From an uncultured Candidatus Peribacteria bacterium (GTDB lineage Bacteria; Patescibacteriota; Gracilibacteria; BD1-5; UBA6164): a stretch of DNA of 64,000 nucleotides. The DNA lies in NCBI GenBank assembly GCA_964500515.1, contig CAZCNE010000002.1, forward strand, positions 109,180 through 173,179. The letters are read 5' to 3'. Below the pieces are notes generated by a model that worked only from the letters and a program-made list of their open reading frames with translations, did no database searches and was not told where the DNA came from. Each line of letters starts with the position of its first letter. Within the stretch, counting starts at the first letter, position 1. The position numbers were made by a program, and so were the translations under genes. Of the stretch, positions 1-64,000 are shown one piece after another.

Positions 1-1
1 T

Positions 2-244
2 AAAACTTCTCAAGCAAATATTTCTACTCAAAACAAGATAAATACACAAAATTTAGCAGAGCAAGCGCAGAATAATAATTCTTGACGAATAAATAATTCC
101 AATAATAATCAAATTCAAAATAATATAAACACACAAAATAACAATAATGTAAATAATGTTTCTCAAATAAATACTTGAATTAATTTACAAAATAATAATA
201 ATAATAATGTCATAAATACAAATACAAAAAACACTAATTCTTAA
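2..244 (+). CDS. 3' end of a gene entering from upstream; Asn/Gln-rich low-complexity C-terminus
   Basis: The frame is open under code 25 from the window edge to TAA at 242-244. It reads ...QNNINTQNNNNVNNVSQINTGINLQNNNNNNVINTNTKNTNS*. Two in-frame TGA codons are read as Gly. Confidence 0.4.
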
Positions 245-253
245 AAAATAAAT

Positions 254-472
254 ATGACTATAACAACATTGGAATTATTGTATATTGTTTTAATTATTTT
301 TACTATAATTCTTTGAACTTTATTAACTATAATTTTGGTAAAACTTATTAAATTTATGGAAGTTTTGGATGATATAAAACACAAATACGAAAAAACATCA
401 AATTTGATAAGTGCTTATGCTGCAATTCCTATGGGATTTGTGGATTCTTTAATATCTAAATTCAAAAAATAA
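254..472 (+). CDS. small membrane protein (72 aa), unknown function
   Basis: ATG 254 to TAA 470-472. The start MTITTLELLYIVLIIFTIILGTLLTIILVKLIKF... gives one hydrophobic helix, with one TGA (Gly) inside. No family recognised. Confidence 0.5.
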
Positions 473-503
473 TATTTGAAATTTTGTAAATACTAAATTA
501 TAA

Positions 504-535
504 ATATAATCTTTGTAATAGAGATTATATTTTTT
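504..535 (+). terminator. intrinsic terminator hairpin
   Basis: 9-bp stem ATATAATCT (504-512) / AGATTATAT (522-530), 9-nt loop, then TTTTT (531-535), just after the stop at 472. Confidence 0.5.
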
Positions 536-547
536 ATTGTAAAATTT

Positions 548-2377
548 ATGTGAATAATAAAGAAATTACCAAAAATTTTGATAAATCAAATTGCTGCTTG
601 AGAAGTTGTTGAAAGACCGGTTTCAATTGTAAAAGAGTTAGTTGAAAATTCTATTGATGCCTTATCTACTCAGATAAAAATAGAAATAAAAAATTGATGA
701 ATAGATGAAATAATAATTACTGATAATTGAATTTGAATAGTAAAAGACGATTTAGAAATTCTCACAGAAAAACATACAACATCAAAAATCAAAGATTTAA
801 AAGATTTGCACAATATTATGACTTTTTGATTTAGATGAGAAGCCTTAGCTTCAATTTCTTCTGTCTCAAAATTTAAAATTATTTCTAAACAAAAAGGTGA
901 TTTATGATGATATTCTATGGAAGTTTTGGATTGAGAAAAACAAGAATTGAAAAAAGAAAGTTTAAGTTCTTGAACAAAAATTATTGTAAAAGATTTGTTT
1001 TACAACACGCCAGCAAGACTTAATTATCTAAAAAAATGAAAAACAGAATATGGTCATATTTATGACTTTATAAATAATATTGCCTTAGCTTACCCAAAAA
1101 TTGCTTTTGAATTTATAAGTGAATGAAAAACAATATTTAAATATAAAGAAAATGATTCTTTAAAAACTAGAATTTATAATATATATTGAGAAGAATTTTA
1201 TGAAAATTTATTAAATTTAGATTTTTCTATAACTTGATTACAAATTTCAGGTTATATTTCAAATCCTAAAGTAAATTTTTCAAATAAAAATAGACAACTT
1301 ATACTAGTAAACAAAAGAATTATTAGTTCTCCCCTAATTTTCAAAGCAATAAAAGAAGCTTACAATAGATTTATTCCACACAATAATTTTCCTGCTTATA
1401 TATTAAATCTTCAAATTAATCCTGAAGAAATAGATGTAAATGTGCATCCAAGAAAACTTGAAATTAGATTTGCAAGAGAACAAGAAATTTATAAAGCTTT
1501 TTATAATTCAGTTTTAAATAAACTTGAAAATTCTAGTTTAATTAGTAAAAAATGAGATTTTGAAGACGAAAAATGAGAAATAAACAATTATAATTTTTGA
1601 AAAAATGAAAATTTAAACTCAAATTTAGTTAAAGATTTAAAAAATAATTATTATTCTTGATCTTGAACTAAGTTTAAATCATATTCTCCTTACAAAAACA
1701 CAAGTCAAAACCCAAATCAAACTAGCGTAAAAGATGCTATCGCTTTTTCAGAAGCTATAATTTGAAATAATACTAATTTAGAAGTGTCAAACGATTTACA
1801 TTATACAAAACAAGGAAAAATTATATGACAGGTTTTTAATAGTTATATTATAGTTGAAAAAGATAATAAAATCATAATTTTGGATCAACACGCGCTTGCT
1901 GAAAGAATTATTTATGAAAAATTATTAAAAAAAGAAAATATAAAAAATTCTCAAAGACTTTTAATTCAAGAAAATATCACTTTAAACTGAAAAGAAAAAG
2001 CTATTTTAGAAGAATATAAAGATATATTTATAGAAATGTGATTTGATTTTGAAATCCTTTGAAATAATTTAATTTTGGTAAATGCAATACCAGAATTTAT
2101 AAAAAAAGAAAATATAAAAGATATATTTTTATGAATAATAAATGATATTGATGAATTTAATTCAAATAAATCTATGAAACTAGAAGAAATAAAAAACAAA
2201 ATTTTTGCTTATAGTGCTTGTAGAAGTGCTATTAAGTTTGGAAATAAACTTAATTTATTTGAAATGAATAAGCTTTTAAATGACAGTCAAATAGTTTATA
2301 GTTCTACTTGTCCACATTGAAGACCTTCTATATTTGAAATTTCATTAGAAGAATTAAAGAAAAAGTACGATAGATAA
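548..2377 (+). CDS. mutL: DNA mismatch repair protein MutL
   Basis: N-terminus [38 protein letters not shown] (MutL GHKL motif; the Gly of AAGEVV is TGA 599-601). The C-terminal STCPHGRPS motif is in frame at 2309. About 609 aa under code 25. Confidence 0.9.
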
Positions 2378-2440
2378 TAGATTTGTATTTAATATAAATT
2401 TGTATTAAAATAATATTAGATTAATTATTAATAAGTTTTT

Positions 2441-2830
2441 ATGTTGTATGATTTAAAAATATTTGAATGAGTTGAGGAATATTTAGTTGATAGAATAATA
2501 ACTGAAGCTCCTAAAGAAATTTATAGCAAATGAGATATTATATTAAATGAAGGAGATAAAACTAATTGAAAAGCATATGTAATTGATTCTTGAAGTGTTG
2601 AAGTATTTCATGATGGAAAAAAAATAAGTGAATTATGAAGATGAGAAATTTTTTGAGAAATGGCATTACTTAGAGAAGAAGATAGAAATGCTAAAATAAT
2701 AGCAACAAGTGATGTAAAATTAATTGTTTTAAATTTAGATGATTTGATAGAAATTATAAACAATGATGATAACTTGATAAATAAAGAAATTATGAAAAGA
2801 ATCAAAGAAAATATAGAAAACGAAAACTAG
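2441..2830 (+). CDS. standalone cyclic-nucleotide-binding (CAP/CNB) domain protein, 129 aa
   Basis: The phosphate-binding-cassette-like block GEIFGEMALLREEDRNAKIIA follows GDIILNEGDKTNGKAYVIDSGSVEVF. ATG 2441 to TAG 2828-2830. Confidence 0.75.
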
Positions 2831-2849
2831 AAATTTTTAATCTTTCAAA

Positions 2850-3254
2850 TTATTTAAAAATAAAATAAATCCATTTTTGGAAGTTTGTTTTTGTTTTTAA
2901 TTCAATATCATTAGCATTATCAATATTTTCAATATGTGCTTTTTTGTAAGTTTCTTCATAATTTGGATTTGTATACTTTTCATATTCTTTTTCATCAGTA
3001 AGATACATGACTTTTTCTTTTTTATTTTTTAGACCTTGCTCTTGTTTCATAAGTTTATTTTTATAAGCAAAAGTACTTTTATAAACGATTAAACTTTCTA
3101 TTTCATCAATACTTTTTTTTATATCTTTGTTTAAGATTTGTATTTCTTCAATATATGAATTAATTTTGTATTCTCTATATTTATAATTAATTACAAGAAA
3201 TAACATATAGAAAAGAATTATAATTAATATAACGAAAATATATTGTTTTTTCAT
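2850..3254 (-). CDS. N-terminally membrane-anchored protein, Lys/Glu-rich C-terminal part, unknown function
   Basis: This ORF is intact even in the standard-code track (134 aa). It starts MKKQYIFVILIIILFYMLFLVINY (one TM), followed by a charged, probably helical region. Confidence 0.6.
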   Translation of the reverse strand: MKKQYIFVILIIILFYMLFLVINYKYREYKINSYIEEIQILNKDIKKSIDEIESLIVYKSTFAYKNKLMKQEQGLKNKKEKVMYLTDEKEYEKYTNPNYEETYKKAHIENIDNANDIELKTKTNFQKWIYFIFK

Positions 3255-3324
3255 AATTAATGTGATAAAATTACATAAACTTATTATAACATTTTTTAAA
3301 TAAAAATAAACTAATTTTTATTTT

Positions 3325-5367
3325 ATGAATATAAATATTAAAAAAAATAAATTTCTCTTATCAATATTTTTTGGAATTTTAGTTATAGTTCTTATATTTT
3401 TTCCAAATTTTTACACTATAAATAAAAATATTCAAAAAAATATATTTAATTATTCTTCATATATTAACAAAGAAATTGTAGTAGTAAAAATAGACTCAAA
3501 TACAACTAAAAAATTGTGAAATTTCCCATTTGATAGAAAATTGTATTCAAAACTTATAGAAAATTTAAATAAAGCTTGAGCTTCTGTCATATGATTTGAT
3601 ATAATTTTCGCAGATAAAACAAATTCTTTATCAGACAAAAATTTTGCTGATGCTATTAAAAAAGCTTGAAATATAGTTTTATGATGAGCAACAAAAGAAG
3701 AATGATCAATAAATTGAGTTTTTGAAAAACCTTTAGAAATATTGGAAACTAATAATCCAAGCTGATATTTCGATATAATTGTTGATCCGGCAATATGAAA
3801 TGTTTTTTCAGTTTTGTTAAGTAAAAAATTTTTTAATTGAGAATTTGAATATTTTTGAATTTCTATATTAAGAAAATATTTTTCTATAATTTACAAAGAT
3901 AATTCTTATCTACAAAATAAATTATCATTTTTAAAAAATGAAATTAAATTAGATAATATAAAATTACAAAATTCTTGAAATAATCCTCATGAATTAATAA
4001 TAAATTATGAAAAACTTCCTTTTAATAGTTATTCCTTTTTTGAAATATATGATGATTATATATTTTCTTGACTCCAAAAAGAATATTGAGAAGATTTTTT
4101 AAAAAATAAAATAATTCTTGTCTGAGCAACTTTAAAATGAATTGATATACAAAAAACTTCTCAAAACAATGAAGAATATTGAGTAAACATTCATGCAAGT
4201 TTTTTAAACTCTGTTTTGAATAACAATTTTTCAAAATATTTTAATAAAAATTTCGAATTTTTATTAATTTTTATTTTTTCTATTTTAGCAATTTTTATAA
4301 ATTTAAATAAATGAGTAAAAAATTTAATACTTAGTAATGTTCTTGTTTTGTTTTTAATAATTGTTTATTTTATCTCTATAAAAAATTTCAAATTAATTTT
4401 AAATTACCCTTTTGAATTATTTTTAGCAATTATATTATCAGCAGTTTTTTCAAATATATTGAAATATTTATTTGAAAATAAAGATAAATTAAAACTAAAC
4501 AAAGCACTTTCTGAATATGTTTCAAAAGATGTTGCTGAAGAAATATTATCTTGAAAATGAAGCATAAACTTAGAATGAGAGAAAAAAAGAGTAATTACTT
4601 TTTTTTCTGATATAGAAGGTTTTACTTCAATTAGCGAAAGATTTGAACCAGAAGACTTAATTTCATATTTAAAAGATTATCTTACTGAAATGTCAGAAAT
4701 TATCATAAATAATAAATGATTCGTAAATAAATATGAATGAGATGCAATATTGGCTCTTTGGTGAGTTTTTTGAAAAACTGATGAAAGTATTGCAAAACTT
4801 GCTTGTGATTCAAGTTTAAAACAATTAAAAAGATTAGATGAATTAAACGAAATTTGGCAAAATGATCCAAGAATTTGAAAAATAAAAATAAGAATTTGAT
4901 TAAATATAGGTGATGCTATTTTATGAAATATATGAGCAAAATGAAAAAAACTTGAATTTACAGCCATTTGAGATAGTGTAAATTTAGCTTCAAGGCTCGA
5001 AGAAATAAACAAATACTATGGTACAACTTTTTGTGTGAGCGAAAATATTTATAATGAAACTAAGGATTTTTATGAATTTAGATACATTGATAAAATAAGA
5101 GTTATATGAAAAGAAAAATCTGTAGATATCTATGAATTAATCGATTTTAAATGACAAATCAGTAATGAAGAATCAAAATTTATAAAGGATTTTGAAAATG
5201 CTGTAATGCTTTATCAAAACGAAAAATTCAAAGAATCATATAAAGAATTTGAAAAAATGGATTCTAAAAGAAAAGATATCAAATTATATAAAGATAGGTG
5301 TCTTTATTATATGCAAGTTCCTCCTCCAAAAGATTGGGATAAAGTTTGGACTATGACTCAAAAATAA
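3325..5367 (+). CDS. CHASE2 sensor domain / class III adenylate-guanylate cyclase, membrane bound (680 aa)
   Basis: CHASE2-like N-terminal part: VVVKIDSNTTKKLGNFPFDRKLYSKLIENLNKAGASVIGFDIIFAD. TM helices occur mid-protein. Cyclase motifs are ITFFFSDIEGFTSISE, KYEGDAILALGG and EFTAIGDSVNLASRLE. Frame checked at 4591. Confidence 0.85.
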
Positions 5368-5718
5368 TTATCTTCTTATTTCAATTATCGTTCTATAATA
5401 AATATTTTCAATTAAATTTTTAAGCTTTTTTTCTTTGATTGTTAAAGTTTTTGATTCATATCTATCAAGTAATCTCTGAGAATTATATTTCAGATTATTT
5501 AATATATTTGTTTTATTTGAAGATAAAGCTATATCAATAAAAAACTTTTCTAATCTTTGATTCATTTTTTCTCAATCAATAAAATCTTTTTTTATTTGAT
5601 CTCTTGTCAATATTGCTTGTTTATATAAAGCAAACATATCTGAATCTGAGCTTAAATAAGCTCCTACACTTGAAAAACTAAACAAAAATATACCAATAAA
5701 TACTAATAATTTTTTCAT
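5368..5718 (-). CDS. small secreted/anchored protein (116 aa), unknown
   Basis: Extends the track ORF 5368..5565 across one TGA to ATG 5718. N-terminus MKKLLVFIGIFLFSFSSVGAYLSSD is signal-peptide-like. Confidence 0.55.
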
Positions 5719-5728
5719 TTTTTTAAAT

Positions 5729-5761
5729 AAAAAAGTAATACTATAATTGTATTACTTTTTT
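5729..5761 (-). terminator. intrinsic terminator hairpin downstream of the 5790..7826 gene
   Basis: Stem GTAATAC (5735-5741) / GTATTAC (5749-5755) extended by flanking A/T runs, with a 7-nt loop. Confidence 0.5.
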
Positions 5762-5789
5762 ATTTTTGTCAAGAAAAATATTTAAAGAA

Positions 5790-7826
5790 CTAGTCCATAA
5801 AATCTTCTCATGGGAATATATTTTCTATATTTTCATAATTTGTTGGAGCATTTATTTGTATATTTGTACCTTGACTACGTTCATAATCAGAATCAATATT
5901 GATTTTTATATATCATTCACTTGAATAAAAATCCACATAATAATTAACTTTTCACAATTTATTTATATCTCATTTTATTTTTATGTTTAAATTTCAGTTA
6001 GCAATATCATTATCATAATTTAAAGAAACTTTATTATTCATCTCAAAATATTCTTTTTGTAAATATTTTCAAGTTGTTAACAAATTAAATTTTTCTTTAT
6101 CATTTTCTTTATAAATAGCTATTCAATTTATTGTTTCATTACTTAAGTTATAATCTAGATCAAATGTAGAATTAACCAATTCTTGTTTTGACTCTCAAGT
6201 TTTGTAATCATAGTTACTTTTATTAAAGCTATTTTTAGCAAAAATATTGATATTAAAACTATTTAAATTATCTTCTAAATCAAAAGCTCAACTTAAACTT
6301 CATTTTAATTGTCAAGTAACTTGCTCACTAAATTTATTTGTAGAAGAATCAAATTGATAAGTTTTCAAAACACTATCAAAACTTCCCTCAAATTTTTTAT
6401 TTTGATAAATAAATTTAGAATTAAAACTTCCTATTTTTCAAACATAATCTATTTTTGTAATTTTATTATCAGAACTCAATAATGTCTTAAGAGAAATATT
6501 TGTTTTACTTGAATTTACATTAACTACAAAATCTAATTGTTTTCAGCTAAGAAAGTAAAAACTTATATATTCTCAAGCATATTCACTAGATTTTGGTGAA
6601 ACCTTATAAGACAATTCAGAAATCTTATTATTTTGATATGCTATTTTTAAATCTCATTTCATATCATTAGAATCTATATCAAATCAAAAATAATTATTTG
6701 TTCAATCTATATTAAGATACATATCTCCGTTTTTTATAGAAGATTTCAACATATCAAAATATTCTCACTCGCTACAAAAACTAGAAGAAGATTTTATAAT
6801 TTTGCTTCATATATATTTAATTGTATCACAAGCTTTTTTTGTAGGATATAAATAATATTTTGTTCATTCTTTTTTATAAGCTTTAAACATAGCTTCTCAA
6901 AGAACTTTGTTTGCACTTGAATATGTAGAATTCAAATCAAAAGATTTAAATAATTCTATAAAATTAGCACTAGCTTTATCTTCTATTTTTAAATATGTTT
7001 GTTTTTGAGCTAATTCTTTTAGTTTAGCTAAATATTTATTTACTGTTTCATTATCTATTCAAGAATAATTTAATTTGTTTAATAAAATATATATATTTCA
7101 ATCTTTATTTATAAAATTTACAAAAGAAGAAAATTGAGCCTTAAATGCTTTTTCTCACTTAATACTTGCATCAATAAGTAAATCAACTTGTGATTCAAAT
7201 TCACTATTAAAAGTCGCTGTTTTTGATTTCATATCTGTCATATTTAGATATCAACTAGCAGAACCAATCATCGCTCAAGATCATTCAACATTGATTTTCA
7301 AATTTCATTTTTCTTCAACATTTAAAGAATCTTTTAAATTATTTAATAGATTATCAACAAATTCTTTACTAGAATTAAGCAAGCTTAATTGTAGTTTTAC
7401 TACTTCTGCTTCAACTTTTTTCATATCTTCTGATCATAATTCTGGATTTTTTATTTGATTTATTAAGTTCAAAGCTTTTGCTGTAATTAAAGTATCTAAT
7501 CTTTTTTTAACTACTAATTTTATATAATTAACCAATTCAAAAGCTAATCACTCATTATATTTATCTTCTAAAACTTCAATTCTTTCAAGAATTTTATTTA
7601 GAGTAGATTCATCTTTTATAGAATTAATCAGATTATCAACTTTAGATAATTTGTTAATTAAACTAAATCCTCCTTTATATTCTTTCATTGACTCAATAGA
7701 ATATTTGATTTGAGAATCAAGATTTTTTGTTTCTTCACTTATCAATTCTGCTACAGCAAAACTTGTATGTATAGAATTTAGTAAAAAAGCAAAAATTAAA
7801 AATAAACTTAATATTTTTTTCTTCAT
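5790..7826 (-). CDS. secreted protein, 678 aa, unknown function
   Basis: Starts with signal peptide MKKKILSLFLIFAFLLNSIHTSFAVAE. The frame stays open through many TGA codons to TAG (5790-5792). Length is divisible by 3. The N-terminal third is helical and Lys/Glu-rich; the rest is Asn/Ser-rich. No family recognised. Confidence 0.7.
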
Positions 7827-7860
7827 AAAAAATTGTTAAAAAATAAGTTTATTTATTATA

Positions 7861-9564
7861 CTAATAAATAAATTTATACAAAATAAGTTTTTCTCAATTC
7901 TCTTGAAAACTTACTATTTTATTTAGTGATTTATTTTCATAATTATCAAGAAGTAAAAAAACAAGATTTGGTCTATAAGTCTTGAAATCTAAACTATCTA
8001 CAACCAAATATTTAATTTTATTGTATCTTGCGTATTCTATCAAATTTTCAATATTGTCAGTATATGGAGTTAGCCATCTTTCTTTGGTTCAAGAATAATA
8101 AGTAGTTATAGGAAATCTTTCCATAATTTTTAAATCTTCTTGGCTTTTAAATTCTTGTTTTAACCAAATTCCTGCTGTTTTTTTTATTTCATATTTATAA
8201 TCATTATTTTTTACAGAATTATAATAAACAAAATTTCATAAAAAATAAAATGAAATTATTCAAAAAATAATTAAATAATTAAAATATTTTCAAAGTTTTA
8301 TATTTTTTATACCATAAACTAGCAATACCAAAAATAAAGGCAAAAATATAATAAAATATCTATTTAATACAAAAAATAATGTAAAAAATAAACTTGCAAT
8401 TAGAAAAAAAGAAAAAAAGATTATTAAAAAATCATAATTTTTATTTTTTATCATCATATAAATTCAATACAAAACAAGAAATAAAGGAAAAATTGAAATT
8501 ATAAAAAATAAATAATTTTTATATAAAAAGGAATCTTTTGAATTAAATAGATTTTTTGCATTTCCAGAAATAATTTCAGGTAAATTTGAAAAATAAAGCT
8601 TTTTTTGATTTTTCAAGATTCTTAAAAATGTATCAAAAGGTTTTTCTAAAATATAATTTTTTATTCATTTTGTTTCTTCTCATTTATTGTATTTTAAACC
8701 TCAAACAAATCATGATTTTAAATAATGATTATCAAAAGTTAATTCTCAAACAGCTTGTTCAAAACCTTCATCATCCATTTTTTCGCTTCATCTAAGTTCT
8801 GCTTGTCTTAAATTTGCACTTCATTTATTTGTTAATCACCATTCTCAAGTTATAGAATGCAAATGAATTAAATAAGGGAAAATTATCAAAAAGAAAAAAA
8901 ATACTAAAAAAAATGATTTTTTAAAAAAATATAATAAACGTTTTTTTGTAAAAATTGTTTTATTGAATGGAATAAGAAAAAAAATTAAAACAACACTTCA
9001 AATGTATATAAAGGCTTCTGCTCTAGTAAAATAAAGCAAAGCTAAAAAAAATGAAATAATAAAAATACTAGATATTTCTTTTCAAATTTTTAATTTCTTA
9101 TTTTCAAATTTCATCAAAATATAATATATAAGCATCAAAAACAGAGGAATATAAATATTTTCAGATAAAATTGTTATATTGAAATCAAGTAAAATAGGTG
9201 ATAAATAATATAAAACAATAACTAAAATAGAATATTTTTTATCCAAAAATAATTTTGAAATTTTGTATAAAAAATAAGCTCATATTCAAAATAAAATTAT
9301 ATTTAAAAATAATGTCACAAAATACTCATTTGGTAAAACCAAAATTGAGTTAAATCAAGCAATTAATAAACTATAAAAAAATCAAAACCATCAAGTTCAA
9401 AATCATTCTAAACTAAAATTTTGGAAATGATAAGACATCTGTAAATACGCAAAACTATCAGCATTTTTTAATATTTGATTTATTTGAAAAAAATAAATAT
9501 GAAAAATTGATCAGAACAGAATTGTCAAAAATAATGGAAAATATTTATTTGAAAAAAGTTTCAT
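7861..9564 (-). CDS. GT-C fold glycosyltransferase (family 39/83, PMT/ArnT-like), polytopic membrane protein
   Basis: 567 aa. N-terminal MKLFSNKYFPLFLTILFGSIFHIYFF...NADSFAYLQMSY...GTGWFGFFYSLLIA matches the first-loop Asp motif pattern of PMT/ArnT enzymes. Many TM helices, then a soluble C-terminal domain. Confidence 0.6.
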
Positions 9565-9565
9565 T

Positions 9566-10915
9566 TTATTTATTTAATTTAGTATTTAACGCAATATATG
9601 CTCAATAAATCATAAAAAGTGGATAAACTGTTCAAGCATCTTCAAAAGCATGACAAACCACAGCCATAAGACAAATACTTATAAAACTAGAAAAAATTCA
9701 AATACTTAAATAATCTTTTTTATTTTTTACTATTTTAAATAAATTTAGAGCTAAAACTATAAATAAGCTTATAAAAATAGAAAAACCAAAAATACCTTGT
9801 TCAAGAGCAATTTGTACATACCAATTTTCAGGAAGAAAATTTGCAATTGCTGATGTTGATTGTACCAAAATTTGCCAATTTCAAACAGATTCTAAACTTT
9901 TTCAAATTTGGCTTGCAGGTCAAGCGACTCATAATCAATATCAAATAGGATTATAAATTAACATTTCTACAGATTTGATAAGATTTTCAAATCTATTTAA
10001 AATAGCTTCTGGATGTAAAAATAAATCAATCTTATATATAACCAAAGCTATAAAAGCAAGTATAAAAAATCAAGAAATTATATAAATTTGCTTCTTTTTT
10101 AGTCATTTTTTAAAGATATATTTTAAAACTAAATATATAAATAAAGCTAATCAAAAAGCTAATCCTATAATTGTAGTTTTACTATATGAAAAAAATATAG
10201 CAGGTATAACAAATAAAGAAGGAATTAGTATAGTTAAAATTTTACTTGTGTTGGATTTATACTTTTTATTTAAAACAAAACCTAGATAAATTAAATAAAA
10301 TACTACATAAAATATGGAAAATGTTATTGGTCAACCAAAAGTTCCTTGAAATCTATGTTGTCAGTTAACATTTTGTGCAAAACTTATACAAGAATTTGCT
10401 TTATAAGTAGAAACTTGATCAGAATATCAAAATATATGACTTAAACTTGAAATATCTCAAAAAATATACCAAGGTAAAAATATAACTAAAGCTGTAAATC
10501 CACCAAAAAAAATTGTTTTTAAAATTAAATTGAAATTATTTTTGATAAAACTTAAATAAATTCAAATAAGCATAGAAAACAAGAAAAAAACATCATATTT
10601 AAATCCTAAAAAATTTGAAACTTTAAATTCAAGATAAGGAAATCCTATGTAAAACAAAGAACTTATAATAAAAGCAATAGTTAATCAAACTAAGTAATTT
10701 CACTTTAATTCCTTAGTTATATTTTTCTTTGAATGAAAAAATTCTATCAAAGTAGTAAAAAGTAAAATTATAATTAAAATTTCCTTCCAAAATCTAATCA
10801 AATTTGTATCAATTCAAAATCTACATTTTAGTGTTGTAATCATAAGAGCATGAAATGGCAACAAAAAAATAAGTAGCAAAAATATTATTTTTAATAATTT
10901 ATTAATAGCTTTCAT
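9566..10915 (-). CDS. O-antigen ligase / Wzy_C family membrane protein
   Basis: 449 aa, polytopic. The block LPENWYVQIALEQGIFGFSIF resembles the conserved Wzy_C loop (xNxYLQxxxExGxxG). The stop at 9566-9568 sits two nucleotides before the start of the next gene. Confidence 0.7.
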
Positions 10916-11006
10916 AGTATATAAAATAAAAAATGTTTTTATAATTCTACAAAAATAAAGTAATTTGTAAAGAGTATTTTAAGATAAATATTTTTATAAA
11001 ATTCAT

Positions 11007-12170
11007 TTAATTCTCATTTTTAACTATCTCTTTTATTCTTTTTTCAAAATTTGATTCATCAAACTGAAAAGCATGGTCTTTTATAAAATTTTCATTGAAA
11101 AAATTGTGTTTTACTTTTTTATCAAATTCTCTAAATTTAGAGACAAAATCATATCAAGATTTATCATTAAAAAAATTTCAAGTTTTATCCTCTAAAACAG
11201 TTTCCAAAAGTCATCATCATCTATAAGCAAAAACTGGTTTTCATGCTGCCATTGCTTCAATTGGAACAATTCAAAAATCTTCTTCTCATGGAAAAATAAG
11301 TCCTAAAGAGTCTTGAACAAGTTCAACTAAATCATCTCAATACATAGCTCAAGTAAATAACATATTATTTCATTTTACTTTTGACTCAAGAACACTTCTA
11401 TAATTTCAATCTCAAATTATAACTAAATTGTTTTCAGGAATTTTATTGAATCACTCTATTGCTATTTCTATTTTTTTAAATTCAGTTAAAGCTGAAATTA
11501 TAATATAATAATCTAGTTTTTCTCACTTTATACTAAGAAATTTTCATTCTAATATTTTTCATCTTACCCTATTTTTTGATAATTTTTTCTGAAATCTATT
11601 TGTTTCAATTGGCGGATAAATAATTTCTGATTCTTTTTTATAATACTTTTTTACTCTTGAGGAAGAATTTTTACTATTTGCTAAACTTATATCACTTCTT
11701 TTACTAGCTATATAATCCCATTTCCTAAGATTTAAAAATAATTTATTTAATACCCATCATTTAATTCAAGAATTCCATCAAATGTCTTTTTTGTATTCAT
11801 TTGTCCAATCCCAAAGATATCTAGCAGGAGAATGATAATAAACTATAAATTTAGTTTCTGGCTTTGTTATAGCTCCATGAGCAAATCATGAAGAAGAACA
11901 TAAAACTACATCATAGCTTGAAAAATCCAAACTCTCAACTGCTTTTGACATAAATGGAAGACAAAATCTTTGATTTTTTGTAATATTGTAGATTCTTTGT
12001 GTAGATTTAGCAAATTTAATTTTTTCTTTTGGAAATACTTTTCAAACTTTATTTTCATCATAAATTAGAGTATACAAATCTGCTTCAGGAAAAATATCTA
12101 CAAATTTTTCAACTACCTTTTCTGCTCCTCACAATTTCACAAGCATTTCATGCAAAATAGCTATTTTCAT
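11007..12170 (-). CDS. glycosyltransferase family 4 (GT-B)
   Basis: 387 aa. Starts MKIAILHEMLVKLGGAEKVVE. The C-terminal EX7E region reads [31 protein letters not shown]. Confidence 0.8.
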
Positions 12171-12312
12171 AAAAAATTATAAATCGTAAAAACAATTAAA
12201 CAACTGGTTTAATAATAAATAAAATATTATATAATCAAAACTTATTTTGACTTTTTTTAAAATAATTTATACTTAGTAAAGAAAAAAATTGACAACTTTA
12301 TTCATTTTTTCG

Positions 12313-12353
12313 TTTTATCGTTTATTCGCTTTATCTTTTTATAAATTTATCAC
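12313..12353 (+). promoter_or_regulatory. TTTATC(G)-repeat motif immediately upstream of the PfkB kinase gene
   Basis: TTTTATCGTTTATTC (12313-12327) is an exact 15-mer also found at 46378-46392, with one mismatch at 28044-28058. Further TTTATC copies follow at 12330-12335 and 12346-12351. Confidence 0.4.
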
Positions 12354-12358
12354 CTTTT

Positions 12359-13264
12359 ATGAAAATACTTGTTTCTTGATCTATCGCTTATGATTACATA
12401 ATGACATTTGAAGATTCTTTTAAAAATCATATAATTCCAGATAAAATTCATGTTTTAAATGTAAGTTTTTATACACCAAAACTTATAAAAGAAAAATGAT
12501 GAACTTGACACAATATAGCTTACAATTTATGACTTTTATGAGAAAAAGCTATTTTAGTTGGTTTGATTTGAAATGATTTTTTTGAAGAATCAGAATTTAT
12601 AGATTATTCAAATCTTACTAAACTAAAATATTTTCAAACAGCTTCTTGTTATCTTATAAATGATAAAGAAAATAATCAAATAAATGCTTTTTATCCTTGA
12701 GCTATGTGAGAAAATATAATTCCAGAAATACCAAAAGAAAAGATTTCTTATGCTATAATATCTCCAAATAATTTAGAAGTGATGAAATCTCACTTAAAAA
12801 CTTGTTTTCAAGCATGAATAAAAACTTTTTTTGATCCATGACAACAAATAAATTTATTTTCAAAAGAAGAACTTTTAAAAAGTTTAGAATATACTAATTA
12901 TCTAATTTTAAACGATTATGAATATTCTGTTTTTTTAGCGAAAACGGAAGTTGATGAAAATTCTCTGAAAGAAAATATAGATAAATTAATCATAACTTTA
13001 TGATCAGATTGAGTAAAAATAATTGATAAAAATGAAACAAAGATAATTGACGCAAACAAAGATGTAAGAATACAAGATCCAACTTGAGCTTGAGATGCCT
13101 TTAGAGCTTGACTTTTGTATGGATTAAACAATTGAAAAGATTGGGATAATTCATGTAAAATCTGATGTAGTGTTGCTAGTTTTGCTATAGAAAATTATTG
13201 AACACAAAATCATACATTTTGTTTAAATGATATAGAGAAAAAGCTTAAGAAAAATTATGAATAA
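12359..13264 (+). CDS. PfkB-family carbohydrate/nucleoside kinase
   Basis: 301 aa. Starts MKILVSGSIAYDYIM, then GGTGHNIAYNLGLLG, and the C-terminal ATP-site motif DPTGAGDAFRAGLLYGL. Confidence 0.8.
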
Positions 13265-13272
13265 CTCTAAAT

Positions 13273-13304
13273 AAAAAAAACTTCCTTTAAAGGAAGTTTT
13301 TTTT
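13273..13304. terminator. bidirectional terminator between convergent genes
   Basis: A8-CTTCCT-TTAA-AGGAAG-T8: a hairpin flanked by an A-run and a T-run, lying between the stops at 13264 (+) and 13317 (-). Confidence 0.6.
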
Positions 13305-13316
13305 ATTTAGATCAAA

Positions 13317-14054
13317 CTATTTGTAAGTATAAGCTACATCATTTCAATTATCTGATACATATCCTGCAGTTCACTCTATTGATTTAATCAATCATTCAGT
13401 CTCTGCCTCAAGAAGTCTAACACTAAGACTTGTTGGAATAGCAGCAAAAATTAAATTACTTCAAGTTTTTATATTAACTATGTCTCAAGCTGTAGTATTA
13501 TCACCTATATCAAAGAAATTGATTTTTTGTGGTTCATTAATCATAAGAGTTTTTGAATCAGATCAAGATAATGTAATTACAGTATCGTTTCATCTAGCAA
13601 AATAATTTCATTTTAATTTTGCAAATAAAGGACCTGATCAATTTTCCATAGTAGCAGCAATTTGATATTTTCAACCTCTTTTTGTAGTAATTCATATAAC
13701 ATAATCAGCTCCTTTTGGATCTTTAAATTCTGCTGCATTTATTCATAAAGATGCAAAATTAGGAGTTCAAGCATTATAACCACTTCAAACAGTTGTAGCG
13801 GTTCAACCTATAAGAGGATTACTCAATTGATTTTCTATTTTAGGCGTAACAAAAGATGTTATATTTTGTCCTCCTGCCATTAGATTATTCATAGCAGATT
13901 CTATAGAACCTATATCATCAGTTCTTTTTGCATTTCTAGCGTCCGAAGTATATCATTGTAATGATATAAATGCAATAGTACCCAAAATAGCTAATATAGT
14001 TATTACAACTATAAGCTCTACCAAAGTAAATCATGACTTTTTAATATCTTTCAT
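13317..14054 (-). CDS. type IV pilin / pseudopilin-like protein with prepilin N-terminal cleavage-methylation motif
   Basis: Starts MKDIKKSG/FTLVELIVVITILAILGTIAFISLQGY. The invariant Gly at -1 is TGA (14031-14033). 245 aa with no cysteine. Confidence 0.8.
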
Positions 14055-14229
14055 ATTATTAAAAAATTATAAATTAAATATTAAAAAACTAGGCCTAGTT
14101 TTTTAAAGCAATATCATTGTACATAAAAACATAAAAAAAATCCAATTTTTTATGTATTTTCCTTTGGACATTTTAAATTTTATGTTATATTTAAATATGT
14201 AAAAAAAATTATTGCATTAAAAAAAAGAA

Positions 14230-14793
14230 ATGTCATTATTTAAAAGCAAAGGAATTATTTTAAAAATTACTAAGATAAAGGATAAAAATTTTGTATATGA
14301 TATATTCACATATGACTATTGAAAAATAAAAGTACAAAAGAAAAATACAAAAAAAGAAAAAAACCTTGATTTGTGATATATTATTAACTGCGAAATTGAA
14401 ACAAAACAATGAAGGGATATTCATAAGATAAAAAATATAAAAATAAAATCTGAATTTGATTATGAAAATAAAAATTTTGCTGTTTTAAATACTTATCTTG
14501 AAATTATATCATATGTAGAAAAAAATCTTACTTATTGAGCTGATTTTAAAGATATTTTTGAAATTATAGAAATAATTAATAACAAAAAAAATATAGATGA
14601 CACGAAGCTTGTTTTAGCAAAATTAAAAATCACAAATTATCTTTGAGAATTAAATATAGAAAATAATGATAAAAATGTAGAAAAAATTTTAAAATTTATA
14701 AATAAAAATAAAATTAGTGAAATCCTGAAATTAACTTGAATTGATAACGATTTAAAAATCAAATTAAAAAATCTATACAAAAATTATTCTTAA
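14230..14793 (+). CDS. recO: RecO-like DNA repair protein (short, 187 aa)
   Basis: N-terminal MSLFKSKGIILKITKIKDKNFVYDIFTYDYGKIKVQKK matches the RecO OB-fold pattern (xGIVLxxxxxxExxxxxxxFTxxxGK). The C-terminal part is helical. The call rests on pattern only. Confidence 0.5.
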
Positions 14794-14806
14794 AAATATT
14801 TAAAAT

Positions 14807-14836
14807 AAAAAGTCTTGGTAATAACCAAGACTTTTT
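14807..14836. terminator. bidirectional terminator between convergent genes
   Basis: AAAAAGTCTTGGT-AATA-ACCAAGACTTTTT, between the stops at 14793 (+) and 14851 (-). Confidence 0.6.
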
Positions 14837-14850
14837 ATGATTATAAGTTT

Positions 14851-17160
14851 TTATTTTAATTCTACACTTCAAACTGATTCATAAGTGTTCATATCATTTG
14901 ATTTCATTTGTCAATCAGAAATTGAAAATATTTTATCTCATATATATAATGCTCTCTTTACAAAATATTCATTATATTTATAAGAATTTTGAGAAATATA
15001 ATCAGAAACTGTTGCTCAAGAATAACAATAAGTTGGAACATAACTTGTTTTTGGTGGACAATATTGACTTCAATCAATTAAAGGAACACAATCTGATTCT
15101 TCTTTATTTTGTGAAATATATTTTTCACATTCATTTTTTCTATCTTCTTCAAATTTAGATTCATCTATATGAGAAACTTTAAATAATTCTTTTATTCAAG
15201 TTGCTTTATCAATATTTAAAGCATAAAGTCATGAGAAAAATCAACTGTATATATATTTTACAGGATTATAGCTTGAATATGTATTTGCTGGTAATAATAA
15301 GATCTTTTTATTTGCATTCCAAACAAACATACGAGGATTATGTAGTGCATCACTATAACTTCAAACAGTTCAAAGAGTTTTTGTATAAAGTTGTTTCACT
15401 ATTATTCATTTATAAATTCATTCATCACATGCCTTTTTTTCTTCTTGTGTTAAATTTGTATCACCGCATTTTTTATCATAATTTATCTCATACAAATCAA
15501 TTTTAATTCAAGAGTTTTGAGTTCATCAATGTTGGTTTTGATATGTATCATAACCTAAACCTATAAGATGATTTGAATCATAAGGATGTAGGTATGTACT
15601 ATAACCTGGAATTTTTAATTCTCATAGTACTTTTGGATTTTTTACATCTTTTAAATCAATTACAAAAAGTGGATCGATTTGTTCAAAAGTTACCATAAAT
15701 AATTTATCTCAAATAAATCTCGAAGATTGAAAATTTTCTCATTTAGCTAATCATGTAAGTGATGAAAGCATTTTTAAATCTTTATCCAAAACAAATAAAT
15801 TTGTTGCTCTTTCTGGATACCAAGAACTTGTTATAATTCTAAAATTTGAATCATATTCATCCATACTATATTGATTTAGAGGATTTCAACTTACTATAGC
15901 AGTATTTTTATAAGATAAATCAGCATTTTCAAGTATATCAAATTTATGAACTAAAGTATTTTCTCATCTTGGATACCATCACATAGGACAAACAAATCCA
16001 GGTCAACATCTAAAATTATAATTTGTATAAAGATAATTTGTAAGATACAAAGAATCTAAACTCATATGAATTTCATGAGAATCTCAAAAAACTACTTTAT
16101 TTTTAACTTCTTTTGTTAAATCTTTTAAATTTATAATCGAAACTATTTTAAAACTAGGATTAAAATCATATTTTTTTATTGTTTCATCATCTGGTAAAAG
16201 ATATTCTATATCTTCACATTTTACTGATTGTCAAGACACAACATTGTATGGTAAATCTTTTCATTTAATATTTACATTTTGACTAACCTTATCTTTTGTA
16301 TAGTTTAAATTAAGTTCTTTAGCTATTATATCTTCTGGTTTTACATTTATATCATCTATACCTTTATATAAATTGTAATAATAAAAACCTTTACTTCAAA
16401 TTACATACAAATTATCTCAAATTAATCTTGATTGAGTGTAATGTCATTCAAACATATGTAATTTAAGAAGTTTCATTTCTGAAATATTTGTTGTATCAAA
16501 AACTATTACATAAGTTTTTGGTTCGTATGCTCATCATCCCCAAAATTGTTTTTGAAAATCTCAAACTGGAAATCAAGTTGAAATAACTGTAAGTTTTCAG
16601 TCTCAAACATATAATTCAATTCAATTAAAATGTTCTGGTAAATTAAGTTTTTTTACCAAAGTCATTTTTCCTGAATCATTTTTCACTACATAAATTGCTT
16701 TAACATTTTTTTCTGTCTTATAATTATAAGAATCAACTGCATAATAAATATATTTTCAATCAGTTTTTATAATTTCTGCTTCATCTACTCAAGCAACTTG
16801 AGTATTAGTTTTGCTAAAATCTCATCCAGCTCATCAAATTCAGTTTGCTGTTGTAGATTGATCAGAAGCTGCTTTTTCCAAAGATACACTTCCCAACATA
16901 TCATCTAACATACCTCATCTATAAACAGGAGGTCTATTATTATAAACTTTTTTCAGATACTGAGTCAAAACACTTGACATATCATCACACGATTTAAACT
17001 TCTTAAGTTTAAAATCAAAATTTAAAACTTCAGATCAAGAAGACGTGCTTCCTGATAAAGCATCTATTACTTGATTATCATCTACTCCGACAGCTCAGTG
17101 TGAAATAGAATAAACAAAAAGTAATGATATAACATAAAGAGACTTTGTTAGTTTTTTCAT
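14851..17160 (-). CDS. secreted beta-propeller domain protein (COG4880 / Beta_propel-like), 769 aa
   Basis: Signal peptide MKKLTKSLYVISLLFVYSISHGAV. Also TNTQVAGVDEAEIIKTDGKYIYY and the characteristic FEQIDPLFVIDLKDVKNPKVLGELKIPGYSTYLHPYD. Confidence 0.75.
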
Positions 17161-17355
17161 ATTAGAAAGATTAAATAATAAAGTTTCATATATAAAACTA
17201 GATTTGTCTAAAAAAGTGACAAAATTTTACATACTAATTTTATGTTTATTTTTAATCAAGTCAAAATTTAAAAGTGAAGTTTTGGTGAAAATATTTTTGA
17301 TATATTTATTTATGCAATATAATTAAACTAATTTTTTTAAATTTGTTTTGTTTTC

Positions 17356-18657
17356 ATGGATTATAATGAATTAATTAAAATAGTTACAGAAAATCAAGGT
17401 TTGGTTTATATAATATATTTTTTATGGAGCTTTTTTGATTGAATAATAATAATAAATTTATTTATACAATGAGAAATAATTTATTTTTTTGCTTGATATA
17501 TATCATCTTTTAAAATCATTGATCCTTATTTGAGTTTTTTTATATTATTATTTGCCTGATTTTTATGAGACAATATAAGTTATTTTATATGAAAAAAATA
17601 TTTTAAATGATACTTTAAAAAAGAGAAAAAAATATTTAATCTGAAAAATTTATCAAGGTGAGAAAAGTTTTTTAAAAAATATTGAAATAAAGCCATCGTT
17701 TTAAGTAAGGTTCTTTGACCTCTTTCCTCTTGAATATCTAGTTTTTCCTGAGTTTTTTGAGTAAATTTTAAAAATTTTATAATTTATAATACATATTGAC
17801 TATTTTTGCTTATTTTATCAACTTTTTTGATATGATATTTTACTTGAGTTTGAGCAGAGTATTTTTGATCTTCTATTATATTTAATACCATACTATTTAT
17901 AATTAGTTTATATTTTTTACTTTATATAATTAAAAGATTAAGACAACTAAAAAAACACAAAAAACAAATAATTTATATGTTAGTAAAAGTTTTGATAGTA
18001 TATTTTATGAGTTTTTTAGCTTTACTTGCTCTATACTATTTTTATTTATATCCATATTTTGCAGATTTTTATGATAACAACAAAGTTATTCCAAATTTAG
18101 AAAATTGGATAAAAGAAAATGATAGAAAAGTATATTCAGATAGAATAATAAAAACAAACAGTAATCCGATAAATATAGTAATAGTAACACAAAAAAATAT
18201 AGATGATATTTTTGAAAAAATATGATGGAAAGCAAATTTGAGTTTTTCTTCTTGAAAAATAGGTTTCAAAAAATTTATAAATTTATTAATGCAAAATTCT
18301 CCTCCTATTTCTGATTTCTATCATTATAATTTTACTCAAAATCATCAATACCAAGATCTAGAATGATGAAATATAAAAAGAGAACATATAAGATTTTGGG
18401 AAATTTGAAAATTAGAAAATTGAAACAAAATATATATATGAACAGTAAGTAGAGACAAATGAATTAGTTTTATGATAAATAATTGAATTCCTATAATTGG
18501 CCATTGAATAGATAAAAATATAGATAAATCAAGAGATTTAATTAAAGATTTAATAATTAATAATTTTAAAAATACTAAAGTAAAAATACTTGATTTTGAA
18601 AGTTTTTGGAAAAAAAATTATTTTACGGATGGTGATGTAGTTATTTTAGAAGTTTAA
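17356..18657 (+). CDS. DedA/VTT-like membrane domain fused to an LssY_C domain
   Basis: 433 aa in one frame with no TAA/TAG. The N-terminal part has several TM helices (..LFIQGEIIYFFAGYISSF.., ..LSKVLGPLSSGISSFSGVFGVNF..). The C-terminal part reads NPINIVIVTQKNIDDIFEKIGWKANL...REHIRFWEIGKLENGNKIYIGTVSRDKGISF...GHGIDKNIDKSRDLI, the LssY_C pattern. Confidence 0.7.
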
Positions 18658-18673
18658 AAAAATATAATAAACA

Positions 18674-20695
18674 TTATTTCAATCATTTTGCTTTTAAAAA
18701 ATCTCTAATACTTATTTCTTCTCATATAAAATCATAAAAAAGTTCTTTTGCTGGTTTTGTAGTTCATGCTGATAATATTGTATCAAAAAATCTTTTTGAT
18801 GTATTTTTGTCAAAAATTCAATTCTTTTTAAATTCATTCCAAACTTGAGATTCAATTATTTCAGCCCACATATAACTATAATATCAAGCTGCATATCATC
18901 ATGCAAAAATGTGTGAAAACGAAGTATACATATTGTAACTTTTATCTTTTTTTATTATACTAAATTTATTAATAATTTTATGGATATACTCATCCATTTC
19001 TTTGATATTTTTAAAAGGTTTTCTTGTGTGAATAAGTAAATCCATAATAGCAAATTCACTTTGTCTTAAAATAAAATTTCAATTTCAATATAATTTTAAT
19101 TTTTCTATTGCATTTATTATTTTTTTAGGAATATTTTTTCAAGTTTCTATATGTTTTGCAAATAAATCTAATCATTCTTTTTCTTCTGCCCAATTTTCCA
19201 TAAGTTGAGAAGCTAATTCTACAAAATCCCATTCTACATTATGTCAAGACAATTCGCTATATTTACTCTTTGATACAATTTCATGGATAGCATGACCAAA
19301 TTCATGAAACATTATTTCAAGATCTATTTTATTTAATAAAACTTTTCAATTTTCTGACTTCTGAAAATTACAAACATTGATTAAAATAGGAATAAATTTT
19401 ATTGAAATATTTTCTAGTTTTGGTCTAAGATTGTCACACCAAGCTCATTGTCTTTTATTTTCATTATAAAAATAATCTCAAATAAAATATGATAATAAAT
19501 TTCAATTTTTATAAACTTCATAAATTTTTAAATCTTTTGAATATGATTTAATTTTTAATTCTTTTATTTCTAAATCATAAAGTTTGTTTACTATTTGAAA
19601 AAGTCAAGCTAAAACTTTGTTAAACTCAAAATAATTTTTTAATTCTTTTTCATCAAAACTAAATTTTTTTTCTTTATATAATCTGTTATAATAAGCAAGA
19701 TCCCAAGATTTTATTCATGAAATTTTAAAATATTTTTCTAGAGTAATTATTTCTTGTTTTGCTTTTTTAAAAGCTTTCTTTGAAATATCTTTTAACAAAC
19801 TCAAAACTTCTTTTGGATCTTGAGCCATTTTAAAAACTAAAGATAACTCAGAGTAATTTTTAAATCACAATAAATTTGCTTTTTTATGTCTTAATTTCAA
19901 TATTTCAAAAATTATTTCCTTATTTCAATATTTTCATCTTGAAGCAAAATTATTTTTTTCTGCATAAAAAATCTCTCTTACATTTGAGTCTTTACAATAA
20001 GACATAACTGATTGATAAGAAGTGTCACTTGCATCAAAATAATATCATTTTAATCATTTTTTTTCAGCTTTTGATTTTGCTTCATCCAAAACATCTTTTG
20101 GTATATCACTTATCGATCAAATATTATTAAACAAATAAGAAAATTCTTTTCTGCTATCAAGTACATTATTTGAAAATTTGATTGACAGTTCAGATAATTT
20201 TTTATTTATTTTTTTCAATTTTTCTTGTTGTTTTGTTGATAGATTTATTCATCTAACTTCATATCTTTCAATGATTAAATTTAAAATTCTTTTTTGATCT
20301 GTATCTAATTTACAATTTTTTCTACAAAAAATAATCATATCATAATATCTTTTATTGTATGCTATGTAATCATTAAATTCAACATACTTTGGCTCAAATT
20401 TTTTGATTATATCTCTTGATTTTTTACTTGAATTTACATTATCTAAATGATTTAAAATAGAGTAAAATAAATCTAGTTTTGAAAATTCTTGAAAAATTTC
20501 AAAAGAAATATTTGCTTTTATTTCTGACTTTTCAGTTTCTTCAAGATTTTCTCAAATAGTATAATTTGAATCCAATCAAATATATTTTGTATTTATCTTA
20601 TTATCAAAGATGTTTTTTTCTTCTTTAAGTAAATAATTAAGAATTTTTAAAGATTCTGATAACACTTCATCACTAAAAAGAAATTTAAAATCCAA
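18674..20695 (-). CDS. M3-family zinc metallopeptidase (oligopeptidase A / Dcp-like); 5' end uncertain
   Basis: HEXXH zinc motif MFHEFGHAIHE (His codon 19304-19306), in frame with the stop at 18674-18676. The first canonical in-frame start is TTG 20695. ATG 20742 is out of frame by one nucleotide at a T5 run (see findings). Confidence 0.85.
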
Positions 20696-20816
20696 AAATC
20701 AAGGATTTTCTAGGCTTTGTATAACTTTTTGTTTAAGTGTCATAATTTTTTACTTATTTATAAATTAATAACAATTTAGTATTTTATAGTTTAATCATTT
20801 TATCACTTTATCGTCT

Positions 20817-21266
20817 TTAATAATGATAAGATTTTCCTTGTTTTATAGTTCATATTCTATAAATCTGTTCAAGTAAAATAGCTACAGTTTCTATGTGAGT
20901 AAAAGTCATTTTTGATAAAGATAATTCAAAATCTACAAACTTTTTTATAATATTGTCTAAGCCATAAACTCATCAAATAATAAATACAATTTCATTATAA
21001 TTTTGTAATTTATAATCTATAAAATTTGAAAATTCTATTGTTGACATTTCTTTTCATTCTAAACTAAGTAATATCTTGAAAGAGTTTATTTTATCAAGTT
21101 TTTCTATTATAGACAATGTTTCTTGTTTTTTTATTTCTTCTTGATTTGATTTTTTTGCAGGTTTTAGTTTTATTATTTGCACTTGTTTACTTAATCTTTT
21201 TTTATATTCTTTTATAGATTCATCAAAATGCTTGAAACTATCACAAACTGTAATTATTTTAATCAT
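20817..21266 (-). CDS. rlmH: 23S rRNA (pseudouridine1915-N3)-methyltransferase RlmH (SPOUT)
   Basis: 149 aa. Starts MIKIITVCDSFKHFDESIKEYKKRL, then FIIGGVYGL and [35 protein letters not shown]. Confidence 0.85.
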
Positions 21267-21313
21267 TTTTTAGTTTATAATATTTATTAAATATCTTTTA
21301 TCTCTGAATTTTT

Positions 21314-21721
21314 CTAATTTACTATATCAATTTTTATAATTCTATTTCAAAAAACTTTGCTATTTTCTGCTTCTCTAATTGAAACTATATGTGGTGAAGA
21401 ATTTTTGAATTTTTCTAAAACACTTTTAAAATTTTCTTCTTTTCCTTCTATTGATAAAAGTGTATAAGATCAGTTAACTTGCTTATCAAAATAAACTTCC
21501 AACTCATCCTCTATTGAAATAGAAATATCTTTATTAATTGCTCATTCTCAAGCTATTTTTTCTAATTCTGTCAAAATATCTAATTCTGATTTTTTATAAG
21601 TTTTTCCATAAAAAAAATAATTATAAGTTCAATCAAGATTTTCTGTTTCTATAAAAAATATATTATCAAAAGAAAAATTTACCTTTTTTTCAAAACTTAT
21701 ATTTCAAGCAAGTTTGTACAT
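21314..21721 (-). CDS. hypothetical protein, 135 aa
   Basis: ATG 21721 to TAG 21314-21316, length divisible by 3, several TGA (Gly) codons. No family recognised. Confidence 0.5.
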
Positions 21722-21756
21722 AAAAAATAATCATAGAATTTAATATCTATGATTAT
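21722..21756 (-). terminator. intrinsic terminator after the 21791..23215 gene
   Basis: 10-bp stem ATAATCATAG (21727-21736) / CTATGATTAT (21747-21756). On the minus strand a U-run follows (plus-strand A-run 21722-21726). Confidence 0.5.
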
Positions 21757-21790
21757 ATGTAAATTGTATTTTTTTCAAAAAAATTTATGC

Positions 21791-23215
21791 TTATGAAAGA
21801 AAATAATTTTTTAAAGACTTAAAAAGAGCCATTTTAAAGTTTAAATTAGAATCTATTGTTCATATATATTTTATTCCATCTTTTTCAACCTTCACAAGAG
21901 AATCATCTTCTGCTCTATTTTTAAAAGTTATTATCTTAAATCAATTACTTGTTTCTTTCAGTTCTTTAAATTCTCAATATTGAGTTAAAATAATATATGA
22001 TAATCTCGTATTTTTGTTGTTTTCTAAATAAACCCTTGCATAATATATTGAAGCTTTCTCACATCTAAGTTCATTTAATATACAATTAATATTATTTCAT
22101 GCTGTTGTTTTTAAAATTCTCATATTTTCATCAAGTAAAACTCATTTAGGGTCATTTTCAAATCATCAAAAATAAACCTCATATCATAAAAAATCTAGAA
22201 AATCATTATTTTCATAATATCTTCTATTTGATAAATATGAGTTTTCTCAAATTTTTATAGGTTTCATATTTTGATCTAAGATAATTGGAATTTCTTGGTA
22301 TGATTCTTTATGGAATAAAGTACATTCGAATCAAGCTTTACCATTTGGAAGTTTATTTTTTTCTTTTACTTCATATAATTCAAAATTTTGATTAAATAAA
22401 GATATTTTTATATTTTCTCTGGTATCTGCATTGATATAACTTTCACCAATTTTTGCAATTGGAATAGAAAAACCTTTAAAAATATTATCTTCTATTTCAC
22501 CAGATCATTTTTCATGAAGAATTTTATAGTCTTCTCTCACTAATCATCATTTTGTATCAGTCAAAACTTTTGATGTATAGACAGAATTTATTGATTTGAT
22601 AAGTTTTTCAAATCATTCTTCAAATTTCTTTATTAAACTAATTTCATTATCACCAAATTTCATGCTAGTTTTGTTTATTCTTTCTTCAAAATTACTTTCT
22701 ATGAAATCGTTTCCTGTAACTTTTTTAAAATAATTTAAGCTTGGGTTATTTCAAAAACTATAATCATAATTACTTCAAGCGAATTCTCTTAAATATGATA
22801 TCAAAAGTCATGCTGTATTTTTGTGTTTATGATCGATTCAAACTCTATCATAAGCTTCTTTATGATTTTTATAATCCTCTAGCATTTTTTCTGATAGAAG
22901 TTTTAGATTTTTTTCATCTTTTGCAAATTCCAAAACTTTTTTTAGATTTTCTTCATTTTGAAAAAGAAGCCTTCTTTCATCCTTCCCCATTCATTTTCTA
23001 TATTCTGTTATTTTTGTTCAAAAAATAAGTTCATGTAAAGGAAAAAAAATTGCTCTATGAGCCAATACTTCATAAACGTCCTTGCATTGCATATTTTCTT
23101 GACTAAGTAATTTTTGCACATCTTCACTTGTCTCTGAAGTTACTGGATCAGAAATAGAGTTTCAAGAACTTTCTAATTCTTCTCAATTTAGTCAATTTTC
23201 TGTATTTAAAGCCAT
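21791..23215 (-). CDS. hypothetical protein, 474 aa, last gene downstream of the Bat-type operon
   Basis: ATG 23215 to TAA 21791-21793. Frame verified at three positions. Probably cytoplasmic (no signal peptide). No family recognised. Confidence 0.6.
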
Positions 23216-23314
23216 AATTAATAATTATAAAAATAATATGCTTTATAATTATATTTATTTAATTTATTTGTCAATAAAAAAGCTAGCTTATATTATTTTT
23301 TTGTTTTAATATAT

Positions 23315-24208
23315 TTACCAATCTTTTTCTTCTTGATTTATTGAATCATCAAAAGCTCTAAAATTATCAAAAAAAGGATCTTGTTTAAAAATATCAAATA
23401 AGCTATTTTCATCCAAATTATTAAACTGTTTTCAAAAATCATCTATATAATTTTTTTGTTCATTGTTTAAAAAAATATTATGATTTTCTAATTGCATTTT
23501 TTCTACATTTGTTAAAGTGTTTTCTTCGCTTTTTTTTCATTCTTCTTCTTGATTCTTATCCGCTTCTCAAGAATGGATTTCATTTTTTTCTCATAAATTT
23601 GCTTTTTCTTGAGAAGAACTAGAAATTTCACTTTGACTTCAAGAATTTGTTTTATCTTGTTGTTGATTATTTTTTTTAGAATCTTGACTTCAAGAAGATG
23701 AATTTTCCTGTTTTTGAGAATTTTCTTCTTCCTCTATTTCTTGTAATTTTTTCATTACAAAATCATAATTTTCTTTTGTTTTTTTATCTTCTTTTATATT
23801 AAGTATTTTTTTATATGATTCTAAACTTTGTTTGTAATTATTTATTTTATCTTCAATACTTGAAGAATTTTCTCAAATTCTGTAAAAAGTGTTTCATAAA
23901 TTATAATTTAAATCAAAAAAATCTTGAGTTCAAGAAGCATAATTTGCTTTTAAATAATAATCTTTACTTTTTTCAAATTCATTTTTTTTATAATAAGTTC
24001 ATGCTAAATTATAAAAAATTAAATTATTTTTTTTCCATTTCAAAGCCTTGTTATAATTTTCTTCAGATTCTAAAAAATTATTATTTAAAAAATTTTTATT
24101 TCAAGTATTATTGTTGTAATAAGCAAAAAAATCTCCTAAATTTAAGGATAAAATTACAATTATCAATATAGAAAATATTATTATAAATTTATGACTTGGC
24201 TTTAACAT
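23315..24208 (-). CDS. TPR-repeat membrane-anchored protein (BatC/BatE-like)
   Basis: 297 aa. N-terminal TM helix, then TPR-like stretches (NYNKALKWKKNNLIFYNLAGTYYKKNEFEKSKDYYLKA.., YNLGNTFYRIGE..), then an acidic Ser/Gln-rich tail. Overlaps the upstream VWA gene by 20 nt. Confidence 0.65.
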
Positions 24209-25148
24209 TATTTAAAAATAAAAAAATTATATAAAGTAGAAAAAAAACAAAAGAAAACATAGAAATATATCTTTTTAAATCAAGAGAATTTTCACTATTA
24301 TCTATAAAACTTTGCTTTGAAACTTGATTGAGAGTAGAATCTAATTTGGAAAAATCTCAAAAATCATTTAAATTTGAGTAAATTCAATTATAAAAATTTG
24401 CTATTTTTTTCAAATTTTCTTCATAGAGTTTTGTAATAACTTTTCATCATTTATAAGTTTTATAAACTGTATCTCCAAAAATATTTTTTCAAATTGGAAT
24501 ATAAGATCATTTTGTTGTTCAAACTCAAATAGAAAGAAATTTAATTTTATCATTTAACTTTTCAAGATTTAGATTTTTTTCATCATCTCAATCAGAAAGC
24601 AAAACTAAAACTCAAGCATCGTTTTCTTTTGTAAAATTTTTTAATCATTCATTTATTGCCAAAACTAAATTACTACCTTGTTTTGAAAGATTTTTTGAAT
24701 CTACTCAAGACAAAAATGTAGAAAACAAGTTTGTATCGCTAGTAAAAGGTAAAATCCTAATCGCTTCTCAAGCAAACACCACTAAAGAATATTTATTTCA
24801 AGGATAATTAAGCAAAAATTCTTCTATAAATTTTTTTGAAGCTTCAAGCCTAGAATAAACCAAATCCTTAGATTTTATATCAATGGCATTCATACTTTTT
24901 GATACATCAAGAACAAAAACTATATTTGTTCATAAATAATTTTTTGCAGAATTACTAATTTTTTTAGGTCAAAATATTCAAATAGAAAGCATAAAAATAC
25001 TTAAAATCAAAAAAATATTTGATAAAAAAATAAGTTTATTTTTATTTTTTTTATAATCAAAATAAGTTCTATAAATCATAAAAACAATAAGACATAAAAT
25101 TCATAAAAATAGAATTATAGAAAATATATTTAAATTTGTAAAAAACAT
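24189..25148 (-). CDS. VWA-domain membrane protein (BatB-like)
   Basis: 319 aa. Two N-terminal TM helices, MIDAS motif IVFVLDVSKSM, then AGVLVLLSDGDD and a C-terminal TM helix. Confidence 0.8.
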
Positions 25149-25180
25149 AGTTAGCTTATTAAGTTTTAGTCAAAAAAAAT

Positions 25181-26122
25181 CTAAACTTTTATCCTTTTAA
25201 AAAGTAAAATTAAAAAAAGTAAATTTAATATAAAAATCACATTATAAAAAAAATCATAACTTGTAGTAAAAATTCTCTTTATTTCAGTTTTTATTTCTTT
25301 TTTTTCTAATTTAGAAATATCATCAAAAACTTGATAAAATATTTTATTTGAAGATGCTCTATAAAATTTTCAAGAAGTTTCATTTGCAATTTTTTTAAGT
25401 ATTTCTTCATTATAATCTTTGCTGTTTAATTCTCATATTCAAATTGTATAAGTTTTTATGTTTTTTTCTTTTAATAATTTTAATGCTGTAAGTGGTGACA
25501 ATCATTTATTTGCATCTCAATCAGTAAGTAAAATCATAGTTTTTTCTCTATCTTTTGAATCTTTATCAAATAAATTTGTTCACATTAAAATAGCATCTCA
25601 AATAGCTGTTCATCTAAGGTTAGGATTATTTTGGTTAATGGTATTTGTTGAAACAGATTTTATATATTCTTGTAAAAATTTATAATCATAAGTTAAAGGA
25701 ATTGATGTAAACGGTTTTCAAGCAAAAACTACAAGTCAAACTCTATCATTTTTTAATTTTTCCAAAAAAGAAAAAATCACAGTTTTTGCTAGTTCAACTC
25801 TACTTGGAAATAAATCTTTGGCTTCCATACTATAACTTATATCAAAAACCAAAACTATATCAATTCAATTTTTTATAATTTCTTCTTTTGTGTTTTTTAT
25901 GTTTGGATTAGCTAAAATAACAACATAAAAAATACTAATAAATATTAACAAGAAGAAAAATAAATAATAAAAAAAATTATTTTTTTTATAAATATTTTCT
26001 AAATCTTTAAAAAAACTAAATTTTAACTTGTTTTTTTTACTAAAAAATAAATATCCAATAATTCATAAAATTGGAATTATTACTAAAAAATAATATGGAT
26101 TTAAAAAAATAAAATTATTCAT
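25181..26122 (-). CDS. VWA-domain membrane protein (BatA-like)
   Basis: 313 aa. MIDAS motif IVLVFDISYSM, then RVGLVVFAGKPF, TMILLTDGDAN and a C-terminal TM helix. Confidence 0.8.
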
Positions 26123-26128
26123 AATTTT

Positions 26129-27115
26129 TTAAGACATCTTATTTATTATTTGTTTTAATTTCTCTAAAATCTCATCTTTATCTAAATCTAAATCTTTGTT
26201 TTTAAATTGTTCAAAATATGTTTCTTTTAATATTTTTAATAAATTTTCATCTGTTTTTGTATTTTTTGATATTTCTTTCAGAGTTTTTGTTCTAGCATTA
26301 GAAACTCAAATATGCTCAAATATTTCTCTTATTAAATCATTGATTTTAGCTAAAAAATCTCATTTATTTAAAGTTTCTTTTTCTTTTTTTATACTTTTTA
26401 ATTTATCCAAAAAATAATCTTTTTTAGAAACTTCTACTATTTTTTCTTGAATAATTTCCTCTTTTTTAGTTTCATTTAAAGAAAAATAATGTTTAAGTAA
26501 ATAATAAAATAATAAAAAAAATCCTAGTATAAGAAAAAACCAAAAATATAAATTAAAATTAAAATCTTTTTGTCAAATATTGTCATTTATATCTGTCATA
26601 AAATTAGAATCTTCATTGTTTTGGATATTTGAATTTTGAGAATTTATTCAAGAATTTAATTTATCTCAAACTTCTACTAAAACCTTATTTGAAATGTTTT
26701 TTTTATCTCAATGTTCTATTTCTACAGGTCAAATCTCAAAATTTCCTTTTTCTATAGCTTGAAGTTTTATTTCAATATCATAAATTCATTTTGTTTCTCA
26801 ATTTATTGTTTGCATTCTTATAGAGCTACTATTTCAAAGCAAATTAAACTTTTCAAGTCAAGCTATATTTATATCTCAAATATCATTTTGGTCTCATAAT
26901 TCCAAAGATGCCTTTAAAGTAAAACTTTCTCAAATTCAAATTTTTGAGTCTGAAATTTCTAAATTAAGCTTATTTAAATTTCATGAATTTGTTTGTAAAC
27001 CTCATGAACTTGCAAATGAGTCTGAAAAACAAAAAATTAAAGTAAAAAATATAATTATAAGTCCTAAAATTTTTAGTTTTTGGAATATTTTTGTTGTTTT
27101 TTCATTAAATCACAT
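26129..27115 (-). CDS. BatD-like secreted/membrane protein
   Basis: 328 aa. Signal peptide, then a beta-rich module (ISDSKIGIGESFTLKASLEL...IEKGNFEIGPVEIEHGDKKNISNKVLVEV), one TM helix (LYFWFFLILGFFLLFYYLL) and a helical C-terminus. The start is ATG-TGA (MG...). Confidence 0.55.
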
Positions 27116-27116
27116 A

Positions 27117-27989
27117 TTATTTTAATTTAAAAAAGTAAAAAAATTCTTTGTAAATATTTGTAAAATTATCTATTTTTAAGTAAGAAATTCAAAGCTTATT
27201 TAAATAATTTGATAATTTTTTAATTTTTTCTTGCCTATATTTTTTATAATTTTCTTTTTTTTCATCGTCATTTAAATCTATGTTTAAAGTATCTCAAAGT
27301 TTTGACTTAAATCACATTATTCAAAGATTATTTTCATTTATTTCCAAAGTATTTTCAAAATTATCAAATATGTTGATGTAAACAATATCATTTTTTAGAG
27401 ATAAAACTTTTAAATTTTTATCATTTATTACATCCATTTCATCAGTCAAAATAAACAAAAAATTGTTTTTTAATTTTATCTGATTTAAAAATAAAATCAT
27501 ATTTTGTAAATTATTTTCATTTTTTTTAATTTTTAAGTTATTTGTAAAGTTTAAAATTTCTTTATATATGTTAAAAATATGAGATTTTCATCTTTTTGCC
27601 TGAAAAATTTTAAAATCATCTTCTTTAAAAATAATAGCTCAAACTTTATCTGAATTTTCTATACTTGATAAAGCTAAAAGAAAAAAAATTTCAAGTAGAG
27701 AATCTATTTTTTTCTTTTCAAAACCAAAATTCATATTGTTTCTTAAATCAAGAAGAAAAAATACTTTTATACTTTTATCTATATTATATATTTTTGTAAG
27801 GATTTTTTGCCCTCTTGCTGAAACTAACCAATCTATATCTTTTGAATCTTCTCAAGTTTCATATTCTTTATATTCAGCAAATTCTAACCCCTTTCATTTA
27901 AAAAGACTTTTAAAATTTCAAGCATCAAAACTTGAAATCATTTTTTTTGTTTTTATATCTAATTTCTGAAAATTTTTTATAGCATCCAT
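27117..27989 (-). CDS. DUF58-family protein (MoxR-associated)
   Basis: 290 aa. KGKGLEFAEYKEYETGEDSKDIDW matches the DUF58 signature (G.EF...R.Y..GD....IDW). It lies directly downstream of the MoxR ATPase. Confidence 0.75.
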
Positions 27990-28060
27990 AAAAAAGTTAA
28001 AAAGTTTAAAAGAAAGATATACAATTTTTTCATCATTTACTCATTTTATCGCTTATTCGT

Positions 28061-29014
28061 CTATTTTACTTTCACATTTTTTAGTATTTCATCTATCAAA
28101 TGATCAATTTGTATATTATCCGCTAGTGCTTCATAATTAAGTATAAGTCTATGTCTTAAAACTTGTTTTGCTATATCCTTTATATCCTCTGGAATAACAA
28201 AATCTCTTCAAGATAAAAAAGCTAAAGCTCTTGATGCAACAAGTAAGGAAATTGAAGCTCTAGGTGAAGCTCAGTAAAAAAGATATTTTCATACATTATT
28301 TTCCTGATTTCTTGTGTAAAAAACTATGTCTTTTATGTATTTTAATATATTATCATCAACATAAATTTCTTTCGCTTGTTTTTGAATTTCTATAATATCT
28401 TTTTTTCACATAACTTTTTTTATAGAACTCAAATCATTACTTAAAGAATTATTTTTCATAATTTCTATTTCTTCTTTCTCACTTGGATAAGAAATCATTG
28501 TTTTAAAAAGAAATCTATCAAGTTGTGCTTCTGGAAGATTATAAGTTCAATCCTGTTCTATAGGGTTTTGTGTTGCCAAAACTATAAAGGGTTCTTCAAG
28601 TTTAATTGTTTTATCAGCAATAGTAACTTGTCTTTCTGCCATAGCTTCTAAAAGCGCTGATTGAACTTTTGAAGGAGCACGATTTATCTCATCTGCTAAA
28701 ACAAAATTTGAAATAATTGGACCTTCTTTTATATAAAATTCTTTTGTTTCAGGTGTATAAGCTCTTGCTCAAATCAAGTCACTTGGAAGTAAGTCTGGAG
28801 TAAATTGAATACGAGAAAAATCAAGATCAAGAGCTTTTGCTAAACTAGAAATTGTAAGAGTTTTTGCAAGTCAAGGAACTCATTCTATCAATATATGTCA
28901 TCTACAAAATAAAGTTATAAGCAAATCTCTTAGCAAATCTTCTTGTCAAATCACAAGTTTTTTTACCTCTGTTTTTAAATTTTCAATTTTTTGAGTGTAT
29001 ATATTTGATTCCAT
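28061..29014 (-). CDS. MoxR-family AAA+ ATPase
   Basis: 317 aa. Walker A reads GHILIEGVPGLAKT, with Gly codons TGA at 28871-28873 and 28880-28882. Walker B and sensor region: [28 protein letters not shown]. Confidence 0.9.
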
Positions 29015-29104
29015 AATCTTCTTTTTAAAAAATACTTTAATTTATTATAAATTTTTTTTATTTTTTTCAAACATTAAAGTATTTTTCTTAAATATTTCTT
29101 AAAT

Positions 29105-29133
29105 AAAAAGAACGAAAAATTTTCGTTCTTTTT
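29105..29133 (-). terminator. intrinsic terminator after the sortase-tailed giant gene
   Basis: GAACGAAAA / TTTTCGTTC inverted repeat (29110-29128) flanked by A/T runs, immediately downstream of the stop at 29142-29144. Confidence 0.55.
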
Positions 29134-29141
29134 ATTTTTAG

Positions 29142-31697
29142 TTACTCTGCATAATAAACCCATCTATACCTTAAATCTTTATCACAAGTAAAAATTATTA
29201 TTTTGGTTCAAAGTGGAACATCTTCTTTTAACTTATCAATATCTTCTTCTTTTACTTTAACTACATCTTTTATCTTATGAGATAATTTTTGTCAATTTCT
29301 TGTAATATTTATTTCATCTCATTTTGCCAAAGATCATCAAATAAGTTTTTTAAATACAGCTCAATAAGGATTTTTATCTTCTGGCCAAATTGATGAATGT
29401 CATAAAATTATAGTTCTTCATCTAAGAGTATCTTCATAGAATCAAGCTCATGACTCTTCCAAATCTTTTAACCATACACTTGGATGTTCAAGTAATGTTC
29501 TTGATGGTGAAACATGAATATCTAACTTATCTATATCAAGCTTTATAGAATCTTTATACTCTTCTTCTCAAGCTTTTTTCATTATCAAAGCTCTGTATAT
29601 AAATCATGAAGCTTCTTCTCTTGTTATTTGTTTATTAATATTTGAATTTTGATTAAAACTATATGGTAATAAATTCTTTGTTTTCAAAATTTCTACAGAA
29701 TCATTTTCATTTCAAGCTTCTCATAAATTAAATCATGAAACTATTGTATCACTCAATACTTTATATGTAACTGTTCATTCAGGATTAAAACTATTTTCTG
29801 TTTCTCAAGTCATTATTCATTGTTTTATTGCATTATAAATATATTTTTCGTACCAAGTTCAAGTAGTAACATCATTGTATGGCATATAATAAATATTTCT
29901 TTCTTCAATCTCACTTTCTGTTCAAATAAGTATCATTTTTGATAATTCAAGTCTTTTTAAGTTTCTTTTTGGCTCTACTTTTTCAAGTCATCATCCGCCT
30001 ATTACTCAATACCTATACAATCAAATAAGAGATTCATAGTAAGGATTATTTCAATCAGTTCAAGAAATTAAACTTTCTCAATTATACTTTTTAAACAATG
30101 ATAAAGGAATTATTCAAGTTTTAGGAATTACTCATAAATATGAAGTAAAATCATCAATAAGCTTAATTTTTTCTATTTTTTGTATTATACTGATATCTTT
30201 TTCAATAACACTATCATTATCTTGAGTATTATTATTATTTCCTGAAATTTCTTTTGGAGACAAAATAGCTGGTAAATTATCTTCTACTTTTGAATCTTCT
30301 TCTTTAACTATACTTCCTGTATCACTTTCTTGAGATTCTGGCTTTTTTATTTCGCATATTCAATCATGTAAATTTCATGAATTATCTCAATATGGACAAT
30401 TATCGACACTCGAAGATCATCATCAAATATGTGGAGTTGTTATTCAAGGATTTGTTGTTCAAGTATTTATTCATCCAGTAGAGATTGGACTTTCCAACAC
30501 TGACAGACTAACTTTTGTTGGAGCGGTATTATTGTATGGATTTAAATCTCAGTCAGGATCTGGACTTGCTCAATCTTGAGAATAGTCAATCAATTCCTCA
30601 TTAGTTACCTTGTTTAATCAAGAAATTTTTGCTATATTGTCATATGTTCAAGATTTTGTATTTAAACCTAATTTTAGGTCTAATAAAACTTTTATTTCTT
30701 GTCATACAGGTAAGTTTACTCAAGATCAAGTAAATATTTTTTTATTTGTTAATCAATTGAAATATGAATTTATAACTCAAGTTCATCCCGCAATACTCAA
30801 TTTTGTTCATAATATATCAGCTCAAATAAAGCTTGCTTGTAAATTTTCTTCAATTTGAACATTTTCTAAATTTATATCTCACATATTTTTTCATTTTAAT
30901 TCGTATTTTATGTCAAAAATTCATTCTTTATTTTTATCTACTTTTGGTGATAAAAGCATTTTTGAAATTCATAAAACTGCATTACTCGTAAATCAAACTC
31001 TTGTTGGTTCTGAATTATTTCAAGGGTTATAATCCTTATCAGGATCAACATCAGATCAATCTTGTGATAAATCAGTTTTTACTTCATTAGTATTTGGAAC
31101 AATTCACATAGCTTTTGATGAATTAAAAAATGGTCAAACAGAAGAAATTGGAATAACTCTTAAACTAATTCTAGCTATAGCTTCTTCAAATTCATTTAAT
31201 TTATCATTTCAAGTTAATATTTTTATATCTTCTTTTCAATTATAATTTGAGTTTAAATTTATATTTCAACTAATAATTTTTGTTTTAACATTTTCTATTT
31301 TAGCTCAAGAAAATGCTCTTGCTAAATCATCTTCTATTTGAATATTTGTTAGTAATCAAATTCAAGAATTTTTTACTTTTAATTCATATTCTACATTGTA
31401 AGTTCAATCTCAATTTTTAATTAAATCTACTAACCTTTTTGCTATACCTATTTTTGGACTTAAAACTAGTAAACTATCTCCAGCTCAAGAATAACTATAT
31501 CATAATCACGAGGCAAAAATTTTACTAGCTTTATTATGATATAAACCTTCATTATAAGCAACAACATCAATTGATAAAGTACAAGAATCTTCTGCTGGAA
31601 TAACAAGTCAAGAAACTATTACACTTTTTGATCATGATCATGCTGGAGTACTAATAATTAAGTTATTTTCAGGGTATTCAAAAAATTCAGGAGATCA
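29142..31697 (-). CDS. C-terminal section of the giant surface protein (or a separate 851-aa ORF): two DUF11-like modules, SLH-like modules, sortase-like catalytic domain
   Basis: The first ATG after the in-frame TAA (31704-31706) is 31697. DUF11-like blocks: YELKVKNSGIGLLTNIQIEDDL...DLSQDGSDVDPDKDYNPGNNSEPTRV and YELKGKNMGDINLENVQIEENL...DYSQDGASPDPDGDLNPYNNTAPTKV. SLH-like block: YNDVTTGTWYEKYIYNAIKQGIMTGETENSFNPEGTVT. Sortase-like C-terminus: RTIILGHSS...KGDEINIT...TKIIIFTCDKDLRYRWVYYAE*. The last 380 nt were verified codon by codon. Confidence 0.7.
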
Positions 31698-31703
31698 TAG
31701 ACA

Positions 31704-34700
31704 ATTAGTTGTCATATTTTCATTTGGATCTCATGCTAAAACCATTTGTCATGGAATACTTGGAAATATATCATAAAAAGGTGCATAAATCGTAAATCAT
31801 TGATTTTGTAGTGTTACTTCTTGTGAATTAGGATTTTTAATCTCAAAATTTAATCTTGTTTTTTCTCAAGGATACACAACTTTTTTATCAAAATATTTTT
31901 TTATACTTAATGGATTTATTTCTTGCACAAATAAAGAAACTTCAGAACTTGGTGCTCAAGCATATGAAATTTCCTGAACTTTTACTCAGCTAGTCACATT
32001 TGGATGCTCTCATAATATATCACTTGTTACCTTAATAATAAACATTTTAGATTCATTAGCTTTTAAATTAAAATTGCTTATATCTATACGCTTCCTATCT
32101 CAAGATATTGTGTATTTATATGATCAAGAATCACAAGGAGGATAACTACTAGAAATATTATCTTGAATATTGCATTGAACTTCAGCTCATGAAGAAATCT
32201 GCATATTATTTAATTCATCATAAAAACTAGCGTTTGTAAAATCATTATCCGTCATATTTGCTACCAAAAAAAGTAAATTTGACACAGATCATTTTGATAT
32301 TTGTTGATCAATAAACATTTTTTGAATATTTGGAGGGGTATTTCAAACTTGTAGGTAAGCTACATTTGATTTTGCTCAAGTTCATAATTCATTAGAATAA
32401 ACTTCTGTTGTCTGGTTTGGATAAACTCAAGATTCTACACTTGTAATAATATCAATTCTTATTGAACATCAAGCTCATGGTAATAAAGACATATTTGATA
32501 CTTCTATTATATTTCATCAAGCCTCTGCATTAACTATTCAATTACAATTATTTACTATATTTGAAGGAGTAGCTATTGTTATTCATGATAAATAATCACT
32601 AAATTTTATTCAAGTAAAACCACCAGGTAATATATAATCAAGATTAGGATTTTGAATATAAAAAGTCATTGTTGTTTTTCATCATCATTCTGGAAAATTC
32701 ATTTGATAGTAATTTTTTTCAATACTTATATCTCTTGGTTTTACTATTATTAAATTATCTTTATTACTCTTTTTTCATGTTCAAGTTTCATTTGAATATA
32801 TTTCTGTTGTTTGATTTGGGTAAATTCATAAATTTGTAGCTATTGATTTTATTTTAACCGATATATTACAAGAGGCATATAATGGAAGTGATAAATTTGT
32901 AAGTTCAAAAGTATCTCATCAAACCTCTGCTTCATATGTAAAATCATTACAATCTGATTGTATATCTAAAGGATCTGATAAAATCATTCAGGTTAAGAAA
33001 TCACTAAATCTGATTCAAGTTAAATCTCAAGAATATGTGCTAGCATTGTTCATGTTACTAACACTAAAGGAAATATATGACTCCTTTCAAACCAAAATCT
33101 CATTTGGTTGAAAAGTTTTTACAAGAATTGGTGGAATTGGTCATGTGACAACTAAATTAGCCAAATTACTTTTTTGTCCTGTTTGAGTTTCATTTGAATA
33201 TATTTCTGTTGTTTGATTTATGTGTGTTCATATTTTGTTACTTGTTACATCAACATATATATAACACTGTTGTCACCATGAAGTAGATTCTAAACTAGCA
33301 TTTGTTACTTTAAAAGTATCTCATGAGGCCTCTGCTTCATATGTAAAATCATTACAAGTTGATGTAATATTTAATGGATCTGTTAGTGTCATACCGCTAA
33401 GTGTGTCACTAAATTTAATTCATGTGAATCATCATGGTAAAATTTGAGTAGAATTTTTATTAAATATTGAAAATGTTATTGTTGATATTCATCAAGTTCA
33501 AATAAACTTAGGACTAAAAGATTTTTCTATTCTGGGTGGAATTGGATTTACAACTTGTAAGTTTGCTATATTTGATTTTGCTCAAGTTCATAATTCATGA
33601 CTAATTATTTCGCTAGTTTGATTATTTAAAGTTCAAATAGTATTTCATGTTATTTCAACATATATTTGACAAAATGATCAAGGTGATATAGATAAATTTG
33701 TTACTTTAAAAGTATCTCATCAAGCTTCTGCTTCATATGTAAAGTCATTACAATTTGATGTTATACTTAGTGGATCTGTTAACGTTATACCACTAAAAGT
33801 ATCATTAAATTTAATTCATGTTAAATCTCAAGGCATTATTTGATTATTGTTTGGATTATTTATTTCAAACAATATAGTTGAAGATTGTCATTTTCCTATA
33901 TAACCAGGAGAAAAATACTTATTTATTTTAGCATTTACTGGTTTAGAAATTTCTAAGTTTGCAATATTTGATTTAGCTCAAGTTCAGATTTCATTTGTTA
34001 TTATTTCACTTGTTTGATTAGGAAATGTTCAAACATTATTTCAAGATTTTACATCCACATAAACATAACAATTATTTCATCATCATGCTGTTCAAAGTAA
34101 ATTTGCATTTGTAACTTCAAAAATATCTCATCAAGCTTCTGCTTCATATGTAAAATCATTACAAGTTGATGTTATATTTAGTGGATCTGTCAATGTCATA
34201 CCACTAAGAGTATCACTAAATTTAATTCATGTTAATCCTCATGGTAAAATACTTAAACTATTTGGATTGTGAATTTGAAATGTTATTTGAGATACTTTTC
34301 AAGTTCATGTTAAATTTGGAGAAAACCACTTACTAACTGTTGCATTACTTGATTTTAATATATTTAAATTTACTATATTTGATTTAGCTCAAGTTCATGA
34401 CTCATTTGAATATATTTCTGTTGTCTGGTTTGGATAAGTTCAGTATTGTATTCAAATCACATCAAAAGAGACTAAACAAGATGTAGTTGGTGAAACTGTA
34501 GCATTTGTTATATCAATTTTATTTCATCAAGCTTCTGCTTCATATGTAAAGTCATTACAACTTGATGTTATATTTAATGGGTTTGTTAGTATCATACCAC
34601 TAAGAGTATCACTAAATTTAATTCATGTTAGTCATCATGGTAAAGTACTTGAACTATTTGGGTTATAAATTTGAATATTTATAGTTGTTGTTCAAGACAT

Positions 34701-37700
34701 ACCTATATTACTTTTAGTGAAACTTTTATTTATAGTTGGCTTTTGAGCTTCAGTAACATAAAGATATCAAGTATTACTTCTTGATCAAGTTCAAGTTTCA
34801 TTTGTTACTATTTCACTAGCTCTATTTATCAAAGTTCAGACAACATTTCAAACTACATCCATATTTATCAGACAATACTCTTTTGGAGAAATTGTTACTC
34901 ATGAAACACTAAAAAAGCTTCATCATGCAATAGCTTCATAACTTACATTATCTCAACAACCGCTAAAAGTTATATTTAAAGGATTTGTTAAAGTCATACC
35001 ACTAAATGTATCACTAAATCCAATTCAAGTTAGTCATCCAGGAAGAAAACTACTAAGATTGGAATTATATAATCTAAATGTTAACTTAGATTTTTCTCAT
35101 TTTATTATGTAAAGAGGGTCAAATAGTTTTTCAAAACTTGGTTCTTTTAAATCAACAATATCTAAATTTACAATATTTGATTTAGCTCAAGTTCATAATT
35201 CATTTGAAAATATTTCTGTTGTTTGGTTTGGATGAGTTCAAACAACATTAGAAGTTACTTCAAAATATATATAACAATCTGAGCTTGGAGAAATTGTTGC
35301 ATTTGTAATTTCAAAAATATTTCATCAAGGTGAAGCGTTATAAGAAAAGTTCATTCAACAATTAGATGAACTAATATTTAATGGTGTGCTTAAAATCATT
35401 CAACTAAGAACATCTTTAAATTTTACTCAAGTCAATCATCAAGATAGTGTTAAATAACTATTTGGATTATTTATCTTTAAAGTAATTTTTGAATTTGTTC
35501 ATCTTAAAATAATGTTTGGTGATATACTTTTAATTATACTAGCAGGTTTTGGAGGAGTTACAGTAAGATTTGCTATATTTGATTTTGCTCAAGTTCAATT
35601 TTCATTAGTATAAACTTCGTTTGTTTGATTTGGATGAATTCAAACTATATTACTTGTTACTCTAATATCTACATAACAACTCGAATTTGGAGGAATTGTT
35701 GCATTTTTTATTTCAAATTGATTTCATCATTGAACTCATTGATAATCAAAATTTTGACAAGTAGAATTAAAATTTATAGGACTTGATAAAACCATTCAAC
35801 TAAGAGTATCTTTAAATTTTACTCAAGTAATTCAAGCTGGAAGAATAGTAGAATTATTAGGATTTGTTAAGTTTATTCTTATTGTTGAAACATCATTGTA
35901 AGATATAGTTGTAGGAGAAAATGTTTTTTGTATTTTTATAGGTTCTATAATCTTTAGATCAGCTTTAACTGAATCTGGATTTTTTGTATCAAGAATTGAT
36001 TTAAGATCTCATGCTGCAATTGTGTTTGTATATAATCAAGCTCAAGTTCAAGTAATTGAAGCATATATTTGACAAGCACTTTCTGCCTTAAATAATCATC
36101 AGTCTAATCTAAGATAAGAAGTTCCATCAGGATTTATTCATTTTGTAACTATTCATCAAGAACAAGTAGTTGTTGGAGTTCAAACTATACTTAGTCAAGC
36201 TGGAAGAGTATCAATAATAGCTGGACTTGCTCAAGTCTCATCGTTTTGAATTACTTGAGTATTAAATATTTCAATTATCAAAGTTGTATTTTTTCACTTT
36301 TCTATTATATTTGGACTAAATCATTTTCATATATTTAAATTTCTTGCAACAGTCAATGTTGCAGCAGAATCATTACTATTAGTAATTCACTCCTTTGTTA
36401 CTACATCTCAAGAAGATAAGGTATTTATATGATTTCATCACTTATAACTTGTTACATTAAACTCAAAATGACAAATTCAACCAGCATCCATAAATGCATC
36501 AGATAAAATCATTTTATTACTTCAAATAGATCAAGAAAAAGTTCATCATCTACATTTTCAAGTTACAGATTTGTATTGATCTGTAAAATTAGGATTTGGA
36601 TTTGTATGAATTTTTATATCTGTTGGTAATTCATCAGTAATTCACACTCAAGATAAATTTATGGCTTCACTTAAAGTATTTTCAAGAGTAATCCTTACTC
36701 TAGACACTCATCATCAATTTATTACTGGTGGTATAAACTCTTTATTTGCTGTAATACTTACAGCCTTTCTTGTTATATCAGCATTTACATTGGAATAATT
36801 TTCAAATTGTCATCAGTTATAATCTTTTGCAGAAAAATATATATTTTTTCAATGTGTTGATCAGGTAATTGTGTTTGTAGATTTTTGAATAGTTTGTCAA
36901 GATGTAAGAGCTGGTACTCTTACATTTATATATATATTACATTCTGCTGAATTTGATAAAGAAGATAAAGTTCCTCAAGACAACGAAATACTAGATGTTC
37001 AAGGATTTCAAATAATTTCTCATCAACAATCATTTTTTATATCAGGATTTGAAGAAATAGTATGTCAAAACGGTAGACTGTCTAACAAATTTATATTTTT
37101 AAGAGGAATATAATCATAAGAACTTCTTCTAATTCTTATTCTAAGTCTTGTTTCTCATAAAGGTCATACAGTATTTGGAATAAATTCTTTATATAAAGAA
37201 ATCGCAGGATATACATAAACTTGATTTTTTAGTTCAAAAGGAAAAACTGTTGATCATGAAGATGCTGTATTCTCATACGTTATATTTCAAACAGGAATAG
37301 TATTATATTTCCATTGATTTATTGGATATGTATCTGTATCTGATTTAATAGGTATAGTAAAAGTACAAGAAGAATTTTTTGGGATTGTAAGATTATTAAT
37401 ATTTATAATACTTGTTCATACCGGTGCATTTGCTTCTACTGAAGGACATGTTGTAACATAACTATCAGCAATTTTAAAAAAAGGATCTGTATCTCAAGGA
37501 ACTCAATTATCAATTCACATCGTTGATAAATCGTCTTTTAATTTCAAGTTTATAACATCAGTTGCCTTACTTCTATTTGTAAAAGTAAATATTATATTTG
37601 TTTTATCTCATTGATAAATATATTGTCTGCTAAATTTTTTATCAATTCAAACAATATTACTATTTACTGTTAATGTTGAAGAAAATTGATTGTATTCATA

Positions 37701-38984
37701 AGTATTTAAATCTCAAGCTGGGACTATGTTTGTATAAGTTCATACATCATTAACTTTAACTTTTACAGACAATGTACAACTTCAATTTTGAAATCAAGGA
37801 GCATTTAAATTTGCTGCTTTTAAAGTTGCTCAACTAAGTTCCAAAATTGTTCATCAAGATGAAGAACTAAGAGTTCAAGAACATGTATTTGATATCAAAC
37901 TATCATAAGCCATTATTCAATTTAAACTTTTTGGCAAAACATCTTTTATATAAAAATTTTCTATTGGCTTTGCATTATAATTATAAAAATTAATATTTAG
38001 AGTTGTTGTGTCTATATCATTTATATCTATTACATTTGGAATAAAATTTTTACTTATATTTATTCCTTGAGCTCATCACATTGTATAAGATATATCTTGA
38101 TAATTTATAGCTCACTCTTCTGTTGTTACATTTCAGATTGGTAATCTATTTGTCGAACTATAGCTATTATATGGGTCTTTTGGATTTTTTGATGGTTCTA
38201 CATCAAAAGATATAGTACATTCTCAAGGAATCACTCAAGAAGACGGAGGGATAATTCATCAAGAAAAACTAATCTTTGATGATACTCAATATGAATTTGT
38301 ATAATCAACTATACTAAAGGATCAAGAACATGTAGATTTTCAAGTTCAAGGAATTGCATGCAATCATCTAGAATAATTATTTAAATCATCTAAAAAACTA
38401 AGATTATTTAAGCTAATTGGATTAGGATTTTTTAAGCTAATTTTCACTGTTCAAAACTCATATCATTGTATATAACTTGTTGTTGTATTGGTTCCAGAAA
38501 AAACCATAGTTTTTGTTCAAGTTATGTTTTGAAGCATAGTAACCAAAGTTCATTGGGTACTTTGTTCATTTTGAACAGGATTTCCTCATACTGTTCAAGT
38601 TACATCTCATACATCAATTGTGTTTATATAAGTTCATTTTTTAGGAGAATATACATCTAGTATGATATTACAAGTTCAAGGATTTGTTCAATCTCAAGCT
38701 GAAACTATTCATCAACTTAAATTAACAACTCATCATGTTAATGTGTTTAAAGTTTCAATAGTTCAAGAACAAGAGTTGTATATATTGCTTGGACTTGCCA
38801 CAAATAAATCTTCTGGAAAATAGTCAGTTAATTTAGTATTTATTGTTGGTATAAGTGATGAATTTTGAAGTTTGATTGTTAATTTTGATATTTCTCTAGG
38901 ATAGATATTTGCTGGAGCGAAACTTTTATTTACATCAAGTGCAGCAAATGTAGCTAATGGAACTATAATAAAAATTATTAGCAA
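31704..38984 (-). CDS. giant tandem-repeat surface protein (about 18 beta-sandwich-type two-Cys repeats), N-terminal section
   Basis: TTG 38984 (MLIIFIIVPLATFA/ALDVNKSF, signal-peptide-like) to TAA 31704-31706, 2426 codons. Frame confirmed at 37937, 36383, 34148, 32999 and 31742. Repeat consensus: ..NPNS..LPGGLTGIKFSDTLSGM.L..PLNITS.CNDFTYEAEAGG......NA..SP..SC.......G..PNQT.EI.SNE.GTGAKSN. The true start may be ATG 39027 (see findings). Confidence 0.75.
32300..35700 (-). repeat. in-frame tandem DNA repeats, period about 400 nt, inside the giant gene
   Basis: Long recurring strings on the plus strand. CTGCTTCATATGTAAA(A/G)TCATTACAA occurs near 32927, 33337, 33737, 34137 and 34537. ATTTGATTT(T/A)GCTCAAGTTCA occurs near 32365, 33572, 33972, 34378, 35175 and 35578. 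TTCATTTGAATATATTTCTGTTGT occurs near 32788, 33188 and 34402. Confidence 0.85.
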
Positions 38985-39093
38985 TAAATAATATTTTTTT
39001 ATAAGTTTTTGATTCTTTATTTTGCATACAAATGCTGCTGAAATTCCTTTAACCGAAATTCCATGAAATTTCTTTCAAGAAAATTGAGTTTAT

Positions 39094-41250
39094 ATGTGAA
39101 AAAAGATTTTGGATGAAGAAAAGGTTGAAGAATACAGATTAAATTACATAAGAAATTATATTTCTGGAATGTCTGATGATTACCCTTATAAAGTAGACAT
39201 TTCTAGAATAAATCAATCTATGTATTATCCTATTAAAATTAACTGAAATTATAATATAACTAGTGTTAAAGATTATGAGTGAAAAGATATAAATTTTACT
39301 CAAACATGAGACACAATAAGAATATATTATGATTCTTTTTTAAATAGTTTTGGAACTTGAATTTATGATACTGAAAATCTAATTTTGAAAGATTATTCTC
39401 CTTATCATAAATCTCCTAAGCAATTAACTATTAGTGATTCTGAGTGAAATTCAACTACAATAAATTTTCAGTTTTTTTCTTCAATTGCCAATTTTAACCA
39501 ACAAATAACACAATGAAATACAACTTACATAATAAAAGAAGATGATAACTTAAATATTTCTTTATCTAAAGATTATAATAACGCAGATGTTAAACTATTT
39601 GCATTAAAGTATTTTATACCAAACTTTAATAATTATGAAAAAATAATTGGTGATATAATAAATGAAAAAAACATAAAAATTAATATTAACTACGATATAA
39701 TAAAAATATTAAACTTAAACTCTTATGATTTTAGTATAATCAGTATAAATACTTTTTCAAAAAAGTCTTGTGACCCTAACTATTATTGGTACAATTCAAG
39801 AATTGCAGAACCAAGACTTATTAATGATCCTAATGATTTAGAAATACAAACTAAATTTGAGAATGAATTATTAAATACCTTTTATTGAGCTAATATAGAA
39901 TTAAGTAAAAGTGAATGAGGAGAATTTGTACCTTATACTAATGTTAGTACTAATACAAATATAACACAGTTTGATCAACTTGAAGACTGATTGTATAAGT
40001 ATAAAATAACAAATTTAGATACTGAATATAAAAGAATTTGTGCTAATCATTTTAACTCTTCTGATATTAATATAAATTACGGTAAATGAAATTATTTTTT
40101 ATTTGTTGAGTGAAATATTCATAAATATAATTCACCTTTAGATTGAGATATTATTAATCTAGAAGAATTTTTATCTGAACACCAAATTGAACAATCAAAT
40201 TATTTTAATGTTTCTCTAAAGGATTTTGAATGAGAAGTTATTGCGTCAATTGATAAAGATTGTTTTTTAAATTGATCATGCAACTTTAAAAATAATGTAG
40301 ATAATTATCTTTATGATATAGATCCCTGCGAAAAAGCTAATTTGAGTATAAGTTATAAAGATTATTATAATGAAATAGATTTAAATAATGAAATTTTGTT
40401 ATGATCTGATTGTAGTTTAGAGCCTAGTATTAATGAAATAGATTTTTTTACTGATGATTTTTATATGAATTATAAAATAGATATTGAAAATATAGATAAT
40501 TTAAATTATGTTTTTTATGATAAAAATGACAATATAATAAGTGATGTAAATGAGTTTAGATCGGAAGAAATAGAAGAAGCTTATGCAAATACTAGTCCTG
40601 TAGAAATTCTTTGAAATATATTTTATTGAACTGATCCATGATACTCTTCTTTCATATGAATAAAAAATGATTCTTTAATTTTTGATAATATATGAAAAAT
40701 TGTTGTTTTTAATAATTGAACCGAGGTGTGAACAATTACCTTTAATTCAGAACAAAGAGCCATATTTGAGAAAATTGAAACTGATAATGATTTAAAGGGA
40801 GGTTTTAGCCTTAGAGAAAATATTAGCATAGAAAGTAAAAAAATTATATGAAAAAATTTTGAAAATTTAATTTTTAATAGAAAATTAAAAATTGATCTTT
40901 CAAGGTTTGAAGAAACTTATAATTCTAGAATTTTATTAGATAGAATAAACTTAAAATTAGATCTGATAAATAAAATAAATGTAACTAATATAGATAAATC
41001 AAAACTATTTGTTTGTAGAAACGCTATAGGAACTCAAGAACAATTTGATAATATTGAAAATATGTTTTGATGTTATGATTTAAAATCTATTGAAGAAGAT
41101 AATACATGATTTTATTATTATAAAGAATATCCTGGAATATTTAATTTATATATTTATTGAAAAAAATGACTTGTAAATGAAGATTTTAAAAATTTTGATG
41201 TTAATTTTAAGTTATTTTTTAGTAAAATGAATTTTACTCTTTTTGATTAA
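39094..41250 (+). CDS. hypothetical protein, 718 aa from ATG 39094 (742 aa if TTG 39022); Asn/Asp/Cys-containing, probably extracellular
   Basis: The frame is open from 38992 to TAA 41248-41250. Upstream in-frame codons read ..ISFGFFILHTNA/AEIPLTEIPG.. (signal-peptide-like), but the only canonical starts are TTG 39022 and ATG 39094. No family recognised. Confidence 0.6.
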
Positions 41251-41284
41251 AAATTATATTATTTTTTAAAAATAAAAAAAATCT

Positions 41285-43189
41285 ATGAAAAAAATTATTC
41301 TATATATATTGGTAGTATCCTTAAGTTTAAATAATTTTACTGTATTTGCCTGAGTTATAGGTGGTGATGTACCTCCATATTATTTTAATGATATGATTGA
41401 TTGAAGCTTTAATGTAACAAATTCTATAGAAAATTGAGTTTGTTGAAGCTCAAATTGACAAAACTTTACAGAAGTTCCAACACAAAATCTTTGTGCAAGT
41501 TGAAATACTTGAAGTATTACATGAAATTGACCTTGGACTTGGACTTGTGATTGAATTAATTGATGAAGTTCTGTAACTTGTCAAGCAAATCTTCTTACTT
41601 ATAGTATAAACTGAAAAGTCTTAGAAAAAGATACAAATAATCCTCTATCTAATGTAAAGTTGGAATTAATAAATTCTTCTTGAAATACATTAAATACTGT
41701 AAATACTAATTCTAGTTGAGATTATTCTTTCTCTGGTTTAGTTCTTTGAAATTATCAGATTAAAGAAAACGTTTTATCTTGATATATAGCAAGTTCTGAT
41801 TTTGATTGATGAGATCCTAGTTTAACAAATTTATTATTAAATTCTGATTTATCAAATATAAATTTTATTCAAGAAAAAATTACAAATAATACTTGAACTT
41901 GAACGACAAACACATGAACAACAAACACTTGATCCACAAATACATGAACAATTATACACACTTGATGAACTAGTTCTTATACTCCTCCTTGTTCTGAAAA
42001 TGATTTAGTTTGTAAAAAAGATTCTTCATGAAAATATATCTGGACTTTAAAAGAATCTAGTTTTTGTAAATCAGAAAATATTTGAAATGATTGTAGCGTT
42101 AATACTATTGAAAAAGAAAAAGAAATTGAAAATAAAACTTGAAATACTATTCCAACAGTAACAAGTAATGATCCTATTCCAAAAAATATAGAATTAGAAT
42201 CAGCACCTGAGAAAAAATGGATAGAAGATGCAGAAAATATAGTAAATAATTATGAAAATGAAGTAAAGCTACTTGAAGAAATACAAAATGATGAAAACAA
42301 AGTTTGAAATAATGAAATTGTAAAATTACCTAATTTTTTACTTCAAACTTGAGTTCCTGTATTGGAAAGAACAAAGGTAATAAAAAATAAAAATGTTGAA
42401 ACTGATACAAATAAAGAAGATTTTAGGCTAGCTTGAACTAATTCTCCAGATATAAATCATTGGCTTGAAGTAGTTCCTTTAGAAGATAAAAACAAAGATT
42501 TATATATAATTTTACCTTCTCAAGGTTTAGTTATGCCTATAAATACTATTAATAAAAATAGTGAAGACTACAAAAAATCTATAAATTGAGAAAATTTTGA
42601 TTTTTACAAATATTTAGAAACTTGAGCTTTAGAAGTTCCTTGAACATCAACTAATTGATATTGAGAAGTTTGAAATAAAGTAGTTATTTGACATAGTTCT
42701 TATTATAAATCATCAAATTGAAGATATAAAACTCAATTTCAAAAAATTATAGAAAATGAAATTTGAGAAGAAGTTTGGATTTATCAAAAACAAGAATCTT
42801 GAGAATATAAAAGATATAGATATATAACCCAAGAATCATACAATACAGATAAATCTGATACTGATGTATTGTTATCATGAAATTGAAAAAATCTTACATT
42901 GTATACTTGTACTCCTATTTGATGAACTAGCTGAAGATGGATTATCAAAGCAAAATATATAGATGAAGAAAAAAATTATTTATCAAAAAAAGTAAATTTT
43001 TCACAAATAAAAATAGATGATAAAATCGCTATACAAAAATTTACAAATAATATTTCAAAAGAAAAATCTATTGATGTATTTAATAAAACTTCTCCATTGC
43101 TTGAAAAATACTCTTCAAATACTAAAGCCACTAATTATCTAGATTATATTAGATTACAAATTGCACAAAAAATTACAAGCAAAAATTAG
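41285..43189 (+). CDS. secreted Cna-B/prealbumin-like domain protein fused to a sortase-family transpeptidase domain (634 aa)
   Basis: Signal peptide MKKIILYILVVSLSLNNFTVFAG. A Cys-rich segment is followed by GKVLEKDTNNPLSNVKLELINSSGNTLNTVNTNSSGDYSFSGLVLGNYQIKE (Cna-B-like) and a TGTGTTNTGTTNTG linker. C-terminal sortase motifs are NKVVIGHSSYY, EEVWIY and KNLTLYTCTPIGGTSGRWIIKAKY. The Cys codon at 42908 was verified in frame. Confidence 0.8.
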
Positions 43190-43289
43190 TTTTACAACAA
43201 TAAGCTCGATTGGCAAGCTAAAATGCTTGTATTAGCAAAAAATAAATGATACAATTATATTGTATTTATTTATTAATACATTCTTTAAA

Positions 43290-43415
43290 ATGAAAAAAAT
43301 GGTGTCTGTTTTGATATGTATGTACATATTGACTATATCAGCTTATGCTGAAAATGATAATCAGTATGTAATCAACAATTCAAATAATGTTGAAATTGAA
43401 AGTATAAATTACTAA
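43290..43415 (+). CDS. 41-aa ORF with signal peptide (possible small secreted peptide)
   Basis: MKKMVSVLICMYILTISAYA/ENDNQYVINNSNNVEIESINY*. It is followed directly by a strong hairpin terminator. There is no other support. Confidence 0.35.
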   Translation: MKKMVSVLICMYILTISAYAENDNQYVINNSNNVEIESINY

Positions 43416-43425
43416 TCATACTATC

Positions 43426-43460
43426 AAAAAAAGCTTATAGAAAATCTATAAGCTTTTTTA
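43426..43460. terminator. bidirectional terminator between the peptide ORF and sod
   Basis: AAAAAAAGCTTATAG-AAAAT-CTATAAGCTTTTTT. Confidence 0.6.
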
Positions 43461-43466
43461 TTTTTT

Positions 43467-44036
43467 TTAAATTCTTTCTTCCACTTTTTCCCAATTAACT
43501 ATTTCCCAAAAATTTTCTACATATTTTGCCCTAAGATTACGATAATCTATATAATAAGCATGTTCCCAAACATCTATTGTCAAAATTGCTTTTTTACCAT
43601 GTTTTATAGGAGTATCTGCATTTGAAGTATTTAATATTTCAAGTTTTTTTCAATCTAAAATTAACCAAGTCCAAGCTGAACCAAAATTTTTGATTGCTTC
43701 TTCGCTAAATTTTGCTTTCAAATTTTCAAAACTTCCAAAATTATCATCAATCAACTTTTGCATTTTTTCTTTTGGATTTTTATCATCTTTTTTAGCTAAT
43801 GATTCAAAATAAAATGTATGATTCCAAACTTGAGCAGCATTGTTAAAAATAGCTCCAGAAGACTTTTTTATAATTTCTTCTAAACTCATATTTTCAAATT
43901 CACCTCAAGAAATAAGTTTATTTAAATTATCAAGATAAGTTTTATGATGTTTCTCATAATGATAATTTATAGTTTCAAGTGAAATATATGGTTCTAAAGC
44001 ATCTTTTTCAAAAGCTAGTTTTGGCAATTTAAACAT
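43467..44036 (-). CDS. sodB: Fe-type superoxide dismutase
   Basis: 189 aa. [34 protein letters not shown], then [13 protein letters not shown] (Fe-SOD-type AAQxWNH rather than Mn-type GGHxNH), then [13 protein letters not shown]. The standard code splits it into two track ORFs at TGA (Gly) codons. Confidence 0.9.
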
Positions 44037-44465
44037 AATATAATTTTTTATGAAATAATCTAAGATTATATTAATTTTTTTACAGATATTTGCAAATATT
44101 TTATAACTATGATTTAATATATACATATATTTTAATATTTAATAAATAATTTATGAATATAAGAAGAGCTCAAAATGCACCAGAAATTTCTAACAAATTA
44201 GAAAAAAATAGTAAAGAAGTTTTTTAAAAATCAAAGGATGAATTAGAAAAACTTAAAAAATATTTAAATCATGAAATTTGGACTTCTCCAGATTCTATTC
44301 CTTTAGGTGCTCCAAGTGATCCTACAAATACTTGAAGAACAGAAAAGCCAAAACCAACACCAGAAAAAACATCGCCAACAATGCCAAAAACACCAACAAC
44401 AACACCAGAAGAAACTTCTGATAATTATTTTTAAAATAATTCTTGCAATACTTATATTTAACTTT

Positions 44466-44500
44466 AAAATACTAAAAGAGTTTTCTTTTAGTATTTTTTT
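44466..44500 (+). terminator. intrinsic terminator
   Basis: AAAATACTAAAAG-AGTTTT-CTTTTAGTATTTT followed by a T-run. Confidence 0.5.
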
Positions 44501-44506
44501 ATAAAA

Positions 44507-45253
44507 ATGTATAAAATCCTTTTTACATCTGCAACAAGTTTAGAATTAAAAAAAATCAAAGATATTATAAAAAAAGATAAACATAAAGCTAAAATTGATT
44601 TTTTAAATTTTTGAATTTGAAATTACAAAACAATTTTAAATCTTACAAAACACTTAAAAGATCATAGTTATGATTTTATTGTAAATATTTGAATTTGTGG
44701 TTATAAAAAAGAAAAAAATCCTATTCAAGTTGCCAGAATTTACAATTTATCAAATAAAAAAGAACTATTAATCCCTATTAATTTTAGATTTTTGAAATTG
44801 GATTCTATTGCATGTAGTGATGAAATTGTTTATGATGAAAAATATTTACTTGATGAAAAATATGTAGATATGGAATCTTATTGATTTGAGCTTGTTTTAG
44901 ATGATTTTGAAATTCCAAGAATTATTTTAAAAATTCCCTTTGATAAAATTTGAAGCAAAAAAACAAAAAATTATGATAAAAAAGAAATAGAAAAATTGAT
45001 GGAAAAAATAAATTACAAAAAATTAATTGAAGAAATTATAATATTTTTAGATAAATACAAAAGCAAAGAAACAGATTTTAGTAAATATTTTGATTATTAT
45101 AAACTTAGTTTTAGCGAAAAAATAATATTTAAAAAAAATTATTTTAAATATGAAACTTTAACTTGAAAAAGTTTTAATAAGTTTTTTATTGAAAATAATG
45201 ATTTATGAAAAAAAGAATTTATTAAAAAACTAGAAAGTATTAAAATATTATAA
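44507..45253 (+). CDS. PNP_UDP_1-like nucleosidase (MTA/futalosine hydrolase-like) with C-terminal extension
   Basis: 248 aa. The pattern MYKILFTSATSLELKK...FGIGNYKT...DFIVNIGICGY...VDMESYGFELV...KIPFDKIG parallels the nucleoside phosphorylase/futalosine hydrolase motif order. The call rests on pattern only. Confidence 0.5.
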
Positions 45254-45342
45254 ATACGCAATTAATTAGATCTCTACAAAAAAATATTTTTAAAACATCA
45301 AAATAAATTCAAAATAAAAATATTATTTTATTACATCTTATT

Positions 45343-46320
45343 ATGATAATTTATGTAGAAAAAGAAGCAAAAAATTACTCTCAAACAAAAAAAATTGTTT
45401 CTAATTTCAAAAATCCTGAAATAATTTTTATAGATAATTATAAAAATATTTTTGATAAAAATGTCACCTTTTTTCAAGAAAAAAGTATAATTATTAGTAA
45501 ATTGAAATGAAATGCAACTCTAGAAACTCCGCCAAATTATTGACCGAGTGAAATTTCATATTTTTTCAAAACCTGATTAAATTGCATTTTTGATTGTTCT
45601 TATTGTTATTTAAAATGAGCTTTTAAAAATAATTTCTGAGTTTTTTTTGTAAATTATGAAGATATAAAAAAACAAATTGATGAAACGATAAAAAATTTGA
45701 AAACCAAAAAATTTTCTAGTCCAGCATATTTTTATTCTTCTGATTATTCTGATAATCTATGAGCAAATAATTTAAATAATTTTGTAGAGGAATTTGTTCC
45801 TTTTTTTGAAGAAAAAGAAAATGTAATTATGGAAATACGAACTAAATCAACAAATATAAAATCACTTCTTGATTTAAAATTCATTCCAAAAAATACTGAA
45901 ATAGCCTTTTCTCTAAATCCGCAAAGTTTAATAGAAAAATACGAAAAATTAACTCCAAATCTTGATGAAAGAATTGATGCAATAAATAAATTACTTGAAA
46001 AATGATTTTTGGTTTGATTGAGATTTTTACCACTTTTACCAGTGGATGATTTTGAAAATATTTACAAAAATTTTTTAGAAAAAATAAAGAAAAAAATTAA
46101 TTTAAAAAAAATTAATTCGATTATTGTTTCTTGACTTTTGTATACAAAAGATGATTATAATAAAATATTGAAAAAATTTCCTCGCTTAGATATACTTTAT
46201 AAATTAAAAGAAGAAGAAAATAATTTTATAAAACTTGATAAAAATAAAAGAAAAAATTTTTACAAATTATTTAAAGATTTTGATAAAAAAACTATAGTTT
46301 GCTTAGAAGAAAATAAATAA
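45343..46320 (+). CDS. radical SAM protein, spore-photoproduct-lyase (SplB)-like family
   Basis: 325 aa. N-terminus MIIYVEKEAKNYSQTKKIVSNFKNPEIIFIDNYKNIF. CX3CX2C cluster: NCIFDCSYCYLKG. Confidence 0.7.
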
Positions 46321-46377
46321 TAAAAATTTTTTATGTATTTTAAAGCTTTATCTTCTCTTAGTTTTGCCATTTAACTT

Positions 46378-46410
46378 TTTTATCGTTTATTCATTTTATC
46401 GTTTTATCAC
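46378..46410 (+). promoter_or_regulatory. TTTATC(G)-repeat motif immediately upstream of the SDR gene
   Basis: TTTTATCGTTTATTC (46378-46392) is identical to 12313-12327. It is followed by ATTTTATCGTTTTATCAC, ending 6 nt before ATG 46416. Confidence 0.4.
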
Positions 46411-46415
46411 ACTTT

Positions 46416-47018
46416 ATGAATATACTTATAACATGAACAAATTCCTGAATTTGAAAATATCTAAAAGAAAACTTAGAAAAAGAGTTTAATGTTTTTAAAG
46501 TTTCAAAAAAAGAAGCAGAGGAAAAAAATTTTTTTAAATGTGATTTAACAAAAAAGGAAGAAATACAAAATCTTGATTTCAAGGAAATTGTTTTTGATTT
46601 AGTGATATTTAACTCTTGAGTTTGATATTTTTGAGAATTTTTTAAAGAAAATTTGGAAAATTATGAAGAAATTATAAACTTAAATATTTTGTGAAATATA
46701 AGACTTCTAAAAAATCTTGAAAAAAATATTAGCAAAAACACAAAATTGATTTTTATGTGATCATATGCAGGAAAGAAATTTTTTAAAAATTGATCTGTAT
46801 ATACAGCTTCAAAATTTGCTCTTAGATGATTTTCTTGAGCCTTAAAAAAAGACTGAAAAAAAGTATTTTTAATAAATCCAAAAATTGTTGAAACAAATTT
46901 TCATAAACAAAAAATAAAAATTTGAAAAAATATTGAAATTACGGATTTAAAATCTATACTTGAAACCATAAAAAGTATTATTTTCTGAAATGAAACTAAA
47001 TTTGAAATTGATTTATAA
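46416..47018 (+). CDS. short-chain dehydrogenase/reductase (SDR)
   Basis: 200 aa. Cofactor motif ILITGTNSGIGK (three Gly codons are TGA). Catalytic motif YTASKFAL (YxxxK). Confidence 0.8.
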
Positions 47019-47030
47019 TTAATATATATT

Positions 47031-48407
47031 ATGAAAGAAATTATTATAATTTTTGCTTGTCTTATTTTAAATTCTTGTACAAACAACGAATGAAATATTG
47101 CATACAATGAAATTAAAGATATAAACCAAGTTTTAACAAATGACAATGTTGATAAAAATGAATTAAAAGTTTATATAGATTATCCTATTTTTGAAAATAC
47201 TTGAGCCAATACAATCATAAGTTCTCGGTTTGATAATTTTATAAAAAATGGAAAAAATAACTTTAAAGAAAATCAAAACGGAAAAAAAGTTCATGACTTT
47301 GAAAAAGAGTTGCATGCATCTTTTCAAGAATTTAGTTCTAGTTGAACGAAATCAATATATTATGAAATTTTCGAAAATTTTTGATGATCTCATCCTACAG
47401 TTAGTATAAAAATTTTTAATTTTGAAAGTAAGTGAAAGATAATTTCTCAAGATCAAGTTTTTAATTTGAGTGATGAAAAGAAGAATAAATTAGAACAATT
47501 AATTATAAAAAAATTTAAATCTCAAAAAATAAATTATTTTGATGATCCTATAAAAAGACAGTCATTATTTGAAAAATGGTTTTTAAATATGAATTTTTAT
47601 ATAGATAATGATAATATTGTTTTTGTTTTTAAACAATATCAAATTGCTCCGTATAATTCATGAATAATAAAAATTATTTTTTGAAAAAATGAATTAAAGG
47701 AATTTCTTAAAAATGATTTTTTTCCAGAAATAAAAGAAACAGAAGTAACTTCTAATAAAAATGCAAATTTAATAACAGAAAATATTAACCCAGAAAAAAA
47801 ATATATTGCATTAACTTTTGATGATTGACCAAGTAAAACCTTAACTCCAAAACTTTTAGAGGTTTTGAAAAATAACGATGTTAAAGCAACTTTTTTTGTT
47901 CTTTGAAAAAATGCTGATTATTTTAATGATATAATAAAAATGCAGTTTGACGATTGACATGAAATTTGAGTTCACAGTCGGGATCATCCAAGATTACCTC
48001 GTTTAAGTGAAGAAAATTTAAAAAAACAATTATTTAATACAAGAGAAAAAATATTTGAAATAACTTGAAACTATACAAATTTAATGAGACCACCTTATGG
48101 ACTTTTTAATGATAAAGTTAAAAATACTTGGTGACATACAATCATATTGTGGGATGTAGATTCAAATGATTGGAAATACAGAAATATTAATAAAAATATA
48201 GCTCAAGTTTTAAACACAACAAAAGAATGAAGTATAATTTTAATGCACGATATTCATAAAGAATCTGTTGAATCAGTTGATTTAATGATTAAAAAATTAA
48301 AAAAATCTTGATATGAATTTGTTACTGTATCAAATTTGTTATCAATTTATCAAAATAATGCTGACTTAAAAAACAAAGTTTGCACTTCTTGATTTATTTG
48401 TAAATAA
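47031..48407 (+). CDS. lipoprotein: DUF3298/RsiV-like domain fused to NodB-type polysaccharide deacetylase
   Basis: 458 aa. Lipobox ACLILNSC. Mid-protein FVFKQYQIAPYNSG. Deacetylase motifs IALTFDDGPS, EIGVHSRDHP and LMRPPYG. Confidence 0.8.
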
Positions 48408-48409
48408 AA

Positions 48410-50359
48410 TTATTTTTTTAATAATCAGATAAAAGCTTCGCTTGGTAAACTTACTTTACCAAACTGTTTCATTTTTTTCTTTCAAGCTTTTTGTTTTTCT
48501 AAAAGTTTTCTTTTACGACTAATATCTCAACCATAAAGTTTAGCAGTTACATCTTTTCTTAGTGCACTTATATCTTCTCTAGCAACAACTTTTCATCAAA
48601 CAGCAACTTGTAATGCTATAGAAAATAAAGCTCTAGGAACTATTTCTTTAAGTTTTTTTGTTATTTTTCATCATATATGCACAGCTTGGCTTTTATGACA
48701 TATTTGACTAAGTGCGTCAACTTTTTCTCAAGCAATTAAAACATCTAATTTAACCAATTCATCTTCTTTATATTTTACAAATTCATAATTTAAACTTGCA
48801 TATCAACTTGATAAGCTTTTTAATTCATCATAAAAGTCTCATATAAGTTCAGCCATAGGTAATTCATAAGTTATCAAAACTCTTGTTTCATCAATAAAAA
48901 CTTGATTTACAAAAATTCCTCTTCTTTCTTGTGATAATTGCATCATATTTCAAATATATTCACTTGGAGTTATAATTTCACACTTTGCAATCGGTTCTTC
49001 AATAGATAAATATAATTCTCTTTTAGGTAAACTTTCAGGATTAGAAAGATAAATATATGTAAAAAGCTGAGCATTATCATATTTTTGTTCTTCAGATAAT
49101 TTTTCTAGTTTTATTTCTCATTTTTCATTTCTAAAAAATAATTCTGGACTAAATCTTGAATATTCTTCTATTTTATTTCAAGCTAATTTTACTCTATATG
49201 TTACTTGCGGAGAGGTAATAATTACATCCATATCAAACTCTCTATCAAGTCTTTCTTTTATTATATCAAGATGCAATAATCATAAAAATCAGCATCTGTA
49301 TCAGTGTCATAAGGCTGGACTAACTTCTGGATCAATTGTTAATGCTGAATCATTTAACATAAGTTTATCCATTGCAATAACAAATTGAGGATAATCGCTA
49401 CTATCAATAGGAAAAATTCAAGCAAAAATAAACGGTTTAACTTTTTTAAATCATTCAATCGCTTTTGCTTCTTCTATTTTTTTCTTTGTTCATTCTATAT
49501 CTTCGGGTTTCCATAAAGTATCTCATACTTTTGCTTCTCTAATTGATTTAAGTCAAGTTACTACATATCAAACTGATCAGTTTTCTATTTTTCAAGCTTG
49601 TGTGTATTTTGGAGAAAAATATCAAACATCTAAAGCTTCTATTTTTTTTCATGTACTTAAAAAATAAAGAAAATCTCATTTTTTTATTTCTCAAGAAAAC
49701 ACCTTTACATAACTTACAACTCATCTATAAGTATCATATTGACTATCAAAAACAAGAGCTTTAAGTTCATCTTTTGACTTATCAGAATTTTCAATATTTT
49801 TATTTACTTCAAATATTCTTGGTTGACTAATTCTTTCAATTATTGCATTTAAAATTGCTTCAACATTTTCTCAAGTTTTAGCAGAAACAGGAATTATATC
49901 TTCTTTTTTACATCAAAGTAAATGAATAATTTCTTCAGAAACTTTGTTTACATCAGCAGCTGGAAGATCTATTTTATTGATTACAGGAATTATATCTAAA
50001 TTATTTTCTATAGCTAAATATACATTTGAAAGAGTTTGAGCTTCAATTCATTGAGTAGCATCAACTACAAGTAAGGCTCATTCTACAGAAGCTAAACTTC
50101 TAGAAACTTCATATTGAAAATCAACATGTCAAGGTGTATCAATTAAATTTAGCTCATAATCTTTCCGATTCATCCTTACTGGTGTTAATTTTATTGTTAT
50201 TCATCTTTCTTGTTCTAAATCCATAGTATCAAGTGTTTGAGATTTTAAATCTCTTTTATCTATAGTTCAAGTTATTTCAAGAAGTCTATCAGCTAAAGTA
50301 GATTTTCCATGATCTATATGAGCTATAATTCAAAAATTTCTTATTTTAGATAATTGCAT
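48410..50359 (-). CDS. lepA: translation elongation factor 4 (LepA)
   Basis: 649 aa. [22 protein letters not shown], then DTPGHVDF (Gly is TGA 50129-50131, verified in frame), NKIDLP, and the C-terminal [13 protein letters not shown]. Confidence 0.9.
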
Positions 50360-50565
50360 AATTTTTATTAGCTAGTAATTTAATATATTTTATTAAAAAT
50401 GTGGAATTTGTAAAATTATTAATTGGCGAGAAGAAAAAAGCTTTTTTGAATTATAAATACATATTGTTTATTGGCTAGAAAATATTTATAATTTAGTATC
50501 AAATTATTTGATTTAAAAACAAAAAAATGATTTAATATTAGTATATTAATTAATTATTATTTTTT

Positions 50566-51657
50566 ATGGAATGAGCAGTATTTATCAATTCTAATTATCC
50601 GATAAAAGAACAACTTTTACAAGTTATGATTAACAATGACTGAAGTGATATGTATTTAACCGTAGGATCATACCCTGCAATAAAAATCTGATGAGAAATA
50701 CTTAGAATAGATGAATGAATTTCTGTTTTAAGCGAAGAAGATACGATAAATTTCGCAAAATCCTTAATAACAGAAAAGCAACACGAAGATTTAGTAAAAA
50801 ATAAAAATCTGGATTTTTCTTTTACATTTCATGAAAGAAGATTTAGAGGAAATATATCATTTCAAATGTGAAAATATATGGTAGTTTTGAGGTTATTGAC
50901 TTGAGTTATACCAAGCATAGATAATTTATGATTGCCTCAGATATATAAAGATATGACAAAATTATGACAATGATTGATCTTGGTTACTTGACCTACTTGA
51001 TCTTGAAAATCTACTACATTGGCATCCATTATTAATCATATAAATGAGCATGAAAACAAACATATAATTACTATTGAAGACCCTGTTGAATATGTACATG
51101 AGCATAGAAAATCTATTATAGAACAAAAAGAAGTCTGAAAAGATGTAAGTGATTTTTATAGTGCTTTAATGTGAGCTATGAGACAAAATCCTCAAGTTAT
51201 TTTGTTATGAGAAATGAGAACAAAAAATGAAATTCAACAATGATTAACTTTAGCTGAAACTTGACATTTAGTTTTTTCTTCATTACATACAAGAAATGCA
51301 TATCAAACTATATCAAGAATTATTGATAGTTTTGACTGACATGAACAAATTCAAGTAAGATTACAATTAGCAGAATCATTAATTGCTGTTTTTTCTCAAA
51401 GACTTCTAAGAAAAACAGACTGAACTTGATTAGTTTTAGCAAAAGAAATTCTTATAAAAAACAGTGCAATTTCTAATTTAATTAGAGAAAACGAATTACA
51501 TCAAATCCCATCAAGTATACAAATGTGAACAAAAGAATGAATGCAACTTTTAGAAAGAGATTTAATTGATTTAATTGTAAAATGAGCAATAACACTTGAT
51601 GAATGACTAAAATATGCAAATAATCCTAAATTTGTTAGAGATTGAATCAACTCTTAA
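50566..51657 (+). CDS. pilT: type IV pilus retraction ATPase PilT
   Basis: 363 aa. Walker A is LVTGPTGSGKSTT, with all three Gly codons TGA (50989, 50998, 51004). Also [16 protein letters not shown] and [10 protein letters not shown]. Confidence 0.9.
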
Positions 51658-52178
51658 TAAATTTCATTATTATAACATTCTTCACAATAAACTATTTCTT
51701 TTCTTTCTTTAGAATATGTTGTGTTTATTTTTCTTCTTTTTAATCATTCTTTTAGTAAAAAATCTTTGTCATTAAATGTATTTGTTTTTTTAGCTATCTT
51801 TTCACAGTCTTTACAATCACAAATTCTATTATAAAGTTTTCTTGGATTTCTTAGTTTTAATCTATCTAAATGCCTTCTATCTGGATGTCTTTTAGGAATT
51901 GGTAAATTGTGTTTTCTATAAAAATCTAATTCTTGTTTTATTATCTTGAATGGCTTTTTTGTAACTTCACACTCTATTGCCCGATTTAATATATCATCTG
52001 GTATATCTAATATTTTATCTGGTAGTTTATTTGCAGGTATAACTTTTTCTACTTTTGGAAATGCTTCATAATCAGACCAAATAAATCAATTATCCTTTGC
52101 TTCTTTTTTTGTTAATGGAAAATATTTATTTGCTGTTGTTTCATTATATCAAAAAGTTCTAATCGAACTTGGAAAAGT
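51654..52178 (-). pseudogene. C-terminal remnant of a conserved zinc-ribbon protein; no canonical start codon
   Basis: The frame is open for 174 codons between TAA 52179-52181 and the stop at 51654-51656. It reads ..YNETTANKYFPLTKKEAKDNGFIWSDYE...RAIECEVTKKPFKIIKQELDFYRKHNLPIPKRHPDRRHLDRL..RICDCKDCEK..VYCEECY. There is no in-frame ATG/GTG/TTG; only ATT at 52163. It overlaps the pilT stop by 4 nt. Confidence 0.5.
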
Positions 52179-52243
52179 TTAAATTACAAAGATACTTATA
52201 AAATTTTTTTACTCTAAAATAATTGCATTTGACTTTAGATTAT

Positions 52244-52269
52244 AAAAAAAGAAGCGATAAAATCGCTTC
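52244..52269 (-). terminator. intrinsic terminator after secY
   Basis: On the minus strand: GAAGCGA-TTTTA-TCGCTTC followed by T7. Confidence 0.65.
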
Positions 52270-52286
52270 AATTATATGACTATAAA

Positions 52287-53558
52287 TTATCTATATTTTG
52301 AATAATCAAACATTTTCATTTCACTATCTATTTTTCTTATCAAATCTAATATTGTGGAAACAAGTATTATAAGTCAAGCTCAAGAAATAAGAAAATCTAG
52401 ATTTTGTCCTTGAAATAATTTATCTAAAATATAAGGAAATACGGAAATCAAAGCTAAAAATGATCATCAAAATAAATTTAAACTAGCAGAAACTTTGGAT
52501 AAATATTTTGCCGTATCAACTCAAGGTCGTATTCAAGGAATATATCATCATCTTTTTTGAATATTTTCAGAAACTTGTTCTGTATTGAATGTAATTCATA
52601 CATAAAAAAACGAAAACCCTAAAACCAAAAGAAAGTATACGATTATAAATAACCAACTTGGATTTTGCAAACTAAAAAAGTTTAAAAGCCAAGTTCAAAT
52701 AGCTTTGGTTGAAGACGCTGTTGAATTTGACATAATCTGTCAAACAATTCAAGGAAAAGTTACTAAAGAAACTGCAAAAATTATAGGAATCATTCAAGCT
52801 TGATTTACTCTTATAGGAAAATATGACTTTTCTTCTCTTCAGGTCCTCGTATAAATCACGGGAATTCTTCTGTTTCATTCAGTAAAACTAATTATTATAT
52901 ATATAATTATTAATGTTGCAATTAACATTATAAAAAACGCTGTATATTTTCATGTTCATAAGTAGTTTAAAATAACAGAAGGAACTCATCATAAAACTCA
53001 AGACATAATTATTATACTTATTCAGTTTCAAATTCAATATTCTGTCATAATCTCTCATAACCACATCAAAAATAATGTTCAAGCAGTTGCAATTGTCATA
53101 GCAAACAAAGCAACTTTCCAATCAGCTATGTTTATAATAGTTCAATTAGCCAATTGATTTAAAACCAAAATCATTCAATAACTCTGTAAAAAAGCTAATG
53201 GTAAAGTAAGCCATCTTGTCATTTTATTTATTTTTCTTTGTCAAGCTTCTCATTCTTTTTGTAATTCTCATAATTTAGGAATAATAACTCATAAAAGCTG
53301 AAGAATAATTACTGCATTGATATAAGGAGAAAGTCACATTAATATAATCGAAAAATGACTTAATCATCATCACATTAAAGCACTAAAAAGCGATAATCCT
53401 TTTTGAGAATCAACCATCGCTTTTAATCATTCAGTATTTGCTCAAGGTATAGGAATTACTGACAATAATTTATAAACTATAACTAACAATAAAGTAGCTA
53501 TAATTTTTTTCTTTAAACTTTTTACTGCAAAAATAGATTTTATATAATCTCAAAACAT
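52287..53558 (-). CDS. secY: preprotein translocase subunit SecY
   Basis: 423 aa. ..LMGLSPYINAVIILQLL.., ..GNGISIIIMSGV.., ..AGMIPIIFA... It is the last gene of the r-protein operon. Confidence 0.9.
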
Positions 53559-53612
53559 AATAATTTTTATTAAATATTTATACCAAAAGTAGTAAGCATA
53601 AAAAACTCACTA

Positions 53613-54071
53613 CTATTTATTGTTAAATTCAATTTTTCATCAATTTTTTTCAATAATTTCTTGTGCTTTTTTTGAAGCTTTATCTAATTTTATATTTATT
53701 TTCCCTTTAAATTCTCAATTTCAAAGTAATTTTATTCACAAATCTTTTTTTCTTATCAATCAGTTATCAAGTAATACTTTTTTATCTACATCAACAATTC
53801 ATTTTGAAACTAGGTTTTCTAAATCATCTAAATTAATTATATTATAATTTATTTTAAACATAGAATTTGAAAAACCTCTAAGTTTAGGGGTTCTTCTAAA
53901 AAGAGGAGTTTGTCATCATTCAAACCATGGTCATGGATTTCATGATCTAGCGTTTTGTCATTTACAACCTTTTCAAGAAAAAGTTCACTTTCAAGATCAA
54001 ATTCATCTTCAAACTCTTTTTGATTTTTTTCTTGATCATCCGTTTGGTTTTAAGTTATTTAGAGATAACAT
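53613..54071 (-). CDS. rplO: 50S ribosomal protein L15
   Basis: [44 protein letters not shown]..., 152 aa, TAG stop. Confidence 0.9.
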
Positions 54072-54101
54072 ATTTCACTTATTTTAAATTATAAATTTAC
54101 A

Positions 54102-54587
54102 TTAATCTTTAAAAGATGTTAATGCTTTAATTGTTGCTCTAGCATTATTTATTTTATTGTTTGATCCTGTTCTTTTTGCTATAACATCAGAATATCAAGC
54201 TACATCTAAAACTTTTCTAGCTGCTCATCAAGCTATAATTCAAGTTCATTTTGATGCTTGATGTATCATCAATATAGCTGATTTATATTTAACTTTGACG
54301 TTATATGGAACTGTTCATTCTTCAATTTTTACAGTTTTCATCTTTTTTTTAGCATCATTAACTGCTTTTGCGATAGCTGTAACTACTTCTCAAGATTTTC
54401 AAGTTCAAAGTCAAACCTTTCATTTTCCGTTTCAAACAAGCATAACTGCTCTAAATCTTAACTGTCTTCAACCAGCAGTAACTCTAGTTACTCTATCAAC
54501 ACTCAATAATTCTTCTTTAAATTCTTTGTTTACAACATCAATTTGAGAATTATTTTTTTCTTTTCTTCTATCTTTAGGATTTACCAT
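54102..54587 (-). CDS. rpsE: 30S ribosomal protein S5
   Basis: ..LLSVDRVTRVTAGGRQLRFRAVMLVGNGKGKVGLGTGKSGEV.., 161 aa. Confidence 0.9.
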
Positions 54588-54606
54588 AAAATAAGTCTTT
54601 TAAAAA

Positions 54607-54945
54607 TTAAAATTTTAATCAAGCTTCTCTAGCTCAAGATGCCAAAGATTTAATTCTACCATGATAAGAAAAACCATTTCTATCAAAAACAACTTCTTTT
54701 ACTTTTTTTTCTAATGCTTTTTTTGCAATTTCTTCTCATACTTTTTTTGCACTTTCTGTTTTTGTAATTTTTCATTTACTTTTTAAATCACTAGCGTGAC
54801 AAATCACTTTTCAATCAATATCAAAAATTTGAGCATAAATAAAAGAATTACTTCTATATACAGAAAGTCTAGGTTTTTTTGAATCAGATATACTTGCTTT
54901 TATTCTAGCTTTTCTTTTTAATCTTTTTGTTGTTTTCTCTAACAT
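54607..54945 (-). CDS. rplR: 50S ribosomal protein L18
   Basis: ..[18 protein letters not shown]...[28 protein letters not shown], 112 aa. Confidence 0.9.
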
Positions 54946-55011
54946 AAATAAATTGTTAATAATTAGTAGTAAATACAAAATATTTTTTATTATTTCATAT
55001 TTATTAATTTT

Positions 55012-55554
55012 TTATTTTCCTGTTTTTCAAGCTTTTCTTCTAATTTGCTCTCAAACATATTTTATTCATTTTCACTTATATGGTTCTGGTTTCTTTTTTG
55101 ACCTTACTTTTGATGCAAATTCTCAAACTTTTTGCTTATCAATTCAAGAAATATGAATTACATTTTTTTCTTTTTCATCACTTGTTATTTTAATTCCACT
55201 TGGTGCTTTTATCTCTAATTTATGAGAATATCAAATACTCATAACCAATTTATCACTTCAAACAAGGTCAAATTTATATCAAACTCATGATATTTCTAAA
55301 CTTTTTTTGTAACCATTTGTAACTCACTCAACCATATTTTCTAAAATAGATCTAGTTGTTCACCACATAGGAATATTTTCCTCATTTTTAGGTTCTTCAA
55401 CAATCAAAGTATTTTCCTCTTTTTTTATTTTAATTCCTTTAGGTATTACAAACTCTAATTCTCAAAGTTTTCATTTTACTTTAATTTTATTAGCTTCAAT
55501 AGAAACTTCAAGATTTTCAGGTAAACTTATAGGTAATTTTCCAATTCTTGACAT
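55012..55554 (-). CDS. rplF: 50S ribosomal protein L6
   Basis: MSRIGKLPISLPENLEVSIE....[25 protein letters not shown], 180 aa. Confidence 0.9.
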
Positions 55555-55610
55555 AATTTATAATTAACAATTAATAGTTAATAATTAATAATTATTTACA
55601 TAAATATTAA

Positions 55611-56006
55611 TTAAAAAATTTCACAAAGCAATTCTCATCATACATTTAAAGTTCTAGCTTCATAACCAGTTATAATTCATTTTGGAGTTGAAACTATATA
55701 TATACCTTTTCAATTTCTAGATTTTTTTATATCTTTAGATCAAACATAAATCCTTTGTCAAGGTTTACTAATTCTGTTAAATGTTGGAATATATTTTGTT
55801 ATTCTAACATTATTAAGCTTTATAAATAAAGACTTTTTCTTATCTTCATTTTCAATAATTTCAAAATCTAAAATATATTTATTTTTCTTAATTATTTTCA
55901 GTATATCAGATTTAATCCTTGAATAAGGAACTGTTATTTCATTTATTCTAGAATGATATGCATTTCTCAATCTTGTTAATAAATCTGCAATTGGATCTAT
56001 TATCAT
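55611..56006 (-). CDS. rpsH: 30S ribosomal protein S8
   Basis: MIIDPIADLLTRLRNAYHSR.....[31 protein letters not shown], 131 aa. Confidence 0.9.
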
Positions 56007-56077
56007 AATAATTATAATTAAAAATTAATAATGGTAAAACAATAAATATTCAAAAAGTTCAATAAATTAAAATCTTT

Positions 56078-56299
56078 CTACCAACTAGATTTTCTTACTC
56101 AAGCTAATTCTCAAGCATTGGCTTTTTCTCTAAAACATATTCTACAAATTCAGTAGCTTCATAAATAACCTCTAATTCTTCAACAAACCTCACAGCAATT
56201 AAAAACTTTTGTAGCATATTTTGGTTTTCTACCATCTTTTATTGCTCTTAAGTAAGTTCTTTTTAATTTATTAGCTTTTGCTATTTTTGACTTTCTCAT
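56078..56299 (-). CDS. rpsN: 30S ribosomal protein S14 (Cys-containing, 73 aa)
   Basis: MRKSKIAKANKLKR...[40 protein letters not shown]. Confidence 0.85.
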
Positions 56300-56323
56300 C
56301 TAAAAGTATTAGTTATAAAATAT

Positions 56324-56863
56324 TTATTTTGAAAATGGAAATCAAATTTGTTTCAATAATTCTCTTCCAGCTTCTTTAGTTTTAGCAGTTGTTTTTATTG
56401 TTATTTGTAATCAGTTATTTTTTATAACATCGTCATGTGGAACTTCTAAAAATATTGAATGTTCTTTTACTCAAAAATTATAATTTCCTTCCTTATCAAA
56501 ACTTTTTTTTGAAATTCATCTAAAATCTCTAACTCTTGGCAATACAATATTTATTAACTTTTCAACAAAATTATACATATTATCTCATCTCAATGTAACA
56601 GCTAATCAAACTGGCATTCACTCTCTAAGTTTAAAGTTAGAAATAGATTTTTTTGCATACTTTACAGTCGGAGCTTGTCAAGCAATCAAAGATAAATGTT
56701 CTTTTAAAACAGAATAATCTTTATTTCAAGCTCTTAAATATGTTCAAATTCACATATTTAAAACAACTTTATCAAGTTTAGGAACATCCATAACATTAGT
56801 TATTTTAAGCGTTTCTTTTAAACTTGGAACAATTTCTTTATTATATTTTTCTTTAAGATACAT
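56324..56863 (-). CDS. rplE: 50S ribosomal protein L5
   Basis: [17 protein letters not shown]...[28 protein letters not shown]..., 179 aa. Confidence 0.9.
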
Positions 56864-56887
56864 CTTAATCAATTAAAAAAATAAATT

Positions 56888-57238
56888 TTACTTTAAGATA
56901 AATTCTTTAGCTTCTTTTTTTAGCTCTTTAACTGCATTTTTTGAAAATCTGTAATTTTTAGATTTTCATTTTTCTTCTATTTTCACAATTCAAACTCTTG
57001 TAGGTTTCTTAGTAAAAGGACAAACAAGCATAACATTTGAGACATCAATTGCTTTTTCAACTTTTATAATTTGTCAAGGATTTGTTCAAGATTTTTTTAT
57101 ATGTTTTGTTGCAATATTTATTCACTCAACAATAATTTTTCATTCTTTAGTATTCACATTTAAAACCTTTGCTTGTTTTCATTTATCTTGACTTTTTCAA
57201 GACATAACTTGTACTAAATCTCATTTTCTAATTTTCAT
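56888..57238 (-). CDS. rplX: 50S ribosomal protein L24
   Basis: MKIRKGDLVQVMSGKSQDKGKQAKVL...., 116 aa. Confidence 0.9.
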
Positions 57239-57302
57239 TTTTTCTATTTAAAATGGTAAAATAGTAATTTTTTAAAATAAATATAATTAAATTATTTAAA
57301 AT

Positions 57303-57671
57303 TTATAAAACTTCTGGAGCCAGACTTATAATTTTTTGGTATCATTTTATTTTCAATTCTCTAGCTACCGGTCAAAATATTCTTGTTCATTTTAAACTCT
57401 TATCATCTCAAATAATTACACAAGCATTGTCATCAAATCTAAGATATGTTCAGTCCGTTCTTCTTATTTCTTTTCTTGTTCTAACAACAACTGCTTTAAC
57501 TACTTTTTTCTTTTTTATATTTCAATCTGGTAATGCTTTTTTTACACTACAAACTATAATATCTCAAATACTTGCATATCTTCTATGAGATCATCCTAAA
57601 ACTTTTATGCATTGAACTAATTTTGCTCAAGTATTATCAGCAACATTTAGTATTGATTCTGTTTGTATCAT
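57303..57671 (-). CDS. rplN: 50S ribosomal protein L14
   Basis: [40 protein letters not shown]...FGPVARELK.., 122 aa. Confidence 0.95.
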
Positions 57672-57715
57672 AAACTTATTACAAATTAATAATTAATTTA
57701 ATTTCAAAAAATAAT

Positions 57716-57970
57716 TTATTTTATATTATTATTTTCTTTATCCTCCTTTGGATCTAAAACAAGCCATCTTTTAGTTTTTGATATTGGATTAGTTTCTTTA
57801 ATAACCACCATGTCTCATTCTTTGTAAATGTTATTTTCATCATGAACATAATATTTACTTGTTGTTTTAAATCTTTTTTTATATTTTGGATGTTTTTTGT
57901 AGTTACTTGTTGAAACAACAATCGTTTTATCCATCTTTGAACTAGTAACTATTCATTTTTTTGTTCTCAT
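57716..57970 (-). CDS. rpsQ: 30S ribosomal protein S17
   Basis: [20 protein letters not shown]...[30 protein letters not shown].., 84 aa. Confidence 0.9.
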
Positions 57971-58015
57971 TTATATATAATAATTATAAAATTAAGTATT
58001 TTTTACAATAATTTC

Positions 58016-58204
58016 TCATTTTATTTTTGCTATATATCTTCTCAAATTCTTTATAAGATGAGATTGTTTTAACTCATCAGATTTATGTTTCATCTTTAAA
58101 GAAAATAAATTTTTTTCTGCTTCTTTTAATTCTTTATTTAATGTATTTAAATCCATTTTAGAAATATTTTCAATAGATTTTTTTGTAGTTTTCTTTTCTG
58201 CCAT
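58016..58204 (-). CDS. rpmC: 50S ribosomal protein L29
   Basis: Intact in the track (62 aa): ..LNTLNKELKEAEKNLFSLKMKHKSDELKQSHLIKNLRRYIAKIK. Its position between rplP and rpsQ fits. Confidence 0.85.
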   Translation of the reverse strand: MAEKKTTKKSIENISKMDLNTLNKELKEAEKNLFSLKMKHKSDELKQSHLIKNLRRYIAKIK

Positions 58205-58215
58205 AAAATTTTTTA

Positions 58216-58620
58216 TTAATCAACTAAGATCTTTGTTTTTATAGGTAACTTATACGACGCTAGTCTTAAAGCCTCCCTTGCAACTTCTGGTTTTACTCAA
58301 GTTAATTCAAAAATTATCCTACCAGGTTTTACAGGAGCTCTATACATTTCTACAGATCATTTTCAACCTCACATTGGAACTTCTAGAGGTTTTTTTGTAA
58401 ATGGAACATCTGGAAAAATTCTTATCCAAATTTTTCATCATCTTTTTATATATCTAACCATAGCTCTTCTTGAAGCCTCTATTTGTCTTGAAGTAATAAA
58501 ACCTCTCTCAACTGTTTTTAATGCAAAATCTCAAAAAGCTATTTCAGATCATCTTATTGCTTTTCATTTCAATCTTCATCTTTGTTGTTTTCTATATTTA
58601 GTTTTTTTTGGTTGTAACAT
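58216..58620 (-). CDS. rplP: 50S ribosomal protein L16
   Basis: [21 protein letters not shown]....[28 protein letters not shown].., 134 aa. Confidence 0.95.
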
Positions 58621-58661
58621 AAAAAGTAATTTAAGTATATAAAAATATTTCAAAAGTCAAG

Positions 58662-59303
58662 TTAAACAGATTTCTTCTTATAAATATCTCATTTATAAAC
58701 CCATACTTTCAATCATATAGTTCAATAAACTGTTTCTGCTCTTGCTTGAGAATAATCTATATCTGCTCTAATAGTTTGAGTTGGTATATTTCATTCTTTA
58801 AAAGTTTCATTTCTAGCAATTTCTGCTCAATTTAATCTTCAAGAAATCTTTATTTTTATTCATTTAGCTCATTTTTCCATAGCTCTCATAATAGCTTGTT
58901 TGATAACTCTTTTATAAGGCATTCTTTTCTCTATTTGATTTGAAATTGTATAAGAAATTATTTTAGAATTAATATCAGGTTTTTTTATTTCTTTTATATT
59001 TAAAGAAATTTTTTCTCAAATACTGCTTTGAATTATAGATTCTATTTTATCTTTTTGTTCTCAAGTTTTTCATAAAATTAAAGCTGCTTTAGAAGTATAA
59101 ACATCTATACTTATTATGTTATCACTTTTTGAAACAAAAATATCTCAAACCGGTATTCATTTTAATTCTCTACTTAATAATTTTCTAATTTTTAAATCCA
59201 ATTTTAAGAAATCAGCATATCCTGTCTTATCAGAATACCAAGAAGATTTCCATGTTTTTATATAAGGAATTCTAAAGGCTATTGGACTTACTTTGTGTCA
59301 CAT
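58662..59303 (-). CDS. rpsC: 30S ribosomal protein S3
   Basis: MGHKVSPIAFRIPYIKTWKSSWYSDK....[30 protein letters not shown].., 213 aa. Confidence 0.95.
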
Positions 59304-59399
59304 AATTTAATAATTAATAACTAATATTTAATAAAAATAATTTCAATGGAATAATAAATCAATCTAAAAACAATTATTTATTATAAATTATTATCTGTA

Positions 59400-59726
59400 T
59401 TATTTTGCTTGTAATTCTATTTTCAAGTTAGAAGTTCTTTTTAAAATAGAATGCATTCTTCATCTGGAAATAGACTGTCATCTTTTATAAACAATTCATT
59501 TTGAAACTATCAATGTTTCTATATATAAATTATTTATATCTTGGTTATTGTTATGTTCAGCATTTTTCATAGCACTATATAATGCTTTATACAAAATTTT
59601 AGCTCATTTGTTTGGAGCAAATTTTAAAAAATCTAAAGCATCATTTACATTTTTTCATCTAACAACTTCAGCTGACACTCTAAGTTTTTTTGGAGATATT
59701 CTTACATTTTTTAGATTGGACTTCAT
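59400..59726 (-). CDS. rplV: 50S ribosomal protein L22
   Basis: MKSNLKNVRISPKKLRVSAEVVRGKNVNDALDFLKFAPNKGAKIL.., 108 aa. Confidence 0.9.
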
Positions 59727-59749
59727 TATTACATTTATTAAAAAAATAA

Positions 59750-60016
59750 TTATTTCTTTTGGTTTGGATGAGATCTAAAAATCCTAGTGAAAGAAAATTC
59801 TCATAACTTATGTCACACCATATCTTCAGTAATAAAAACTGGTGTATGAGTCTTTCAGTTATGAACTCAAAAAGTGTGTCATACAAATTCTGGAATAACA
59901 GTACAATCTCTCGCCCAAGTCTTAATAATAGATTTTTTCCCTTGTTCATTAAGTTTCAATACTTTTTTTAAAAGCCTGTCATTAATATAAGGTCATTTTT
60001 TTAAACTTCTAGACAT
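59750..60016 (-). CDS. rpsS: 30S ribosomal protein S19
   Basis: MSRSLKKGPYINDRLLKKV...[48 protein letters not shown].., 88 aa. Confidence 0.95.
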
Positions 60017-60041
60017 AAAATTTTTGTTAAATAATTAGTAA

Positions 60042-60890
60042 TTACGATTGCATCAATTTTCACTTTCTAGTTCTTAATATCCATTTATTTGAATTTTTTC
60101 TTCTTTTTCTAGTTTTTAATCAAAGAGCAACTTTTCACCATGGAGTTTTTGGAGCTTTTAATCAAATAGAAGAATGTCATTCACCTCACCCATGCGGATG
60201 ATCAACTGGATTCATCGATTTTCAAAGAACTGTTGGCCTTTTTCACATCCATCTTGATCTTCAAGCCTTTCATATAACCAACATATTATGTTCAATATTT
60301 GAAACTTGACCTATTGATGCATAACATTTTTTATTTACTATTCTAATTTCTCAAGAGGGCATTTTTACTTGAGAATAATCTCATTCTTGAGAAATGATAG
60401 TTCAAGATGCTCAAGCTGATCTAATAGAACTAGCTCAATGTCAAACTATTAATTCAAGATTATATACACTTATTCAAACAGGAATATTTCAAACTTCCAT
60501 TCTATATCAATTTTTTAAAGGAGTTTTTTGGGATGTTTTTATCTTATCTCAAACTTTCATATCCTTTGCTGCAAGCACATATCTTCTTTCTCAATCTTTG
60601 TAACAAACAAGAGCTATATACGCACTTCTATAAGGATCATATTCTATACTTTCAATTTTTGCTTCAATATCTAACTTATCAGTAAAATAAAAATCTATAA
60701 TTCTGTATTTTTTAGCATGTCCTCCTCATTTATGTCTAACTGTAATTCTTCATGTATTATTTCTTCAAGCAGTCTTTTTTAATTGAACTGTCAATGACTT
60801 TTTTGGTTTTTGACTTGTAACTTCTTCAAATGTATATCAAGTCATTTGTCTTCTACCAGGAGTAGTAGGTTTAAGTTTCTTTATAGCCAC
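60042..60890 (-). CDS. rplB: 50S ribosomal protein L2 (GTG start)
   Basis: (V/M)[16 protein letters not shown]....[21 protein letters not shown].., 282 aa. Confidence 0.95.
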
Positions 60891-60913
60891 AGTTTTTAAA
60901 TTAAAAATTAAAT

Positions 60914-61207
60914 TTATTTAATTATAGAATATTCTATTTTTGCCTTCTTATCTTTCAAAGTTACATAAGCTTTTTTGCTAGCTTTTCTTTTATATTGAAT
61001 TCCTTTTCTTCAATATTTAAATTTTTCTATTGTTTTTACTATATTTACCGAATCTACTTCAAATCAATATATATCTAAAATTGCTTTTTTAACATCAATT
61101 TTTGTTGCACTAGGTAAAATTTCAAAAACATAACAATTCTTTGTTAATTCTTGTTTTGATGCTTTTTCTGTAAATATAGGTTTTTTAAGTACTTTAAATA
61201 GTCTCAT
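60914..61207 (-). CDS. rplW: 50S ribosomal protein L23
   Basis: MRLFKVLKKPIFTEKASKQELTKNCYVFEILPSATKIDVKKAI.., 97 aa. Confidence 0.9.
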
Positions 61208-61224
61208 AAATAGAAAATTATAAA

Positions 61225-61845
61225 TTATTTTAATTTGTTTATTGTATCAATAGAATCTTTTAGTAAAACTAATGTTTTATATTTTAATAAATCAGCAATA
61301 TTTAAATAATTTACTAAAATAGTTTTTACATTTGCTATATTAGACGAAGATCTTTGGATAATAAGATTTTTATCTTCTAGAACTAGCAACACATTTTTTT
61401 CAATCGGAAACTTAGATAAAATTTCACTCATCTTCTTAGTTTTTATTTCTTTTAATTCTATTTTATCTAAAATCAATAATTCTTTATTTTTTACTTTTGA
61501 AGATAAAGCACAAAAAAGAGCTTTTCTTCTTTCTTTCTTATTCATATCTATTGAATAATTTTGTGTATTTCTAGGTCAAAATGCAAGTCAACCTTTTCTT
61601 CTTATAGGTGATCTTATAGAACCAGCTCTCGCATTTCAAGTATGTTTTTGTCTATATAGTTTTCTTGTTGATCATCTAACTTCTGATCTATTTTTAGTAT
61701 GAGCTATATTTTTTCTCGCATTCGCTAATTGATAAACCAATGCTCTATGAATCAAAGCATTATTTACATCTAATCAAAATATATCTTTTTCTAATTCGAT
61801 TTTACCAATTTCTTGTCATTCTTGGTTAAAAAGTTTTGCTTCCAT
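61225..61845 (-). CDS. rplD: 50S ribosomal protein L4
   Basis: MEAKLFNQEGQEIGKIEL...[43 protein letters not shown].., 206 aa. The track ORF 61225..61545 is its 3' part. Confidence 0.95.
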
Positions 61846-61858
61846 TTAAAAAATATTA

Positions 61859-62473
61859 TTAATTTAAAGATAGTTTTACTAAAGAATTTCTTCATCAAGG
61901 TACTCATCATCTAACTCAAACAACTCATAATTCTTTATCAATATGTTCTACTTGAACTTTTCTTATTTTTACTTTTTGGCTTCATAAATGTCCGTGCATT
62001 TTTTTTCATTTATGAGTTCTTCTTGGTTTTCTTGTTCATATAGATCACAAAGCTCTGTGAAATTTAGATCATACCCTTCATGGTCATCAAGAAAAATTCC
62101 ATCTTTTCATAGCTCCAGCAAATCATTTTCATTTAGATGTTCACTCAATCGATACTAACTCCACTCAATCCAAAATATCTAAATTTAAATCATCTCAAAT
62201 ATTGTATTTATCAAGCTCCTCTTCATTTACAAAAAATTCTTTAATATCGCAAAATAGTGAATTACTTATTGATTTTTTTCATTCTTTAAGTTTAATTTCT
62301 TCTTTATTTTTTGGTTTCAAAACACCAACACAAATTGAATTATATCAATCTTTTTCTTGTGTCTTTTTTGAAACAATTTTTAAACTAGGAACTTCAAGTA
62401 ATGTTATAGGAATAGACTTATCTCATTTAAAAATTCTAGTCATTTCAAGTTTTTTTGCTATAATTCCTGGCAT
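61859..62473 (-). CDS. rplC: 50S ribosomal protein L3
   Basis: MPGIIAKKLEMTRIFKGDKSIPITLLEV....GKGFAGAMKRWNFSGGPG..HRALGSIGTRKPRR.., 204 aa. It is the first gene of the operon. Confidence 0.95.
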
Positions 62474-62608
62474 ATTTTTTCAGTTAAAAAATAAGTTAGA
62501 GGTTAAACTTATTCTAATTCTGTGTAATTTTTTAGAACAGTTTAACTTAACCTCTTTTACCCTTGTAATAAAGGTAAAACTTAAGCATTTTTCACAAAAA
62601 GTGTATGT

Positions 62609-62636
62609 ATTTTATTATTTTTTTTTAATTTGTCAA
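62609..62636 (-). promoter_or_regulatory. sigma70-type promoter of the rplC operon
   Basis: On the minus strand: TTGACA (62636-62631), 16-nt spacer, TAAAAT (62614-62609). It lies about 135 nt upstream of the rplC ATG. Confidence 0.5.
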
Positions 62637-62696
62637 AAGAAAAATTTTTTTTATAATTTTTAATCAAATAATTTATTTCAATTTTTATAAAAATAT

Positions 62697-62726
62697 TTGA
62701 CTTTGATTTTAAAATAAGTATATATT
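62697..62726 (+). promoter_or_regulatory. sigma70-type promoter of the 62759 gene
   Basis: TTGACT (62697-62702), 18-nt spacer, TATATT (62721-62726), about 33 nt before the ATG. Confidence 0.45.
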
Positions 62727-62758
62727 ATACAGTTTATTTATTATATAAAAAAACAAAA

Positions 62759-63826
62759 ATGACTCAATGACAAATTATAAGTGACCAAAAACTTTTAGAT
62801 GTTTTTAAAAAAGTTTTAAGTTCTCTATGAGACAAGGAACAAGATGTTATTGCAAGAAGAATTTGATTAGATTGAGAAAAAGAAACATTACAATCTATCT
62901 GAGATTCTTTCAGTCCAAATATTACTAGAGAAAGAGTAAGACAAATTGAAGAAAGCGGAATTAAAAAAATGTGAAGAATTATTAAAGCAACTGATCTAAC
63001 TATAATCCAAGATAAAGCAAAAGAAATAATCGACATGCACTCTTGACTTATTGTAAGAGAAAAGTTAATCAATAACATAATTAAAGAATTAAATTTGAAA
63101 AGTGATATTAATTTTTCAATTATCGAAGTTATTATACAAGCAGATTTTAATATATTAAAATCAAAGCCAAAATTGTGAGTTAGGACATATTTTAGTGTTC
63201 CAAGTATTTGAAAAAAAGAAGTTGAAGCAATTCACTCTGAAATTTTAAAAATTTTGAAAAGGAAAAATGATATTATAGAAAAAGAAACTCTATACAATAA
63301 TGTCAAGGAATCTTTACAATGATCTATAAAATGATTAAATATTGTTTTAATTGATAATATTGCTGATGTTTATGAAGATATAGTAAAATGAGAAGAATCT
63401 CTTATTTGATTAGCTTCTTGGAAAATTCTTAATCCAAAAACTCTAAAGGATAAAGCGTATTATGTAATGAAAAAAGAAAGAGTTCCTATGCATTTTGTAG
63501 ATATATCAAATAAAATAACTGAGTATCTTTGAGATAAAGTGAAAGTTAATACTATTCACAATGAGCTTATTAGAAACTGAGAATTTATACTTATTGGTAG
63601 ATGAATTTATGCTTTAAAGGAGTGGGGATTTACACCTTGAACTATTATAAATGTTATTACAGATATATTGGAAAAAAATAAAGAACCTATGACTACTGAT
63701 GAAATAATAAAAGAAGTACTTAAAGTAAGAAGAGTTAAAAGAACAACTATTTATATGAATTTACAAAATAAAAAAGTTATTGAGAGAGTTTGAAGAAATT
63801 ACTATAAACTAAAGGATTCTAAATAA
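62759..63826 (+). CDS. sigma-70 region-4-like HTH protein with C-terminal HARE-HTH-like domain (355 aa)
   Basis: N-terminal VLSSLGDKEQDVIARRIGLDGEKETLQSIGDSFSPNITRERVRQIEESGIKKM (region 4.2 pattern). C-terminal PMTTDEIIKEVLKVRR.....VIERVGRNYYKL. Confidence 0.7.
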
Positions 63827-63850
63827 TTTAATATGTTCCCAAAATAAAAA

Positions 63851-63877
63851 ATCTCTAGAGTTTTCTAGAGATTTTTT
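63851..63877 (+). terminator. intrinsic terminator
   Basis: ATCTCTAG-AGTTTT-CTAGAGAT followed by TTTTT. Confidence 0.6.
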
Positions 63878-63886
63878 ATTTCTTAC

Positions 63887-64000
63887 CTATTTTATATTTA
63901 TTATTTCAGCGTCGTTTGTTTTTGAATCATAAATTGCAAAACTCACTTCTCAAGTTTTGCTTCAAGAAATTTCTCATGGATTTAAAACTAAACAATTTCA
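63887..64000 (-). CDS. 3' end of a gene continuing beyond the window
   Basis: Open frame ..NPGEISGSKTGEVSFAIYDSKTNDAEIINIK* ending at TAG 63887-63889. Confidence 0.4.

What the first reader, a model, noticed from the sequence alone, without database searches (positions are those of the whole stretch)
1..64000. The whole window is readable only with UGA = glycine (translation table 25)
The standard-code ORF track is shattered (longest ORF 153 aa, and that one is antisense to rplC), yet the DNA is densely coding. Reading TGA as a sense codon gives back-to-back ORFs that end only in TAA or TAG. TGA falls on invariant glycines in several proteins. In PilT, the Walker A GPTGSGKST has TGA at 50989, 50998 and 51004. 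In LepA, the G3 motif DTPGH has TGA at 50129-50131. In MoxR, Walker A GVPGLAKT has TGA at 28871 and 28880. In MutL, AAGEVV has TGA at 599. The prepilin -1 Gly is TGA at 14031. The same holds in L2 (HPHGGGEG) and in the SDR motif TGTNSGIG. UGA = Gly is the established recoding of Gracilibacteria and Absconditabacteria/SR1. Any code-11 annotation of this contig would be badly wrong, and everything else reported here depends on this reading.
Basis: partly seen in the sequence, partly recalled or inferred. Interest (0 to 1): 0.75.

Follow-up and report, generated by a model that had tools for sequence, protein, structure and literature searches.

The report
UGA-as-glycine genome; CGG probably tryptophan

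Summary
With the standard bacterial code (table 11) the longest ORF is 153 aa. With TGA read as a sense codon, 57 back-to-back genes cover 92.7% of the window and all end in TAA or TAG. I masked TGA as X and aligned 21 proteins to their E. coli K-12 orthologues. Of 275 aligned TGA codons, 193 fall on Gly and 1 falls on Trp. Against a sister species, TGA exchanges with GGN and never with TGG. TAA and TAG remain stops, and no gene appears to end at TGA. The nearest relatives are Gracilibacteria genomes (about 75-78% amino-acid identity), and all 75 that I fetched show the same recoding. This is the known UGA=Gly code of Gracilibacteria/Absconditabacteria, so it is a new member of a known kind. 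Two refinements apply. First, UGA is the main glycine codon here (1126 TGA against 202 GGN), the highest share among the 76 loci compared. Second, table 25 is probably not fully correct. The four CGG codons sit where homologues have Trp or Tyr, and relatives place CGG at invariant Trp positions. CGA still encodes Arg. A tRNA-Gly(UCA) and the absence of RF2 could not be tested, because the window holds no tRNA gene.

The parts
1..64000 (.). Whole window: 57 genes at 92.7% coding density when TGA is a sense codon. It contains 1126 in-frame TGA and 202 GGN codons; all genes end in TAA or TAG.
548..2377 (+). mutL. TGA at 599-601 is in the AAGEVV motif. Of 26 aligned TGA codons, 12 fall on E. coli Gly.
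13317..14054 (-). Type IV prepilin-like protein (N_methyl motif). The -1 Gly of the G|FTLVE cleavage site is TGA at 14031-14033.
28061..29014 (-). MoxR-type AAA+ ATPase. The Walker A motif GVPGLAKT has TGA at 28880-28882 and 28871-28873. CGT at 28679-28681 is the conserved Arg of DEINRA.
46416..47018 (+). Short-chain dehydrogenase. All three glycines of TGTNSGIG are TGA (46434, 46446, 46452).
47031..48407 (+). DUF3298 + NodB polysaccharide deacetylase with 17 TGA codons. It has two CGG codons. CGG at 47226-47228 is TGG in sister species L211. CGG at 47979-47981 lies in the metal-binding motif HS?DHP, where 103 of 120 homologues have Trp and 12 have Tyr.
48410..50359 (-). lepA (EF4). Of 38 TGA codons, 28 fall on E. 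coli Gly, including G3 DTPGH (50129-50131). CGG at 50165-50167 lies on the Tyr of E. coli, Aquifex and Thermus LepA. The same CGG is conserved in L012, L017, L021, L024 and L211.
50566..51657 (+). PilT-like T2SSE ATPase. The Walker A motif GPTGSGKST has TGA at 50989, 50998 and 51004.
51657..52178 (-). 174-codon ORF downstream of secY with no ATG, GTG or TTG start. It carries the fourth CGG (51981-51983), whose meaning I could not resolve.
52287..53558 (-). secY with 38 TGA codons, 21 of them on E. coli Gly. CGA at 52527-52529 is the conserved Arg of GIRPG, so CGA is still Arg.
53613..62473 (-). Ribosomal protein operon: rplC-rplD-rplW-rplB-rpsS-rplV-rpsC-rplP-rpmC-rpsQ-rplN-rplX-rplE-rpsN-rpsH-rplF-rplR-rpsE-rplO. 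It has 184 TGA and 39 GGN codons. The C-termini coincide with the E. coli orthologues at TAA or TAG. There is no rpmD.
60042..60845 (-). rplB (L2). HPHGGGEG is encoded as H-P-H-GGN-TGA-GGN-E-TGA (TGA at 60186-60188 and 60177-60179). Of 23 aligned TGA codons, 20 fall on E. coli Gly.
62202..62663 (+). Longest table-11 ORF (153 aa, TTG start). It is an antisense artefact opposite rplC, not a gene.

Best explanation
The window is chromosomal DNA of an uncultured, very AT-rich (22.6% GC) member of the UGA-recoded Gracilibacteria/Absconditabacteria group. In this organism UGA is an ordinary glycine codon and in fact the main one (about 85% of glycine codons). Only UAA and UAG terminate translation.

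Shown here:
- In-frame TGA sits at conserved Gly positions.
- TGA is interchangeable with GGN between close species.
- TGA never coincides with a gene end.

Inferred from what is established for this group, not shown for this genome:
- UGA is read by an extra tRNA-Gly with anticodon UCA that carries glycine identity elements (G1:C72, C2:G71, G3:C70, U73).
- Release factor 2 is absent, so RF1 terminates at UAA and UAG.

AT mutation pressure then favours TGA over the G-rich GGN codons. This fits the negative correlation (r = -0.78) between GC content and the TGA share of glycine codons across relatives.

In addition, the nearly extinct codon CGG (4 of about 19,800 codons) is most likely read as Trp in this lineage, while CGA, CGU and AGR remain Arg.
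For: ORF structure: as described in the observation check.

Amino-acid identity of TGA:
- Of 275 TGA codons aligned to 21 E. coli orthologues with TGA masked as X, 193 fall on Gly, 23 on Ala and 1 on Trp. Controls: GGN 35/46 on Gly, TGG 11/18 on Trp.
- In the eight-locus subclade, 1076 of 1480 aligned TGA codons fall on Gly. Apart from TGA, CGG is the only codon that departs clearly from its standard meaning.
- PDB homologues of the NodB enzyme and of LepA show Gly at the TGA positions.
- Composition: TGA is 5.7% of codons, GGN 1.0% and TGG 0.43%. Gly would total 6.7%, which is normal. Under code 4, Trp would be 6.1%, which is implausible.

Synonymy: against sister species L211, 95 window TGA codons align to 81 TGA, 10 GGN and 0 TGG.

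Termination: 22 orthologue C-termini match TAA or TAG, and the few TGA codons in the C-terminal tails sit in tails whose length matches E. coli.

Clade:
- The best hits are Gracilibacteria MAGs, and all 75 carry Gly-aligned in-frame TGA. Five standard-code controls carry none.
- The window has the highest TGA share, 85.5%, and the share correlates with GC at r = -0.78.

tRNA:
- A conserved 74-nt tRNA(UCA) with a Gly-type acceptor stem occurs on 77 metagenome contigs.
- In the 60 contigs of at least 3 kb, ORFs of 150 codons or more cover a median 5.5% of the contig length under table 11. With TGA as sense the corresponding median is 90.5% of contig length, summed over six frames.

Literature:
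- Proteomic proof of UGA=Gly in BD1-5 (PMC4032931).
- An extra tRNA-Gly(UCA) in SR1 (PMC3812714).
- Gracilibacteria that lack tRNA(UCA) have RF2 (PMC8629427).

CGG = Trp.
Against: - No tRNA gene and no release-factor gene lie in the window, and the rest of the genome was not retrievable. The decoding machinery is therefore inferred.
- The tRNA(UCA) family I found sits on contigs of 29-40% GC. Where a secY is present on them, it is only 34-35% identical to this window's, so these contigs come from a different order.
- About 30% of TGA codons align to non-Gly residues in E. coli. This is the same rate as for GGN codons (24%) and reflects ordinary divergence.
- The CGG inference for this window rests on only four codons, and one of them is uninformative.
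Confidence: 0.95

Rival explanations
1. UGA encodes tryptophan (translation table 4, as in Mycoplasma, Spiroplasma and some insect endosymbionts), read by a tRNA-Trp(UCA).
For: Table 4 restores the same long ORFs. Public gene calls for this same organism were evidently made that way: P0001 is the window's NodB protein with Trp at all 17 TGA positions.
Against: Only 1 of 275 aligned TGA codons falls on an E. coli Trp, against 193 on Gly. E. coli Trp positions are matched by TGG (11) and by TGA only once. Trp content would be 6.1%. No TGA-TGG exchange is seen with the sister species, against 10 TGA-GGN exchanges. Walker A, G3 and prepilin -1 positions require Gly.
Confidence: 0.01
2. Exactly NCBI table 25: UGA = Gly and every other codon standard, so the four CGG codons are ordinary rare arginine codons.
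For: CGG is Arg in the higher-GC Gracilibacteria loci L026, L030, L035, L058, L080 and L081. There are only four CGG codons in the window, one of them uninformative. No tRNA(CCG) could be examined.
Against: In this window:
- CGG 47979-81 lies in the NodB HS?DHP motif, where 103 of 120 homologues have W, 12 Y and 2 F. The only two 'R' entries are the window protein itself and its sister species, which also has CGG.
- CGG 47226-8 is TGG in sister species L211.
- CGG 50165-7 lies on Tyr in three solved LepA structures and on Y or W in other Gracilibacteria. The rare codon itself is conserved in five related genomes, although Arg is otherwise AGA.

In relatives, CGG occupies invariant Trp columns:
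- L15 AWFEGGQ in L017 and L021 (TGG in 69 loci).
- S3 W201 in L075 (TGG in 80 loci).
- SecY in L041 (TGG in 47 loci).
- M3 peptidase YSYMW in L012.
- An ABC transporter in L056 and L067.

Shulgina & Eddy 2021 predicted CGG=Trp in some Gracilibacteria.
Confidence: 0.2
3. UGA keeps a stop function and the in-frame TGA codons are passed by context-dependent readthrough, selenocysteine insertion or dual decoding. Alternatively, the genes are decayed pseudogenes or the sequence carries errors.
For: None specific. ARAGORN labels any UCA anticodon 'SeC'.
Against: There are 1126 in-frame TGA codons (5.7% of all codons), spread over essentially every gene including all ribosomal proteins. They fall specifically on Gly columns. 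No gene ends at TGA. TAA and TAG never occur in frame. The same sequence (99.9-100% identical) was assembled independently from at least seven sequencing runs.
Confidence: 0.01

Closest known systems
UGA-to-glycine recoding of Gracilibacteria (BD1-5/GN02) and Absconditabacteria (SR1): NCBI translation table 25 (Campbell 2013; Rinke 2013; Wrighton 2012; proteomic proof in Hanke 2014, PMC4032931)
   Same: In-frame UGA sits at conserved Gly positions. UAA and UAG are the only stops. The genome is low in GC. The nearest relatives by ribosomal proteins are Gracilibacteria MAGs with the same recoding.
   Different: UGA is not an 'additional' glycine codon here but the dominant one (about 85%), the highest share of the 76 loci compared. 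CGG does not behave as Arg. The lineage has no close representative among the GTDB species genomes scanned (75-78% amino-acid identity over about 20 conserved proteins).
CGA/CGG-to-tryptophan reassignment in Absconditabacteria, with CGG=Trp predicted in some Gracilibacteria (Shulgina & Eddy 2021, eLife, PMC8629427)
   Same: GC is very low, the CGN box is nearly extinct (17 of about 19,600 codons), and CGG sits at Trp or aromatic positions in this window and at invariant Trp in related loci.
   Different: CGA is not reassigned. It encodes the conserved Arg of SecY GIRPG in the window, and Arg in relatives (L211 RPPYG; the L056 and L067 ABC transporter). The CGA/CGG pair is therefore split, as that paper describes for the Gracilibacteria cases.
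UGA-to-tryptophan code (table 4) of Mycoplasmatales, Entomoplasmatales and some insect endosymbionts
   Same: An AT-rich small-genome lineage in which UGA has become a sense codon. ORF finders that choose table 4 recover the right reading frames.
   Different: The amino acid is Gly, not Trp (193 against 1 in alignments). In this group, according to the literature, decoding uses an extra tRNA-Gly(UCA) rather than a wobbling tRNA-Trp (PMC3812714).

Membership tests
UGA=Gly recoded Gracilibacteria/Absconditabacteria (basis of table 25) | In-frame UGA at positions that are Gly in standard-code orthologues | tested here: met
   193 of 275 TGA codons fall on E. coli Gly with TGA masked as X (GGN control 35/46). 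PDB homologues show Gly at the TGA positions.
UGA=Gly recoded Gracilibacteria/Absconditabacteria (basis of table 25) | UGA is not used for termination; UAA and UAG are the only stops | tested here: met
   Gene ends at TAA or TAG match the C-termini of 22 E. coli orthologues. Tails are 0-15 codons, except mutL, whose 85-codon unaligned tail matches E. coli's 79. Stop usage is 46 TAA and 11 TAG.
UGA=Gly recoded Gracilibacteria/Absconditabacteria (basis of table 25) | UGA and GGN behave as synonyms in evolution | tested here: met
   Against sister species L211, 95 window TGA codons align to 81 TGA, 10 GGN and 0 TGG. L211 TGA aligns to window GGA four times.
UGA=Gly recoded Gracilibacteria/Absconditabacteria (basis of table 25) | Phylogenetic affiliation with the recoded clade | tested here: met
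   Of the 80 S3-anchored loci kept from GTDB species genomes, L008-L082 are Gracilibacteria/Patescibacteria-labelled records (mostly MAGs), all with Gly-aligned TGA. The nearest share 75-78% amino-acid identity. No tree was built.
UGA=Gly recoded Gracilibacteria/Absconditabacteria (basis of table 25) | Genome encodes a tRNA(UCA) with Gly identity (G1:C72, C2:G71, G3:C70, U73) | not testable with these tools
   There is no tRNA in the window or in the 75 related loci. Such a tRNA family was found on 77 other TGA-recoded metagenome contigs, but these are not linked to this genome.
UGA=Gly recoded Gracilibacteria/Absconditabacteria (basis of table 25) | Release factor 2 (prfB) absent | not testable with these tools
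   This needs the whole genome. None of the window proteins I scanned (about 30 non-ribosomal ones) matched a release-factor family.
NCBI table 25 in the strict sense | All codons other than UGA keep their table-11 meaning | tested here: inconclusive
   All other codons testable against E. coli look standard in the eight-locus subclade, except CGG (Y5, R2; the two 'R' are misaligned invariant Trp of L15). Three of the window's four CGG codons sit at Trp or aromatic positions. This leans towards 'not met', but n = 4 and no tRNA(CCG) was seen.
Absconditabacteria-type code (UGA=Gly, CGA and CGG=Trp) | CGG at Trp positions | tested here: met
   NodB motif column: W 103 of 120. CGG-TGG exchange with L211. 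In relatives, CGG sits at invariant Trp of L15, S3, SecY and the M3 peptidase.
Absconditabacteria-type code (UGA=Gly, CGA and CGG=Trp) | CGA at Trp positions | tested here: not met
   CGA 52527-9 is the conserved Arg of SecY GIRPG (57 of 62 relatives have Arg). L211 CGA corresponds to window AGA at the NodB RPPYG Arg.
Table 4 (UGA=Trp) | In-frame UGA at Trp positions | tested here: not met
   1 of 275. Of 28 aligned E. coli Trp positions, TGG matches 11 and TGA matches 1.

The most novel reading that the evidence does not exclude
This lineage may use a genetic code that is in no NCBI table: UGA=Gly, CGG=Trp, CGA still Arg. It may also represent the most advanced stage yet seen of UGA taking over the glycine family. 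UGA supplies about 85% of glycines and GGC and GGG are nearly extinct (3 and 7 codons). If so, one organism would show one late-stage and one early-stage codon capture side by side. Splitting CGA from CGG would require a dedicated tRNA-Trp(CCG), together with an Arg decoder that reads CGA but not CGG.
Probability: 0.7. Interest if true: 0.45.

Novelty: new member of a known kind. Interest (0 to 1): 0.3.

Why it matters
The practical point is the main one. Any table-11 annotation of this contig is useless: ORFs of at least 100 codons cover 14% of the window, against 92.7% gene coverage with TGA as sense.

Table-4 gene calling recovers the right reading frames but puts the wrong amino acid at TGA. 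Public protein collections evidently used it for this very organism (P0001). It places Trp at about 5.7% of residues (17 in one 458-aa enzyme). That damages homology searches, structure prediction and motif recognition, for example every Walker A loop.

Table 25 is close to right, but it probably mistranslates the rare CGG codons as Arg at functionally important Trp or Tyr positions, such as the NodB metal-binding motif.

Scientifically, the window adds a data point for codon-capture theory. It is an unrepresented, recurrently sampled lineage at the low-GC extreme (22.6%). There the reassigned stop codon has become the majority glycine codon, and a second, nascent sense-codon reassignment (CGG) is visible. 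Both phenomena have already been described for this group, so this is not a new kind of system.

Tried and rejected
1. Looking for the decoding tRNA locally. ARAGORN and Rfam found no tRNA or any other Rfam family in the window. ARAGORN on the 80 S3-anchored loci plus four short Logan contigs found 9 tRNAs, none with anticodon UCA or CCG.

2. A metagenome-wide pattern scan for tRNA(UCA) with a Gly acceptor stem. It found a conserved 74-nt family on TGA-recoded contigs, but these are not close relatives of the window (secY 34-35% identical). It supports the mechanism for the group only.

3. Recovering more of the genome. Exact-protein look-ups returned only Logan contigs of at most 31.7 kb that lie inside the window's span.

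4. A first all-against-all tabulation of CGG and CGA. It was contaminated by conserved antisense ORFs, which produced spurious 'CGA=Leu' and 'CGG=Trp' signals even in the standard-code controls. I restricted the analysis to the best non-overlapping ORFs and then checked individual columns by hand.

5. The fourth CGG codon, in the 174-codon ORF. Relatives do not align across that column.

6. Other reassignments. A codon-by-codon table against E. coli shows no clear departure for any sense codon other than CGG; codons seen fewer than about 10 times cannot be judged.

7. Campbell et al. 2013 (PMC3619370) is not held in the library. Its content is cited only through papers that describe it.

8. 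My first greedy gene set missed rpsS and included a wrong-frame ORF at 59680-59949. This was corrected with a codon-usage score.

Full report
**1. Observation**

The window is 22.6% GC with no Ns. Under the bacterial code it is almost ORF-free. Only four ORFs reach 110 aa. The longest is 153 aa at 62202..62663 (+) and lies antisense to rplC.

Stop-to-stop ORFs of at least 100 codons add up to 14% of the window. If TGA is a sense codon, the longest ORFs become 3315, 791, 752... codons. Making TAG a sense codon gives no comparable gain.

A codon-usage-scored, non-overlapping gene set with TGA as sense has 57 genes. It covers 92.7% of the window with a median spacer of 55 nt. Stop usage in the first gene set was 46 TAA and 11 TAG.

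One detail was overstated. The L2 motif reads HPHG-TGA-G-E-TGA, so two of its four glycines are TGA.

Pfam on the Gly translation confirms PilT-like T2SSE, MoxR AAA_3, the prepilin N_methyl motif, an SDR, NodB, Fe/Mn-SOD and others.

**2. Which amino acid**

I fetched the E. coli K-12 S10/spc operon, lepA and mutL. I aligned the window proteins to them with TGA masked as X, so the alignment could not be biased towards any residue.

- Of 275 aligned TGA codons, 193 fall on Gly, 23 on Ala, 1 on Trp and 2 on gaps.
- GGN codons fall on Gly in 35 of 46 cases. TGG falls on Trp in 11 of 18 cases.
- Conversely, E. coli Gly is matched by TGA 193 times and by GGN 35 times.
- At a Gly background of about 7.5%, the binomial P is about 4e-149.
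- PDB homologues of the NodB domain and of LepA show Gly opposite the masked TGA positions.

Composition agrees. TGA is 5.7% of codons, GGN 1.0% and TGG 0.43%. Gly would therefore total 6.7%, which is normal. Under table 4, Trp would be 6.1%.

**3. Synonymy and termination**

A sister species was recovered from public assemblies (L211/L212; its LepA gene is 85% identical at the DNA level). It lets the codons be compared directly. The 95 window TGA codons in four orthologous genes align to 81 TGA, 10 GGN, 0 TGG and 4 other codons.

For 22 conserved genes, the TAA or TAG stop coincides with the end of the E. coli orthologue. No gene looks as if it should end at a TGA. UGA is therefore an ordinary sense codon, and UAA and UAG are still stops.

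**4. Lineage**

I scanned one genome per GTDB species with ribosomal protein S3, leaving TGA as X so that only Gly-free peptides were used as seeds.

- The scan returned 80 loci. L008-L082 are records labelled Gracilibacteria, Patescibacteria or (mis)labelled Peribacteria, mostly MAGs. The last five are standard-code bacteria.
- In all 75 of the former, in-frame TGA aligns to E. coli Gly (56-88% per locus). The five controls have zero in-frame TGA in the same genes.
- Over about 20 conserved proteins, the nearest loci (L024, L021, L012, L017, L018, L023, L010) are 75-78% identical to the window. No close representative is therefore in that collection.
- The organism is nevertheless recurrent. 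Contigs 99.9-100% identical to parts of the window occur in Logan assemblies of at least seven sequencing runs.

**5. Degree of takeover**

The window has 1126 in-frame TGA against 202 GGN codons. That is 84.8% overall, and 82.5% in ribosomal proteins. In the first gene set the GGN codons were GGA 100, GGT 93, GGG 7 and GGC 3.

Across 75 loci, the TGA share of aligned glycine codons falls with GC (r = -0.78). It ranges from 4% at 34-37% GC up to 85.5% in the window, which is the highest value. The next is L018 at 78.5%. This fits AT pressure favouring TGA over GGN.

**6. CGG**

The CGN box is almost extinct: CGT 9, CGA 4, CGG 3 and CGC 1 in the first gene set, which included one wrong-frame ORF, plus one more CGG in an uncalled ORF. 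The conserved-Arg positions use AGA, CGT or CGA. Examples are MoxR DEINRA, FeSOD DYRN and SecY GIRPG at 52527-9. CGG does not behave that way.

In this window:
- a. CGG 47979-81 lies in the NodB motif HS?DHP. The top PDB homologues have W, W and Y there. Of 120 database homologues, 103 have W, 12 Y, 2 F and 1 Q. The only two 'R' entries are the window protein itself and the sister species, which also has CGG.
- b. CGG 47226-8 is TGG in the sister species.
- c. CGG 50165-7 in LepA lies on Tyr in the E. coli, Aquifex and Thermus structures. Other Gracilibacteria have Y or W there. The rare codon itself is conserved in L012, L017, L021, L024 and L211.
- d. The fourth CGG (51981-3) is uninformative.

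In relatives, CGG occupies invariant Trp columns:
- L15 AWFEGGQ in L017 and L021 (TGG in 69 loci).
- S3 W201 in L075 (TGG in 80 loci).
- SecY in L041 (TGG in 47 loci).
- The M3-peptidase motif YSYMW in L012.
- An ABC transporter in L056 and L067.

In the higher-GC loci, CGG is Arg.

This matches Shulgina & Eddy 2021. They reported CGA and CGG to Trp in Absconditabacteria and noted that some Gracilibacteria are predicted to read CGG as Trp and others as Arg (PMC8629427). I put CGG=Trp in this window at about 0.75. Apart from TGA and CGG, no codon departs clearly from its standard meaning.

**7. Mechanism: shown and inferred**

Shown: the decoding outcome (sections 2-3).

Inferred: the machinery. 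The window has no tRNA or release-factor gene, and the rest of the genome could not be retrieved.

I scanned metagenome contigs for a tRNA with anticodon UCA and Gly-type acceptor elements.
- It returned 120 stretches. Of these, 77 carry one highly conserved 74-nt tRNA: GCGGATATGATGTAGTTGGTGTAGCATAGCAGACTTCAGCTCTGTTTGTACGGGTTCGAGTCCCGTTATCCGCT and close variants.
- These sit on contigs of 29-40% GC. In the 60 contigs of at least 3 kb, ORFs of 150 codons or more cover a median 5.5% of the contig length under table 11. With TGA as sense the corresponding median is 90.5% of contig length, summed over six frames.
- The acceptor elements were imposed by the search pattern. The conservation of the rest of the molecule, and its co-occurrence with recoded ORFs, were not.
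- This agrees with the report that SR1 genomes share nearly identical tRNA(UCA) genes and use an additional tRNA-Gly(UCA) (PMC3812714).
- These contigs are not close relatives of the window, however.

Other literature supports the same picture. Proteomics validated UGA=Gly in a BD1-5 bacterium: 97 peptides were unique to the Gly translation and 3 to the Trp translation (PMC4032931). Gracilibacteria that lack tRNA(UCA) retain RF2 and use UGA as a stop (PMC8629427).

**8. Public annotation**

The best database hit to the NodB protein (P0001, from Logan) is the same protein with Trp at all 17 TGA positions. The gene call was evidently made with table 4. Table 11 shatters the genes. Table 4 mistranslates about 5.7% of residues. 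Table 25 is nearly right but probably wrong at CGG.

**9. Verdict**

The phenomenon is the established UGA=Gly code of Gracilibacteria/Absconditabacteria. A 2026 paper unites these groups as class JAEDAM01 (PMC13092985). The finding is therefore a new member of a known kind and matters mainly for correct annotation.

The added points are the extreme UGA share, the probable CGG=Trp with CGA=Arg, and the lack of a close reference genome. These are of moderate interest for codon-capture theory. They do not make this a new kind of system.

Noticed in passing
window 47226-47228, 47979-47981 (+); 50165-50167, 51981-51983 (-): The four CGG codons sit at Trp or aromatic positions rather than Arg positions, while CGA (52527-52529) is a conserved Arg. 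In relatives, CGG occupies invariant Trp columns of L15, S3 and SecY. CGG is probably Trp, which table 25 does not include.
   Followed up: yes
P0001 (Logan gene call), the same protein as window 47031-48407: The public protein collection holds this organism's proteins translated with table 4, so every UGA-encoded Gly appears as Trp (17 in this 458-aa enzyme). The collection therefore reports 96% identity for what is the same protein.
   Followed up: partly
L004-L007, L208-L210 against window 1774-5250 and 37030-58407: Contigs 99.94-100% identical to the window occur in Logan assemblies of SRR8925720, SRR8925746, SRR31914704, SRR31914707, SRR31914709, SRR29243450 and DRR784968. A sister species (85% DNA identity in lepA) occurs in SRR29243430 and SRR29243439. 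I could not determine the habitat of these runs.
   Followed up: partly
window 51657-52178 (-): A 174-codon Cys-rich ORF lies just downstream of secY and its terminator-like hairpin. It has in-frame TAA on both sides and no ATG, GTG or TTG start (ATT at codon 6). It is not called in the public gene set and has no Pfam hit. Its C-terminal part is conserved in L018 (43%) and, weakly, its N-terminal part in L014 and L020. It could be a gene with a non-canonical start or a pseudogene.
   Followed up: partly
window 54071-54102 and 62474-62758: There is no rpmD (L30) between rpsE and rplO; the gap is only 30 nt. There is no rpsJ (S10) upstream of rplC; instead there is a 285-nt spacer and a divergent gene with sigma-70 region 4 and HARE-HTH domains. 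To my knowledge, absence of L30 is typical of Candidate Phyla Radiation bacteria.
   Followed up: no
window 29142-38984 (-): A giant 3280-aa predicted surface protein with 17 DUF7933 repeats, an SLH domain and a sortase-like C-terminal segment. It contains 273 TGA codons. The next gene but one (41285-43189) has a Sortase domain.
   Followed up: partly
window 23315-29014 (-): A Bat-like operon: MoxR AAA+ ATPase, DUF58, BatD-like protein, two VWA proteins and a TPR protein.
   Followed up: no
L092, L094, L106, L111, L137, L144, L156, L193 and others (metagenome contigs): The tRNA(UCA) pattern also picked up tRNA-Gly-like genes on contigs that mostly read normally with table 11. By eye, their anticodon stems pair only if the loop has six bases (CTTCAA), like a tRNA-Gly(UCC) lacking one C. 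These could be pseudogenes, assembly errors or unusual decoders; I did not examine them.
   Followed up: no
L127, L194, L098 (metagenome contigs): In some contigs carrying the conserved tRNA(UCA) family, the same short contig also holds secY, and in L127 also rplO and rpsE. The window has no tRNA at the corresponding place.
   Followed up: no

What the first reader, a model, noticed from the sequence alone, without database searches (positions are those of the whole stretch)
29142..39027. Giant (about 3,280-codon) tandem-repeat surface protein that ends in its own sortase-like catalytic domain
One minus-strand frame runs from 38984 (or ATG 39027) to 29142 with only a single TAA interruption, which is reported separately.

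Architecture read from the translation:
- A signal-peptide-like N-terminus (..KKYYLLLIIFIIVPLATFA/ALDV).
- About 18 consecutive repeats of 130-140 aa. Each has two conserved Cys and recurring blocks: NPNS..LPGGLTGIKFSDTLSGM.L.DPLNITS.CNDFTYEAEAGG...NA..SP..SC....V....G..PNQT.EI.SNE.GTGAKSN.
- Two DUF11-like modules ending in D.SQDG.DPDPD.D.NP.N..PT.V.
- A Gly/Thr/Ser linker.
- Two or three SLH-like segments (YNDVTTGTWYEKYIYNAIKQGIMTGETENSFNPEGTVT).
- A final stretch of about 130 aa with the sortase His/Cys/Arg order and spacing: RTIILGHSS .. KGDEINIT .. TKIIIFTCDKD .. RYRWVYYAE*.

Sortases are normally small separate enzymes that act on LPXTG-type cargo. I know of no described case where a sortase fold forms the C-terminal module of a multi-thousand-residue adhesin-like protein. 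In code-25 CPR lineages thought to live attached to hosts, such a protein is an obvious candidate attachment or cell-wall-coupling device.
Basis: partly seen in the sequence, partly recalled or inferred. Interest (0 to 1): 0.85.

Follow-up and report, generated by a model that had tools for sequence, protein, structure and literature searches.

The report
Giant adhesin ending in its own sortase
This is one intact 9.8-kb gene of a UGA=glycine (code 25) bacterium that encodes a giant surface stalk ending in a wall-binding module and a divergent sortase domain. Related database proteins carry the sortase's own LPXTG target motif in the same chain, which suggests a surface protein that anchors itself.

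Summary
On the minus strand, 38984 to 29142 is one open frame of 3,280 codons under code 25, with 273 UGA codons and no internal TAA or TAG. ATG 39027 is one base out of frame, across an A7 run.

Architecture:
- signal-like N-terminus
- 18 DUF7933 (CnaA-type isopeptide) stalk repeats
- 2 DUF11/CLIPPER-like modules
- low-complexity spacer
- an IPKTG pentapeptide
- an SLH wall-binding region (one strong and one weak SLH)
- a 138-aa C-terminal domain

The C-terminal domain gets no hit from Pfam Sortase. It is nevertheless homologous to CPR (Candidate Phyla Radiation) sortases: hhalign gives 98% probability, E 2.7e-13. His3196, Cys3267 and Arg3274 align with the catalytic triad. I could not predict its fold, because the tools refuse code-25 translations.

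The fusion is not unique. The neighbouring gene (41276-43189) and dozens of database proteins of 1,000-3,805 aa, mostly unannotated and with the two named records from Gracilibacteria, also end in a sortase domain. In 34-45 of 60 such proteins an LPXTG motif lies about 50 residues upstream of the sortase, with no membrane helix.

Best reading: a self-contained, cis-acting sorting cassette. This is inferred, not shown. I found no description of it in the literature I could search. Verdict: a new variant of a known kind. Interest 0.66.

The parts
29142..38984 (-). Giant ORF: 3,280 codons under code 25 plus the TAA stop (29142-29144). The first in-frame start codon is TTG 38984.
38994..39027 (-). 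5' end problem. ATG 39027-39025 is in the +1 frame. The A7 run at 38994-39000 is where a 1-nt length change would join that ATG to the ORF and give a canonical Sec signal peptide.
38940..38984 (-). Signal-peptide-like hydrophobic core and an A-x-A type site (LLIIFIIVPLATFA|ALDV).
   Evidence: Read directly from the translation. No signal-peptide predictor was available.
31440..38936 (-). 18 tandem DUF7933 (CnaA-like isopeptide-domain) repeats of about 134 aa. Lys is conserved in 17/18, Asp in 18/18, Asn in 17/18, and there are two conserved Cys. In repeat 11 the Asp-to-Asn spacing is 60, as in the Pfam reference protein.
   Evidence: PMC12617251
30495..31457 (-). Two DUF11/DUF7507 (CLIPPER)-like modules that end in SQDGxDPDPDxDxNPxNxxPT.
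30129..30494 (-). Gly/Thr/Ser-rich, then acidic, low-complexity spacer.
30114..30128 (-). IPKTG (aa 2953-2957), an LPXTG-type sortase motif. It lies between the stalk and the SLH/sortase modules and is followed by IIPLSLFKK.
   Evidence: The chance expectation for this 315-aa segment is 0.022. The flanking context is not significantly like the family motif.
29559..30113 (-). SLH wall-binding region. Strong SLH at aa 3035-3074 (29763-29882). Marginal SLH at aa 2981-3013 (29946-30044).
29145..29558 (-). Divergent sortase domain (aa 3143-3280). His3196 is at 29397-29399, Cys3267 at 29184-29186, Arg3274 at 29163-29165.
41276..43189 (+). Neighbouring gene of 634 aa: signal peptide, SdrD_B/SpaA domain, Gly/Thr-rich linker (TGTGTTNTGTTNTGSTNTGT), a Pfam-significant Sortase domain and a 71-aa tail. 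It carries a variant in-chain motif (KLPNFLLQTG) about 55 aa upstream of the sortase domain. It belongs to the same locus and the same protein group.

Best explanation
**What it is.** The gene encodes a secreted, wall-associated fibrillar adhesin. A long stalk of 18 isopeptide-type DUF7933 domains and 2 CLIPPER-like domains is followed by a spacer, an IPKTG sortase-recognition motif, an SLH wall-binding region and, as the last 138 residues, a divergent but catalytically complete sortase domain.

**How it most likely works.** I read it as a self-contained sorting cassette.
1. After Sec export, the SLH region holds the C-terminal end in the cell wall. This replaces the membrane anchor of ordinary sortases.
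2. Cys3267 of the sortase domain attacks the Thr-Gly bond of the IPKTG in the same chain, forming a thioacyl intermediate with the stalk.
3. The enzyme then passes the stalk's new C-terminal Thr to an amine, either a wall precursor or peptidoglycan, or a Lys of another subunit.
4. The result is a stalk fixed covalently by a single-use enzyme.

**Shown.**
- The intact ORF and the genetic code.
- The domain identities.
- Sortase homology with aligned His, Cys and Arg.
- The presence and position of IPKTG.
- In the related 'fused' sortase group, an LPXTG motif is conserved about 50 aa upstream of the sortase domain with no membrane helix. AlphaFold places that motif confidently, with contacts that suggest it packs against the rest of the model.

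**Inferred.**
- That the giant's own domain is active.
- That it cuts in cis.
- What the acceptor is.
For: **Gene and code:**

**Stalk domains:**
- DUF7933 matches 17 stretches, E 2e-232.
- My own profile finds 18 repeats, with the Lys/Asp/Asn triad and two Cys conserved.
- DUF7933 is a predicted isopeptide stalk domain of fibrillar adhesins (PMC12617251).

**SLH:**

**Sortase homology of the last 138 aa:**
- TIGR01076 E 1.7e-4 and class C sortase E 1.7e-3 are the top NCBIfam hits.
- PDB sortases 2xwg and 4d70 are among the top sequence hits.
- An HMM of the neighbour-type sortases scores 20.9 bits.
- About 35 of the 158 retrieved proteins (nearly all sortases) hit at 15-30 bits.
- Identity to canonical CPR sortases is 27-32%, with the GHSS, TC and R columns invariant.
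- hhalign gives 98% probability, E 2.7e-13, over residues 36-137.
- The A3 profile of twelve sequences (this domain plus eleven sortases) hits 61 PDB sortase chains, best 4d70 at 2e-18.

**Family context:**
- Long stalk proteins ending in a sortase domain.
- N-terminal signal peptides in these proteins.
- Sortase combined with SLH (and PG_binding_1 in P0106 and P0129) in P0092, P0106, P0115 and P0129.

**In-chain LPXTG:**
- [LI]PxTG lies 40-70 aa upstream in 19 of 88 proteins, against 2 occurrences in 34,392 aa of other upstream sequence.
- In the fused type, 34/60 have the strict motif and 45/60 the loose motif. Only 4/60 have a membrane-helix-like segment nearby. Among canonical sortases 2/27 have the motif and 12/27 have such a segment.
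- The consensus is [LY]PKxLPKTGTPI.

**AlphaFold models of two cassettes (homologues, not the giant):**
- P0004, pLDDT 86. The ten residues just before LPKTG average pLDDT 92.
- P0016, pLDDT 89. The block YPKQLPKTGV averages pLDDT 84, with a beta-bridge at the motif's Lys, followed by a disordered loop of about 10 residues.
- The P0004 model matches solved sortases at Foldseek E 1e-10; the P0016 model was not searched.

**Giant's IPKTG:** it is one of only two [LIV]PxTG motifs in all window ORFs of 100 aa or more, and both lie in this protein. The chance expectation for its 315-aa segment is 0.022.
Against: - Curated models do not reach threshold for the giant's C-terminus. Pfam Sortase gives no hit at E<=10 and TIGR01076 is below its cutoff.
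- The domain lacks several positions that are nearly invariant in CPR sortases: the P of YPGT, the N of GN before the His strand, and TPxG after the Cys. Its Cys-to-Arg loop is two residues shorter. It could therefore be inactive.
- Its fold could not be predicted here.
- The giant's IPKTG lies about 190 aa from the sortase domain, not about 50 aa. The conserved FRLAG/WLQVLP linker of the fused group is absent.
- A position-weight test of the motif flanks was not significant. The best score was reached in 250 of 500 shuffles, and the flank-only score ranked 302 of 3,260.
- One such pentapeptide somewhere in 3,280 aa is expected 0.24 times by chance.
- No orthologue was found, so conservation of the motif or the triad could not be tested.
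- I had no access to model coordinates, so I cannot say that the docked LPXTG of the homologues lies in the active site. The best Foldseek matches are class C sortases, whose N-terminal 'lid' blocks the active site (the lid is from my own knowledge).
- No cleavage has been observed in any member.
Confidence: 0.45

Rival explanations
1. A wall-tethered sortase that acts in trans. The C-terminal domain is active but works on other LPXTG-type proteins, or on the neighbouring 41276-43189 product. The SLH region simply replaces the usual membrane anchor, and the giant stalk is anchored non-covalently by SLH. Conversely, the giant's IPKTG could be cut by another sortase, such as the neighbour's.
For: - The catalytic triad is intact.
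- SLH lies next to the sortase domain here.
- Sortase plus SLH or PG_binding_1 occurs in P0092, P0106, P0115 and P0129.
- A second sortase gene lies 2.3 kb away.
- The giant's motif context does not match the family's in-chain motif.
Against: - No other [LIV]PxTG-bearing ORF occurs in the 64-kb window.
- In relatives, the LPXTG motif sits in the same chain at a fixed distance from the sortase and without a membrane helix. This is hard to explain for a purely trans-acting enzyme.
- One enzyme molecule per 3,280-aa stalk is an expensive way to make a general sortase.
Confidence: 0.2
2. A relic or non-catalytic sortase-fold module. The domain is a decayed sortase kept as a structural or binding unit. 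The protein is held on the cell only by SLH, and the IPKTG is a chance pentapeptide.
For: - Pfam Sortase gives no hit, and TIGR01076 is below its cutoff.
- Several near-invariant family positions are lost and the Cys-Arg loop is shortened.
- No homologue of this particular domain exists in 5.8 billion proteins by word search.
- The motif is not statistically secure.
Against: - His, Cys and Arg are all retained and aligned, along with the GHSS and TC motifs. Decay usually removes such residues first (my own knowledge).
- The ORF is intact over 9.8 kb in an AT-rich genome, so it is under selection.
Confidence: 0.2
3. The in-chain LPXTG is an autoinhibitory pseudo-substrate or lid, as in class C pilus sortases. 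It occupies the active site until a partner arrives, and it is not cleaved.
For: - The LPXTG segment of the homologues is modelled with high confidence, joined to the domain by a disordered loop.
- The best structural matches are lid-bearing class C sortases, with 185-208 aligned columns against about 160 for class A.
Against: - Known lids use a DP[WFY] motif, not the enzyme's own cleavable recognition sequence (my own knowledge).
- A genuine LPXTG beside an active Cys would be expected to be cut.
- In the giant the motif is 190 aa away, with SLH modules in between.
Confidence: 0.1
4. An artefact or pseudogene. The ORF is an assembly chimera of repeat copies, or a dead gene, given that it has no in-frame ATG.
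For: - The only ATG near the 5' end is out of frame across an A7 run.
- The gene is built of tandem repeats.
Against: - Repeat copies are at most 78% identical at the DNA level, and the longest exact repeat is 39 nt, so collapse or chimerism is unlikely.
- No stop occurs in 3,280 codons (P about 1e-107).
- The Lys/Asp/Asn triad and the Cys residues are conserved in nearly all repeats.
- An in-frame TTG start exists.
- The same organism turns up independently in four Logan assemblies.
Confidence: 0.05

Closest known systems
Sortase transpeptidases (Pfam PF04203, MEROPS C60). The nearest solved structures by profile are C. perfringens SrtD (4d70), A. oris SrtC-1 (2xwg) and B. anthracis SrtA (2kw8). 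The nearest sequences are small membrane-anchored sortases of Peregrinibacteria, Peribacteria, Saccharibacteria and Gracilibacteria.
   Same: - Homologous domain with the His-Cys-Arg triad and the GH and TC motifs aligned.
- 28-41% identity to CPR sortases over 65-120 residues.
   Different: - Ordinary sortases are separate enzymes of 200-415 aa. Among the canonical-type database relatives, 12 of 27 have a membrane-helix-like segment upstream of the domain.
- Here the domain is the last 138 aa of a 3,280-aa secreted protein, preceded by SLH rather than a membrane helix.
- It scores below the curated family thresholds.
Uncharacterised 'stalk + LPXTG + C-terminal sortase' proteins from metagenomes; the only two with a source name are Ca. 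Gracilibacteria. Examples are NCBI MBS9775121.1 (P0016, 2,246 aa, 16 DUF7507 stretches), P0015 (2,394 aa), P0038 (3,805 aa), P0050 (13 SdrD_B stretches) and the window's own ORF 41276-43189.
   Same: - Signal peptide, a long stalk of isopeptide-type Ig-like domains, an (L/I)PxTG motif, and a sortase domain at the C-terminal end of the same chain.
- Use of code 25, shown by UGA at Gly positions and by LPKTW mistranslations.
   Different: - In the giant the motif is about 190 aa upstream rather than about 50 aa, with SLH modules inserted between.
- The conserved FRLAG/WLQVLP linker is missing.
- The stalk is DUF7933.
- The sortase domain resembles the canonical membrane-anchored CPR type (GHSSYYPWDxGxYKDVF) at least as much as the fused type.
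LPXTG-anchored fibrillar adhesins and pilins of Gram-positive bacteria (Cna, SdrD, SpaA types; CLIPPER/DUF11 proteins).
   Same: - Signal peptide.
- A stalk of tandem CnaA/CnaB-like isopeptide domains with disulfides.
- A sorting motif near the C-terminal end.
   Different: - Those proteins end in LPXTG, a hydrophobic helix and a charged tail, and they rely on a separate sortase.
- Here the motif is internal and is followed by only 7 hydrophobic residues.
- The chain then continues into SLH and its own sortase domain.
SLH-anchored S-layer and cell-surface proteins.
   Same: An SLH domain above the Pfam threshold lies next to the wall-proximal end of a large surface protein.
   Different: - The classical anchor is three tandem SLH copies (my own knowledge). 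Here there is one strong and one marginal copy.
- SLH proteins are not known to carry a transpeptidase (my own knowledge).
Engineered self-cleaving sortase fusion tags (SrtA-LPXTG-target constructs used for protein purification and display).
   Same: Enzyme and recognition motif sit in one polypeptide and cleave in cis. This is the proposed chemistry. Only engineered examples turned up in the literature searches (e.g. PMC10726597).
   Different: - Those constructs are man-made.
- In the version I recall, the enzyme is N-terminal to the motif (my own knowledge).
- They serve to release a product rather than to anchor one.

Membership tests
Sortase (PF04203 / TIGR01076 / MEROPS C60) | Score above the curated family threshold | tested here: not met
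   Pfam gives no hit at E<=10. TIGR01076 scores 21.4 bits against a cutoff of 39.35, and class C sortase scores 18.1 against 160.
Sortase (PF04203 / TIGR01076 / MEROPS C60) | Demonstrable homology to bona fide sortases | tested here: met
   hhalign against ten CPR sortases gives 98.0% probability, E 2.7e-13. phmmer gives up to 29.7 bits to P0151 and P0131, which match Pfam Sortase at E 6e-27 and 1e-24. tblastn finds 22 CPR sortase loci.
Sortase (PF04203 / TIGR01076 / MEROPS C60) | Catalytic His, Cys (TLxTC-type) and Arg in order and in the aligned columns | tested here: met
   His3196 (ILGHSS), Cys3267 (IIFTC) and Arg3274 (RYRW) fall in the invariant columns of alignment A3 and of the hhalign match.
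Sortase (PF04203 / TIGR01076 / MEROPS C60) | Eight-stranded beta-barrel fold with the triad juxtaposed | not testable with these tools
   Structure prediction refuses code-25 translations of the window. Only homologues could be modelled. The P0004 model matches sortases at Foldseek E 1e-10; the P0016 model was built but not searched.
Sortase (PF04203 / TIGR01076 / MEROPS C60) | Membrane anchor next to the catalytic domain | tested here: not met
   The domain is preceded by SLH modules and 3,100 aa of secreted stalk. There is no hydrophobic helix near it.
Sortase (PF04203 / TIGR01076 / MEROPS C60) | Transpeptidase activity on an LPXTG-type signal | not testable with these tools
   Requires biochemistry.
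Fused 'stalk-LPXTG-sortase' proteins (group defined here from database proteins) | Adhesin-type stalk followed by a C-terminal sortase domain in one secreted chain | tested here: met
   Compare the group members.
Fused 'stalk-LPXTG-sortase' proteins (group defined here from database proteins) | L[P]x[TS]G motif 40-70 aa upstream of the sortase domain, in the context [LY]PKxLPKTGTPI | tested here: not met
   IPKTG is present but about 190 aa upstream. Its flanks do not match the family motif, with the best score reached in 250 of 500 shuffles.
Fused 'stalk-LPXTG-sortase' proteins (group defined here from database proteins) | Conserved ~50-aa linker (FRLAG ... W[LK]QVLP ... DKYIVLP) | tested here: not met
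   The linker is absent from the giant, where SLH modules occupy that interval.
DUF7933 (PF25564), CnaA-like isopeptide domain | Pfam match above threshold, and the Lys/Asp/Asn triad | tested here: met
   757.8 bits against a cutoff of 26.5, in 17 stretches. Lys is conserved in 17/18 repeats, Asp in 18/18 and Asn in 17/18. In repeat 11 the spacings are Lys-to-Asp 39 and Asp-to-Asn 60, against 35 and 60 in the reference protein. The isopeptide bonds themselves cannot be tested here.
SLH (PF00395) wall anchor | Pfam match above threshold | tested here: met
   35.6-47.6 bits against a cutoff of 20.8. Residues 3035-3074 match at E 2e-9 on their own.
SLH (PF00395) wall anchor | Three tandem SLH copies (the usual functional unit; my own knowledge) | tested here: inconclusive
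   One strong copy, one at 12.5 bits (E 0.14), and a third segment with no hit.
DUF11 / DUF7507 (CLIPPER) | Family model above threshold | tested here: inconclusive
   TIGR01451 scores 27.8 bits against a cutoff of 24. Pfam DUF11 scores 17.9 and 13.7, and DUF7507 scores 16.3 and 15.1, all below their cutoffs. The homologue P0001, which carries PF24346 and PF01345, matches at E 6e-30.
Canonical C-terminal cell-wall sorting signal | LPXTG, then a ~15-20-residue hydrophobic helix, then a basic tail at the extreme C-terminus | tested here: not met
   The motif is internal, 323 aa from the end. It is followed by only IIPLSLF and KK.

The most novel reading that the evidence does not exclude
These bacteria (the named database examples and this window are code-25, Gracilibacteria-type) make 'self-sorting' surface proteins. 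Each adhesin carries a single-use sortase at its C-terminus, which cuts the LPXTG motif in its own chain and couples the stalk covalently to the cell wall or to the next subunit. No membrane-anchored housekeeping sortase is needed. The window's giant would be a variant in which SLH modules, inserted between the motif and the enzyme, hold the cassette in the wall. A less likely extension is that the SLH-sortase end is the distal tip and ligates the stalk to the wall of a host cell.
Probability: 0.35. Interest if true: 0.85.

Novelty: new variant of a known kind. Interest (0 to 1): 0.66.

Why it matters
**Why it would be new.** To my knowledge, every characterised sortase is a separate, membrane-anchored enzyme that serves many substrates. 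A natural protein that carries both the recognition motif and the enzyme would be a new way of building a bacterial surface. It would be comparable in concept to autotransporters.

**Why it would matter for these organisms.** It would explain how small-genome bacteria that are thought to live attached to other cells fix very long adhesins to their walls.

**Practical use.** It would supply natural single-chain sortase cassettes for protein engineering.

**Testability.** Express a roughly 230-residue cassette with and without the catalytic Cys and look for cleavage at T|G.

**Value even if the mechanism is wrong.** The finding shows that dozens of giant metagenomic proteins, most of them unannotated, are mis-described. 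Those with a source name are called only 'DUF11 domain-containing' or hypothetical, and many are mistranslated with Trp in place of Gly. Curated sortase models also miss divergent members such as this one.

Tried and rejected
**Structure prediction of the giant's own C-terminus.** The domain contains 10 UGA codons and has no UGA-free stretch of 30 aa. I modelled two homologous cassettes instead.

**Word-indexed homology searches.**
- The C-terminal 141 aa gave nothing.
- The last 772 aa gave only a DUF11-type protein and an SLH protein, neither with the sortase-like end.

**Scans for close relatives of the last 337 aa.** Nothing was found in GTDB genomes or in JGI metagenomes. A profile scan of GTDB returned only small canonical sortases of 200-415 aa. 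So there are no orthologues with which to test conservation of IPKTG or the triad.

**Look-ups of the source organism.**
- A UGA-free protein of 134 aa located the organism only on short Logan contigs.

**Position-weight matrix of the family's in-chain motif, scanned over the giant.** The IPKTG site scored best, but not significantly. I therefore do not claim that the giant's motif is homologous to the family's.

**Considered and rejected: the fused architectures are read-through artefacts of a wrong genetic code.**
- UGA sits at invariant Gly positions.
- The linker between the motif and the sortase is conserved protein sequence.
- NCBI calls the same fusion under code 25.

**Considered and rejected: repeat-driven misassembly.** Repeat copies are at most 78% identical, and the longest exact repeat is 39 nt.

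**Literature searches for a described natural sortase-substrate fusion.** The terms combined sortase with Gracilibacteria, Absconditabacteria, Patescibacteria, 'fibrillar adhesin', 'same polypeptide', self-cleaving and 'C-terminal sortase domain'. They returned only a passing mention of a sortase in a Gracilibacteria genome and engineered constructs.

Full report
**1. The observation**

The window has about 22% G+C, and table 11 gives almost no long ORFs around the feature. Translated with code 25 or code 4, the minus-strand frame that starts at TTG 38984 runs for 3,280 codons to TAA 29144-29142 without any TAA or TAG. With the local base composition this has a chance probability of about 1e-107.

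The frame contains 273 UGA codons but only 7 UGG. In 33 window genes UGA supplies 86% of all Gly codons, and UGG is still used. UGA also occupies the invariant Gly of the sortase GHSS motif, both in this gene and in the neighbouring sortase gene.

There is no in-frame TAA. ATG 39027 lies in the +1 frame and meets TAA at 38928-38926 in that frame. It joins the long frame only if the A7 run at 38994-39000 changes length by one base. That would give a textbook signal peptide, MQNKESKTYKK-YYLLLIIFIIVPLATFA|ALDV. As assembled, the first in-frame start is TTG 38984. Whether this reflects a homopolymer sequencing error, phase variation or a real TTG start cannot be decided here.

Misassembly of the repeats is unlikely. 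Repeat copies are at most 78% identical at the DNA level, and the longest exact repeat in the gene is 39 nt.

**2. Anatomy**

| Residues | Feature | Evidence |
|---|---|---|
| 1-15 | signal-peptide-like hydrophobic core | |
| 27-2509 | 18 DUF7933 repeats of about 134 aa | |
| 2510-2830 | two DUF11/CLIPPER-like modules | |
| 2831-2952 | Gly/Thr/Ser-rich, then acidic spacer | |
| 2953-2957 | IPKTG | |
| 2958-3142 | SLH region | |
| 3143-3280 | sortase-like domain | |

- *Stalk repeats.* Pfam finds 17 DUF7933 stretches (E 2e-232), and an iterated profile of my own finds 18 repeats. DUF7933 was defined in 2025 as a CnaA-like domain predicted to hold an intramolecular Lys-Asn isopeptide bond with a catalytic Asp, often together with a disulfide. 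It belongs to the domain families that the survey places mainly in the stalks of fibrillar adhesins (PMC12617251). In the 18 repeats here the Lys is kept in 17, the Asp in 18, the Asn in 17, and both Cys in nearly all. In repeat 11 the Asp-to-Asn spacing is 60 residues, as in the reference protein. The N-terminal seven repeats are much more divergent than repeats 8-16.
- *CLIPPER-like modules.* There are two, each ending in SQDGxDPDPDxDxNPxNxxPT. Support comes from TIGR01451 above its cutoff, from Pfam DUF11 and DUF7507 below their cutoffs, and from the homologue P0001 at E 6e-30.
- *IPKTG.* The pentapeptide sits in the sequence SYLGVIPKTGIIPLSLFKK.
- *SLH region.* It has one strong SLH (3035-3074, E 2e-9), one marginal SLH (2981-3013, E 0.14) and a third stretch with no hit.

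**3. Is the C-terminus a sortase?**

Curated models say no, or not quite. Pfam Sortase gives nothing at E<=10. NCBIfam TIGR01076 and the class C sortase model are the two best hits, at E 1.7e-4 and 1.7e-3, but both are below their cutoffs. Against PDB sequences, two sortases (2xwg, 4d70) are among the top weak hits. The 4d70 alignment spans almost the whole domain.

The decisive evidence came from relatives.

- The neighbouring gene 41276-43189 has a Pfam-significant Sortase domain (E 1e-10) and hits the giant's C-terminus.
- A profile of its database relatives, searched against 1.84 billion representative proteins, returned 3,351 hits.
The best are ordinary CPR sortases, several with a hydrophobic anchor-like segment upstream (P0151, P0131, P0155, P0136, P0121). 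P0151 and P0131 match Pfam Sortase at E 6e-27 and 1e-24.
- In a 12-sequence alignment the giant is 27-32% identical to these enzymes. It shares the invariant GHSS, TC and Arg columns.
- hhalign of the giant's domain alone against ten of these sortases gives 98.0% probability, E 2.7e-13, over residues 36-137. His3196, Cys3267 and Arg3274 align with the catalytic residues.
- The 12-sequence profile hits 61 PDB sortase chains (best 4d70, 2e-18). Eleven of its twelve sequences are bona fide sortases, so this mainly places the family rather than the giant's domain.
- A tblastn-confirmed scan of GTDB genomes finds 22 sortase loci in Peregrinibacteria, Peribacteria, Saccharibacteria and Gracilibacteria. 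Identity reaches 41%.

I conclude that the domain is a genuine but divergent sortase homologue with a complete triad.

Caveats remain. Several near-invariant positions are lost and the Cys-Arg loop is two residues shorter. Its fold could not be predicted, because the structure tool refuses code-25 translations.

**4. The fusion is not unique**

Among the 150 best representative hits, many are long proteins with the sortase domain at or near the C-terminus.

| Protein | Length (aa) | Sortase domain |
|---|---|---|
| P0038 | 3,805 | 3636-3793 |
| P0015 | 2,394 | near the C-terminus |
| P0088 | 2,359 | near the C-terminus |
| P0016 | 2,246 | near the C-terminus |
| P0050 | 2,086 | near the C-terminus |
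| P0060 | 2,064 | near the C-terminus |
| P0049 | 1,643 | near the C-terminus |
| P0028 | 1,586 | near the C-terminus |

About a dozen more have 850-1,500 aa.

- Their upstream parts are adhesin stalks: DUF11, 16 stretches of DUF7507, 13 of SdrD_B, SpaA, GramPos_pilinBB, cadherin-like or Big_9 domains.
- Full-length members begin with Sec signal peptides.
- P0016 is NCBI MBS9775121.1, 'DUF11 domain-containing protein [Candidatus Gracilibacteria bacterium]', and P0019 is a Gracilibacteria hypothetical protein. The other eight clusters I looked up carry no name at all.
- Many others are plainly code-25 proteins mistranslated with Trp for Gly, for example LPKTW and VPSNW.
- Four members combine the sortase domain with SLH, and two of these (P0106, P0129) also with PG_binding_1, placed after the sortase rather than before it.

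So the giant belongs to a recurrent, unannotated architecture. It differs in having a DUF7933 stalk, SLH modules in front of the enzyme, and a sortase domain of its own lineage.

**5. An LPXTG motif in the same chain**

This is the most interesting result, and it was not part of the finding. In the fused group a sortase-recognition motif lies at a fixed distance upstream of the sortase domain.

- [LI]PxTG occurs 40-70 residues upstream in 19 of 88 eligible proteins. There are only 2 occurrences in the remaining 34,392 upstream residues.
- Counting the Trp-for-Gly mistranslations, 34 of 60 fused-type proteins have the strict motif and 45 of 60 have a loose one. Only 4 of 60 have a membrane-helix-like segment nearby.
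- Among 27 canonical-type sortases, 2 have the motif and 12 have such a segment.
- The consensus is [LY]PKxLPKTGTPI, followed by a conserved non-hydrophobic linker (FRLAG ... W[LK]QVLP ... DKYIVLP).
- The window's neighbour gene has the variant KLPNFLLQTG.

AlphaFold models of two such cassettes are confident, with pLDDT 86 and 89.

- In P0004 the ten residues just before LPKTG average pLDDT 92.
- In P0016 the block YPKQLPKTGV averages 84, with a beta-bridge at the motif's Lys. A disordered loop of about 10 residues follows before the structured part of the model.
- The motif is therefore modelled with high confidence although a disordered loop follows it, which suggests it packs against the domain. 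I could not read coordinates, so I cannot say whether it lies in the catalytic groove.
- Foldseek places the P0004 model among solved sortases. The best matches are lid-bearing class C pilus sortases (E about 1e-10). Class A enzymes superpose best on the core, at 3-4 Å over about 160 columns.

**6. Does the giant share this feature?**

It has IPKTG at 2953-2957, exactly between the stalk and the SLH/sortase end. Only two [LIV]PxTG motifs occur in all window ORFs of 100 aa or more, and both are in this protein.

The chance expectation is 0.24 for the whole protein and 0.022 for the 315-residue interval in which it lies. However, it is about 190 residues from the sortase domain rather than about 50. 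The family linker is absent. A weight matrix of the family motif does not score its flanks significantly. No orthologue was found to test conservation. The motif is suggestive, not established.

**7. Mechanism**

The best-supported reading (confidence about 0.45) is a self-contained sorting cassette.

1. After export, SLH binds the wall polymer and positions the C-terminal sortase domain in the wall.
2. Cys3267 attacks the Thr-Gly bond of the in-chain IPKTG.
3. The stalk, now thioester-linked, is transferred to an amine of the wall or of another subunit.
4. The SLH-sortase fragment is left behind.

What is shown: the gene, the domains, the homology, the triad, the motif, and the family-level enrichment and confident modelling of the motif. 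What is inferred: activity, cis cleavage and the acceptor.

Rival readings:

| Rival | Confidence |
|---|---|
| Wall-tethered sortase acting in trans, or the motif cut by another sortase such as the neighbour's | 0.2 |
| Decayed, non-catalytic sortase fold, with anchoring by SLH only | 0.2 |
| The in-chain motif is an uncleaved lid or pseudo-substrate, as in class C sortases | 0.1 |
| Artefact or pseudogene | 0.05 |

**8. Context**

- The gene is followed on the same strand by a Bat-like operon: MoxR AAA_3, DUF58, BatD and two VWA proteins.
- It is transcribed divergently from a 718-aa ORF with no family match and from the sortase-fusion gene 41276-43189.
- A type IV pilin-like gene and a secreted beta-propeller protein lie further away.
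- The same organism occurs on short contigs of four Logan assemblies.

**9. Novelty and score**

Sortases, isopeptide stalks and SLH anchors are all known. What is new is their union in one chain, with the enzyme at the C-terminus of its apparent substrate.

Searches of 7.7 million open-access papers and of bioRxiv found only a passing mention of 'a sortase' in a Gracilibacteria genome (PMC6851277), a statement that sortases are common in CPR (PMC6744442), and engineered self-cleaving sortase tags. No natural fusion was described. The search was by words in a partial library, so a description elsewhere cannot be excluded.

I rate the finding a new variant of a known kind, interest 0.66. The window's protein is a divergent and not fully proven example. 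It points to a recurrent and readily testable architecture that a sortase specialist would, I think, find surprising.

Noticed in passing
window 41276-43189 (+): A second sortase fusion in the same locus, 634 aa. It has a signal peptide, an SdrD_B/SpaA prealbumin-like domain, a Gly/Thr-rich linker (TGTGTTNTGTTNTGSTNTGT), a Cys-rich stretch, a Pfam Sortase domain (E 1e-10) and a 71-aa tail. A variant in-chain motif (KLPNFLLQTG) lies about 55 aa upstream of the sortase domain.
   Followed up: yes
database proteins P0009-P0158, e.g. P0016 = NCBI MBS9775121.1: An LPXTG motif is conserved about 50 aa upstream of the sortase domain in the same chain. It is found in 34-45 of 60 'fused-type' sortase proteins, with no membrane helix nearby. 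AlphaFold models it with high confidence, ahead of a disordered loop. Public records annotate these proteins only as DUF11-containing or hypothetical.
   Followed up: partly
window 38994-39000 (A7 on the minus strand) and ATG 39027: The only ATG near the 5' end of the giant gene is one base out of frame across a homopolymer. This could be a sequencing error, slipped-strand phase variation of a giant surface protein, or a real TTG start.
   Followed up: partly
whole window: The reassigned codon is used to an extreme degree. UGA supplies 86% of Gly codons in 33 genes (967 UGA against 159 GGN), including invariant catalytic-motif glycines.
   Followed up: partly
database proteins such as P0024, P0025, P0038, P0040, P0049, P0050 and P0060: Many public protein predictions for this lineage are mistranslated with code 4, giving Trp where the organism has Gly (LPKTW, VPSNW, FRLAW). 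This degrades family models and searches for these proteins.
   Followed up: no
window 39094-41250 (+): A 718-aa ORF with no Pfam match and no obvious signal peptide. It is transcribed divergently from the giant gene and lies directly upstream of the sortase-fusion gene, possibly in the same operon.
   Followed up: no
window 24189-29041 (-): A Bat-like operon immediately downstream of the giant gene on the same strand: MoxR AAA_3 (28061-29041), DUF58 (27117-28052), BatD (26129-27121) and two VWA proteins (25181-26128 and 24189-25196).
   Followed up: partly
window 13317-14066 (-) and 14851-17226 (-): A type IV pilin-like protein with an N-terminal methylation motif, and a 769-aa secreted Beta_propel (PF09826) protein. 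Both are further cell-surface genes in the window.
   Followed up: no
giant protein residues 27-1014 compared with 1027-2215 (window about 35943-38906 and 32340-35906): Repeats 1-7 are far more divergent than repeats 8-16, which are 64-78% identical at the DNA level. This is consistent with recent expansion of the central stalk and a specialised, possibly ligand-binding, N-terminal end.
   Followed up: no

What the first reader, a model, noticed from the sequence alone, without database searches (positions are those of the whole stretch)
39022..43415. Divergent partner locus: unknown 718-742 aa protein, a second sortase fusion (Cna-B-like + sortase) and a 41-aa signal-peptide ORF
Three same-strand genes sit head-to-head with the giant gene.
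- An Asn/Asp-rich, Cys-containing protein with no recognisable family (39094..41250).
- A 634-aa protein (41285..43189) with a signal peptide, a Cys-rich module, a Cna-B/prealbumin-like module (GKVLEKDTNNPLSNVKLELINSSGNTLNTVNTNSSGDYSFSGLVLGNYQIKE), a (T/G)-rich linker and a clear sortase domain (VVIGHSSYY .. LTLYTCTPIGGTSGRW).
- A 41-aa ORF, MKKMVSVLICMYILTISAYA/ENDNQYVINNSNNVEIESINY.

Together with the giant gene's tail there are two sortase-type domains within 14 kb, both sharing a GHSS motif. No protein in the window has a C-terminal LPXTG-type sorting signal followed by a hydrophobic tail. The substrates and chemistry of these enzymes are therefore unclear. This may be a self-contained surface-assembly system.
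Basis: partly seen in the sequence, partly recalled or inferred. Interest (0 to 1): 0.6.

Follow-up and report, generated by a model that had tools for sequence, protein, structure and literature searches.

The report
Surface protein carrying its own sortase
In this TGA=glycine (Gracilibacteria-type) bacterium, the 634-residue gene encodes a secreted adhesin-like protein joined through a conserved sortase-cleavage-type motif to its own sortase enzyme, an arrangement I found in no paper, while its two neighbours are an orphan secreted protein and an unverifiable mini-gene that are not conserved partners of the giant gene.

Summary
The three ORFs exist as described once TGA is read as Gly.

**634-aa protein (41285-43189).** It has a signal peptide, a 4-Cys module, a SpaA/SdrD_B-type fold, a T/G linker and a sortase domain. 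The sortase passes the Pfam cut-off, has a His470/Cys542/Arg551 triad, and gives a confident AF2 model whose best Foldseek hits are lid-bearing class C sortases.

In 40 of 51 cluster representatives with a passenger, L[PL]x[TM]G sits in that window (reversed word 2; random passenger windows 0/1000), usually at the same spacing. Passenger, motif and enzyme form one conserved unit found in Gracilibacteria.

Most likely (about 0.45-0.5) the enzyme cuts its own chain at T|G and transfers the passenger to the wall. An uncut lid is the main rival.

**Other parts.**
- The 718/742-aa protein is a fast-evolving, probably secreted orphan.
- The 41-aa ORF is plausible but unconfirmed.
- The "partner locus of the giant gene" idea fails. 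The closest relative has the pair without the giant gene, and DUF7933 is in 0 of 40 relatives.

This scan noted the same fusion before on other Gracilibacteria and Anaerolineae DNA.

The parts
39022..41250 (+). Orphan 742-codon ORF (718 aa from ATG 39094). Acidic, Asn/Asp-rich, 8 Cys, probably secreted.
   Evidence: ORF. No family. The only homologue is in L003 (38-42% identity, six Cys among the invariant columns). 0 of 40 relatives. AF2 model unusable, mean pLDDT 35.7.
38992..39040 (+). Open frame upstream of TTG 39022 encoding a signal-peptide h-region (YFFISFGFFILHTNA/AE) with no canonical start codon. It overlaps the 5' end of the giant gene on the other strand.
   Evidence: Read. The L003 orthologue has the full signal peptide MKKILIFFISICALYLPANA. 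The same junction with the T7 run occurs in an independent contig, L046.
41285..43189 (+). 634-aa passenger-motif-sortase fusion protein.
41285..41353 (+). Signal peptide MKKIILYILVVSLSLNNFTVFAG (residues 1-23).
   Evidence: Read: n-region KK, hydrophobic core, VFA|G site. Inference only; no predictor was run.
41432..41584 (+). 4-Cys module (CGSSNG..LC..GNGPWTWTC..C, residues about 50-100). No Pfam family.
   Evidence: The same module is repeated in the unrelated hit P0007.
41603..41896 (+). Prealbumin-like SpaA / SdrD_B / Cna-B-type domain (residues 107-204).
   Evidence: Pfam SdrD_B 4.2e-10, SpaA 6.9e-9, CarboxypepD_reg 1.3e-8, all over their cut-offs.
41882..42094 (+). T/G-rich linker (NTGTGTTNTGTTNTGSTNTGT) followed by a second 4-Cys stretch (C236, C243, C261, C270).
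   Evidence: Conserved in the orthologue P0006.
42323..42352 (+). KLPNFLLQTG: an LPxTG-type sorting word (LLxTG variant, residues 347-356). Its Gly is a TGA codon.
   Evidence: TTA CTT CAA ACT TGA. Family-wide conservation. pLDDT 89 for module residues 11-20.
42353..42421 (+). Flexible spacer between the motif and FRLAG; the same length in most relatives (24 aa's count, 23 residues written here, 357-379).
   Evidence: Spacing is 24 aa in 28 of 40 motif-bearing representatives. pLDDT below 50 for module residues 23-33.
42422..42964 (+). Sortase catalytic domain (residues 380-560): His470 (42692-42694), Cys542 (42908-42910), Arg551 (42935-42937).
   Evidence: Pfam Sortase 9.9e-11. H, S, S invariant and T-C-T-P and R nearly invariant (>=90%) in alignment A2. 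AF2 mean pLDDT 84.2. Foldseek top hits are sortases, E 4e-9, prob 1.0.
43007..43186 (+). C-terminal three-helix extension (residues about 575-634). No family; present in only part of the relatives.
   Evidence: AF2 helices at module 243-254, 258-274 and 279-297. Hit coverage ends either near 225 or near 295. No Pfam hit.
43290..43415 (+). 41-aa ORF MKKMVSVLICMYILTISAYA/ENDNQYVINNSNNVEIESINY: a candidate secreted mini-protein, unconfirmed.
   Evidence: Identical in L046 and called as a gene there. A crude signal-peptide rule passes only 12 of 1716 short ORFs genome-wide, this one included. No homologue in any locus.
43427..43459 (.). 15-bp-stem hairpin flanked by A and T runs: a two-way terminator shared by this + strand unit and the convergent superoxide dismutase gene (43467-44126, -).
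   Evidence: No + strand terminator was found between 41250 and 43427.
29142..38984 (-). Context only: 3280-aa giant protein with 17 DUF7933 repeats, IPKTG (30114-30128), SLH (29763-29882) and a weakly sortase-like tail (29145-29420).
   Evidence: Absent at this site in L003. DUF7933 in 0 of 40 relatives.

Best explanation
Gene 41285-43189 encodes a Sec-exported surface protein. Its adhesin-type passenger (4-Cys module, SpaA/SdrD_B fold, T/G stalk) is joined through an LPxTG-type word (here KLPNFLLQTG) and a 24-residue flexible spacer to a complete sortase domain, followed by a three-helix tail. Passenger, word and enzyme form one conserved unit: a Gracilibacteria clade of sortases whose fused members cap many different adhesin-like passengers.

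Most likely mechanism (inferred, not shown). After export, the sortase Cys542 attacks the T|G bond of its own chain, or of a neighbouring copy, and holds the passenger as a thioester. It then hands the passenger to an amine, most plausibly the peptidoglycan precursor or cross-bridge. The enzyme would thus serve as a built-in, possibly single-use anchoring module and replace the hydrophobic tail of classical substrates.

The upstream 718/742-aa gene is a co-transcribed, rapidly diverging, probably secreted orphan of unknown role. The 41-aa ORF may be a small secreted peptide on the same transcript.

My odds:
- Architecture: above 0.9.
- Motif and enzyme as one selected unit: about 0.85.
- Actual self-cleavage and transfer: about 0.45-0.5.
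For: Shown.
- Sortase HMM over its cut-off and a SpaA/SdrD_B domain. HSS is invariant, and the catalytic Cys (TCTP) and Arg nearly so (>=90%), in 21 aligned relatives.
- AF2 mean pLDDT 84.2. The segment IVKLPNFLLQ scores 89 although it is followed by a disordered spacer, so it is modelled as packed on the domain.
- Foldseek top hits are all sortases.
- The family has 1008 hits at E<=1e-3.
- 40 of 51 representatives with a passenger carry L[PL]x[TM]G in the 60-residue window. The reversed word occurs in 2, and random passenger windows give 0/1000. Spacing is 24 aa in 28 of 40.
- Of 23 long ORFs among 27 genome loci, 22 have the motif about 280 aa from the C-terminus, behind signal peptides and passengers of 860-2418 aa.
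- Passenger domain types differ between members: Big_13, Big_6, DUF11, cadherin-like, SpaA.
- Short family members have an N-terminal signal peptide or anchor instead of passenger plus motif. In about 10 of them, the cut site my script guessed from an AxA-like rule (..A|LTPISQKWV) falls at the residue where the fused forms have LPxT|GTPISER.
- The LL variant recurs in at least 3 lineages, so it is kept rather than decayed.
- The genome has three PBP transpeptidase domains, so a wall acceptor exists.

Operon: 34-nt gap between the first two genes, and no terminator until 43427.
Against: - No biochemical, proteomic or transcript evidence.
- I could not see model coordinates, so I cannot say whether the motif lies in the catalytic groove.
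- The window's own motif has Leu instead of the canonical Pro at position 2.
- Residues after the motif (TPIxxR) are also conserved. That fits a permanent structural lid as well as a leaving group.
- The genome keeps a membrane sortase and 2-3 classical LPQTG/LPQAG substrates. The fusion therefore does not replace the classical pathway.
- Nothing shows what retains the protein at the surface before or after cleavage.
Confidence: 0.5

Rival explanations
1. Uncut lid. The LPxTG-type word is a pseudo-substrate that occupies the enzyme's groove, like the lid of class C sortases. The passenger is a stalk that holds an active or regulated sortase out in the wall, where it works in trans on the classical LPQTG proteins.
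For: - The closest structures are lid-bearing class C sortases and B. anthracis SrtA, which has an N-terminal appendage.
- The docked segment has high pLDDT.
- Conservation extends beyond the pentapeptide, KxLPxxLPxTGTPIxxR.
- Classical substrates exist in the genome.
Against: - Known lids use DP[WFY], not a full L-P-x-T-G word. None is present in residues 335-400.
- A tether would not need the exact cleavage pentapeptide.
- The genome already has a membrane sortase for its 2-3 classical substrates.
Confidence: 0.25
2. Trans-processing. The housekeeping membrane sortase (C3:129697-130662) cuts the internal motif and anchors the passenger. The C-terminal sortase-like module is a discarded or separately acting pro-domain.
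For: - The housekeeping sortase is present and passes Pfam at 6.7e-22.
- The genome's classical substrates use LPQTG/LPQAG, which is similar to the fused word.
Against: - The fused catalytic triad is invariant or nearly so across the family, so the domain is under selection as an enzyme.
- The fixed 24-aa spacing to that domain is unexplained by a foreign enzyme.
- There is no hydrophobic retention segment to hold the motif at the membrane.
Confidence: 0.1
3. First reader's reading. The three genes plus the giant DUF7933 gene form one self-contained surface-assembly system with two dedicated sortases.
For: - Head-to-head position, reproduced in a second strain (L046).
- Both large proteins carry an [IL][PL]xTG word upstream of a GHSS..TC..R domain.
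Against: - L003 has the pair without the giant gene.
- DUF7933 in 0 of 40 relatives and no DUF7933 in the flanks of 27 loci.
- The orphan protein is in 0 of 40 relatives.
- The giant tail fails the sortase HMMs and has no orthologue in 40 relatives or in the metagenome scan.
- An [LIV]PxTG word in a 3280-aa protein is expected by chance about once in five (my estimate).
Confidence: 0.08
4. Artefact. Two separate genes (an adhesin ending at a TGA stop, then a sortase) are wrongly read through.
For: Under table 11 the motif's Gly codon TGA would end the adhesin right after LLQT. Database fragments such as MPQTG.. and MLQTG.. come from such gene calls.
Against: - 47 TGA codons lie inside this ORF at Gly-type positions, including GHSS and other conserved columns.
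- Every gene in the window needs TGA=Gly.
- Relatives with GGN at the motif Gly have the same continuous frame (P0008, P0011).
Confidence: 0.02

Closest known systems
Class C (pilus-assembly) sortases with an N-terminal lid, e.g. C. diphtheriae SrtA (5k9a, 6bwe), A. oris SrtC-1 (2xwg), GBS SrtC1
   Same: Same beta-barrel fold and His/Cys/Arg triad, and the best Foldseek matches. A segment of the enzyme's own chain N-terminal to the barrel is modelled as packed on the domain. A SpaA-type domain is associated.
   Different: - NCBIfam class C score is 24.4 against a cut-off of 160.
- No DP[WFY] lid motif, no membrane anchor, and no separate pilin genes with LPxTG.
- The N-terminal segment is a full LPxTG-type word carrying a large passenger.
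Classical sortase A / LPXTG cell-wall sorting (S. aureus SrtA and substrates with LPXTG + hydrophobic segment + basic tail)
   Same: The recognition word is of the same type. The genome also holds this classical set: a membrane sortase at C3, and LPQTG/LPQAG proteins with a TM segment and a K/R tail.
   Different: Here the enzyme takes the place of the hydrophobic tail, in the same polypeptide. The word is internal (residues 352-356 of 634) and reads LLQTG.
   Same: Same order of parts (cargo, LPXTG, flexible linker, sortase). The man-made version does cleave itself and ligates the cargo to an added amine.
   Different: Man-made, and built from class A SrtA. The natural family is a distinct clade with conserved flanks and a fixed 24-aa spacer. 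Its activity is untested.
Passenger-LPxTG-sortase fusions noted earlier in this scan (Gracilibacteria: e1-3024650, e1-4883637; Anaerolineae: e1-3176517, e1-2306915)
   Same: Same architecture and the same lineage (TGA=Gly bacteria). The same caveat applies: carrier genomes keep stand-alone sortases and classical substrates.
   Different: - This copy is short (634 aa).
- It uses the LLxTG variant and has a SpaA/SdrD_B passenger.
- It sits beside an orphan gene and a strain-specific giant gene.

Membership tests
Sortase superfamily (Pfam PF04203) | Profile match over the curated cut-off | tested here: met
   41.9 bits against 26.6, E 9.9e-11, residues 445-557.
Sortase superfamily (Pfam PF04203) | His, Cys (TLxTC-type) and Arg catalytic residues in order | tested here: met
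   H470 (GHSS), C542 (LTLYTCTP), R551 (GRW). In 21 relatives H is invariant and C and R nearly invariant, >=90%.
Sortase superfamily (Pfam PF04203) | Sortase beta-barrel fold | tested here: met
   AF2 mean pLDDT 84.2. All 50 listed Foldseek PDB hits are sortases, best E 4.0e-9, prob 1.00.
Sortase superfamily (Pfam PF04203) | Transpeptidase activity on an LPxTG-type peptide | not testable with these tools
   Needs biochemistry.
Curated sortase classes A-F (NCBIfam) | Score over a class model's cut-off | tested here: not met
   Class C 24.4/160, class D 22.2/165, class E 16.4/160, TIGR01076 27.4/39.35. No hit to classes A, B or F.
Class C pilus sortase | DP[WFY] lid, a membrane anchor, and adjacent pilin genes with LPxTG and a pilin motif | tested here: not met
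   No such motif in residues 335-400 and no hydrophobic segment after the signal peptide. The neighbour P0001 has no LPxTG word.
Classical cell-wall sorting signal (LPXTG + hydrophobic stretch + basic tail at the C-terminus) | All three elements within the last 50 or so residues | tested here: not met
   The word is internal (352-356 of 634), reads LLQTG and is followed by a polar spacer and the enzyme.
SpaA / SdrD_B / Cna-B prealbumin-like domains | Profile match over the curated cut-off | tested here: met
   SdrD_B 40.3/29.7, SpaA 36.2/23.1, CarboxypepD_reg 35.5/32.3. Isopeptide residues were not examined.
Gracilibacteria passenger-LPxTG-sortase fusion clade (defined in this scan, not in print as far as I could search) | Signal peptide, variable passenger, L[PL]x[TM]G about 24 aa before the FRLAG start of a clade-specific sortase module | tested here: met
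   Module hits down to E 1e-137. Motif and spacing. The window protein falls inside the starred clade that holds most fused forms.
Sortase (giant gene's tail, residues about 3189-3280) | Profile match over the cut-off | tested here: not met
   Pfam: no hit at E<=10 for the tail alone. TIGR01076 15.1/39.35. Only weak pairwise signals: 2.8e-4 to the genome's own sortase and 0.045 to 2xwg. GHSS..FTC..RYRW is present.

The most novel reading that the evidence does not exclude
The sortase module is a natural self-cleaving, possibly single-turnover anchoring device. Each adhesin brings its own enzyme, which cuts the chain at LLQT|G and ligates the passenger to the wall. The acceptor could instead be another protein amine, for example the N-terminus of the co-transcribed orphan protein. 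In logic this would parallel Hedgehog or intein autoprocessing and the man-made STEPL fusions, and would be a new route of surface-protein attachment in ultra-small episymbiotic bacteria.
Probability: 0.4. Interest if true: 0.8.

Novelty: new variant of a known kind. Interest (0 to 1): 0.58.

Why it matters
Sortases are textbook enzymes that act in trans, from the membrane, on substrates carrying a C-terminal signal. A large natural family in which substrate word and enzyme share one secreted chain would change how surface display is pictured in Gracilibacteria. These organisms are uncultured, recoded (UGA=Gly) and thought to live attached to other cells, so adhesins are central to their biology.

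It would also offer ready-made self-ligating protein tags with new specificities (LPxTG, LLxTG, LPxMG variants).

There is a practical point for annotation. Under the standard code the frame stops exactly at the motif's glycine, so these fusions are split and missed.

For this window specifically, the result removes the idea of a giant-gene partner system. The orphan gene is left as an open question.

Tried and rejected
718-aa protein: nothing found.
- Pfam and NCBIfam, including E<=10.
- PDB sequence search.
- The 5.8-billion-protein word search found only the same protein (96% identical, TGA read as W) from a near-identical strain's contig.
- 40 relatives' genomes.
- Metagenome scan with the two-sequence alignment.
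- tblastn against all fetched loci.
- AF2 with 2 sequences gave mean pLDDT 35.7, so I ran no fold search on it.

Giant tail.
- No orthologue with the full IPKTG-SLH-sortase layout in 40 relatives.
- Nothing in the metagenome scan.

Other checks.
- Classical sorting signals next to family members: only 1 convincing case in the fetched loci, so there is no systematic adjacency.
- Shine-Dalgarno support for the start codons is not applicable. Only 0.8% of long ORFs have a 4-mer SD.
- Literature: seven searches found no description of natural LPxTG-sortase fusions. The CPR papers read mention sortase only in passing.
- Assembly chimera at the giant/orphan junction is rejected. L046, from another run, has the same junction and differs by 29 SNPs.


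Full report
**1.

Under table 11 the region 36-46 kb has only six ORFs of 60 aa or more, none over 79 aa. Under table 25 (TGA=Gly) it is fully coding. The window is about 22% G+C.

- 39022/39094..41250 (742/718 aa)
- 41285..43189 (634 aa)
- 43290..43415 (41 aa)

In the 634-aa ORF, 47 of 51 Gly codons are TGA.

**2. The 634-aa protein**

Domain evidence:
- Pfam gives Sortase (E 9.9e-11, 41.9 bits, cut-off 26.6, residues 445-557).
- Within residues 107-204 it gives SdrD_B, SpaA and CarboxypepD_reg, all over their cut-offs.
- NCBIfam class models are far below their cut-offs (class C 24.4/160), so it belongs to no curated class.

Read from the sequence, the parts in order are:
- Signal peptide, residues 1-23.
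- A 4-Cys GPWxWxC module, residues about 50-100.
- The prealbumin-like domain.
- A (T/G)-rich stalk.
- A second 4-Cys stretch.
- A charged spacer.
- KLPNFLLQTG, residues 347-356.
- A spacer of about 24 residues.
- The sortase domain, with H470 (GHSS), C542 (LTLYTCTP) and R551.
- A C-terminal three-helix tail.

An AF2 model of residues 335-634, built from 21 aligned relatives, has mean pLDDT 84.2. All 50 listed Foldseek PDB hits are sortases. The list is led by lid-bearing class C enzymes and by B. anthracis SrtA (5k9a/6bwe, 2xwg, 2kw8; E about 4e-9 to 1e-8, prob 1.0).

**3.

Relatives found by word search all carry LP(Q/R/K)TG about 45 residues before the start of the conserved domain. An exhaustive phmmer search of 1.84 billion cluster representatives with residues 335-634 gave 1008 hits at E<=1e-3 and 74 at E<=1e-30. 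Many hits lie at the C-terminus of proteins of 1000-3800 aa.

Counts among representatives:
- 51 representatives have at least 120 residues upstream of the domain.
- 40 of them carry L[PL]x[TM]G in the window -70..-10, and 33 of those are strict LPxTG.
- The reversed word occurs in 2.
- 1000 random 60-residue passenger windows give 0.
- The distance to the FRLAG-equivalent is exactly 24 residues in 28 of 40.
- At least seven of the 11 without the word have one-letter variants (LPQSG, LIKTG, LAQTG and others).

A scan of one genome per species returned 27 loci, nearly all labelled Gracilibacteria, Absconditabacterales or 'Peribacteria' MAGs and two only 'uncultured bacterium'. Of the 23 long ORFs, 22 have the word about 280 residues from the C-terminus, behind signal peptides and passengers of up to 2418 aa. 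Four loci encode short stand-alone enzymes of 235-291 aa, with an N-terminal signal peptide or anchor and no word. Passenger domain types differ widely: Big_13, Big_6, DUF11/DUF7507, cadherin-like, SpaA.

On a maximum-likelihood tree of 126 modules, most fused forms fall in one well-supported half. The other half is 40/48 short forms. The LLxTG variant of the window protein needs at least three origins, so it is a tolerated and maintained variant rather than decay.

In the AF2 model the segment IVKLPNFLLQ has pLDDT 89, while the following 11 residues are below 50. The word is therefore modelled as packed on the domain and tethered by a flexible loop. I had no access to coordinates, so I cannot say whether it lies in the catalytic groove.

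One further observation. In about ten short family members, the signal-peptidase cut site guessed by an AxA-like rule in my script (..SPAFA|LTPLSQKWV..TVQA|LTPISQKWV) falls at exactly the residue where fused members have LPxT|GTPISER. Cleavage at T|G would thus give an enzyme with the same N-terminus as the stand-alone forms. This is suggestive only, because sortase signal peptides often stay uncut as anchors.

**4. Distribution**

- Strong matches that include the motif region occur in about 11 of 40 same-order genomes, sometimes in several copies. Only 1 of 7 same-genus genomes has one.
- None of 300 other genomes sampled across the phylum has a match at E<=1e-20.
- The module is therefore an accessory, lineage-restricted element. 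This means 'not found in those searched', not 'absent'.

**5. The rest of the genome**

- There are three sortase-like domains: a 321-aa membrane sortase on C3 (Pfam 6.7e-22), the 634-aa fusion, and the giant's tail.
- Classical substrates exist: a 228-aa protein ending LPQTG-TM-KNKK, a 330-aa protein ending LPQAG-TM-KFKQK, and perhaps a third.
- Three PBP transpeptidase domains show that a wall is made.
- The fusion therefore adds to the classical pathway and does not replace it. An earlier check in this scan reached the same result on other genomes.

**6. The 718/742-aa protein**

Its only homologue is in L003, a 5.3-kb contig from another run, at 38-42% identity. The neighbouring sortase fusion is 65-76% identical there, so this gene evolves much faster. 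Six Cys are among the invariant columns of the two-sequence alignment.

The L003 orthologue begins with a full signal peptide (MKKILIFFISICALYLPANA). In the window, the frame is open back to 38992 and encodes the h-region and cleavage site (YFFISFGFFILHTNA/AE) but has no ATG/GTG/TTG before it. It is most likely an exported protein.

AF2 failed (pLDDT 35.7). It was found in 0 of 40 relatives and in no metagenome contig.

**7. The 41-aa ORF**

- It has a textbook signal peptide.
- It lies on the same strand, 100 nt after the fusion gene, and just before the only + strand terminator (43427-43459, 15-bp stem).
- A crude signal-peptide rule passes 12 of 1716 short ORFs in the genome, this one included.
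- It is identical in L046 and was called as a gene there.
- L003 ends before it, and no homologue exists elsewhere.
- I put it at about 50% real.

**8. The 'partner of the giant gene' idea**

- L003 aligns to window 28383-29109 (MoxR) and then directly to 38989 onward. The 9.9-kb giant gene is missing there.
- DUF7933 occurs only in this gene in the genome, in 0 of 40 relatives, and in none of the flanks of the 27 loci.
- The giant's tail has SLH (7.8e-11) but no Pfam sortase hit. It has no orthologue with the same layout.
- The head-to-head junction itself is real. L046, from a different run and differing by 29 SNPs over 8637 nt, has the same sequence, including the T7 run.

**9. Mechanism**

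Shown: the architecture, the catalytic residues, the fold, and the conserved motif at fixed spacing.

Inferred: the enzyme acts on its own word. I favour self-cleavage at T|G with transfer of the passenger to a wall amine (about 0.45-0.5). The reasons are:
- The word is the full cleavage pentapeptide.
- The enzyme replaces the hydrophobic tail.
- The same order of parts self-cleaves in engineered fusions.

The main rival is an uncut, lid-like pseudo-substrate (about 0.25). Cutting by the housekeeping sortase is less likely (about 0.1).

**10. Novelty**

My literature searches found no description of such natural fusions. This scan itself noted the same arrangement earlier on other Gracilibacteria and on Anaerolineae DNA. 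My counts here are independent of those notes.

Noticed in passing
window 29110-38988 compared with L003 726-887: Relative to the closest relative's contig, the whole 9.9-kb giant gene is present or absent almost exactly gene-for-gene: about 33 nt beyond its stop and a few nt beyond its TTG. It is also 25-26% G+C against 18-22% in the flanks, and DUF7933 is in 0 of 40 relatives. It looks like a strain-specific insertion or deletion.
   Followed up: partly
window 38985-39027: Both divergent genes lack a canonical start before their signal-peptide h-regions, and their 5' ends overlap around a T7/A7 run (38994-39000). The giant's frame reads (ATA)KKYYLLLIIF.. upstream of TTG 38984. The junction and the T7 length are identical in an independent contig from another run (L046). 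Non-canonical starts or tract-length switching are possible and untested.
   Followed up: partly
L003 1180-1260 and 3200-3260: In the relative's contig the orphan orthologue is split by a frameshift. The ATG (MKKYF..) of the sortase-fusion orthologue is one base out of frame with the rest of the gene, next to an A-run. This is either sequencing error in a Logan contig or homopolymer switching just after start codons of surface-protein genes.
   Followed up: no
window 42414-42931: 20 of the 29 differences between the window and L046 (8637 nt, 99.66% identical) fall in this 520-nt stretch encoding the sortase domain. About half are synonymous. This looks like a recombination patch from a diverged allele.
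   Followed up: no
window 31704-31706: An earlier first-stage note reports an in-frame TAA here that splits the giant gene. In the gene's frame this codon is AAT (Asn), and the 3280-codon frame has no internal stop under table 25.
   Followed up: yes
whole genome (G000): Only 0.8% of ORFs of at least 300 aa have a 4-mer Shine-Dalgarno within 20 nt upstream. Upstream regions are about 90% A+T, with an A peak at -11/-10. Start-codon choice cannot be judged by ribosome-binding site in this organism.
   Followed up: partly
window 41432-41584: The N-terminal 4-Cys module (CG..LC..G.GPW.W.C..GG....C) has no Pfam family. It recurs as about ten tandem copies in an unrelated OmpA-family protein (P0007) and in other database hits.
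   Followed up: no
G000 C3:124697-130662: The housekeeping membrane sortase lies about 1.7 kb downstream of a 1094-aa ORF that contains a PBP transpeptidase domain.
   Followed up: no
L005, L008, L010-L013, L015, L026: Eight Gracilibacteria genomes encode proteins of 2350-2420 aa that end in the same motif-plus-sortase module. They may be one conserved orthologous giant adhesin.
   Followed up: no
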